Source: Diadema antillarum
Taxonomy: Eukaryota
Length of the DNA stretch: 64,000 nt
Direction: 5' to 3'
Assembly (NCBI RefSeq): GCF_040938485.1
Contig: NW_027270922.1
Coordinates: forward strand, 124,001 to 188,000
The translations under genes and the position numbers were made by a program. Below are positions 1 through 64,000 of this stretch, one piece after another. Positions within the stretch are counted from its first letter, which is position 1; each line of letters starts with the position of its first letter. Under the pieces are notes generated by a model. That model ran no database searches and was not told the origin of the DNA. It saw nothing but the letters and a program-made list of their open reading frames with translations.

Positions 1-9
1 CAAGAATAG

Positions 10-110
10 ATATATAATGTACTCTTAAATGAATCCCACAAGGATTGGAACAATCGTCCCTCAGCATTCCCACTGATTCCCACTGATCAGTTATTAGCCA
101 TCCCCTTTAA
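10..110. mobile_element. End of an interspersed repeat shared with 36678-36778 (terminus CCCCT+TTAA, possibly Kolobok-like)
   Basis: GAATCCCACAAG..TTGGAAC..CAGCATTCCCACTGA..GTTATTAGCCATCCCCTTTAAA occurs at both places. Confidence 0.45.
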
Positions 111-224
111 ACTAAGAAGTTATGATTTTCTAAGTGTAATCAATCAAGCACAAGTTGGCAACTCCGTGATGTATCATGTAAGCTATAACTTCCTGTCCCT
201 GTTCTGTCCGGTTCAGAACGCGAC

Positions 225-575
225 ATGATGAAGATGAATTATAATGTTGATAATGATAACAGTAGTCAAAATAATAATACAAATATATACTTATTGATAG
301 CAATAATGATAATCATACTACTACTACGCATAATGATGACAATAGTGATGATGATGATGATAATAATAATGATGATAATATTACTTATAATAGTAATATC
401 AATAATAATAAGAATAATGATAATAGCAATAATGATTATAATTATAATCATAATGATGATAATATTAATTATAATAGTAATATCAATAATAATAAGAATA
501 ATGATAACAATGATAATTATAATCATAATGATGATAATAATAATAATGATAATAGTAATGACGATAATAACCATT
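225..575. repeat. Degenerate (ATA/ATG)n trinucleotide repeat
   Basis: About 350 bp of ATA/ATG/ATC/GTA triplets; source of the Ile/Met-rich spurious ORFs. Confidence 0.95.
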
Positions 576-698
576 ATTAAAGGTAGTATACTGGAGTCAT
601 CACATTCAAAGTTCTTGTTTGCAGTGAGGGTATCATCATCTGGTCAAGGCAGTGTCATTGAATCTAATGACACATGAAGTTCTTCAAATATTCGTCAG

Positions 699-1058
699 CA
701 GGAACGGACGCCCTCACAGTGTCAACTTCCATTCAAGGCCAAGGGGTCGTGGGGTTCACTGTGGTTATTAACTGCAAGTATGATCCACCGTCCAGCCATG
801 ATGCAATGAACGATAACCTGAGGTGGTTTGTTAATCAAACGGAGCTGGTAAGTTGCAAATTTGATGCAGCTTCGAATAAACCACGGTGTGACTCAAAGAC
901 GAACAGTTCAAAGTACTCATTTACCGCTAATGGCCTTTGTTGTGGGAGTATTACCATAAAGCGACTTACCGAAGACGACGAAAATACGTACACCTGCCTC
1001 GTAACCACCAGCGCTGGCATCAGTACCAGTAGGGTCATTCTCAACATCACACATCCCA
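699..1058 (+). CDS. Gene A exon: V-type Ig domain
   Basis: CAGCAG acceptor (start 699 or 702), A|GTAAGT donor; INCKY...LRWF...DENTYTC gives the canonical Ig Cys-Trp-Cys and DxxxYxC. Confidence 0.9.
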
Positions 1059-4000
1059 GTAAGTCTACCATTATTAGGTGGTGGCTAATTTTGCAAAACG
1101 ATGTGTGCTTTCAGTCAAAGTGTCAGAGCAATCAAGAGCGAACTGAACCTCGAGTTGGGGTTGAGCACTCCCAAAGTAAACCATGTCAGACATAACCGCG
1201 CCGCATCGAGTTTGTTTCACTATTGCCACATGCACCTGTTAAGGAGGATAGGGGGAAAAACATATAAATTACAAAATGAATCATTGCAACTTTTGTTGTC
1301 ATTAATCTTGCCTAACATAAAACGATAATGTATTTGTATATATATTTTATTGTAATTCAAGACATTTCACACTAAAACACAAAATGTGAAGTACTCAATC
1401 TGCCCCATATGAAACAAAGGAAAACCACAAATTCTTTTTCACATGTACAGAGACGCCAGGGTCATAGAGTTAGTAGCTGGGGGTGAGATGTAAGGGTCGA
1501 TCAATGTAGTGGGCGAAGTTGTATATCGCATCGTCTGGTGCAGGAATAGTAACTCAGTATTTTGACTTATTCTGATTTACAATGTGCTTTCCCCTGCTGG
1601 GGGGGGGGGGGGGTGTTTTGCCCTGCTTTTGCTATGGACTAGTAATAAAACGCTTGTCGTTCGTGTGAGCGTAAGTCCCCTAAAGCGCGAGTCTCACGCC
1701 TAGAAATGCATGAGACTTGATAGGTCTCCATGTATAGGCCTCCCTAGAGATACGATAGTGTATCCAGTATACAATCCTGAAATACAAGCACCATAATTAA
1801 AAATAATATTCCATCAATAGGATTAAACATATGAAACTCAATATATGGGATATTCACACACAAAAATGTGCTTTTCTTTCCTCATTCTTTTTTTTCCCAT
1901 GAATTTCCCATTCGAAGACCCTTTATACAAAGCTATAAGTCAGATACATGTATAATCTCACATGAGCGAAGCGTGAGGTACCCTTGCGGGACATTTTAGA
2001 AAAATGAGACTGCATGCTCCCGGCGAGATAGAAAAATCAGTCTGTTTTCTTCGGAGTTTTACATTTCATTTATCTATGTATTGTGACATCTGCGAGGCAT
2101 TCCTTGGAGCCAGAGGTAGTCTAAGCGGAACAAAACCCCGATGGTTTATACAGATTGATCTTTCGGTCTGTCTACTGGCCTGAACCGGTCCACGGTTAAT
2201 GTGGCAAGATTTGGATTGCTCTTGTTCGATCTAGTACAGTTCTTTTTATTTGGGACTGATGATTCCAGTTAATGTCCAACGTCGACATGGTTCATTTTGG
2301 GTGTCAAATGCCACACGATGATCATTACCAGTGAACAGTGAACAGTTATTGAACAGTAAACTTCACGTTATTGATGTGTGAGGCAAACACGTGCCTTGAT
2401 CTTCTGTTTAAACTCTTTGCATAATAGTGAATATCACATTTACATTCTTTACTTCGCGTAGCTCTTACTTTAGATGTATAAAAACAGTTGATCGATCTAG
2501 GAATCGCCTCTTCATTGTAGCAATCTTTGTGACTTGGTCTTTCATAAATTCGAGAAGTTATTGCATGAATTGCGCATTAATTTGATGTGAACGTTTTGTT
2601 TTATCACACCATAGACATGATAGAGAGTAGCTAGAGCATGCACTCATCTTTCTCCTAGATTTATTTGACATACAGCTTGCATCACCACCTGTCATGAAGT
2701 ATGGAGGCAATGAAAAGTATGTATTTTTTTCTATCAAAGGATTTGATACTCTATTATTTCCTGTGGTGCTTTTTGTCTTGGAATAAGTGAAAGGTATACC
2801 CGAGGAAAGGTATAACTTCATTGTCAAAAATCTTTTATGCATGTGCAGCTTTCTGTTTCACTTTGTCTCAACAACTCAAGAGCACATAGACATACCGCAG
2901 TTATATCCATCTATTTTGTATACCATTTCCCCTGATTACAAATGCGCTTAATGACCAGTTACACATTTTGCCTTTTTCATTGCTTGTACTTCTTCTTTTG
3001 TGTGTGTGTGTTTTTAGGTGATACGAGTATCCTCTCGGATCACCTTCTGTTTTTGTACGGATTCTTTCTTCTTTTTCTTCTTATTTCTCCGCAAAAGTTG
3101 TGCAGCGGTTAGCTCAGAAAGTGCTTGGTCTATTAAATTCAAACTTATACCACATGTATCATGTCCCAAAGACGACAGATCTAGTTAATGTTTTGTTTTT
3201 GCTTAAAAACAGCAAGATTGCCAGATACCGTGAAACTGACTGGTACTGACAACCTCCAAGTTAACCTATCTCAGGAGATCTCGTGCGCTTCTGTGCGCAG
3301 CTACCCTGCCCCGACTTTTCGCTGGTACATTGATACCCGAGAAGTCACTGCTGACGCCGAAACCCTCCCACCTGAGACCGATGGGCAGGGTGCGCGTGGA
3401 GGGGTCGTCAACGCAACGAGTATACTCACATACAGGCCTTCTCGAGAGGACCACGGGAGAACCCTGGTTTGCACGCTGAGTCTTTCCCTCTCGCCTTCCA
3501 AACTGACTTTTGTGAATTCTTCTGCAATCCTGGAAATTCACGGTTAGTCTGCAAAGCATTCTCCTCAATTTTCATAACTGTATCATTCTATTTGATTAGA
3601 CTTTCATTTTTATTATAACATGAAAATATACACCAGCTGCACACGGTGCAGTATACGAAATGAGACTATTACAAAGTAGACCTATATTACAGCATTTCTC
3701 TACAAATTTGTGAACCACCTTTTTTCGTATACAGTGTACTTGAGAGAAAAAAACAACAGTATAGGTTGATAAAACCGCAACGTTCTGTTTTAAAGAGAGA
3801 AGAAAGAGAAAAAAGTGAAAACGTAAGTGAACACAAATGCAAAAATAAACTGCAATGCGTAAATAAGAAAATTGTATATGATATGACTGCTTGATCTGAA
3901 TGAAGGCCTAAACATGCGGGTTCCCCAACCACTCTATACGGAAGAGCTTGCCGTGATTGTTGTGTCCTTTCTTAATTTACCGGTTATGAAAGTTATGAAC

Positions 4001-7000
4001 AAAGTGTGGGGCATGCTGAAGTATCTTTCAAGATGATTAATATCATACTTGTCTTAGAAGAGACTATAAGTATTAATATCATCAAAACATCTATCTTATC
4101 ATCCTCGAAATCCTTGTTCCTGATTCCTGGAACCCGCGATTACACAATATTTGCTTTTCCGGTTCCTTCATATTTCACATCTTAATTAGTATAGTGTTTT
4201 ATGTTGATATCGTACGATTACACACTTTCTTATCATGATCCACTGCATAATCTTACTTGTTTGCACTTTTTTGTTTAGTATATGTATGACATCAAAGTCA
4301 AGTGAAATATGGACATAAATGTGCTGGAACTGTCCACTGAGTCTCGAGTGTCAGACCGGTGAAGTTTTAGTAATTCAGCAATTCAATTCAAATCCACTGT
4401 GTGTCTGAAATCAAACATACTATTCTTTTCTGCCATAATCATGATAATGTTGTCGTTGCTGTTGCTGTTGCTGTTGTAATTGCAGGTTTTACCTCTATGT
4501 GAGTTCTAGCATAATGACTGTATACCCTCCCTTCTTGTAGATCCACCGTTAATATTTGACCCACAAGCCTCGACCAACTGGAGCGGTGAGAGTTGTACCG
4601 CCTCTCTGTCGTGCTCGTCAGTCTCTAACCCAACAGCTAATCACTTCCGCTGGGTCAAGGTTGGAGCAGAACGCATCTCTAACTCAAATCGGACTCGTCA
4701 CTTCATTCATGCTCCTGGAGGACTGGATGACAACGAGAGAATCGGAACACTTCTCATCGAGGACGTCCAGGCCTCCGACTACGGCTCGTATCAGTGCATA
4801 GCCTATGACGAGGACGGAGGGCGAAATTTGACGAGTGCGACGCTATCTCTTCTTAAACCCAGTAAGCGTATAGTATACAAATATACTTGGCCTTGAGAGT
4901 TTCTTGTTAAAACTATGGGCAGAGGTGACTCCAAACTAGTACTATTCACTGAGGGGCGCAGCCCCGAAGTGAATAGTACTAGTTTGGAGTCACCGAGGCC
5001 CATAGTTTTAACAAGAAACTCGAAACTAGGCAAAGTATATTTGTTTTATATTTTGGATCAAAAATTTGAATAAAAAGTGAAAATCATTATAGGCTTAGCC
5101 TAACCCGGGACGCTCCGTGTACACAGTTACACTGCAACACTGCGTGTTGTTACGTTGGGGCTGGTCGCAGTTCGGCTTAGCCGCACTGCGGCGGCAGCGC
5201 AGCGCCTGCAATACGCAACAGTGCGAGAGACCGGAAATTGAAAAACGTAGCAGCCGTGGCACCGCCAGAGTTGCCCGTCGCATGTATCCAAGCGCTCGTA
5301 TGGCCGCTGCAAACCTGAACACTAGAATTCGGGACCGGACGTGGACGGCCCACGTACACTTGATTGTAAAGGAAGGGTGATTGTGACATCATTTTGCAAA
5401 TAGTATATACTATTTGCAAAATGTCGTCACAAAAGTGACGTCATTTTGCAAATAGTACTTCATGGAGTGTCAAACACACCAACATTCTAAAATAGTTCAA
5501 AATACCTATAATCACGTGAAGCTCTTTTAACCAATCAATGGAAGACAATTTTTTGATCCAAAATATAATTATAAATAGAGTGGGTTGGGGAGGTTAAAGT
5601 GAAAGGGGAGGGGTCATGAGAAATTGTCCAACTCGAGTTTCTACAGATTTCTTCCTTGTGTATACTGATGCTGCTGTTACTGCCTTATCCTAATTCATGT
5701 CCGAGATCTTTTTCTTTTCTTCTTTTTTTTTTTGATCAATGAAATAATAGACTGGAGTAGGCCCATTTAGTAACATGAGGTTAAGCTTGTATTCTGAACT
5801 AATTAATCAGGATCGTCACCGACAACACTGCTTGCCCGAGTATCGCCCTATACCTGATGATTATAACGATAGCTAATGCACGGGTACTGCACTCAATAAA
5901 TTGAATGAAGTAATTTTAAGTGTATTTTGTATAGAAATAGATGACTGTAAGACTACCTGTTGTTTAATCCTGAAAGGGAAAATATAAAATAATCCTGGAA
6001 AAAAGTATTCTCCGTTACTGGTATTATCTACAACAAAAGGGAAGATGTATGGGTGGGACTTCGTGCTTGTCACAATCAAAATATGATCAGAACTGATTAT
6101 AAAATATCATCATCATTAATAGTACATTATATACATTATATCACATCACCAATGATGAAATATCACAATTAATTCTTCGCAGCAATCGCTGTATTTTCTA
6201 TAGAGCATATATGAATATACATATAATTATTTTGATTGTTATATATGATTTCCCATATACCAGGCAAGTCATACCCATCAAACATCACGACCTATCCAAA
6301 CAGAGCGACATCATCATCCATATATGTTGCTTGGCCACCAAACCATAATGACAGCATGAATGGCACTTGTAGAGTAGAATGCTGCCCTGACAATACGTCA
6401 GAGGAGGACTGCAAGACCACCACCAGTGCATCAGGTGCAAATACCACCTTGACCGGACTCCAGTCATTCACCTGGTATCGACTGAGTCTTAACTGTTCAA
6501 GCTGCGCTGGTTCCCTCAGCAGTCAATCCCTACTGGCATCGACAGCTCGTAAGGGTGATATTTAAGTTTTGGTTACCACACATTGAGAATCAAAGAATAC
6601 TTATGTCTTAGTATGAGATATAATTTTTTTTTTATTCTAAACCGTATAGGTCACTCTCTGTTACTTTGATATATCATATATTACCACCTATTTTATCTGA
6701 AACGATTCCCAAGCCTTTTCGTATCTAAGAGCAAATTTTAAGGTTATTTAATAATCATATATGGATAGCTCTTTCTCCCACTCTGTCCCTTGTATGTAAG
6801 TGTTCTATCTTTATTCTCAGTACTCAATATACATGATTATGATATGGTAGCTGCGATCTTCATAAATATTTTGCTGTATACAGTTTTGATAATCTAATCC
6901 AGTTTATTCATGTATATGCAGAATGTGGCATATGCAGAATCATGTGATAACTATGAGAAGATAAACATTAACAGGATTCTGTACCTCTGGCAATTACGAG

Positions 7001-10000
7001 AGTCTTGGGTAACCTGTACTTTACCAGCTATGCTTCCATGATTATTTGCTGTATAATATATCTCACTGAAACACAATGAGAAATTTCTGTCACTTAAAAA
7101 AAGTGTTGTAATAACATTTTGTAAGTATTTCTATGAATGTTTTGTAAATGTCCATTTGTATATCAATTATCAGGAGGAAATAGATGATCCAAATCAAATC
7201 AGTAATACTTAATTTATGTAATAGTATTTCATGAGAGTAGCATCGTTTGCAGTTTACTAAACGGTTTATACTTTAACATGTTTGATAGGAACTGAAAACG
7301 AAAGAAAATTAAATCTCAAAATGAATGAAGTCAGTGTAAAAAAAAGGTAACCACTTGAAAGTGATGACTGTGTTGAGGATTATCAACGCATGGATTGTTT
7401 ATAAAACAACCATTCTCAAAACGATTTCATACAAAGCAAACGTGTGTAAGTCATTGTAAGTGTTATGAGGCGATAAGACCATCAAGTTTTACTTTTTTTA
7501 TGCATGTGGTCATTATGGCCACTTTTGTGGTCAACATGGTCAACATGGCCACTAGGACTATTTCATGACAAGCATGTCAAAAAGATGTTCGAACTAATTT
7601 CTTCTCTTCCCGCTTTTTCCCATTTGTTTCTTGATCGTGATCAAGCCTTGCCACCTTTTGACTATGGTAAGTGATTTCATCGCTTTTAAAGGGCAATCTT
7701 TTTTTATTGGGGGGGGGGGGAGGGGGACAATCCATCCGAGCATTCCTTTGAAATATGAGATTAGCATTTTTGCAGTATGATATTTCATTCCAAAGAAAAG
7801 TACAGTGATGATAGTAATGCATTCTTATACCCTCGTGACTAAATGATTTGATTGCAATGCAACTGTAAGCATGATTGTCTAAATAAAACCCAGCAAAATG
7901 CGTGAAAATATTCATTGCCAGGCTTACAGGAGCATGAGCCGCGGTTGTATTTCCTCCTTACAGTAACACTGCCAGAGAACATTGGAGAATGGTGCAGTTT
8001 CTGGTTATTTCTTACTCTGGTATACATAGGGTCTGTTCATACTTCTTCTCATCTAATGCATGACTTCCGGCCAAGCATATTGTCTTTTCTTCTTCTTTTT
8101 TTATTCCCCTTCGTTTTATGTTGATGGCAACTCAATATTACAATATCATCGTTGACAGTTACACAATAGACACAAGCACAATCCGAGACTACACCTCAGT
8201 TCGTCTGCATTTAATAGTCTATAGCAGATGTCGTGATTATGGTTCCGTCAGACATAGAAACATTTCCGCTTCAATAAATCACAATCCGCTGTGATTTGCG
8301 GAAACTCTCTTGACCACTTGAGACGAAAGAAAGATAATGTATCGTGAAGAAAGAGTATGAAGCACGTGTATTGAAGACTCACAGTTTCGACTCTCTTGTT
8401 TACACATTGCGTGATAAGAATGAATGAAATCGATTGAATGCAGAAGTGGGAGAGTTGAGAGGTATCGTGACCGAATGCCCTGATCTCTGTTAGTTTGAAA
8501 GGACACAAAAAACCCACATGCATTCTCACATGCATACTAGCACATGCAATTACACGACACATACACGCAGTACATAATTTTTATGCTAAAATGAATGTTT
8601 TATATGCACATGCACCGGTTTGTGTATGTCTTGCGTGTGTGTGCATGCGTGCGTGAAAGATAGAATATCTTTTTTTTTTCAGTCTGCTTGTATACATTTT
8701 TCCTGTATCTATGTAGGAAAAACACGACACCATACAAAAACGTCCTTACTAATTAGAAACAACCTAATATGCACTTAATACATAGCTGCACAATTTTTTA
8801 AAACTTTTTTTCAAACTTCTAATTTACAGAGCATGTACCTCTTATCTCTTAAAGAAGAAAGACCTGCAGACAAGTTGCCCTTGTGATATTAGATACATCT
8901 AACTTGTTTCCCAAACCCGGAAATTCTATTATATGCAGTCAGTCGGATCAATTGCGAAAAACATTTAAAACTTCTTCTTTTGTGTTATTTTCTCTCTTTT
9001 TTTCAAGGCATCAAGCTTGAGTACGACCTGCCAAATGAAACTCTGAAATTATCAAAATCTTGGTATAATCTCACCGTGCCCGACGAGATTTGCTTCAAGC
9101 CTGTCGAGACTTTAGATCCTGCAGACTACTGTTTGAGAAACAATGACCAATGCGTTTCGGTTGGCTCCACTCTGCACAATGTGGTTCCCCTGAAGAGTGG
9201 GCTTGTAGGTGTCGTCAGCTACGGTCGGCAAACTTGCAGCGTCCCGTCTTTCGTGAAATATGAAAAAGGTTTGTTGATCACCATCGGAACAGCTTCACAA
9301 CCAGTCTAACACCAGTTTAACAAATTGGACCCATATGAGCCATAACACACATCAGTACTAAAGATAGAAGAATAAATGTCGTTGGCATGACCAGTTTGCA
9401 TGTGGCGGGTGAGAACTAGATATCTCTGGATGAAGACTCGATAATTACCTCCATGAACTCCACCCAGGGTTATTCATGTTTCATTTTAAAAAGTCGCTTA
9501 GTTTAAAGATGATATCTGCAACAGTTTGCAAAAGTTGTAAAAATCATCAGAAATCACCGCGTGAAAAATATCATTAGCTATTTCAATGAAAGTGATAGAT
9601 ATGCAAATTTGGAAGCAAAAACATTATTCATTCTCGGAGTGGATCTTAATCTGTTCTAAGGTTTTGAAATGACTGACCAGGGCCCTGTTTTATGAAGAGA
9701 TATAATTGATTATATAGTTGATATCTATCATAAGTCTGTGGCAGCCTGTGTGGTAAGGAAACTTATAATCGATTGTATCTTTTGATAAAACGGGGCCCAG
9801 ACTAAATATTTTTAACAGCCTCTTCATGAGAGATTTTCAAATTCTAATTAACGTTGTATAAACAAGACCCATGCAACAGGCAATGTATTATGATTTCCGT
9901 GAGCAATTATTCTTGCGTTCAGGGACATATGCATTATTTTGTAGTAATGCCCATGAATAATCTTGAACTCCACCAAAACATGTTAATATTGTATGAAGTT

Positions 10001-32941: not shown

Positions 32942-35928
32942 AAGGACACCATCAATCGGGTTTTCACATCTCCTACATCTCAGATGTTCTACTGTTGCTG
33001 TGTTGGGATCTATCACCAAAAAAGTAGAGAGTAAAACAAATAAGTTAACTTTTTATGCTAATTTTGGACTATAGTTAGTAGTTTTCTATGTCGTGGTTAT
33101 GGTAATATTTATCATTGCTATTGGGAAAAAATAGTTAAACAATGGAAGTAAGTAAAGTGCAAAATGAAATTTAAAAGAAAAATCATCTGTTTGGACCTCA
33201 GGCTAGTGTTTAAGTATAGACCAAAGTAACTTGAGTAAATGAAATCGATCCATCTTAACATATTCAGCGCCTAATAAGAGAGTCTGGTGAAACAATAAAT
33301 ATCCATATTTTTTAATTTTCATCAGATTGTAATAAGCAGGTCATCGATTCTCTTAACTTGATTCGCCTGTACTCATAAAAGCCAAGGTGGCAGAACATAA
33401 TTGTTTTCGTTAGGGAGAGAAAAAGGGGGCATTATAATGCCATGATCAACGTTGGGTATGTAATCATATAAACATACGAACATAGTATATATAATGATGT
33501 GTACAGATATAAAAATACATAATTTGCCGTATAAAGAAAATGTATTTTATTGTAAATCTGTATATTAATGTGTGATATAATTGTATATTAAGGTGTTGTT
33601 GTTGGGTTGGGTTTTTTTTTTTTAGGGGGAAGGAGGCATATAAACTTTTTCAATTAAATTAATTGAAAGGCAGAGGTCGAATATCCAAAACGATAGAGAA
33701 ATGTTTGAGGAGTATTACTCCTAAAATGCAAACAAGGTCGTCGACATTAGATTTGTATTTTCTGTTAAGAAACTCCTTTACTGGGCTCTATCTGATATCA
33801 TTAATTTTCCTCTCGATCTGATGAGAGAACTCTATTCATTATGGTGTCAGTGGTGCGGTGTAATACGGTTGGCGGCAGCTGTAACCTTAACGTACATGCC
33901 AATAGAGGAGTTGAATCGTAAATGTCGTGCTGTGATATACTGTAAAACGATATTACATTTCCTTGCTCATTTATGCGTATAAATAGAATGTCATTATGAC
34001 TATAGAATGCCATAGATCGGCTTAGAATGCGAGAGCACAAATTGAGTGAGCTTAGAAAATTTGCACAGGGTCCTTGCACTGTAGTTCCTACATGCGTTGC
34101 TTGCACGCCTCTCCCCGAAAAGATAGCGGGAGAGAGAAGACGGAAGGAAGGGGTGAGGTAAAACCTTCACAGCCATCCGCCCTCATCCGTCGATTGCAGA
34201 ATATGGAATTTATCTCTGTCATCCACGGATAAATCTGTGCTATCATCATCATAAGCATTAAAAAAGTAGCGCCAGCTACGAGGGAGGCGATGCTAAAATT
34301 ACCAAGGAAGAATATTGTTAATGTAGCTTCAGACAGATTCGAGGGATTTCTTTTTCTTTTCCTCAAGTACCCTTCACGTATTTGCCTATGATCACCTGTC
34401 CCTAAAAGGGTGAAGGCGTAAGTGGTAATTGTTATATTGAGATTTGATTCAAAATAAGTTTGCGTATCGAAAAGAACGATTCATGAAATTATGAGTACTT
34501 GTGTATGTTATGTTGTATAATTCACATGTTTTTCATATAAGAACATTGTAAGCAATGTAACACTTATACCAAGACATAAATAAAGACATGTGAATAGACA
34601 TTCTCGAATGATTGTCATAATTATGTTATATACTTTATTCATATCTATTTCATTTTGTTATAGCGTGCAAATATTTCATAGTTGTCTATTGCAATAGATA
34701 TGAATTACGAGGATATCTGCATATGTTTCATTGGTACTTTGTGATTTGTACAAATAGCAGTCGAGCATTACTTACTGAAAATTGTCAGTTTCGCTATTTC
34801 CTGAGTATATTGTTAAGTGGATACATTTTCTTTTTCTTTTTTTTCAAGCGAGCTCCTATGAATTGTCATTCTCATGATGACTACCATGTATGTTCTGGCC
34901 ACTCTTCCTTTCGCCCTTGAGTATGGAATGAAGCAAGACCTGTGATTAAAGAAAATCATGAAAACAATCACGTATTCCCCTAAGGATGGGCACTTTTGGG
35001 ACAAAAAAGATACGGTGGAGGACACCGTCCCCTTTCAATTTGCTAGCACACAAGAGTGAGGGGCTAAACACACTTTTCAGATTTAAATATGCCCCCTTCG
35101 TTAAATGCATAAACAAACTGTGTCTTCAAAATGTGACACGCCACACTTAGGCGATTAGGGGCAAAAACAAACAAGGATAACTGAAAACAGAAATCACATG
35201 CATGAATAGAAAATATATTAGTTTATAGGGCCTATACATAAAATGATTTTACACAGTATATGGTTACACTTTGTTTTTGGATATTTCACCAATTTCAAAA
35301 CTGATTTCCATCAAATAAACTTGATTTTTCTTAGAATTATATGCTCTTTGATATTTCCTAGAAGTGGTTTCTAATTGTCCCGCAGAAAGTTAAAATGGGA
35401 ATCCCCATCACAACCAAAACTTTACCATCCCTTTGACATTTGCACATAATTAGCATGAAACAGATATATAAACATTTAACACCATAAAGATAAAGAAAGC
35501 AGGACCCCCCCCCCCCCCCCCATCCCCGCCCGTATGGAACCACAGTGCTGGGATATAGGCCTATGTCTGATCCGTCAACACGGAGATCTGCGTGTGTGAG
35601 CAATGCCCCATGTCAACGTGAAGGCATGATCTTTCCTACCTATACAGAATGAGAATAATCATTGAACTGGTAGGGGGACCTTCAGAGACGAAAAAAGAGA
35701 GACAGCTAGAGCATAGAACAGAGAGGTACATGATAGATATAATATATCTATCTACATGATAGATATAGTATAGTGCTATGATTTAATTAATAATTACATA
35801 AATTTATTTATATGTAATTCTCCAAATTATAGCACTACAAAAAAACAAAAACAAGTGGGACTTCTAGATTTGCCGTGGATATCTTCAATGATTAAGCTCG
35901 TCTTTTAACTAATGGAAGTTAATTCCAG

Positions 35929-36209
35929 GGTTACAGCTCGTTATTCCGAAGGTTCGTTATTCCGAAGGCTCTTTATTCCTAAGATTCGTTATTCCGAAAG
36001 TTCATTGTTCCGAATTTCATTTTCGGATTAACCAATCTTCGGAATAACGAACCTTCGGAATAACGCCACAAATTTTCGGATTAACGAACCCTTTTTCATT
36101 TTCGGATTAACGAATTTCTAGGTACAGGGAATTTGCGTGTTTCATATTAACGACCCTTCGAAATAACGAACCTTCGGAACAGCGAACCTTCGGAATAACG
36201 AACAGCACC
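35929..36209. mobile_element. 281-bp foldback-like element of internal TTCGTTATTCCGAAGG repeats, 9-bp TSD (TAATTCCAG)
   Basis: Repeats face inward from both ends; empty site GAATTCCAGAGCAC near 16955-16970. Confidence 0.75.
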
Positions 36210-36462
36210 TAATTCCAGAGCACTGGAGCTGTACACTGGACATATAATTTACCTGTCACCTAGTTTAGCCTGTGTTCTTCAAGAGGGAACTTTCAAAAGT
36301 AATTCATCATTTATTGAGGCCATCAGATTACGAGAATGAAAGCTGCATGGCTCTGTAAGAAAGAAGAATGATGTCACTTGATAGCTTGGACAGTGCTCAA
36401 TCAGTTCTTTGTACACAAGAGAACTTTAAAAACGATTCAGTACACATATAAAATAGAGGCTG

Positions 36463-36778
36463 TAATTAATCAGTGGGAACGCTGGGGGATAATTATTTCC
36501 ATCCTTGTGGGATCAGTTTATGAGTACATTATATATCTATTGTTGTGTGAAAATTGTTTGCTTCAGAATGGTCTCACATTGATGTGCAGTTTAGTGTTTT
36601 CAGGTTAGCATGCCTGTACAGTGATTAGGCATTAAACTGCACATTACTTGAATACTTGAATACTTTTCACACAACAATTATATAAATGTACTCATAAATG
36701 AATCCCACAAGAATTGGAACAATCACCCCCAGCATTCCCACTGAATCCCACTGATCAGTTATTAGCCATCCCCTTTAA
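36463..36778. mobile_element. Inserted repeat upstream of gene C (same family as 10-110)
   Basis: Absent at the matching site upstream of B (about 17190-17215); internal inverted repeat CAGTGGGAACGCTGGGGG / CCCCCAGCATTCCCACTG; ends CCCCT+TTAA. Confidence 0.5.
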
Positions 36779-38485
36779 AAGAAAGACACAGCATCATCAA
36801 AAGTGCATTTGTGTGTAATTGACAGTGCAAGACAGCGTGAATTTTAATGTGATATTTTGAGTGTATAAGGTATACGCATGAGTGAATGATACAATATGCA
36901 ATCAGTAATCATTGGCAAAGAGGAGGACGGACGAGAATGAGTGAAACCTGTATACTTAAAAGAGACCTCCGGATGATTTTCAGATTTTTACATTTTAACA
37001 ACTATAAATTAGTTATACTGAGGACAGAGTTTCAGAATATATGATAATTGGGATGAAGAATAAGAATATTTTCAAAATTTAGAACAAATTGGAATGAACA
37101 AGGATGATGACATGGCAGAGTCACCATAAAAATGCGTGAGTTGGGGCTCAAGGAAGCAGAACAAAAGAAGTAGACATGCATATAAATTATTATACACAGG
37201 TGAACTTGCAAGCAAGCGGTATTGTAATGGAATTACCCTGTTACATTTCTGAAATATGTGAACCTCCTAGTCGTCAACCTTGTTCAGTGTAATTTGTTTT
37301 AAGGTTTTTCAAAGTATTGTTTCTCTGCTCAAGAACCACAATAAATTCCACAAATCAATACATGGAGTTGTCGATATATGTACTTCTTATGTGGAGTTAT
37401 GAAAATCGTCTGGAATGCCCCTTTAAAGATTTGGGATGAAATACGTGTATTATTCACTTGATCATATGTTTTTATTGAGAAGTCATGTTTATATTTTCGT
37501 GACTTGTGAACCCGCTTGTGAATATGTTCTATATTGTCATACATATTTTTCTTTTGTACAGGTGGAGAAAATTAATGAAACTTATTGAAACTGAAAAACT
37601 GAACGGAAAATAAAATTACATTTTGTTGTGGTTAAGGGCTGACCAAGACTTGAAGAAAAAGAACAAATCTACAAAGAACAAATTGATATTTTAACTGGGT
37701 ACATATTTCGAAAAAAAAAATACTTTCGTAGATGGGCCTTAGAAGAAAAAAAAAAGTGAATTAAATACACTGCTTTCGTTTACATTGTTCCAGACGTCGG
37801 ATCCGTAATGTCTGATTGATTCCTGGGTCAAGACAGTTTTGGGAACTTTTGATAATTATACTTCCTTAATTTTGAGTAATGTTATTAAATCTATCTTTAT
37901 TTCAAGTCTCATTCATACGTGCCAAAATGTTTTGCACAAAAAGCGGATTCCCCTTTTAAGATCTCGCTGTAGCCTATAGTCATGTAAAATATTTAATTAT
38001 AATGACCAGTACAGACAAACAAGACCACTCGAGAGAAGGACATTCGTGACAGGAGTGAAATATACAGCATGCCAGTTAGTTATCTATGTTGCCGTTATCT
38101 ATACTACACACAAATACAAAGTATCTGAATGCTGCACCCTCTTGTCATACATAAAAACGGCCGTAATCTGTTTAAGTGGACTGAAACCCGTTTGCAAGTA
38201 CTGCTTCACGACACACAATTAACCATCTTTCAAACCACCACACAATATTGACTGTGCTATATAACGGATAAGTAGTACATGTACTTACATTGCTTATGTC
38301 GCCTCAATGAATTCGCTCATTTTAAGTGGGAAGACATTTCTAGGTCAACGACAGTAGTGCAATGTGAATGGCCACTGCAAGAGAAAAGAAAAGACAGCGA
38401 TACAACGCACTTGTTTTACACTGCTCATTCGAGACCATAGAGTTTAATAATGCAGGCTGAGAGAAGACACCACGGAGCTCATACC

Positions 38486-38548
38486 ATGAAGGTTGATATT
38501 TTAGCATTTCATTCCCTCGTCTCTTTGATCTTATGCCGTTTCCAGAAG
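38486..38548 (+). pseudogene. Gene C signal-peptide exon with 1-bp deletion
   Basis: MKVDILAFHSLVSLILCR then CGTTTCCAGAAG|GT vs CGTTTTCCAGAAG|GT in B, changing phase 1 to phase 0. Confidence 0.75.
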
Positions 38549-39198
38549 GTAAGCGCCAGTTATAGAGTTACTTAGCATATCAGCGGTGGACAATATTTTT
38601 GTCAAACTTTTTTTTTTAATCTATGAATGTTAATTTTTGAAACTTAACAAGTGCTTCAGTATCCTGAAAATTACTCGCATTAAACAAAAATGTTCCATTT
38701 ATGACATGAAAGACTGACCATGATCAATAGAATAATGAAAATGCACAAAATATATATATGTATAATAAATAGGAATGATTTACAGCTCATGAAGATAGGT
38801 GAAGATGAAAAAATAATGGACTGGGATATGTAGCAAGTGGGTCTGCGTAGTCAATTTCCTGATATGTTTGGTTAATGACTTTATAACAAAGTAATTTAGA
38901 TTTTGGTTTTGTTTTGTTTCGTTTTGTTTTAACCGTGTCATACATGAAATAAACTGATGTCCTTGATACCTCCATTGAATTCCTCATGAATTACAAGGCA
39001 GCAATATGTGTGTATAGGTCTTGTTAGAAACTTATCACTGCATACTTTGGTTGCTTCGTGATTTTCCTCTTTTTAGGGGAAGAGGGGATGAAGAGGGTTT
39101 TCTAAAGGGAATTAATTCCACCGTGAAAATAACTTTGTTTGAATAGTCCTAGAAGCTGCCAGATTAGAGGAACAGGACAGTGAACAAATTCCGATCAG

Positions 39199-39337
39199 GG
39201 GCCCGTTCCATAAAACTTGTCATCAGTGACAACTGCCACATTTCTATGACAGATTTGCTCTCAGCCAATCAGATGCAAGGATTTCAGTAGCTTGTCACAT
39301 CTATGACAACTTGTCACTGACGACATGAAACGGGCCC
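39199..39337. mobile_element. 139-bp MITE, GGGCCCGTT TIRs, CAG TSD
   Basis: CAG-GGGCCCGTTCCAT...ATGAAACGGGCCC-CAG in gene C intron 1. Confidence 0.8.
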
Positions 39338-40236
39338 CAGAGCTGTGATAGTAATCAATCAAGCACAACAGGCAACTCCCTGACATATCATGTCAACTTT
39401 CACTGTCGCGATCCTCTAATTTTCGGCTTATGTCAACAGCCATTAATTTCAAGGTGGAGTTGACCTTGAAAGATTAGATTGAATATCGGTAAAACTAGCT
39501 GCTAGAAGCTGAAACCTCGAACTGAATACACGTGAACCCTCAAAATCTTACACAATGAAGTATCAACAGAAACAGAACAGAACAAAATGAAGAAAGCAGC
39601 AATTATGACAATGTAATGATAAAATGATGATGTTGATAATGATTATGATAGAAAATATGAGTATTAAATGTTAAAGATAATGATAATAATTTGATATGCA
39701 TGAAGATATTCTTTTAAGATATTTTAAGATCTTGTTTGCAGTAAAAGGAAATCGACAAAACACACACAAATATTTTTCCATTTCATTTCATTTCATTCAT
39801 TTCATTTCCAACAACATTTTCATACACAAAATAACACAACATCAATACAATGTAGTAACAAAGAAAAATACGTGAAGTTAACAATATACTACGCATCACA
39901 AAAGCGAATGAAAATTGAATCAAAACTAAAGTTGCAGGAAATGGAGGAGACATGCTAAAAAGCTAAGCTTGTATTTTGCAGTCTCGTGGACAAAAAGACT
40001 GAATAACATCAAAAAGCAATTAGCTAGACATAATGTAAAAGGTGCACAACACATACAAACCTATATAAACAAACAAACAGACGGACAAACAAACACAAGC
40101 AACCTCTCTTGTAAAGAGAAAGATAGAGAGAGAAAAACAAAACACAGTGAAGGAAAACGAGGAAAAGACCATGTTTTGACCATATTTTGACCATGTTGGC
40201 CTAATAGTCACATAGAGTTCTTAAAATCTTCGTCAG

Positions 40237-40605
40237 TAGGAACGGACGCGCTTACAGTGACAACTTCCATTCATGGCCAAGGGGTCGTGGGGTCCGATGT
40301 GGTCATCACATGCGAATATTATCCACAGTCCAGCAGATCTGATCATGGGATACACTATAACATGCGGTGGTTTGCTCATGATACCGAGCTGGTAAGTTGC
40401 AAGTTTGATGCCGCTTCGAATAGACCGCGGTGTGACTCACAGACGGAAGATTGTTCAAAGTACTCATTTACCGCTGATGGGTACCGTTCTGGGAGTATTA
40501 TCATAAAGCGACTCACCGAAGACGATGAAAATACGTACACCTGCCTTGTAACCACCACCTCTGGCATCGGTACCAGTAGAGCAAATCTCACCGTCACACA
40601 TCCGA
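40237..40605 (+). CDS. Gene C exon: V-type Ig domain (open)
   Basis: CAGTAG acceptor, A|GTAAGT donor; ITCEY...MRWF...DENTYTC. Confidence 0.85.
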
Positions 40606-42741
40606 GTAAGTCTACCATGTTTTCTTAGGTGGTGGCTATTTTTTTTTTTTTTACGAGACCATAATCAATCAGTACGTTCAGTCTCAATATTGTCTTCAGT
40701 GATTGTATTCATTTCTCATAAACGCTTATCTTATCCTAGATAAACTGTATGATAACATTATCGTGACCCTTTTGTCCTATCTTGTTTACTCTGGTTAGCA
40801 TGGATTTTTCTGTGTCTGTCTGTATGTGTGTGTCTGTGTCATCTTGTCCCATTGTTTCACTTGTACCTCTTTCTCTTGTCTGTTCTGAATCAGAATGCCC
40901 GTTCGTTTATATAGATACATACGCACATATCCATTTTCTTTTTCTTTTCTTTTTTTTTACTCGGGGAGCTTATACAAGCTCTACCTTTTTTTTTTCTTGC
41001 AAGTTCCTTCCATATTATGTCTTACTAGGTAAAGCTATTTCAACTCATAACGATTTCATTAAGGTCTAATCACGTGAATTAAGTGTATTCATGGTTGCAT
41101 GTAGGTGCGGCTGCAGATGTATTATACTCTTGTTATCATGGTTATACTATTGTTTGTATTCTTGTACTTGCTTCATGACATTTCACCTTCTTGTACAAAT
41201 AATCTGAAAGCTAATTTGCAATCATTTTGTATTTCTTTATATGGAAATGTATAAATGAGATGAATGAAATGAAATAATAAGTCGTACCAAAGCAAACCTT
41301 TCAGTGAGACTGAACATCTCCCAAAGCAAACTGGGCCAGACAGCGGCATTGAGTTTGTATTTTGTTTTCGCAACACTTGCTGAGAATACGATTGACAGAT
41401 AAATGCAAAAATTTGCCAAATTAATCATTACAACTTCTGTCGTTTATCTTGCCTCAGAAAAAAAAAAGCTAAATGTCTTATATACTTCATTATACTTCAA
41501 GATGCTCAATCCCAACACAAGTAATCTAAGTTGTTCGCTATATACTGGTATGAGACTAAGGGCAAGTACAAATCATTTTTCACATGTGGTGACGTATCTA
41601 TAGCTACGTTAGATCTAGTATGCCGTCCTGAATTTCAAGCGCCATTGTTGAAAATCATTTCCTATCTGAAGAATGTAAAAAACGGTCTGAAAATTAATTT
41701 GTAAGATGTGTGTGCCATCATCTCACATCCGTTTTATGACAGCTCCTTAAGACTTCGCCAAAGCACGCGCTTATATGAGCGAAACATGCTTTTTGTTTGA
41801 GGTACCCATGGCACAGTTTAGGAAAATGAGTCTGGATGCTTCTGGCGGCCTGCTTGAGCCGATTAAAACCATGTCATTGAGGCACGATGGAACGATGGGA
41901 CTATATGCGGCTAATATCGTAGCGTCGGGTTCACATGGTTGTCAAGTGTCACATGATAGTGATTACTAAACAGTAGAATCACGTTATTCGTCAAGAAACG
42001 AAATGTGAGGCAAAATCAAAATGAGTCTTTAATCCTTTAAATTCGTTGCTGTGAATAGCACCTTGTATTCATTTATTCGCGAATCTGTATCTTTTTGTAA
42101 TCTGACATCAAGGACACTATACAAAGGTTGATAATCTAGAAATCGACACTTTACTAGTATCTTAGTAGTCTTTGTGAGTTTGTATTATGACCCATTCTCA
42201 AAGGTATAACCGGGGTTACTAATTAGTCCAGGGCGTACAGTTCCCTTTGTTTTATTGCATTAAGAGTACGGTCATACTTTTCCTAATTCTATTCGTCATA
42301 CACTGCGCACCACTGTCTCCAATTCACAAAGCAATGAAGATTATCGTTCCTATCATCGTATCTTATTTGACTCCGTAATGCAGCTGTCTTGCGCATTGTG
42401 CGCTTCCCTTGAAAAAAAAAATTCTATACGCAAGAAAGATGACAACTATTTTCAGAAACCTTTCGTGCATGTGCAGCCCCGAGGGTGCAGCCAACATCTC
42501 TAAGATGTTTTTGTCGTCCTCTTTGTCTTCATCCCTCTTTTTTGATACCCTTCTTTTTACCTCATCAGCACACATAGACATACTCCATGTATACTTCTAT
42601 GATAATGCATTGGCCTACATACCCTTTCCGTGTCCCACAGGGTGCACTTGACTGCCATTTACAGATTTTGTCGTTTCATTGATTGTACTATAATTTTTTT
42701 CTTCTGATTTTTGTTTTTGTTTTTGTTTTTGTTAAAAGTAG

Positions 42742-43397
42742 TAAGGTTGCCAGATACTCTGGAATTAGGGAGCTTTAGATTTTGACGCGCGGACGTTTGA
42801 GACGACGAGTGCGCTGGACGTTCTCCTCTCCCTGCGTCGTGTGGAAAAGTAGCTTTAGATAACGCTGGGACGCAACGTATAAAAAATACAATCGCGCCCC
42901 CATATGATCAGTGCATGAAGAAGCTCTCTACGTCGCAAACTGTGCGGACGTGAAAATAGCCCAGTACGCGTAGTGAAAAACTCAGGCGACGCAAGCTAAA
43001 AATAGATTGACTTTACGCGCGCTACTGCGCACGCTCAGAACATGTTTTTTTCCTTTGAACGTCCGCGCGCCTAAAATCTAAAGCTCCCTATTGACTGGTG
43101 CTGACAACCTCCAAGCTAACCTATCTCAGACGATCATGTGCACTTCTGCGGGCAGCTACCCGGCCCCGACCTTCCACTGGTACATTGATACCCGAGAAGT
43201 CACTGCTGACGCCGTAACCCTCCCACCCGAAACCCATGGGCAGGGTGGGGGTGGACGGGTCGTCAACGCAACGAGTATTCTCACTTACAGGCCTTCTCGA
43301 GGGGACCACGGTAAAAGCCTGATTTGCAAGCTGAGTCTTTCCGACTCGTCTTCCAAAGTGACTGTTGTGAATTCTTCGGTCATCCTCGAAATTCACG
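42742..43397 (+). pseudogene. Gene C C2-type Ig exon interrupted by MITE (42767-43089)
   Basis: RLPDTLE / insertion / LTGADNLQ...; removing the element and one ATT restores exactly 330 nt. Confidence 0.85.
42767..43089. mobile_element. 323-bp MITE inside the gene C C2 exon, about 31-bp TIRs, 3-bp TSD ATT
   Basis: ATT-AGGGAGCTTTAGATTTT..CGCGCGGACGTT ... AACGTCCGCGCG..AAAATCTAAAGCTCCCT-ATT. Confidence 0.9.
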
Positions 43398-43513
43398 GTG
43401 AGCCTGCAAGGCAAACATACGAATTATTCTCTCTTGTGTACTTCTGTCGTTTTTGCAGGTTTTACCTCTATATGTGTATGCAATCATAATGTCTTTACCA
43501 TCCTTTCTTGTAG

Positions 43514-43834
43514 ATCCACCATTAATATTTGACCGACAAGCCTCGACCAACTGGAACGGTGAGAGTTGCATCGCCTCCCTGTCGTGCTCGTCCGACGCCA
43601 ACCCACCAGTTAATCACTTTCGCTGGCTCAAGGTTGGAGCAGAACGCGTCTTTAACTCAAGTCGGACTCGTCACTTCATTCATACTCCCGGAGGATTGCG
43701 TGACAACGAGAGAATCGGAACACTTCTCATCGAAGACGTCCAGGGCTTCGACTACGGCTCTTATCAGTGCATAGTCTATGATGAGGAAGGAGAGAGGAAT
43801 TTGACGAGTGCAACGCTATCTCTTCTTAAACCAA
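43514..43834 (+). CDS. Gene C exon: third Ig domain
   Basis: CTTGTAG acceptor, A|GTAAGC donor, 321 nt. Confidence 0.85.
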
Positions 43835-44552
43835 GTAAGCGTAAACTGGCCGGAGGAGGGGCGTTGAAGAGGAGGGGGAGAGCAATGAGGAAAATGCTTA
43901 GCACATGCTTCTATGGATTTCCTCCTTGTGTACCAATGGTGTTGTTGCTGTATTATTCTACTTTTGTCCATGTATCTTTTCTTTTAATAATTGAAATAGT
44001 ATGTCGGAATATACATAGGCCGGTTGTATGCCTAACAATACATTCAGGTAATTGTTACCGTCAACCGAATGTTTTAACAAGTAGTTTCCAGCATAGCAAC
44101 ATCTCATGAATGAATCCAAGATTCCATGAAATGAAGTGTATAATTCAACAATTACTTGCTGCTTGGTTCTAAAAGAATTTACCATAGGTAGTCTCCTGTA
44201 ACCGTTGTCATACATTATACAAAAGAAAAGGAACTAAATGTACTGCACAGGCGTGTCGGAGATTTCGTGTTTGTCATAATGAAATGGCGATCAGACAACA
44301 GAAGGTTGATTATGCTTACCAAGTGATTTCAGGATAGTTAATGTTCCATTAATTTCCGTTAATGTTCCATAGGTGAAACATATACATGTATAATTGCCAG
44401 ATGGCTGGTGAGAGATTAAATCTGGAGCAATAAATAATCACACTCAGCAAGGATAAATCATCATAATTACGCCTTTACAGCAAACCTTTTATTTCTTTCT
44501 ACAAATCATATACGAATGCACGAAAATGTTTGATGCTTTCCCGATACGCCAG

Positions 44553-44837
44553 GCCAGTCATACCAACCAAACATCACGACCTATCCCGGCAGAGCGTCAT
44601 CATCCTCCATCTACGTTGCTTGGCAACCAAACCGCAATGACAGCATGGATGGCACAGGCAGAGTAGAATACTGCCCTGTTAATACGTCAGAGGAGGACTG
44701 CAACACCACCACCAGTGCGTCAGGTGCAAATACCACCTTGACCGGACTCCAGTCGTTCACCTGGTATCGATTGACTCTTAACTTTACAAACTGCTCTGGG
44801 ACTTTCACCACCCAACCCTTGCTGGCATCGACAGCTC
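44553..44837 (+). CDS. Gene C exon: FN3 domain
   Basis: GCCAG acceptor, C|GTAAGG donor, 285 nt open. Confidence 0.85.
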
Positions 44838-45331
44838 GTAAGGATGGTTTTCAATTTTTGTTTTCATAAATAGAGAATAATAAAGATAACTTTGTCTTAG
44901 GACTGTTTATAATCTAAATCATTTATCAATCTTCAGCACTCCATGAGTGGAGCATCGTTTGCAAATAGTTTTTACTGAACTGCTCATGCTTTCATCGGTA
45001 TTGAAGCGAAAGAATATTATATCCTTAATATACATGAGTTCTAGTCTTAGAAAATCCCCCAGAAATGACTTAGAAGGGATGACTGTGTAAAGTCACAAAA
45101 GTTTATCAAGGCCTGGATTGTTTAGATATTGAGAAAGAGATTCAGCATGATTTTATATCAAGCAGACGTACATCAATGTTGTGAGGAGATAAGGCTGTCG
45201 TCAAATATTATGTTTTTATGATTGACTGTTGGCAGTATCACTGCTTTATGGCAAGCATGCCAAAAAGGTTTTTGAAATTAATTCTTTTTTTTTGTTATTC
45301 TTATTCCATCTGCTTCATGATCATGATGAAG

Positions 45332-45352
45332 CCTTGTCACCCGCTGAATATG
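45332..45352 (+). CDS. Gene C 21-nt micro-exon (PLSPAEY)
   Basis: AAG|CCTTGTCACCCGCTGAATATG|GTAAGT; identical to B. Confidence 0.7.
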
Positions 45353-46436
45353 GTAAGTATTTTTATTGATAGTTTAAAAGCAATGTTCTTCTCTTTATAA
45401 TCCATCTCTTCTTAAAATATGTAACTAATATTTGTGCAATATGCCATCCTTAAGAACAACATACATGAACACGGTAATGTTGCTAGGAATGTATTCTTAT
45501 ATCCCTATGATTGCATGATCATCTTGTTTGCAATGTTAGTGACTGTGTAAACGAAACAAAAAAAATGGCTACCGGTCAGTTTTGCGAACTAATATGATAA
45601 ACTCGTGTATGAAAATTTGCATTATAAGACTTGCCAGTGCAACACTGATTTTATTGGCTGGCTGAATTTTATTTCTCACACTGCCAGAGAAAGGTACAGT
45701 AATGCCTGGTTGTGGCTTTCTGCTATAGGGTCTATTCTTTCTCATCTCGTGCACGGCTCCCAGCCAGGCATGTTGTCTTCTACTTTTTATTTCCCTTCGT
45801 TTCATTTTTAGTCGATGGCAACTTAGCATTATATTCTGAATAGTTATATCTTAGGCAAAGTTATTATGATGTACATGCAAATTTGTACACCTGGACCGCA
45901 TGCATAGAAGATCTGCTGCTGAATATGGGCTATCCATCCATTCTGTCAGAAACAACAACAACAACAACAACAAATCAAACACACAAACAATCGATACATA
46001 TTATTGTGTAGTCTTCCCCACACTGGTCATTCATCTATCATGTTTATGGTATATTTTTCATAAGCAGCAGCGAACATATTTTATCGTCTCACTTTTGGGA
46101 ATCTCCCCTTTCATTGTCAGACACACATCTAAAAATATCAAATCTGGATATCGTTCTCGATGGTAAGAATGACTTACAAAATCTGCAAATGTACGAACTT
46201 CTTTCGGCGCATGTGTTTCTTATCTCTTAAAGAAGAAAGATGCATAGGAACATCTCGTAACCATTTATCCAGAACAAGGCACTGACGATGTGTTTCACAG
46301 GTTTCCCTTGTGATATAGAGTATCTAACTTTAATAACCCTTCTCAAAATCCGGAAATTCTATAGCAAGAAGGAAGAGGGTCAATTCGGGTCAATTGTGGT
46401 AATCAATGGAAAATTCCTCTTTTTGCATTCTTAAAG

Positions 46437-46697
46437 GCATTCGTCTTGAGTACGACCTGACAAATGAGACTCTGACACTATCAAAATCTTGGTATAACCT
46501 CATCGTACCCGACGAGATTTCCTTCAAGCCTGTCGAGAGTTCAGATCCCGCAGACTACTGTTCGAGAAACAAGGACCAATGCGTTCCGGTTGGTTCCACT
46601 CTGCACAAAGTGGTCCCCCTGAAGAGTGGGTTTGTAGGCGTCGTCAGCTACGGTCGGCAAATTTGCAGCGTCCCGTCTTTCATTCGAGTTGAAGAAG
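46437..46697 (+). CDS. Gene C exon: domain X
   Basis: TTAAAG acceptor, G|GTCAGT donor, 261 nt; GIRLEYDLTNETL...ICSVPSFIRVEE. Confidence 0.85.
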
Positions 46698-46995
46698 GTC
46701 AGTACTTACTCATCTTGTAGAAACATCAGCACTGAAATCTCACCATGACAGTCAAAATTGACCCATATGAGACATAAGATATATTATTCCAACACTTCAG
46801 AAAACATAATAAATGTCGAGAGTGGTATTACAGAGCACATGAAAAACCAAGAGAACTGAGAACTGGTTATATCTCTGCGTGATGACTTTGATGGAATCTC
46901 CATACTGGAAAACCCCCAAGCTGGTGCTTATATGTCCCTTGTTTCACATGCTTATTTTTCACCTACTTCTAGTTGAGGGAAACCAAAGATTAAAA

Positions 46996-47004
<9 letters not shown>

Positions 47005-47042
<38 letters not shown>
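47005..47042. repeat. (TA)n microsatellite
   Basis: Direct reading. Confidence 0.95.
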
Positions 47043-47044
<2 letters not shown>

Positions 47045-48020
47045 AAACTTTATTCTTTGGCAGTAGTCATAATTACAAGTTCACGTCCATGAACTTTATA
47101 TAAACAGTCAGAGGCGTATACTTTCCGTAAAACATTATACTGTTCAGATACAAATGTTCCATCAATTTCGCTAAGAATATCTATCATGTTTGTAAGCAAC
47201 AGTTAACCTTACGGCAAGTTGTGGTCGTGAGAAAAAACATTGCGTGAAAGAAGGTGCACAACGTCTGTGTATAATATGTGAGCAGGTGTGCTTTGGAATC
47301 GGACAAGAGTGCTGGAATCTATAAATATGTTTTCGAGTGACATTATGAAGCTGAGAATATCCTTGAAACTTCAAAGAGCCTTCAAAGTACCCTGCGCTCT
47401 GTCACAATGGCTCACTTGTAACAATTATTGCCATTTCTTTTATTCTGTCTACATACAGATTTTGAAGAGGGTTGAAGGATATCTTGTGCATAATGGTTTC
47501 AGTTTCCTTTTTGCTGTTGACTAGATTGCGTTTATGGTATTCATACTGAATGAAGTTACAACTGATTAAAAAAGCCCAGCTTCCTGATAACACCATGTTT
47601 TTCACACAGATATAGGGTCTAAAAGTCATTATGATATTGCTGTTTATATCCATTTACAAAAATGTTTTTTCAAGTATTCAGGCCAGGTAATGGACGGTAA
47701 TCACCATAACTCTTTGCTGCATGTAATGCAAATTTGATATGATAATTTGACTGTTAATAATGGTGAAATCAATTATTTTGATGATATCTTCCAGCATACT
47801 TGCCATCATTATGACTATTATCATTATCATTGTTATCACTGTTACTATTATTATCGAAATACCTCGTCTTTTGTGTGTTTACTATACTCAAAATCATTAA
47901 TTAGTGCTCCTTGATCTAAATTCTTAGTGACTCATTCTTTTGTTATGCTATAATGATCTGCCCCATGATTCCAAGAAAAGGACAACTTAAAAGTTTGCAA
48001 TATGTTTTCTTTACCTGAAG

Positions 48021-48135
48021 TATCGACGGATATGGCGGCCTGGCCCATGATGACATTGACTACTGTCGTCGTTGGTCTTTCCATCGCTGTCATCGTCCTC
48101 GTCTCCGTCATCGTGGTCATGAAGACAAAACAACG
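48021..48135 (+). CDS. Gene C exon: alternative transmembrane segment
   Basis: TTACCTGAAG acceptor; VSTDMAAWPMMTLTTVVVGLSIAVIVLVSVIVVMKTKQ; donor CG|GTATTG (phase 2). Not in the ORF track. Confidence 0.8.
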
Positions 48136-48562
48136 GTATTGACTTTCGCTCACTCAATGGTCATATGCAACGACTTACAGAATCTGTGTCGCGTGAACAT
48201 GGGAATCACCTCTATATATTTGACCATTTTATTTCTTCATGTTACATCATGCTGTTGTCTGCTGTGTGATTGTCGTGCAGTAGACCTAAAGCAATTTTAG
48301 CACTTTTCAATTGTTCCCTCACTTTGTTCCTTTGCCCATGTTTAAATACTATCCGAATGCAGTTCTCTTTGTAGCGTCTCTCGAAAAAGGATATCAAAGG
48401 AAATATTCTGTTTGCCAGTTTCGGAGATTTGGAAGGAAAAAGTGCTAGTACTTCTGCGTCTGTGTCGGCTCATTTTGCATTAGCTGTGTGTCTCTACGTG
48501 CTTTTTTTGTACCTTTGAATATGTGATGTGAATACGCTTGTGCAAGCCTGTGTTACGGCATT

Positions 48563-48699
48563 NNNNNNNNNNNNNNNNNNNNNNNNNNNNNNNNNNNNNN
48601 NNNNNNNNNNNNNNNNNNNNNNNNNNNNNNNNNNNNNNNNNNNNNNNNNNNNNNNNNNNNNNNNNNNNNNNNNNNNNNNNNNNNNNNNNNNNNNNNNNN
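48563..48699. other. Assembly gap (137 N) in the intron between gene C TM and tail exons
   Basis: N run. Confidence 0.95.
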
Positions 48700-49334
48700 G
48701 TTTAATTAGTTAAAGTTTTTAGCATTCTGCAGCATTGAAATGGTCTCTCTATATGTTCACGAGTCTGTGTCTATTTGGTTCTTGTGTAGACTCGTTTGGA
48801 ACGGTCTTGTAAAAATTCTATGCTTAAGTTATGTGTATTTGCGTTTTCTGATAACGACTCCGAACCTGCGTAAATAATGGACAATTTTGTTCAATTTACT
48901 AGACATACTAAAAGCGGCCATTTTCTGATTTTTTTTTTTGTGGTGATAATATAAATTGTGATTATCAACTTTGACACTCCTAATAACACAGAGCATTTAA
49001 CTTACATGCAATGTATTATAACTAAAATAGTGTAAATCTCATGTAATGAGATGTGCTGGTTTTACTGCCTTACTAAATGAAAATGAAATCAATATCTAAC
49101 ATGCCATTGCGTTGCGCAGGAATTTTCGTCTTCAAATCTTGTTGCCTTTGTTTTCATTTCTAACGTCTTATACTTTTAATACATAGAGTGAAAACTGATC
49201 TTATGTATAGGAACTGTTTCTCTTTTTGGTAGCATTGTAGTGAATAATGGAAAATAAGATATGATTCGCATTATTGAAAAACATGAAAACAACAATTACA
49301 TGTCGAATTCGATGTGTTCATCATGTATATTCAG

Positions 49335-49761
49335 GAAACAAAACAATGGTACCGGGCCTTCCGAGAAGACGTCCGTCAATGATTCCGTAACATCACTCAA
49401 GCTCGCCGCAGTCAATACGCCCTCGAACTATGTAAGTCTCGATTCAGCGACGCGTAGTCATTCCGAATACGCATCTCTGTATGACACTGCAGCAGGACCA
49501 ACTCGGCCAGATGTTACTAGTCAAGCCCAAACCGACGTCATCAGCGACATCGTCTCGGATAACAACTATGAGACGAGGATCAGAGTGACGCCCGGTGATA
49601 AAGGTTTTGCAGTTTATGATGTTCCCGTCAACAGCCAGGTCAACGAGCGGTCGCATGAAGAAAGACCGATCGGGGATTCTGATTACGTCGACATCGTAGA
49701 TGGACGGAGAGATATTACGTTTAGAAGCATTTTAACAATAATAACCACACCAGCGCAGTAG
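49335..49761 (+). CDS. Gene C terminal exon: cytoplasmic tail with ITAM-like YVSL-x9-YASL, YDVP and SDYVDI
   Basis: ATTCAG acceptor is phase 2, matching the TM exon donor (CG+G = Arg); open to TAG 49759-49761. The junction spans an N gap in the intron. Confidence 0.75.
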
Positions 49762-50827
49762 CGACTACAATAATGATATCTGTATCACATTGGCGGCAAA
49801 CCCAGCAAATTCTGGGTTAGGCCTATCCTTCATTGTATTTAATGCACATATACGTTTATGTAATGGGCCAGGAATTTCCTGATAAATGTTATTCAGACTT
49901 GACGGAAGTGTTGTAAGGGCTTACCAATTATAGTATGTAGTTCCTTATGGTGCATTTGAAAATAAAAACAAACAAGTGAACGCAAGTCGATTCCACTGCT
50001 TTTTTTTTCACCAACTTTAGCGTGATTACACAGTGTTGTCAAGGCACAGGATTACACTCACAAAATATCGAAATAGACATCACTGATAAAAAGTAGTCAC
50101 AGAAACAAGAGTGATAAGGTAAGCTCCTGATCCTCAATGTATATCCAAAGCAATGCTTACAGTATCTCTAGAATCCACTTTAAGTCTGGACGTAAGTTGT
50201 CGATGTATTATGAGTAATCCCAATACTGCACTTTAATCGGCCATAGTCCTAAAAGGCATCGATATGGAGAATGGACAAGGACAATTGTGTTTGATATATC
50301 ATTAGCTAAACATCAAACGTGGATATTGTGAGATTAACGTAAGCAAACTATAATTAAATTTGGTGCATTGTTATCGCAGAAGTAATGATCCGTTAAGCAA
50401 GGTATTATTCACCTAAAAAGGTGTTTATATTGGATATTGTGACACTCGTGGCCTGTAAGGAGGTCTAATTATCTTGACTTCAAAATAACAGTTGGCACTT
50501 TGGCAAGACAAGGATTTATTACGTACAAATTTAAAATGTCACACCTCTGATGTACTAGTATGCAACATTGTATTTTCTCCTTAATGTAATATCTGCAAAG
50601 TATACATTGTTTGTCTTATACTCTTTTACATTCATCCGTATACACTTTTGTTCTACAGCTTGTGCATCTGTACTTCTTTGCTTATAATTTGTTTTATAAA
50701 ATGTATGCAGCGCCTTTTTTTTTTGATGGAATAAAGTAATTAAGATATCCAATCTTTGAACAATTTTTATGAAAGAAATTCATTCAAGAGCTGAATGATA
50801 TGGAATATCTTAATCGATAAAATACTA

Positions 50828-51958
50828 CAGCGGATTCCCGTTATCACGAAGTCCTCGGAACCGGCAGTTTTCTTTCGTTATATCGAAATTTCGTTATATC
50901 CGAACAAATAAACAATAAAAATACATAGAGAGGAACAAGGATGTTTGCTATCGCCGACACTCTTCAAATGTTTTCCTTGAAAGAATCATGGCAGACGCAC
51001 TTGAAGACCATCAAGGAACAGTCAGCATTGGTGTTGGTGGCAGAACAATCACAAACCTGCGTTTTCCGGATGATATAGATGGACTCGCAGGCTCGGAACA
51101 AGAACTGGAGAACCTGGTCAGGTAACTACACAGATCCTCCACAGCTTACGGCATGGAAATCAATGCAAACAAAACAAAACTGATGACAAATAATATAAAT
51201 GGAATCCAAACTGACATCACTGCCAACGGAGAAAAGCTTGAAACCGTGAAGAACTTCAAATACCTTGGAGCAATAGTTTCAGATGAGGGGTCCAAACCTG
51301 AAGTATTAGCCAGAATTGCAATGACAGCTGCAACACTTGCTAAATTGAACATCATTTGGAAGGACAAGACAATCAAGCTCATCTCAAAAATAAGACTCTT
51401 GCGTTCCCTTGTCCACTCAGTTTTTTTCTGTATGCTTGTGAAACATGGACTCTTACAGCAGAATTAGAGAAGAGGGTTCAGGCCTCAGAAATGAGATGCT
51501 TCAGAAGACTGCTTGGCATCTCTTACAAAGATCACATATGACCAATGGGGTAGTCAAAAAACAGAATAAGGCAAGCCATTGGTCCGTATGAAGATCTTCT
51601 CACCACCATCAAGAGACGCAAACTAAAATGGTTCGGCCACGTAACAAGAAGAGATGGGCTTGTCAAGACAGTACTCCAGGGAGCAGTCAGAGGAGGAAGG
51701 AAGAGAGGAAGACAGAAAAAGAGATGGGAAGACAACATCACAGAATGGACAGGACTGAAGCTGAGCGAAGCGGTCACTCATGCGAAGGACAGGGAAGGAT
51801 GGAAAGGACTGGTTGCTAGGTCATCTGTAGCGCCCCAACGGCAACCGCCATGGGGCAGGTGAGGTGAGGATAGAGAGGAAAACGTTGCGTCCATAATTTT
51901 GACTTCGTTGTAACCGGAATTTCGTTATAACCGTCTTCGTTATAACAGAAATGAACTG
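50828..51958. mobile_element. TA-flanked MITE (Tc1/mariner-pogo-like, about 190 bp net) split by a LINE insertion
   Basis: TA-CAGCGGATTCCCGTTATCACGAAG ... CTTCGTTATAACAGAAATGAACTG-TA. Confidence 0.6.
50936..51869 (+). mobile_element. 5'-truncated, frameshifted RTE-clade non-LTR retrotransposon (reverse transcriptase C-terminal fragment)
   Basis: Begins QGCLLSPTLF, continues GRTITNLRFPDDIDGLAG...INANKTKLM...FKYLG...LKWFGHV...RGRQKKRWED; GTGAGGTGAGG tail; 11-bp TSD ATAGAGAGGAA (50925-50935, 51870-51880). Confidence 0.9.
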
Positions 51959-52754
51959 TACTAGTATAAAGTTTAAGTTTCAAAGTTAATATCAACTTAC
52001 TAAGAATCTGTTGAAGTTGTGTCAGTGGTACGAGCCGATGTCTAATAAATGGAATTACTATGAATTTTGTTTTACATGTATATCTTTTAATATGGGTGGG
52101 TATGAACAAAGTACCTTTGCAGATGAAAACAAAATGAAATACAGGAAAATGGTTGCCATTTAATGTCCTACGTGGTTAAATTGGACTAAGCTTAGTTTAA
52201 TTGTCTGTTCAAATATTGTGAAAATGCTCCCTAAGATTCCTGTCTAAAATGCTTTTGGTCGTGTCAAGCTCTTACATTTCCACAATTAATAGGTGGTAAA
52301 ACATCTCTGGTGCCTGAATTCCAAAACTTCTTGAAACTACTCAACAATATAGTTCCGCATAGAAAGGAAGCCAGCTAAAAATTCAATACCCTCTTATGTT
52401 TAATTGTGCGGTCATATAAAGACTAACGAAACCTAGTTCGTGGTACTTTTAAATCAATTGATATTGGTAGTTTTGGCAATAAAAGAGTCTTCTAAGAGTC
52501 TTCTGTTTATAATGACCACTTTTATCGACAGATCCTATTCCAATGAGACATTCAACATTCCGTAATGATAACATTCAAACTTTAATTGAATAAGTGCAAC
52601 TTGTCATTGTTGTCTTGGAAGTTAACGTGCTCAGTCATGCATGACATTTTTCAACACAATTAGGTACCATTGAAAAAAAAAACAGTAGAGAACTCCTTTT
52701 CTCACAACTAACAATGCGCTACAAAGTTGGATTACCATGATTACCGTTGGTTGA

Positions 52755-52774
52755 TGCTGTTGTATTTGTTGTTG

Positions 52775-52809
<35 letters not shown>

Positions 52810-52835
52810 GTTGTTGTTGTTGATGATGATGATGA
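52755..52835. repeat. (TTG)n/(TTA)n/(ATG)n compound trinucleotide repeat
   Basis: Direct reading; source of the poly-Leu ORF. Confidence 0.9.
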
Positions 52836-53899
52836 TACGCACTGTATATGAGGTTGCTGTGTCCCTGGCTGTATCTATCACTCTATTCCCAAGGTTCCCT
52901 CTCTTCTCAGAGCTTCATTGTGTGTACTTCGAAGTTAACACAAACCGACAGAGCCTTTAGAATCGCGCCATCTGTTGACAGGTTACCAAAGAATGGAATA
53001 TGATTTTAAAATGTGTCGCAAGCTACACTAATTGAAGACCTTATAGGGAGACCTCTGGATGATTTTTCACACTTTTGCATTTGAACATCTATAAATTGGA
53101 TATACTTGGTACAGACTTTCAGAATCTAAAGTGACTGGGATGAGGAATACGAATGCTTTCAAAATTGCCATGCACACAATTCGCCATCACATTCCTTCAT
53201 TGAAATGACTTCAAATACAAGGTTGTGTACATTGCACCAAATACAATTCGGAGCATGATTACCAGGGATCAAAGGAGACCTCCGGATGATTTCAAAACTT
53301 TTACATTTGAACAAAATAGATTAATTATACTGTGTACAGAGTTTCAGAATTTATAGTGGTTGGGATGAGGAATAAGAATGTTTCAAAATCTATAACGAAT
53401 TGCAATGATCAAGGATGATGACATGGCAGCCTCGCCATAAGAATGCATGAGTTGGGGCTCAAGGAAGCAGAACAAAAGAAGAAAGCACGCATGATTATAT
53501 TCTTCCCTGATTAATTTGTTCAGCAAACGGCATTGTAATGCAATGACATTGCCACATTACTGGCATATGTGAGCTTCCTCTGTCATCATCATTGTTCAAA
53601 ATCATGTTTTGTTTTTTGTTTTTTGGAGTATTGGTTTTTCTTCCAAGGGACAACAAAAAAATCCACATATCTATACCATGGTGCCATCGATTTATTTATT
53701 ACATGATGCTGACTTTATATATTGATCGTGTGGGATTGTCCCTTTTAACATGGAGTGAGGTTGGTCACGTGCTTGAGGTTCAAAGTAATGAACAATATCT
53801 TTCTGAAAGGGAAGTTTCAATCCATGTTTAGATTTATGCTACTTTGTTGAATAGGTATAAATCAAACACACAGAGAAGTAAATGTTCCATTTTAGATGG

Positions 53900-53926
53900 A
53901 CGCACACACACAAACACACACAAACA

Positions 53927-53973
<47 letters not shown>

Positions 53974-53975
53974 AT
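53900..53975. repeat. (CA)n microsatellite
   Basis: Direct reading. Confidence 0.95.
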
Positions 53976-54529
53976 TTCGATAAGATGAAGTTAATATGAC
54001 TTCCGCGTGCTTTCATAAATAGCGCTATAGGCCAAAGCCACACATGGCAATATGGCCAATGCTGGTGACAATGTCTCGTGTATCTCTCAGTGTGCATGCA
54101 TACAATTCGCCATTTTCTTTTCCTGTGTTAAAATGACTTCAAGTCACAAGGTTGTATACATTACACCAAAATAGTTTAATACAAAAACTATAGAGCGTGA
54201 TTAGTGACCAGGGATTGAATAATGATTTGGAAGAGATGGAGTCGGTAACTTGGAGACAAAGTAATGTTTTTTTTTATCACTTTTTTTTTGCAATAGTCGA
54301 GTGGGAGAAAGCCGGTGATACTGATGCCTTGATATGTATGTAATGAAATTGCGACTGATTAGTACTATCTGAAAAAAAAGAACTTTTTCATGCTACATAT
54401 TGCTTTTATTTTGAATATGTCTCTACTTTTCTGTCGTAAAAATTTCATTCAGTTGTGGTAAAATCAAAATGCACGAAGAGAGATTCGTCTTTTCGAACAG
54501 CCCGCGACGCGTCGTGTCTTTGTGAGAAA

Positions 54530-55140
54530 AGTTTTGTCACACCTGACTTTACGGCCACCTGTCTTAAACGGACACCTGCCGCACACAGCCACTAAAAACA
54601 AATCCCCCCCCCCCCAGAGGCCATGGTAAATACCTGTATATGGTGACTACTTGTCTATTACAGCCATTTCCTGTCTCCATTGGGTGGCCGCTATATACAG
54701 GTTTTACTGTAGTATTGGTCAGTACAGACCAGGGCCGGCGGAAGTCGGGGGGGGGGGGGGAGCTCGGGCACCCTTCCACTTTTTTGCACCGTACAAAGGA
54801 ATAGGGCGTCACCACTTTGGGCTCCTCCCCCATCCCCCCCACCCCCACCCCACCCCCCCCCCCCACACACACACACTCTTTTTTATTACTGCGGAAGTGC
54901 GTAAGTGGCTTTTTGCTTGTCAACTGAAGAAACCCGGAAGTGGAAGAGAAAGATGAGCTGAAGGCGTTTATCATTTTTATTTTTATTCTCATTATTTTGC
55001 TTTTCAGCTGAAGAAACCCTGAAGTGGCACACGAAGTTGCGCTGAATGCCTTTTTTTTTCTTTTCTTTTTTTTTTGCCTGCTAGTTCATGAAACCCGGAA
55101 GTGGGCCCCTCCCCCCACTCCTCTCACTTTTGAAAACGTG
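54530..55140. mobile_element. GC/poly-G/C-rich cluster of probable transposon remnants upstream of gene D
   Basis: Contains ACAGGTTTTACTGTA (pogo/Tigger-like end), CAGGGCCGGCGGAAG plus G/C runs and three related AAGAAACCCGGAAGTGG units; absent upstream of B and C. Boundaries uncertain. Confidence 0.4.
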
Positions 55141-55685
55141 GCGCCGAGGCGACGGTGCAGACAATAAGAAGATATTAAAAAGGAAGAGCACTCAGTAGGA
55201 AGATATTAAATATGTAGAGCACTCAATAGGAAGATATTGATGTACGGAGTGAAATACAACATACCAGAGTTTATTGTCATGTCTGTAGACTGAAACAAAT
55301 ACACCTTCTTCTCATATGGCACAGACCATGATAAAAAAGCACTTGAATGCTAAGCAACAGATTATGATATCAGTCGAGTGGGCTGCGACACCTTTTCACA
55401 TGTACGACGCATGCTATCTTTCAAACCACAATATTACATTGGTTGTGCTGTGGAATAGGCCTACACTATAAAGATGTAGTGTTTGCATTGCCTACAAATG
55501 CAGCATAAGTGAATTCGGAAAAATTTCATTGCGAACAAAATAGTTCATCGAGAGCAGGAAGTGGTCGCTGCCAAGAGGCAAGTGTTAAAGGCAACTATAC
55601 AGCGCAGTCTTAGTATGCTTTGCTTTACTTGAGACCACACAGTATTATGCAGACTGAGGGGATGAGGCATCGCGGAACTATCATT

Positions 55686-55749
55686 ATGAAGACCAGTACC
55701 TTGGCATTCCATTTGATCGTCTCCTTGATCTTACCCTGCATCTCGGAAG
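55686..55749 (+). CDS. Gene D signal-peptide exon (MKTSTLAFHLIVSLILPCISE)
   Basis: 64 nt, G|GTAAAC donor; homologous to 18825-18888. Confidence 0.8.
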
Positions 55750-58700
55750 GTAAACGTCGTAGTAACTGCCGATTATCTATACACTAACGACATGTTTGAT
55801 ACCTATTTCAAAAGATATTTTCTCCTATAATTCCATTGATCCGTCTTTTCATTTGTTGTGGGGGATGACACGTGTTGACGTTTAGTCATAACCACTTGCA
55901 TTCCAGCAATATGTAGGCCTATAATTTGTTCCACCGAAGAATGCCCATTCTCATCTGAATGATAACAATGCATATTATGACATATGGAAAATCGTTAAAG
56001 GGTAAATTGCAAATTAAGATAACTTATCCATTGAATGTTTTGAAAAAGATATTAAAAAGTCTGGTCGATCATCTACTTATCACTAGTCGTAATGAAACAA
56101 AATACAATAGGAATTTCATTTCTGCTGGAAGTAAAGTAAATTCATATCTCTTGACTATTTTATGTCCATAGGAAAGATCTAACTGCACTTATACCTGATA
56201 TACCAGACTATATAATAACAGGTGTATACTGTCAGAAAGCTTCATACTATTTTATGCTTCATAACTGTCCTCCTTTTTTTCTAACAGTATCGGAGCGCAG
56301 AGATTTTGGTACTGTTAAGTACTAAACCTTCAACATTTAATGTCTTACAAAAGAAAACCTTAAAAAGATAGGAAACAGGAAAACAACTGTAAGATCTCCT
56401 GGGACAAGGAAAGTATAATGATGATGATGACGGTGGAGGATTATGTAAAAAATAGAGCTCGTTAATATTGACGGGTTCATTGCCATGATAGTCAACAGTT
56501 TTTTTCTCCTGCATTCTTACCAACATAACTACGTATAAAAAATGTTTTGCATTACATTCAATCCAGCTTGTATTTTATCACTTATTTTACATTATGAAAT
56601 CCAGATTGCTTGCGTCCACGATGGCACATGCTGTAGTTCCCTCTTTTTTCTCCCTTTTTTTTCCTCTCTTTTTTTCCTCTTCTTTTTCCTTTCCTTTTCT
56701 CTCTTTTTCCTCTTCCCAATCATTTTGATGTCAGTTGACATCGGTTCGTTTATTGTGTTTTATATTGATGTTTTGTGTATTTTTCTGAGGGTCCCATATC
56801 GTACAAGCTTTGCTTCTTAGTGGGACCCTCCACTTCCATCCTCATCCTTAGTTGACTTGTATTATACGCTTTATGTATTTAACAAAGATGTAATCACATC
56901 TACTTTTCACTTTCATAATTTTCTTATGTACCTTTTCAAGTTTTGTTCTGTATCACAAATATCCCGTGTATACGCAATGTACATAAAGTTCTTTGTTCAT
57001 TTTGATGGAGGTGAAAATAAAGTTGAAAGTTGAAAGTTGAAACACCAAGTTCGTTTATATTTTTGTTGTTGTTGTTGTCTTCAGAAAGGAGTGAATTTAC
57101 AGTGTCTACTTCCGTTCAAGGCCAAAGAATCGAGGGGTTCGAAGTGGTCATAACTTGCACGTATCATCCTCGCTCCATCCCAGAGAAGTTCTCTAGCCTG
57201 CAGTGGTTTGTTGATGGCAGCAAGTTGGGGAGTTGCAGGCGTAATGACGGTTCCAACGAAATACGGTGTAGCCCAAAGATGGGGTACAGTTCCAAGTACT
57301 TCTTCACAGCTGATGGCGTATGTTGTGGGAACATTACCATACATCGACTCACCAAAGACGATGAAAAGACATACAGCTGCCAGGTAGGCACCGAGGATGG
57401 AATCGGACTGAGTGACGCTCGTCTCACCATTATACATCCCCGTATGTTCACCTTTACTTTATTACGATGCAATGGCTACTTTTTCCAAAACAATGTAAAA
57501 GCGCTATTATGTGAATACATGATTAGTATAATCACTGGCGTATTCAGGGAAGTGGGAGAGNNNNNNNNNNNNNNNNNNNNNNNNNNNNNNNNNNNNNNNN
57601 NNNNNNNNNNNNNNNNNNNNNNNNNNNNNNNNNNNNNNNNNNNNNNNNNNNNNNNNNNNNNNNNNNNNNNNNNNNNNNNNNNNNNNNNNNNNNNNNNNNN
57701 NNNNNNNNNNNNNNNNNGCCTACATTCACATGCATGTGACAATTATACATTTTTCTTTTTATTGATGTACCCCGAATTCAACTTTTAGAGTTACATTTGT
57801 ATCAATTGCTTGTATCCATGTTGTTTTGTGATGACTTTTATACTTGTATGGTTATGAAATATCTTTTTTATGCCAATGTAACATTTTGTATGATGAAATG
57901 TGCATCTGTGCATTTGGTCACCAGTCAAATTTTTTAATAAAGACCTTTTCAATCAATGTACGTAACGCACATATATGATTTTTGTGGACTATAATTATGT
58001 ACATGTATTTCCAGTATGTACAAGTATATCAGTTACATAATTATAAAGATGTACAGTGTGGATAATACTGTGAACACACATTATCATGCCTGCGTATGTT
58101 ATTAGCTCAGCCAGAGTTCTCGAAGACAGATGAAATCAATTCCTTGCATCCATGTATAATGTGCATGTCTATGTATGTGTATATAGACACATAATAGGCC
58201 TACATACATTATAATCTTATACATATTACATTATTTCCTATCCCGCTCAAGAAGTAGTTTACAGGCCTGCTGCAAGTTTTTATTGTACATTTTGCCTATT
58301 ATACCTGCTGTTTTTGTTTTTTATGATCTTTCCTTTAAAATGAGAAGGGCTTCCGTATACACATGAGTTGACTGGTACTGACAACCTCCAAGTTAACCTA
58401 GCTCGGAACATCTCGTGCACTTCTGCGGGCAGCTACCCTGCCCCGACCTTCCGCTGGTACATTGATACCCGAGAAGTCACTGGTGACGCCGTAAGCCTCC
58501 TACCCGAGACCGATCGTGCCGATGGGCAGGGTGGACGTGGAGAGGTCGTCAACGCAACGAGTATTCTCACTTACAGGCCTTCTCGAGAGGACCACGGGAG
58601 AACCCTGGTGTGTAGCCTGAGTCTTTCCGTCTCGCCTTCAAACATGACTGTTTTCAATTCTTCGGTCATCCTCGACATCCAATGTGAGTTTCAAGGCATT

Positions 58701-61275
58701 CTTCTCAATTCTTTCTTTAAAGAGATGGATCACTGAATGTTTAAGTCGATATTTATACACAGTAAAATCTAACGAATCTAACGAACAGTTGAGAACCAAT
58801 GATATCGCAGGCAAACTCATTGCCTAAAATTATATAGGGGCCAAACTAAAGTCACGATGTTATCTTCCATGATATTTATAATGTAAGCATGTAAGATAAT
58901 AAAAATTAACAACTACGACCTCGTACTCACTATGGCCAACATAGTTGTATCACAACACCCATGCAATCGCTGATGGAATGGGGAAATTAATCTCTGTTTT
59001 CATTAAAAACAAATTTGGGTTTCGATCAATTGGAGACTTGTAATTCCACGGTATTTTCATTATTTCTGTTATGTCTACGTTCAGTAAAAACATTTAAAAC
59101 CGACCTGATGTTATCATCCAATGCCAAATCTTGACAGAATATCACCTCACAGTGTTCTGCTTACTTACATTTGTTTTATTAATAAAAATGTACATCAAAA
59201 CCGAATAAACAATTAAGTGGCTCTGCGGCTCATGCTCAAGTGTCCTAAGCGTTCTGTAATAAGTATCCTCATTGAAAATAATGTGAATCTGAGTGAAAGT
59301 ACAAACCCTGTCAACTCGACGCAAACAGATTTACTATACGGAATTGCAACGCTGGCACGTTTGTTCCTATATCGTATATACACGTACATGTATTAAATCA
59401 TGAAAACCGCACCATTGAATGAATGGTCTTGCTAACGGTTCCTTTTCAGCGTTCGCACTATACTTGATATGAAAGTCAAGTCGATGTAGGGCAATTTGTC
59501 AATCAGCTGCAAAGTCACGTCAGTTTCGAAATCTTAACGGTGCTTCCATTGCTGTGTTGCTTCACATGCAGGAAATGATTATATTACCGAGCTTTAGATC
59601 TGGGACCCGAACGCTGAGACGAGACGAATGTCTCGCATATGTGCACAACACCAATTTTGGCCTATATTTTTGGGTACCATTTTATCTAAGACGTTCAGTT
59701 TACGTCTTTATATTCATGACGAAACGTAATATTAAAAAAAAAGATCGCATTAACTCATGTAAATCAGTACCAAAAACACGCTTTTCATTGTTGCTTTTCA
59801 GAAGTTCCCACTCACGCAGCTATACAGATAATCATTTCTATTTTTACTTTGGATGCCTGAGAAGGCATGGTTGTCAAACACACATACAAACAAACACACA
59901 CACATACACACACAGACATAACTTTATAATATGCCGTATAGCTACATATATTGTATAATGTAAAAGAAGAATAAAAGGTTTTCTTTTTCCTTTAAAAAAA
60001 ACTCTAGTTTCTTTTTTCCTATACCTTGCCGAACTCTCTCGTAGATCCACCGATAATCTTCAGACCTAAAGCATCAGCGAACTGGACCGGTGAGAGTTGT
60101 ACTGCCTCCCTGTCGTGCTTGTCGGACTCTAACCCACCAGTTCATCACTTCCGCTGGGTCAAGGTTGGGACAGAACGCGTCTTCAATTCAAGTCGGACTC
60201 GTCATTCCATTCGTGCTCCCAGAGGATTGGATAACAACGAGAGAATCGGAATACTTCTCATCGAAGACGTCCAGGCCTCCGACTACGGCTCGTATCAATG
60301 CATAGCCTATGACGAGGACGGGGAGCAAAATTTGACGAGTGCAAAGCTATCTCTTCTTAAACCCAGTAAGCGCAAAATATAAGATACCTATGTTATTATA
60401 GAGGTGGGGGAAGTATTGAAGAATGTATTACTATCATTTTTTTTTTTTACTTGTCTTGATCAAGAAGGGGAAATATCTGTGTTTTCGAAAACATAGTTAA
60501 CAAGTCCTTTGGGGTTGGTTTTATGCATGTTAAAGGGGAAGACGTGACGCATATACAAAAATTGGAAATTACTAAATTTCGTGCTTGACATTATCAATAA
60601 TGGAGATATTGACTGGAATGGACAATGACCAAATGATCGCGATTGTCAAGTAATGTCAGAATAATTGTTACTGCACTTTACGCGAGACAGAATCATTGGT
60701 GTATCAATCTCAGATTTGAGTAAAATCTTTGAATGCTAGTTTTATTACACTCTGCAAGGAGGAAATAACATAATTATTTGTTTACAGCAAATGTAGTAAT
60801 TCTTCCTTCAAAGGCGACACGAATGATTATATTCTGGTGATTTCCCAAGGCCAGTTATACCGACCAAACATCACAGCATATCCCGGCAGAGCATCAGCAT
60901 CCTCTATCCACGTTGCTTGGCAACCAAACCGCAATAGCAGCATGGATGGCACTGGCAGAGTAGAATACTGCCAGTTTAATACGTCAGAGGAGAACTGCAA
61001 CACCACCACCAGTGCATCAGGTGCAAATACCACCTTGACAGGACTCCAGTCATTCACCTGGTATCGACTAACTGTTAACTTTACAAACTGCTCTGGAACT
61101 TTCAGCACTCAACCAATGCTGGCATCGACAGCTCGTAAGGATAACCCCACATTAGTTATTTCCCACGGCGAAATAATAGAATGTGCCTTTAAACGATATA
61201 GGGTATAATATATTATATTATGACCTATGTTTCAGTCTAAGTGTATTTATAATTATTTGTGTTTGTGTGCATTTG

Positions 61276-61310
<35 letters not shown>

Positions 61311-62907
61311 TGTGTGCATGTGTGTGTCATTACGCATTTTAAGCAATTCAGAGAGTCGAATGCAATTAGCTACAAGATTTACTTACTTCGATAATACATG
61401 TAACACTCCTTGATTACTATATTGGATAGCGTATTCTTTTGCAAACAAGCTGGTACAGGTTTCATGGTCTATGGGAATTCAAAAAAGAAAGACATTTTTG
61501 TCCTTTATTATATAGGTTTTCCCGCCCAATTGTATCACATTTACATTAGAATTAATGAAAAGGCGTTCAAATTCAAGCGATATTGGCCGCCGCTCTTCTC
61601 TCACGGTTCATTTCAATTCTTCAATTTTCGCACCAGCTGGATAGACGTTCAATTTCGTCCCAATTACCAATTTCATTTTCATTTTTTAGGAATATAACTT
61701 CGCACTTGGAAATTTCAAATTCGACCAACATGAGAGGTTCCTATGCGTTTCAACGGGTCCTTTCTTTTTTTTCTCTCTCTTTGATACATTGGATTACTGT
61801 CTACAATTACATTTTAATTTCAAAGTTTCATTTAATCAGTTTAGTCTAATATTTATATTGTCTGCATAATCTTGTCTTCCAATCTTTGTCTTCAAATTAC
61901 CCCATTATACCATCGATGTAACATTAAGAGAATGGCTGTATCTCAAAATTTTGTCTACATTCAAATATTCATTTTGATTCCATTCCCACCTTGTCCGTGT
62001 CCATATCATAAGTTGCTACAATCGGCTCAGTTGCAGACCTGTTTCACCCAATTAAGGGTTTCGCTATATAGTGATGTAGTCTTGCTAGTTGTCAAAAGCT
62101 TCGCCCACAAATTCTGTCTGTATTCAAGATATTCATGTATACTCTTCTCTAGTAGCGTCAAAGTCGTGTATTATAATGTACGTGTATGTGTTTCAAAGAG
62201 AAGTTATACGAGCTTTTATAGGCCCTTTATAGCTACTGTAAGGCTAAAGTCCTATTTCAAGGTACATTAAATTTGTGTGTTCAAATAGACGAGTAACTAC
62301 GAAGAATATAACAGACAACGAAAAATACTGCTCGTATGTTGTAAATGTTTGTCTTATCGTGACTTTGAATTCCTAGCCTTCTTCCCGACGATGCTGATTG
62401 GAATTTGAATGCGCTGCTCGTGCATTTTTTGATTTGAACGGCCTTTTAACATGTTTATTTTGTTTTTGGAAAACTCACTAAATCGCATGTTGATGAAATT
62501 GAATTGAAAGAACTAGTTACCGTACTTTTTTAATGTTGATCTCGGTAATCATTCAAATTCACTCAAGCTTGAATGATCCCATAGTTAAATCGAATGAAAA
62601 TGTAATGAAATTAGACTGGAAAATTTATCTAAAAGGATTCTATGGTTGGTAATGGTTCAAAAGTGAAGACTGTGCAATGTTGAGAGGGACACGTGCTGAA
62701 TTATTAACAAAAAGACTAGTGATAAGGCCTATACATTGTACCAAGGAATATTGTGGGACGATGACGTCATCGCCAAGTCTAATTTGTATTTCTGACTGAG
62801 ACAGATATTACTGCTTTATGATTTGAAGCTAATTCCTTTTGTTCTGATTTTTTTTCTCTCTCATCGTCACCATGATCATGATGAAGCCTTGTCACCCTTT
62901 GAATATG
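55686..62907 (+). CDS. Gene D (3'-partial): IgSF receptor; join(55686..55749,57085..57441,58345..58683,60045..60365,60850..61134,62887..62907,>64000)
   Basis: Same exon order, phases and splice sites as A-C. Domain X, TM and tail are not reached within the window. Confidence 0.85.
57085..57441 (+). CDS. Gene D exon: divergent V-type Ig domain
   Basis: CTTCAG acceptor, C|GTATGT donor; ITCTY...LQWF...DEKTYSC. Confidence 0.88.
57561..57717. other. Assembly gap (157 N)
   Basis: N run in gene D intron 2. Confidence 0.95.
58345..58683 (+). CDS. Gene D exon: C2-type Ig domain (3-aa insertion)
   Basis: TGAG acceptor, T|GTGAGT donor, 339 nt (330 plus CGTGCCGAT). Confidence 0.85.
60045..60365 (+). 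CDS. Gene D exon: third Ig domain
   Basis: CTCGTAG acceptor, A|GTAAGC donor, 321 nt. Confidence 0.9.
60850..61134 (+). CDS. Gene D exon: FN3 domain
   Basis: CCCAAG acceptor, C|GTAAGG donor, 285 nt. Confidence 0.88.
61278..61325. repeat. (TG)n microsatellite
   Basis: Direct reading. Confidence 0.9.
62887..62907 (+). CDS. Gene D 21-nt micro-exon (PLSPFEY)
   Basis: AAG|CCTTGTCACCCTTTGAATATG|GTAAGT. Confidence 0.7.
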
Positions 62908-64000
62908 GTAAGTGTTCCTATTACCCATGTTGTTGTCAAGTATCCTTTATAATCCATAGCCACTTCTCCAAGAAAAATAAGTATTTGTATTTTGCGACTT
63001 CAGGTGTGAACATTTCTACATTATGTATTACAATTAGTGAGACCAGAACAATTAGATTATAGAAGACAATACGTTCTTGTATGATTTGTAATATTATCAG
63101 TACGATGCAAATCTAAGCGATATTTATGCTTACCCATATTGACCTAATTTCTAACGAATATTGTGTAAAATCACCTCGTAACAGAGAATGGTACAGCAAT
63201 TCCTGGTTGTGTCCTTCTCCGGTTTAGGCTCGTTTCTGTCAAGATTAAGATAGGGCTTTGGGGGTTAACATAATGTGCTTGCCATATCGTTGCATTTCGT
63301 ACATAGGCTTATCTGATGCAAAATAATTTCATGTAGTCATTCCGACACTGCTCATTCATTTACATGTTGTATCTCTTCTCAGCAGCAGCGAAGTAATGTG
63401 ATTGGATCACAATGACAAATCTCCTCAAAAGTTACTCAGACAGTAGGACAATATGTCAACACAAAAATATGACTCGCCCAGTTTCATCTTCATTTGTCTT
63501 TGGAAAATGTCATCTATTTTTCATTTTGCATACGATTAATTATCTACATTCTCTTGACCATTTGAGGCGAAAGCAAGTTAGATAAAGGGAAATCGGGAGA
63601 GAGTTTCGCCTTTGTTGTTGCCTGAATTATAATATAGTTCTGGCAACAACAGAGGCGAAACTGTACGAATATTACTCGTACATACACCGCCTGACATGAG
63701 TAATGTATTCGATTGGATACTGCATTGAGAAGGCTGATAAAGCATTGTACTGAGTATTCAAATGACGTAATTTATGTACACACTGGCTGAAAAGGCACAA
63801 GAATCATGCAAACAGATTTGCGGGGACACACACACACACACACACTCATACACACTTCCTTACGCTAAGACATAAACATAAATGCAAATCAGTGAATTTC
63901 AATCTTTAGTGGAAGAAAGACGTACAGATCCCGTGACCGTTGCACTCAAACAATTGAGGACTTTAATGAGTTCTGGGTTGCCGTTGTGATACAAGGCAAG

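Follow-up and report, generated by a model that had tools for sequence, protein, structure and literature searches.

Four collinear paralogues, genes A to D, lie on the plus strand of the window analyzed here, the 64,000-nucleotide stretch JBFRCO010000034.1:124001-188000 of Diadema antillarum. They are members of a fast-evolving, nectin-like family of immunoglobulin-superfamily (IgSF) receptors that is so far confined to the genus Diadema. As judged from the predicted proteins, the presence of an inhibitory-type receptor family at this locus is well supported. More specifically, we consider it probable that the locus is an array of type I IgSF membrane receptors, in which a trans-binding V domain is combined with phosphatase-docking ITIM/ITSM tails. 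That the cluster might serve in immunity or allorecognition is something we infer from these features.

Multigene families of IgSF receptors with ITIM/ITSM motifs are at the core of innate 'checkpoint' recognition in vertebrates; outside the vertebrates, such families have to our knowledge been described in few invertebrates, for example as Alr in Hydractinia and as the fester-type genes of Botryllus. The Diadema family would offer echinoderm immunology a tangible candidate system of inhibitory recognition between cells; it combines a predicted double phosphatase-docking tail, like that of SIRP-alpha, with a nectin-like ectodomain and an additional orphan domain. The analysis also provides usable models for A, B and part of D, whose automatic annotation is in fragments, and cautions against taking an 'activating' partner at face value. 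D. antillarum has undergone two disease-driven mass mortalities (PMC13511894), and the published genome papers on this species do not mention the family.

Organization of the array and gene models

The earlier note on this DNA had proposed four collinear genes, and both self-BLAST and exon alignments bear this out. The tandem array on the contig comprises at least six genes and at least 120 kb; beyond the window lie gene E, represented by the full-length model P0009 (731 aa), and a further type I tail upstream of E. A cluster with type I tails is also found in D. setosum, at 31.41-31.62 Mb on OZ188202.1. Searches with domain X and with whole proteins returned matches from Diadema only and no named family, in keeping with what had been claimed on both counts.

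The common plan consists of a signal peptide (SP), a V-set domain, a CD80-like C2 domain, a third Ig domain (Ig3), an FN3-like domain, a 21-nt microexon, domain X, a transmembrane segment (TM) and a tail. Without exception, the ectodomain exons are of phase 1-1 with AG/GT borders. The same plan up to the TM had been put forward for all four genes; it holds for three, whereas D is seen only to the microexon. The exons of A, B and D, assigned from exon alignments, and the three runs of N in the window are as follows.

702-12920, +: gene A, type I tail; AG/GT borders
702-1058, 3213-3542, 4541-4861, 6264-6548 and 7646-7666, +: gene A exons for V, C2, Ig3, FN3-like domain and microexon
9008-9268, 10803-10937 and 11405-11487, +: gene A exons for X, TM and cytoplasmic segment
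12204-12335 and 12714-12920, +: gene A exons for ITIM/ITSM module 1, and module 2 with stop
18825-32729, +: gene B, type I tail, complete; 11 exons, all AG/GT
18825-18888, 20099-20458, 23654-23983, 24767-25087 and 25784-26068, +: gene B exons for SP, V, C2, Ig3 and FN3-like domain
27376-27396, 28698-28958, 30623-30757 and 31220-31302, +: gene B microexon and exons for X, TM and cytoplasmic segment
32019-32150 and 32523-32729, +: gene B exons for modules 1 and 2
55662-62907, +: gene D, part within the window; the gene continues past it
55662-55749, 57085-57441 and 58345-58683, +: gene D exons for SP, V and C2
60045-60365, 60850-61134 and 62887-62907, +: gene D exons for Ig3, FN3-like domain and microexon
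10655-10796, no strand: N run in the X-to-TM intron of A, ending 6 nt before the TM exon
48563-48699, no strand: N run in the TM-to-tail intron of C; the phase-2 donor fits the acceptor, and locus L001 is collinear on both sides
57561-57717, no strand: N run in the V-to-C2 intron of D; L001 is collinear across it

The spliced frame of A runs uninterrupted over 709 codons, from V exon to stop, and contains the NCBI models P0001 (core) and P0008. Its signal-peptide exon precedes the window and, by analogy with B, is expected some 1.2 kb before position 702. Spliced B gives an open frame of 732 aa, with both partial NCBI models (P0010 and P0002) exactly inside it. The NCBI automatic models split most of these genes into an N-terminal protein, named 'cell adhesion molecule 3-like', and a C-terminal one, P0009 being the only full-length model; the splice junctions reported here match P0001, P0002, P0008, P0009 and P0010. 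Gene D is open for 470 codons, but can be traced to the microexon only, as no X or TM exon was found in 61135-64000. A candidate signal peptide contiguous with the V exon of D, 'MKVETPSS...LLLL', was rejected as a translated polypyrimidine tract; the true exon is that at 55662-55749.

All three N runs are intronic and leave the coding sequence untouched; exon phases agree across each of them, and their flanks are collinear with gap-free paralogues. Next to the run in A, the AG acceptor of the TM exon is nevertheless present (10801-10802), and the flanks are collinear with B at 30281-30490 and from 30617 onward, with 126 nt in B opposite the 142 N in A.

Ectodomain, domain X and the type I tail

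Pfam detects the V-set, C2-set_2 and Ig_3 domains above threshold, and fn3 below it. The best matches among solved structures are nectin-3, CADM4 and nectin-1, the last covering all three Ig domains (residues 46-304 of P0009; E 3e-9 to 4e-8); SYG-2 and CD166 were also matched. The V domain is the most divergent, with 46-57% identity between the two V lineages, as compared with 72-89% for C2 and Ig3. Its pairwise dN/dS of 0.3-0.85 indicates relaxed constraint, at values from which positive selection is not demonstrable; for the family overall, dN/dS is below 1.

Domain X, joined to the FN3-like domain by the seven-residue linker that the microexon encodes, is an orphan all-beta domain of 86 aa that contains cysteines. 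It had no match in Pfam at E up to 1 and nothing better than E 0.4 among PDB profiles, and hhalign found no similarity between its profile and that of the FN3-like domain of this family. AlphaFold2 models of X (from an eight-sequence alignment) and of the FN3-microexon-X tandem reached pLDDT values of 47.6 and 39.8, respectively, both of them below the quality that a fold search requires. In a language-model search, X was closest to fn3 clusters, at scores (0.85-0.89) below the level that is meaningful alone. The segment DQCVSVGSTLHKVVPLKSGFVGVVSY of X repeatedly aligned with Ig-like repeats, of the He_PIG type, in a metagenomic protein of 2617 aa; X was rejected as a He_PIG domain, since the Pfam He_PIG model misses it, and we read the alignment as the resemblance of a strand-turn-strand motif.

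The type I tail is encoded by two duplicated exons, each of which provides an ITIM followed, 25-26 residues on, by an ITSM-like site. In A and B the motifs are, in order, LIYVAV, TIYSAV, LVYFSV and TIYSSY, with tyrosines spaced by 25, 19 and 26 residues; the ITIM/ITSM tails that had been assigned to these two genes are therefore confirmed, with two ITIM+ITSM modules in each. All four tyrosines are retained in each of six copies, drawn from two species, and LIYxxV, T/I-x-YSxV, LVYFS and TIYS show little or no variation. The tail carries both [ILVS]xYxx[ILV] and TxYxx[VI] patterns, conserved among relatives. The fourth site, TIYSSY in A and B, deviates from T-x-Y-x-x-V/I; TIYSNV also occurs there. 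Three ITIM-consensus sites, as in the tail of A, arise in 0.6% of shuffles.

A and B form a 19-kb segmental duplication. Their tails are 100% identical, but so nearly are the flanking introns (99-100%), and the identity is explained by a conversion tract that spans these introns too; by itself, it is no proof of constraint. The comparison of A with the D. setosum copy S1, by contrast, gives a tail dN/dS of 0.06 (dN 0.014, dS 0.218). This substitution pattern indicates that the type I tail, tyrosines included, is under strong purifying selection.

Gene C and the type II tail

Gene C (38486-49761, + strand) has the ectodomain exons of the family, followed by different TM and tail exons, referred to as type II.

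38486-38548, +: gene C signal-peptide exon, from an alignment of eight such exons
40240-49761, +: gene C body, from exon alignments
40240-40605, 42742-42765 with 43091-43397, and 43514-43834, +: gene C exons for V, C2 (two pieces) and Ig3
44553-44837, 45332-45352 and 46437-46697, +: gene C FN3-like exon, microexon and X exon
48021-48135 and 49335-49761, +: gene C type II TM and type II tail exons
42766-43090, no strand: transposon-like insertion of 325 bp in the C2 exon, with terminal inverted repeats
49426-49476, +: 'ITAM-like' stretch N-Y-V-S-L-DSATRSHSE-Y-A-S-L of the type II tail

Two lesions disable gene C: its signal-peptide exon is frameshifted, and its C2 exon is interrupted by a transposon. 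The first lesion is a 1-nt deletion (TTTT to TTT), unique among the eight aligned exons, which sets the canonical donor to phase 0 where the V exon requires phase 1; translation through SP and V meets a stop after 27 codons. The transposon is bounded by inverted repeats (18 nt perfect, about 33 nt at 94%) with TA at each end, and reading into it meets a stop after 14 codons. Neither A nor B nor the copy in D. setosum has it, and a four-way alignment shows a clean insertion downstream of an intact C2 acceptor (42740-42741); with the insertion removed, the C2 exon is an intact frame of 333 nt. Comparisons of this exon that involve C yield a dN/dS of about 1 (0.74-1.16), and the NCBI annotation calls no gene at C. 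Once the two lesions are set aside, C is open for 708 codons, which argues that inactivation was recent. From its sequence, C appears to be a family member with replaced TM and tail exons that was very recently inactivated in this haplotype.

Three conceivable rescue routes were noted: a cryptic donor (GTTATA) in the signal-peptide exon, lying 10 nt farther downstream, would restore phase 1 but is weak as a donor site; use of a cryptic acceptor at 43115 would lose the first strand of C2; and skipping the symmetric C2 exon would preserve the frame.

The assignment of the type II tail to C stands, as the phases fit and the NCBI paralogue model P0003 splices the same TM and tail exons. The motif ascribed to this unrelated tail, YxxL-x9-YxxL, is indeed there, as YVSL-x9-YASL, and the TM exon differs as well. 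The codons for YVSL also hold a splice-donor consensus, GTAAGT (49432-49437). The proposal of opposite signaling is not supported, because the motif is ambiguous between ITAM and ITIM, C is disabled twice and the only other copy of the tail, in L001 on another contig, is frameshifted and truncated.

If the cluster were nonetheless a true paired-receptor system, type I members would inhibit while type II members (C, the L001 gene and perhaps D) would activate through the ITAM-like YxxL-x9-YxxL, and the broken C would be a mere null allele of this haplotype. The type II exons sit behind both V lineages, as C has an A/B-like V and L001 a D/E-like V, so tail swapping on similar ectodomains is recurrent; the loss of C, open but for its two lesions, is recent; and the spacing of nine residues fits Yxx[IL]x(6-9)Yxx[LI], the ITAM definition used for Hydractinia Alr (PMC9546547); a relaxed ITAM occurs in only 1.3% of shuffles of this tail. 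However, this spacing departs from the canonical 6-8 and fits only definitions of 6-9 or 6-12, and both tyrosines match the ITIM consensus S-x-Y-x-x-L/I, as does a third site, SDYVDI; three such sites arise in 0.3% of shuffles. Nor is the motif conserved in relatives or carried by an intact gene: the L001 tail has indels of 8, 11, 53 and 2 nt, has lost the second tyrosine and ends in a stop at SNYYSM, and C itself is disabled twice and has no gene model. A search of proteins of 78-247 aa gave no homologue of the tail, and no type II exon turned up in the D. setosum segments examined. Finally, vertebrate-type activating partners have a short tail and a charged TM residue that recruits an ITAM adaptor, whereas the type II TM of C (TLTTVVVGLSIAVIVLVSVIVVM) is devoid of charged residues. 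We consider this reading unlikely. Inhibitory/activating pairing in the cluster is unproven, and gene C is no evidence for a working activating partner.

Proposed function and comparison with known systems

In the mechanism we favor, that of an inhibitory type I array, the V domain would engage, in trans, a ligand on a cell surface, whether homophilically or heterophilically, in the manner of V domains of the nectin family. Kinases of the Src type would phosphorylate the four tail tyrosines, after which each ITIM/ITSM pair would dock a phosphatase of the SHP-2 type by its tandem SH2 domains. The phosphatase would damp signaling in the receptor-bearing cell, as for SIRP-alpha, PECAM-1 and CEACAM1. 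Orthologues of SHP-2 and of Src-family kinases are presumed to be present in Diadema, as expected of sea urchin genomes in general.

It is quite improbable, in our assessment, that these genes are instead a lineage-expanded adhesion family of the nectin/CADM/nephrin kind, acting in tissue architecture or neural wiring with no immune role, and with tyrosine motifs that are general docking sites. The closest structures (nectins, CADM4, SYG-2 and CD166) and the automatic name 'CADM3-like' point that way, as do language-model feature matches that include nephrin and VSIG10-like proteins among the nearest, and an overall dN/dS below 1. Yet the tails have no afadin-type, PDZ or band 4.1 motif, and protein searches reach one genus only. 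The family has expanded in tandem, has shuffled exons and tails and includes a pseudogene, features more typical of fast-evolving recognition loci than of conserved adhesion genes, and ITIM-ITSM pairs at 25-26 residues, twice repeated, are a specific phosphatase-docking arrangement.

Similarly doubtful is an echinoid self/non-self or 'missing-self' complex, in which nectin-like receptors with double ITIM/ITSM tails like that of SIRP-alpha would bind polymorphic ligands or one another via the diversifying V, and alternative-tail partners would come and go between haplotypes. The cluster copies on this contig and on JBFRCO010001134.1, in an uncollapsed assembly, would then represent two deeply divergent haplotypes of a single individual that differ in structure, as at KIR/LILR or allorecognition loci.

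The inhibitory receptors we propose share with the nectin, CADM and PVR families the N-terminal trio of V-set, CD80-like C2 and Ig domain, with a V-set followed by two C2-type Ig domains, as detected by Pfam and the nectin-1 match. This similarity is remote (E about 1e-9, low identity), a likeness that does not establish orthology. In nectins and Necls the three Ig domains lead straight to the TM, whereas here two membrane-proximal domains (FN3-like and X) and the microexon intervene. A PDZ-binding C-terminus defines nectins, and band 4.1 plus PDZ motifs define Necls (PMC7286890); the Diadema proteins instead end in ...SSKQKQF (A, B) or ...FKENKA (E), and their tails carry four ITIM/ITSM tyrosines in two duplicated exons. 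PVR likewise exchanges adhesion-type tail motifs for an ITIM (PMC7286890).

Hydractinia Alr genes also form tandem arrays, with V-set, Ig and Fn3-like membrane-proximal domains that have invariant cysteines, six of them in the I-set/Fn3-like tandem of Alr, and their tails bear ITAM or ITIM motifs, pseudogenes being common (PMC9546547). Alr belongs to another phylum and is without the CD80-like C2 and X; the comparison is one of features, not of alignment. As a lead only, the top language-model feature match of P0009 is 'Allorecognition 2' (score 0.95).

As in Diadema, the KIR/LILR, SIRP, CD300, Siglec and CEACAM clusters consist of tandem paralogues with similar ectodomains and interchangeable TM/tail exons. 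These vertebrate clusters also have gene conversion tracts and pseudogenes, as seen here, and structural differences between haplotypes, as is probably the case here. Unlike in vertebrate pairs, the alternative tail of Diadema is ambiguous between ITAM and ITIM and decaying in both copies seen, and its TM is without a charged residue for adaptor pairing.

SIRP-alpha, PECAM-1, CEACAM1 and PD-1 differ from the Diadema proteins in domain plan, with no detectable homology in tail or ectodomain. They are nonetheless also single-pass IgSF receptors with a ligand-binding V domain, binding that is predicted for Diadema. ITIM and ITSM lie about 25 residues apart in vertebrate receptors, and SIRP-alpha has two tyrosine pairs, much like the doubled ITIM-ITSM arrangement (25, 26) of the Diadema tail.

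Gene structures in the array

Comparison of the window with itself reveals a 19-kb tandem duplication, which comprises genes A (~660-19500) and B (~20080-39700) at 69-93% identity, introns and intergenic DNA included; the likeness of genes C and D is confined to exons. Exon borders were fixed by alignment of the four paralogues, and NCBI models of the family supplied the microexon, a juxtamembrane exon of 83 nt, and the signal-peptide exons, which lie ~1.2 kb 5′ of the V exon. The ectodomain exons are all phase 1 at both ends, with AG/GT borders, and the microexon (21 nt, PLSPxEY) is found in all four genes.

Exons placed with NCBI models
7646-7666, microexon of A
27376-27396, microexon of B
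45332-45352, microexon of C
62887-62907, microexon of D
18825-18888, signal-peptide exon of B
38486-38548, signal-peptide exon of C
55662-55749, signal-peptide exon of D

Once spliced, B has 11 exons and an open frame of 732 aa, which contains both NCBI half-models exactly. In spliced A the open frame covers 709 codons, ending with the gene's own stop and starting in V, and in D it covers 470 codons, ending at the microexon; no X or TM exon of D was found between that point and the window's end. The signal-peptide exon of A must sit to the left of the window. The four collinear genes with a common exon plan proposed in the earlier note are recovered, with D followed as far as the microexon and A from its V exon onward. 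A 'signal-like' LLLL peptide fused to the V exon of D was rejected, being a translated polypyrimidine tract.

All three N runs of the window are intronic (A, X-to-TM; C, TM-to-tail; D, V-to-C2), with exon phases consistent across each and flanks that align collinearly with gap-free paralogues. They are probably masks, because the authors of assembly GCA_040938485.1 reported it to be gap-free. The first stops 6 nt short of the TM exon of A, so that the acceptor AG is read and the polypyrimidine tract is not.

Several NCBI models are partial. P0001 begins at an ATG (MEAMK; 2701-2716) within the V-C2 intron of A, without the V exon. At 25088-25122, P0010 ignores the Ig3 donor and continues into intronic sequence (SKRINRVGWGG*), and P0002 (XP_071509270.1) begins at a Met within the FN3-like exon; D. 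setosum models are likewise split into halves. These splits could be an annotation artefact or reflect a real, short, secreted V-C2-Ig isoform. P0009, the model of gene E, a further array member, omits the microexon, although the FN3-X intron of E contains it intact, bordered by AG and GT (positions 16808-16825 of its locus, L002); the microexon may thus be alternatively spliced.

Directly 5′ of the V exon of A lies a low-complexity tract (225-677), rich in AT and containing imperfect repeats (~80-125 nt each, 69-77% identity), which yields spurious long ORFs on both strands. Between C and D, a 104-aa ORF at 51153-51467 (+) (…KTKLMTNN…FKYLGAIVSDEGS…) resembles, by eye, the C-terminal portion of a reverse transcriptase of LINE type.

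Ectodomain and type I tail

Pfam recognizes a V-set domain (E 5e-8), a CD80-like C2-set_2 domain (7e-12) and an Ig_3 domain (4e-12); the fn3 match is sub-threshold (E 2e-4; 21.9 bits, with the cut-off at 25), and exon X (86 aa) has no Pfam match. X is all-beta in both predicted models, at a confidence too low for a fold to be named, and it matched neither the PDB nor the family's own FN3-like domain. Identity matrices divide the V domains into two lineages, A/B/C plus the D. setosum copy S1, and D/E plus the copies H, S2 and S3, with 46-57% identity between them, whereas C2 and Ig3 are 72-89% identical across all copies compared. The FN3-like exon of C is 95% identical to that of E, but its V and X exons resemble those of A and B; the genes of this family are therefore mosaics. 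Pairwise dN/dS is below 1 almost throughout and highest in V (0.3-0.85).

The type I tail, carried by A and B, is encoded by two phase 0-0 exons that are 50% identical to each other, each with an ITIM and an ITSM-like site; successive tyrosines are 25, 19 and 26 residues apart. Overall identity among the six copies compared is only 53-62%, yet the motifs LIYxxV, T/I-x-YSxV, LVYFS, TIYS and, at the C-terminus, LYAT vary little or not at all. The dN/dS of the tail is 0.06 when A is compared with its counterpart in D. setosum (dN 0.014, dS 0.218). These results uphold the assignment of ITIM/ITSM tails to A and B, and we consider both the family and its inhibitory-type tail to be well supported. 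That the tails of A and B are 100% identical is itself uninformative, because they lie in a conversion tract that covers introns too. This tract, from the TM exon to ~3 kb past the stop (10797-15862 against 30617-35625), is 99-100% identical in exons and introns, compared with 79-93% in the 5′ halves of the two genes; as a sequence pattern, it looks like a recent gene conversion or unequal crossover that homogenized the signalling end and left the ectodomains diverged.

In what we judge, with moderate confidence, to be the most likely mechanism, the V domain would bind in trans, and a phosphatase would then dock on the two ITIM/ITSM pairs; we infer both the binding and the signalling steps.

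Gene C and the type II tail

Gene C ends in alternative, type II exons.

Features of gene C
48021-48135, + strand, TM exon, type II, unrelated to type I
49335-49761, + strand, tail exon, type II, unrelated to type I
42766-43090, 325-bp element in the C2 exon, flanked by TA, its terminal inverted repeats reading TAGGGAGCTTTAGATTTT... at either end

The TM-tail junction is credible because the phases agree and the NCBI model of a paralogue, P0003, joins the homologous exons. Thus, the tail of C does belong to this gene and is unrelated to those of A and B, as previously proposed. Its motif, YVSL-x9-YASL, is outside the canonical ITAM spacing of 6-8 and fits only definitions of 6-9 or 6-12; a relaxed ITAM occurs in 1.3% of shuffles. 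The ITIM consensus is matched by SNYVSL, SEYASL and SDYVDI, and three such sites occur in 0.3% of shuffles. A perfect splice-donor consensus (TAT/GTAAGT, 49432-49437) lies within the Y-V-S-L codons; its use would terminate the exon at the first tyrosine and turn the remaining tail into intron.

C carries two lesions. A 1-nt deletion in its signal-peptide exon, unique among the copies compared, makes the canonically spliced frame run into a stop after 27 codons. Its C2 exon is interrupted 24 nt past an intact acceptor by the 325-bp element, which introduces a stop; minus the element, this exon is an intact 333-nt frame, with a pairwise dN/dS of ~1 (0.74-1.16). C is otherwise open for 708 codons, and its inactivation is therefore recent. 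NCBI annotation calls no gene at C. Judged from its sequence, the element is MITE-like, of the Tc1/mariner-Stowaway type; no second copy was found in the window or in seven other loci searched.

The only other type II tail found, at locus L001 on a second D. antillarum contig, follows a D-like ectodomain. An 8-nt insertion disrupts it at the first tyrosine, an 11-nt deletion takes out the second, and with a 53-nt deletion and further indels it terminates at SNYYSM. Neither the proteins of 78-247 aa that were screened nor the fetched D. setosum segments contained a homologue of this tail.

The earlier note had proposed paired inhibitory and activating receptors. The inhibitory-type tails stand, but the activating side depends on a motif that is ambiguous and is represented by one broken gene and one decayed copy. 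We regard a paired system as unlikely, while leaving it some weight, since type II tails recur with V domains of either lineage and the inactivation of C is recent. A purely adhesive role we consider quite improbable.

Extent of the family and relation to known receptors

When a profile of X was searched against 1.84 billion representative proteins, the matches were limited to three clusters from Diadema (E 5e-53 to 1e-27) and two weak hits, which we regard as spurious. Apart from one weak fish hit, word-seeded searches with members of 424 and 731 aa retrieved proteins of D. antillarum and D. setosum alone. The window corresponds to bases 124001-188000 (+ strand) of D. antillarum contig JBFRCO010000034.1, since the locus of P0002, at 148876-157729 of that contig, is 100% identical to 24876-33729. 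The array extends past the window on this contig, where gene E (P0009, 731 aa, a full-length model) lies at 227-243 kb, with a further type I tail directly upstream. At least four genes of this kind are present in D. setosum (OZ188202.1, 31.41-31.62 Mb), and a parallel array, spaced like A to D, is found on the second D. antillarum contig.

Loci of the parallel array
JBFRCO010001134.1:2268685-2290787, L008
JBFRCO010001134.1:2323419-2348946, L001

The A-like gene of this contig is 91-96% identical to A, introns included; the gene after it has a 2-nt insertion in the signal-peptide exon; and ~41 kb further on, a D-like gene with a truncated type II tail is merely 72-84% identical to D. The haploid genome is estimated at 0.70 Gb; GCA_040938485.1 measures 1.73-1.75 Gb, 84% of its BUSCOs are duplicated (D. 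antillarum genome papers), and its own authors later showed it to be an uncollapsed diploid assembly. The second array is probably the other haplotype; the two may thus be deeply divergent haplotypes, or else paralogous.

Neither of the D. antillarum genome papers describes the family, and full-text searches for ITIM receptors of echinoderms or other invertebrates turned up no account of it, in agreement with the initial failure to recognize a named family. The solved structures closest to P0009 are those of nectin-3, CADM4 and nectin-1 (E 3e-9 to 4e-8), and the nectin-1 alignment covers all three Ig domains. We conclude that this family is a new domain combination within a known kind of receptor.

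What the first reader, a model, noticed from the sequence alone, without database searches (positions are those of the whole stretch)
48021..49761. Gene C swaps to a different TM exon and a single-exon tail with ITAM-like and adaptor-binding motifs
Homology to A and B fades through the intron after domain X. The TM exon is only distantly similar (VIVLVSVIVVMKT vs VILVLVFGVMMT) and ends in phase 2, matching a 427-nt terminal exon. The tail has NYVSL-DSATRSHSE-YASL (49429-49479; ITAM consensus spacer 6-8, here 9), YDVP (49615; Crk/Nck SH2-type motif as in p130Cas) and SDYVDI. There is no charged TM residue, so signalling would be intrinsic. Caveat: SNYVSL, SEYASL and SDYVDI also fit the loose ITIM consensus, so the activating role is inferred, not shown.
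Basis: partly seen in the sequence, partly recalled or inferred. Interest (0 to 1): 0.8.

Follow-up and report, generated by a model that had tools for sequence, protein, structure and literature searches.

The report
Sea-urchin receptor with swapped signalling tail
One of four neighbouring sea-urchin surface-receptor genes has swapped its membrane anchor and inner tail for a cassette from an unrelated, uncharacterised Diadema gene family. The cassette's tyrosine docking motifs are conserved, so the gene probably signals differently from its inhibitory-looking neighbours, but neither its transcript nor the direction of the signal has been shown.

Summary
The TM exon (48021-48135, phase 1 in, phase 2 out) and the 427-nt terminal exon (49335-49761) read as described, with all the motifs in place.

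- **Where the swap happened.** Gene C follows genes A and B through the domain-X exon and about 960 bp of the next intron, to about 47660. After that all similarity stops. No A/B-type TM or tail exon remains near C.
- **Where the cassette comes from.** A search of 1.8 billion proteins found one real relative. It is an uncharacterised Diadema protein cluster (XP_071511658, XP_071509492, XP_072176800) made of a signal peptide, a roughly 25-aa ectodomain, a TM segment and the tail. The TM/tail exon boundary splits the same Arg codon (CG|G).
- **What is conserved.** Five of C's six tail tyrosines are conserved, including YxxL-D-x8-YxSL with an unchanged 9-residue spacer in three paralogs. The YETR, YxVP and C-terminal Y[VI][DE][IV] motifs are also kept.
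- **The gap.** It lies inside the intron. Its two flanks match consecutive exons of one gap-free Diadema gene, so a mis-join is unlikely.
- **Not shown.** Splicing of the cassette to the C ectodomain is unconfirmed, because no RNA run was listed. The activating role is unconfirmed, because the motifs also fit ITIM. Gene C also has a damaged Ig2 acceptor.

The scan noted this cluster before only on this same window.

The parts
46437..46697 (+). Domain-X exon of gene C. It is the last exon shared with genes A and B, and its donor G|GTCAGT is phase 1.
   Evidence: 88% nt identity to A 8999-9270 and B 28689-28960. No Pfam family matched.
46698..47658 (+). The part of the intron that is still homologous to the A/B intron.
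   Evidence: The last blastn block, 47490-47658, matches A 10156-10319 and B 29848-29966 at about 71%. In the alignment the similarity ends near 47660.
47659..48020 (+). Start of the segment with no A/B counterpart. It contains the recombination breakpoint and the TM-exon acceptor (tgttttctttacctgaag|).
   Evidence: No credible signal-peptide first exon with a usable phase-1 donor was found between 44870 and 48020.
48021..48135 (+). TM exon, 115 nt, phase 1 in and phase 2 out. It encodes a short stalk, a 25-aa uncharged TM segment and the KTKQ(R) stop-transfer.
   Evidence: It is homologous to the Diadema P0005 TM exon (score 83). The Arg codon is split CG|G in both.
48136..49334 (+). Intron between the TM and tail exons. 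It contains the N run at 48563-48699.
   Evidence: The Diadema counterpart intron is 963 bp with no N.
49335..49761 (+). Terminal exon, 427 nt. It encodes a 141-aa cytoplasmic tail and ends with TAG at 49759-61.
   Evidence: phmmer matched Diadema XP_071509492 at E = 4.6e-11. BLASTP gave 39% identity over 112 aa.
49429..49479 (+). The YVSL-DSATRSHSE-YASL pair, an ITAM-like motif with a 9-residue spacer. Both sites also fit the ITIM consensus.
   Evidence: The spacing and the pattern YxxLD..R..S[ED]YxSL are conserved in P0005, P0004 and a second Diadema paralog.
49567..49578 (+). YETR motif. It is conserved as D[HN]xYE[TS], which is repeated four times in the Diadema homolog.
49615..49626 (+). 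YDVP, a YxxP site of the Crk/Nck/Abl SH2 type.
   Evidence: It aligns with YSVP in P0005.
49684..49695 (+). YVDI, the C-terminal hydrophobic pTyr site (SDYVDI, which fits the ITIM consensus).
   Evidence: It aligns with STYIEV at the C-terminus of P0005 and with STYIDV in P0004.
49961..49966 (+). First AATAAA after the stop codon, a candidate polyadenylation signal about 200 nt downstream.
   Evidence: This is a pattern match only.
43084..43116 (+). Damaged 5' end of gene C's Ig2 exon. A 13-bp deletion relative to A/B/D leaves the homologous AG out of frame. The next in-frame phase-1 acceptor gives an exon start at 43116.

Best explanation
Gene C is a chimeric receptor gene.

**How it arose (inferred).** Its five ectodomain exons (V-set, C2-set, Ig, FN3-like, domain X) belong to the tandem A/B/C/D IgSF family. 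A recombination in the intron after domain X, between about 47660 and 48020, placed them in front of a two-exon TM-plus-tail cassette from a different gene family. In Diadema that family also occurs as a stand-alone small membrane protein. It probably also occurs behind a CUB-domain exon.

**What it would encode.** Spliced X to TM to tail, the gene gives a type-I receptor with an uncharged TM segment and a 141-aa disordered tail.

**How it would work (inferred).** The tail would act as a phosphotyrosine docking module.
- After phosphorylation by a Src-type kinase, the conserved YxxL-x9-YxxL pair would recruit a tandem-SH2 protein. My first choice is a Syk/Shark-type kinase, at roughly 0.35 overall. 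A SHP-type phosphatase is about 0.2.
- The conserved YxVP and C-terminal Y[VI][DE][IV] sites would recruit Crk/Nck-type and Src/SHP-type SH2 proteins.
- Either way, C's output would differ from that of A and B, whose tails carry canonical ITIM (LIYVAV, LVYFSV) and ITSM (TIYSAV) sites.

**Shown versus inferred.**
- Shown: the exon anatomy, the homology breakpoint, the membership of the cassette in the Diadema tail family, and the conservation of the motifs.
- Inferred: splicing to the ectodomain, phosphorylation, the binding partners and the sign of the signal.
For: **The swap**
- Four paralogs share the ectodomain exons, but the C tail has no match elsewhere in the window.
- C versus A/B: the X exon is 88% identical, intron homology runs to 47658, and nothing follows.
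- No A/B-type TM or tail remnant lies anywhere in C or downstream as far as gene D.

**Origin of the cassette**
- The only true phmmer hit among 1.84 billion representatives is the Diadema cluster P0001/P0004/P0005.
- The TM/tail exon boundary and the split Arg codon are the same.
- Five of C's six tail tyrosines are conserved, against 33-39% overall identity.
- A second Diadema paralog keeps DYMALDATTRTSSDYMSL with the same spacing.

**Fusion rather than a separate gene**
- The TM exon has an acceptor with a polypyrimidine tract, and it reads the TM frame only from a phase-1 donor. That is the phase of the X exon and of all the domain exons.
- The donor-derived DNA begins 363 bp or less upstream of the TM exon. 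The Diadema stand-alone gene needs 4 kb and two extra exons there.
- No credible leader exon was found.
- In D. antillarum, a CUB exon, a phase-1 TM exon and a tail exon of this family splice in frame. The cassette may therefore be used behind other ectodomains too.
- No stand-alone protein of 78-247 aa carrying this tail is in the 5.8-billion-cluster collection.

**The ectodomain is still constrained**
- There are no stops in 503 codons.
- dN/dS against A and B is 0.52, at dS 0.23-0.24.

**Motifs are non-random**
- Shuffle frequencies are 0.7% and 0.36%.
- The pair fits the Yxx[I/L]x(6-9)Yxx[L/I] ITAM definition used for the Hydractinia Alr tails (PMC9546547).
- Syk and HTK16 (Shark-like) transcripts exist in an echinoderm (PMC11593052).
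Against: - No transcript evidence exists. No RNA run was listed, so the 46697/48021 junction is unverified.
- The nearest relative of the cassette is a stand-alone gene with its own signal peptide (P0005). The TM exon also has in-frame ATGs at 48002 and 48032. A separate small gene is therefore possible.
- Gene C's Ig2 acceptor is disrupted, and Ig2 dN/dS for C is about 0.7-1.2. The full five-domain receptor may not be made.
- The spacer is 9 residues, outside the canonical 6-8.
- SNYVSL, SEYASL and SDYVDI all fit the ITIM consensus.
- The first tyrosine has no acidic residue upstream.
- The N run in the cassette intron could not be bridged with reads.
Confidence: 0.5

Rival explanations
1. 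There are two genes, not one. The TM and tail exons belong to a separate small transmembrane adaptor-like gene, a paralog of Diadema XP_071511658, that happens to lie downstream of a 3'-truncated gene C. Gene C would then be secreted or dead. Translation of the small gene would start from an undetected upstream exon, or from the ATG at 48002 or 48032.
For: - P0005 is a stand-alone protein with a signal peptide, a short Cys-bearing ectodomain, a TM segment and the tail.
- The 217-aa P0001 and P0004 models start at a Met in the TM exon.
- There are in-frame ATGs just before and inside C's TM exon.
- Read-through of the X-exon donor stops after 7 codons, which would give a secreted form.
Against: - No leader exon or micro-exon homolog was found in the window.
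- Only 363 bp of non-A/B DNA lies upstream of the TM exon.
- The TM exon has a normal acceptor and a phase-1 entry that matches the X exon. The stand-alone Diadema gene enters its TM exon in phase 0.
- No small protein with this tail is on record.
Confidence: 0.22
2. Gene C is a decaying or non-functional chimera. The recombination and the Ig2 acceptor deletion left a gene that makes no working receptor, and the open frames simply reflect how recent the events are.
For: - A 13-bp deletion puts the homologous Ig2 acceptor out of frame.
- Ig2 dN/dS for C pairs is 0.74-1.21.
- No expression evidence exists.
- No annotated protein was found.
Against: - About 640 codons across seven exons carry no stop or frameshift, at dS of about 0.23 from A/B. 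Ectodomain dN/dS is 0.52 overall.
- All five conserved tyrosine motifs of the cassette are intact, although the tail is only 33-44% identical to its paralogs.
- All the domain exons are phase 1-1, so skipping or trimming Ig2 keeps the frame.
Confidence: 0.15
3. C is a fused receptor, but the tail is a second kind of inhibitory tail. The ITIM-consensus sites recruit SHP or SHIP phosphatases, so C is not the activating partner of A and B.
For: - Three sites fit [S/I/V/L]xYxx[I/V/L].
- SEY[AV]SL and S[TD]Y[IV][ED][IV] are conserved in the Diadema homologs.
- SEYASL resembles the vertebrate Siglec LHYASL ITIM (from my own knowledge).
Against: - The two conserved tyrosines are 13 residues apart. 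That is close to ITAM spacing (10-12) and far from the roughly 20-30 residues used by tandem SH2 domains of SHP phosphatases. The A/B tails have that wider spacing (the spacing rule is from my own knowledge).
- The -2 position of the first site is not conserved (G in P0005).
- The conserved YxVP and YETR sites are not ITIM features.
Confidence: 0.2

Closest known systems
Diadema 'uncharacterized protein' cluster XP_071511658.1 and XP_071509492.1 (D. antillarum) and XP_072176800.1 (D. setosum)
   Same: - The TM segment and MKTK[QR]R juxtamembrane stretch are homologous.
- The TM/tail exon boundary falls in the same split Arg codon.
- The YxxLD-x8-YxSL pair, D[HN]xYE[TS], YxVPV and the C-terminal Y[IV][DE][IV] motif are shared.
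   Different: - Identity is only 33-44%.
- The Diadema proteins have a signal peptide and a roughly 25-aa ectodomain instead of five IgSF/FN3/X domains.
- They enter the TM exon in phase 0, after a 26-nt micro-exon.
- They carry an internal triplication of the YE[TS] segment.
- C has an extra 19-aa C-terminal extension.
CEACAM1/CEACAM3-type paired receptors (mammals and Xenopus; PMC5112662, PMC2110893)
   Same: - They are clustered IgSF paralogs with near-identical ectodomains.
- One partner has an ITIM/ITSM tail. The other has an intrinsic ITAM or ITAM-like tail and no charged TM residue.
- The tails are encoded by separate exons, and the ectodomains evolve together.
   Different: - This is a vertebrate family unrelated in sequence.
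- The CEACAM3 motif is YxxL-x7-YxxM, and its activating role has been shown experimentally.
- Here the spacer is 9 residues and nothing has been tested.
Human FcgammaRIIA (intrinsic ITAM, 12-residue spacer) versus FcgammaRIIB (ITIM); from my own knowledge
   Same: - The activating partner carries its own non-canonical ITAM in a tail with an uncharged TM segment.
- The pair differs mainly in the TM and cytoplasmic exons.
- Unequal crossover has made chimeras in the cluster (FCGR2C).
   Different: - The ectodomain architecture differs.
- Syk binding has been shown for FcgammaRIIA.
- There is no sequence relationship.
Hydractinia Alr IgSF family (PMC9546547)
   Same: It is an invertebrate tandem IgSF family (V-set plus an Fn3-like fold). 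The tails are far more diverse than the ectodomains, and some carry an ITAM (Yxx[I/L]x(6-9)Yxx[L/I]) or an ITIM.
   Different: - It is a cnidarian family with no sequence homology shown.
- A cassette exchange with a breakpoint mappable in one intron is not described there.
Vertebrate transmembrane adaptor proteins (the LAT/SIT/LAX type, and DAP12/FcR-gamma/CD3-zeta); from my own knowledge
   Same: The stand-alone Diadema relative has the same plan: a tiny ectodomain with one Cys, one TM segment and a multi-tyrosine tail with a dual YxxL.
   Different: - The TM segment has no acidic residue, unlike DAP12, FcR-gamma and CD3-zeta.
- There is no CxxC palmitoylation motif or YxN sites, unlike LAT.
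- There is no sequence similarity.

Membership tests
Diadema XP_071511658-type TM+tail family | Homologous TM segment with a MKTK[QR]R stop-transfer | tested here: met
   18 of 30 residues identical and local score 83, against 39 for the A/B TM exon.
Diadema XP_071511658-type TM+tail family | TM/tail exon boundary in phase 2, splitting an Arg codon as CG|G | tested here: met
   Window: caacg|gtattg ... cag|gaaac. L002: cgtcg|gtagga ... cag|gaaac. Paralog 2: CGTCG|GTAAGA.
Diadema XP_071511658-type TM+tail family | Significant similarity along the tail, with conserved tyrosine motifs | tested here: met
   phmmer E = 4.6e-11 across the whole library. BLASTP E = 3e-16 and 9e-07. Five of six tyrosines aligned.
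Canonical ITAM | Two Yxx[L/I] sites | tested here: met
   YVSL and YASL. Both are conserved in three paralogs.
Canonical ITAM | Spacer of 6-8 residues between the two Yxx[L/I] sites | tested here: not met
   The spacer is 9 residues. This meets only the wider 6-9 definition (PMC9546547) or the 6-12 definition.
Canonical ITAM | Acidic residue(s) shortly upstream of the tyrosines | tested here: inconclusive
   The second tyrosine has E at -1 (SEY). The first (PSNY) has none in C, whereas Diadema paralog 2 has SDY at both sites.
Canonical ITAM | The doubly phosphorylated motif binds the tandem SH2 domains of a Syk/ZAP-70/Shark kinase | not testable with these tools
   This needs biochemistry. Syk and HTK16 transcripts are reported in an echinoderm egg transcriptome (PMC11593052).
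ITIM | [S/I/V/L]xYxx[I/V/L] | tested here: met
   SNYVSL, SEYASL and SDYVDI. The -2 position of the first site is not conserved (GTYMGL in P0005).
ITIM | Recruits SHP-1, SHP-2 or SHIP and inhibits signalling | not testable with these tools
Paired (activating/inhibitory) immune-type receptors | Closely related ectodomains encoded in one gene cluster | tested here: met
   Four tandem paralogs. C versus A/B: dN 0.12 and dS 0.23-0.24 over 503 codons.
Paired (activating/inhibitory) immune-type receptors | One partner has ITIM/ITSM and the other has an unrelated tail | tested here: met
   A/B carry LIYVAV, TIYSAV and LVYFSV. The C tail is unrelated to them.
Paired (activating/inhibitory) immune-type receptors | The activating partner has a charged TM residue and a short tail, and signals through an ITAM adaptor | tested here: not met
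   The TM segment MMTLTTVVVGLSIAVIVLVSVIVVM has no charged residue, and the tail is 141 aa. It resembles the FcgammaRIIA/CEACAM3 subtype instead.
Paired (activating/inhibitory) immune-type receptors | Opposite signalling outputs, and expression on immune cells | not testable with these tools
   No RNA run was listed.

The most novel reading that the evidence does not exclude
An echinoderm has built an activating counterpart to ITIM/ITSM receptors by moving the TM-plus-tail cassette of a small adaptor-like membrane protein behind an IgSF ectodomain. The cassette carries an intrinsic, lineage-specific ITAM variant (YxxL-D-x8-YxSL) that recruits Syk or Shark. The same cassette serves as a stand-alone adaptor, as a CUB-receptor tail and as an IgSF-receptor tail. 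This would be a modular activating system that arose independently of the vertebrate one.
Probability: 0.2. Interest if true: 0.75.

Novelty: new variant of a known kind. Interest (0 to 1): 0.5.

Why it matters
Vertebrate immune-receptor clusters such as KIR, LILR, SIRP, CEACAM and FcgammaRII contain paired receptors with one ectodomain plan and opposing tails. How far back this logic goes, and how new partners arise, is an open question in comparative immunology.

This locus offers a clean case. The breakpoint maps to a window of about 360 bp in one intron. The donor cassette belongs to an identifiable gene family, and its tyrosine motifs are conserved.

If the transcript and the SH2 partners are confirmed, two things follow.
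- It would be an echinoderm example of tail-cassette shuffling that creates signalling diversity.
- It would define a new conserved tyrosine motif to test against Syk and SHP.

If the cassette proves to be a separate gene, it still defines an undescribed family of adaptor-like membrane proteins in Diadema.

Tried and rejected
- **RNA evidence.** The look-up of sequencing runs on the tail exon listed no run, so read laying could not be used. Neither the junctions nor the gap were tested with reads.
- **Word-index protein searches.** The tail as query (targets of 78-247 aa only) found nothing. P0005 as query found only its own cluster. Full-length receptors of about 700 aa could not be reached, because no stop-free reference longer than 218 aa exists and spliced sequences were not typed in.
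- **Pfam.** The tail and domain X had no hits.
- **ESM Atlas by features.** The best hit was an unnamed 133-aa cluster at 0.90 with low recognition. I treated it as uninformative.
- **phmmer hits P0002 and P0003.** These are repetitive proteins that match through low-complexity stretches. I rejected them as relatives.
- **A stand-alone leader exon.**
  - tblastn with P0005 residues 1-35 found nothing in the window.
  - A scan for ATG plus a hydrophobic stretch plus a phase-1 donor between 44870 and 48020 gave only candidates in intron sequence shared with A/B/D, or in a microsatellite.
- **Gene C's own signal-peptide exon.** The block conserved between the B, C and D upstream regions (36950-37390) has stops in every frame and looks like an interspersed repeat.
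- **C's TM exon as a diverged A/B TM exon.** I rejected this. The nucleotide match over the 40-nt core is 65%, which is expected for V/I/L codons. The exit phase differs (1 in A/B, 2 in C) and the Diadema exon is much closer.
- **Gene D's tail.** By intron landmarks, D's X exon would start at about 63925, so its X, TM and tail exons lie beyond the window.
Full report
**What the window is.** It is an AT-rich animal genome, 34-44% GC. It carries four tandem paralogs of a single-pass IgSF receptor.
- Gene A runs from 719 to about 12920.
- Gene B runs from 20116 to about 32726.
- Gene C runs from 40257 to 49761.
- Gene D starts at 57102 and runs off the end of the window.

The exons encode five ectodomain units.

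| Exon | Pfam result |
|---|---|
| V-set | PF07686 |
| CD80-like C2-set | PF08205 |
| Ig | Ig_3 |
| FN3-like | weak PF25059 |
| Domain X | no family matched |

All of these exons are phase 1-1. By sequence, the nearest solved structures are only generic IgSF proteins: SYG-2/nephrin, RAGE and myelin P0.

Earlier notes of this scan call the genome Diadema, and one names D. antillarum. My own support for that is indirect. The only database relatives of the tail are Diadema proteins. Interspersed repeats in the window are 80-91% identical to D. antillarum and D. setosum loci.

- The TM exon runs from 48021 (after tgttttctttacctgaag) to 48135 (CG|GTATTG).
- Read with one carried base, it gives V-STDMAAWP, a 25-residue uncharged hydrophobic segment, and KTKQ.
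- The terminal exon starts after the AG at 49333-34. Its first base completes the Arg codon, and the frame stays open for 141 codons to the TAG at 49759-61. The other frames are closed.
- X, TM and tail splice into one open reading frame.

In 100,000 composition-preserving shuffles, a Yxx[LI]-x6-9-Yxx[LI] pair arises in 0.7% and three or more ITIM-consensus sites in 0.36%.

**The gap.** The N run at 48563-48699 lies within the intron between the two cassette exons, so reading frame is not at issue. The question is whether the two sides belong together.
- Both sides carry exons homologous to consecutive exons of one Diadema gene, in the same order and orientation, and with the same split codon.
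- That gene's intron is 963 bp in a locus with no N. Here the intron is 1199 bp, counting the N run.

A mis-join of unrelated DNA is therefore unlikely. It could not be excluded with reads, because no run was listed.

**Where the swap happens.**
- C matches A and B at 88% in the X exon, and in blocks through the following intron as far as 47490-47658. After that nothing matches.
- The whole roughly 20-kb duplication unit, including the intergenic DNA, is shared between A-to-B and B-to-C at 78-92%. C's unit stops at about 47660. The 9.4 kb from there to gene D is unrelated and contains a reverse-transcriptase fragment.
- No remnant of the A/B TM exon or of the two ITIM/ITSM tail exons lies in or after C.
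- C's TM exon is not a diverged A/B exon. It leaves in phase 2, whereas A/B leave in phase 1. It aligns with the A/B exon at score 39, but with the Diadema exon at score 83.

**What the cassette is.** phmmer of the tail against 1.84 billion representative proteins gave one real relative, P0001, at E = 4.6e-11. The other two hits are repetitive proteins. P0001 clusters with P0004 and P0005, and all three are 'uncharacterized protein' entries of D. antillarum and D. setosum.

P0005 (268 aa) has a signal peptide, a roughly 25-aa ectodomain with one Cys, the TM segment and the tail. It is encoded by four exons of 79, 26, 137 and 565 nt.

These features are conserved between C and this family:
- TVVVGL...MKTK[QR]RK in the TM and juxtamembrane stretch.
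- SLK...A...Y[VM]xLD[SA]xxRxxS[ED]Y[AVM]SL, with an identical 9-residue spacer.
- AQT...D..D[HN]xYE[TS].
- YxVPVxSQ.
- A near-C-terminal S[DT]Y[VI][DE][IV].

Five of C's six tail tyrosines align with tyrosines, although overall identity is only 33-39%. By my own binomial arithmetic this has a probability of about 0.03. It is suggestive rather than conclusive.

A second paralog lies 4 kb upstream in the Diadema loci and keeps DYMALDATTRTSSDYMSL. Its phase-1 TM exon and its tail exon splice in frame to a CUB-domain exon. That model is not among the called genes, so it is my inference.

**One gene or two?** This is the main uncertainty.

In favour of a fused gene:
- The TM exon has an acceptor, and it reads the TM frame only from a phase-1 donor. 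That is what the X exon provides.
- The foreign DNA starts 363 bp or less upstream of the TM exon. This leaves no room for the leader exon, the micro-exon and the 4 kb of introns of the stand-alone gene.
- No leader homolog or credible signal-peptide exon is present.
- No small protein with this tail is on record.

Against a fused gene:
- No transcript was available.
- The nearest relative is a stand-alone gene.
- In-frame ATGs lie at 48002 and 48032.

I put the fusion at roughly 0.6, a separate gene at about 0.22 and a dead chimera at about 0.15.

C's Ig2 exon has a 13-bp deletion at its 5' end compared with A, B and D.
- With the conserved V-exon donor (CCGA|GTAAGT), the homologous AG gives an exon start at 43084 and the reading T-P-Y-stop.
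- The next in-frame acceptor gives an exon start at 43116, which removes about 16 residues.
- Because every domain exon is phase 1-1, trimming or skipping Ig2 keeps the frame.
- The other exons are intact and constrained. There are no stops in 503 codons, and dN/dS against A and B is 0.52. Ig2 alone runs at 0.74-1.21 for pairs involving C.

**How it probably works.** The topology is type I: a stalk outside, an uncharged TM segment and a KTKQRK stop-transfer inside. The tail has no domain and looks like a disordered multi-tyrosine docking region.

The two conserved tyrosines are 13 residues apart. That is one more than the canonical ITAM maximum, it is within the 6-9 spacer definition used for Hydractinia Alr tails (PMC9546547), and it is much closer than the spacing of the A/B ITIM and ITSM sites. 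Echinoderms express Syk and a Shark-like kinase (PMC11593052).

My preferred reading has three steps:
1. A Src-family kinase phosphorylates the tail.
2. A Syk/Shark-type tandem-SH2 kinase is recruited to the pair.
3. Crk/Nck-type and Src/SHP-type SH2 proteins dock at YDVP and YVDI.

All three YxxL/I sites also fit the ITIM consensus, so an inhibitory or mixed output stays open. The sequence does establish that C's tail is unrelated to the ITIM/ITSM tails of A and B, and that its tyrosine sites are under conservation.

**Comparison with what is known.** The arrangement works like vertebrate paired receptors of the FcgammaRIIA/IIB or CEACAM3/CEACAM1 subtype. Those have an intrinsic motif and no charged TM residue (PMC5112662, PMC2110893). 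It also parallels invertebrate IgSF families whose tails are more diverse than their ectodomains (PMC9546547). It is not a member of any of those families by sequence.

It fails the strict ITAM spacing test, and it fails the feature of a charged TM residue plus a separate adaptor. It is a member of the uncharacterised Diadema TM-plus-tail family.

I rate it a new variant of a known kind. It is of moderate interest because the breakpoint and the donor family can be identified, and it is limited by the lack of transcript and binding evidence.

Noticed in passing
window 43030-43130 (compare 3170-3270, 23610-23710 and 58300-58410): Gene C's Ig2 (C2-set) exon has a 13-bp deletion at its acceptor. 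The homologous AG (exon start 43084) is out of frame and reads T-P-Y-stop. The next in-frame phase-1 acceptor gives an exon start at 43116. Ig2 dN/dS for pairs involving C is 0.74-1.21, against 0.27-0.70 in the other exons.
   Followed up: partly
window 10799-10942 / 30619-30762, 12201-12329 / 32016-32144, and 12714-12917 / 32523-32726: The TM exon and both ITIM/ITSM tail exons of genes A and B are 100% identical as protein, while their ectodomain exons differ (dS 0.18). This suggests recent homogenisation of the 3' halves.
   Followed up: partly
window 13191-20120 versus 33000-40260, and 49800-57100: The intergenic DNA A-to-B and B-to-C is homologous at 78-92%, so the tandem unit is about 20 kb. 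The C-to-D intergenic DNA shares only a repeat of about 430 bp with them (36958-37382 / 17377-17807 / 53271-53698), which has stops in all frames.
   Followed up: partly
L002 1272-1634, 4817-4913 and 5802-6078 (also L001 about 3515-3763 and L003 about 3914-4186): In D. antillarum and D. setosum, a second tail paralog (DYMALDATTRTSSDYMSL) lies 4 kb upstream of the P0005 gene. In L002 its TM and tail exons splice in frame to a CUB-domain exon (PF00431, E = 3e-9). The model is not in the called-gene table.
   Followed up: partly
window 48125-48138 and 49338-49351: A 14-nt direct repeat, ACAAAACAA[C/T]GGTA, sits at the end of the TM exon (spanning its donor) and again at the start of the tail exon. 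It may be chance or a trace of microhomology.
   Followed up: no
window 51153-51541 (+ strand): These ORFs resemble the C-terminal part of a non-LTR retrotransposon reverse transcriptase. They lie in the non-homologous segment downstream of the cassette. The call is by eye and no family search was run.
   Followed up: no
window 46437-46697 (also 9008-9268 and 28698-28958): The membrane-proximal 'domain X' exon matches no Pfam family. It is the most conserved exon between A and B (dN 0.02).
   Followed up: no
window 60942-64000: Intron landmarks shared by genes C and D (45271-45367 with 62822-62922, and 45685-45741 with 63182-63240) put D's X exon at about 63925. D's X, TM and tail exons therefore lie just beyond the window.
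   Followed up: no
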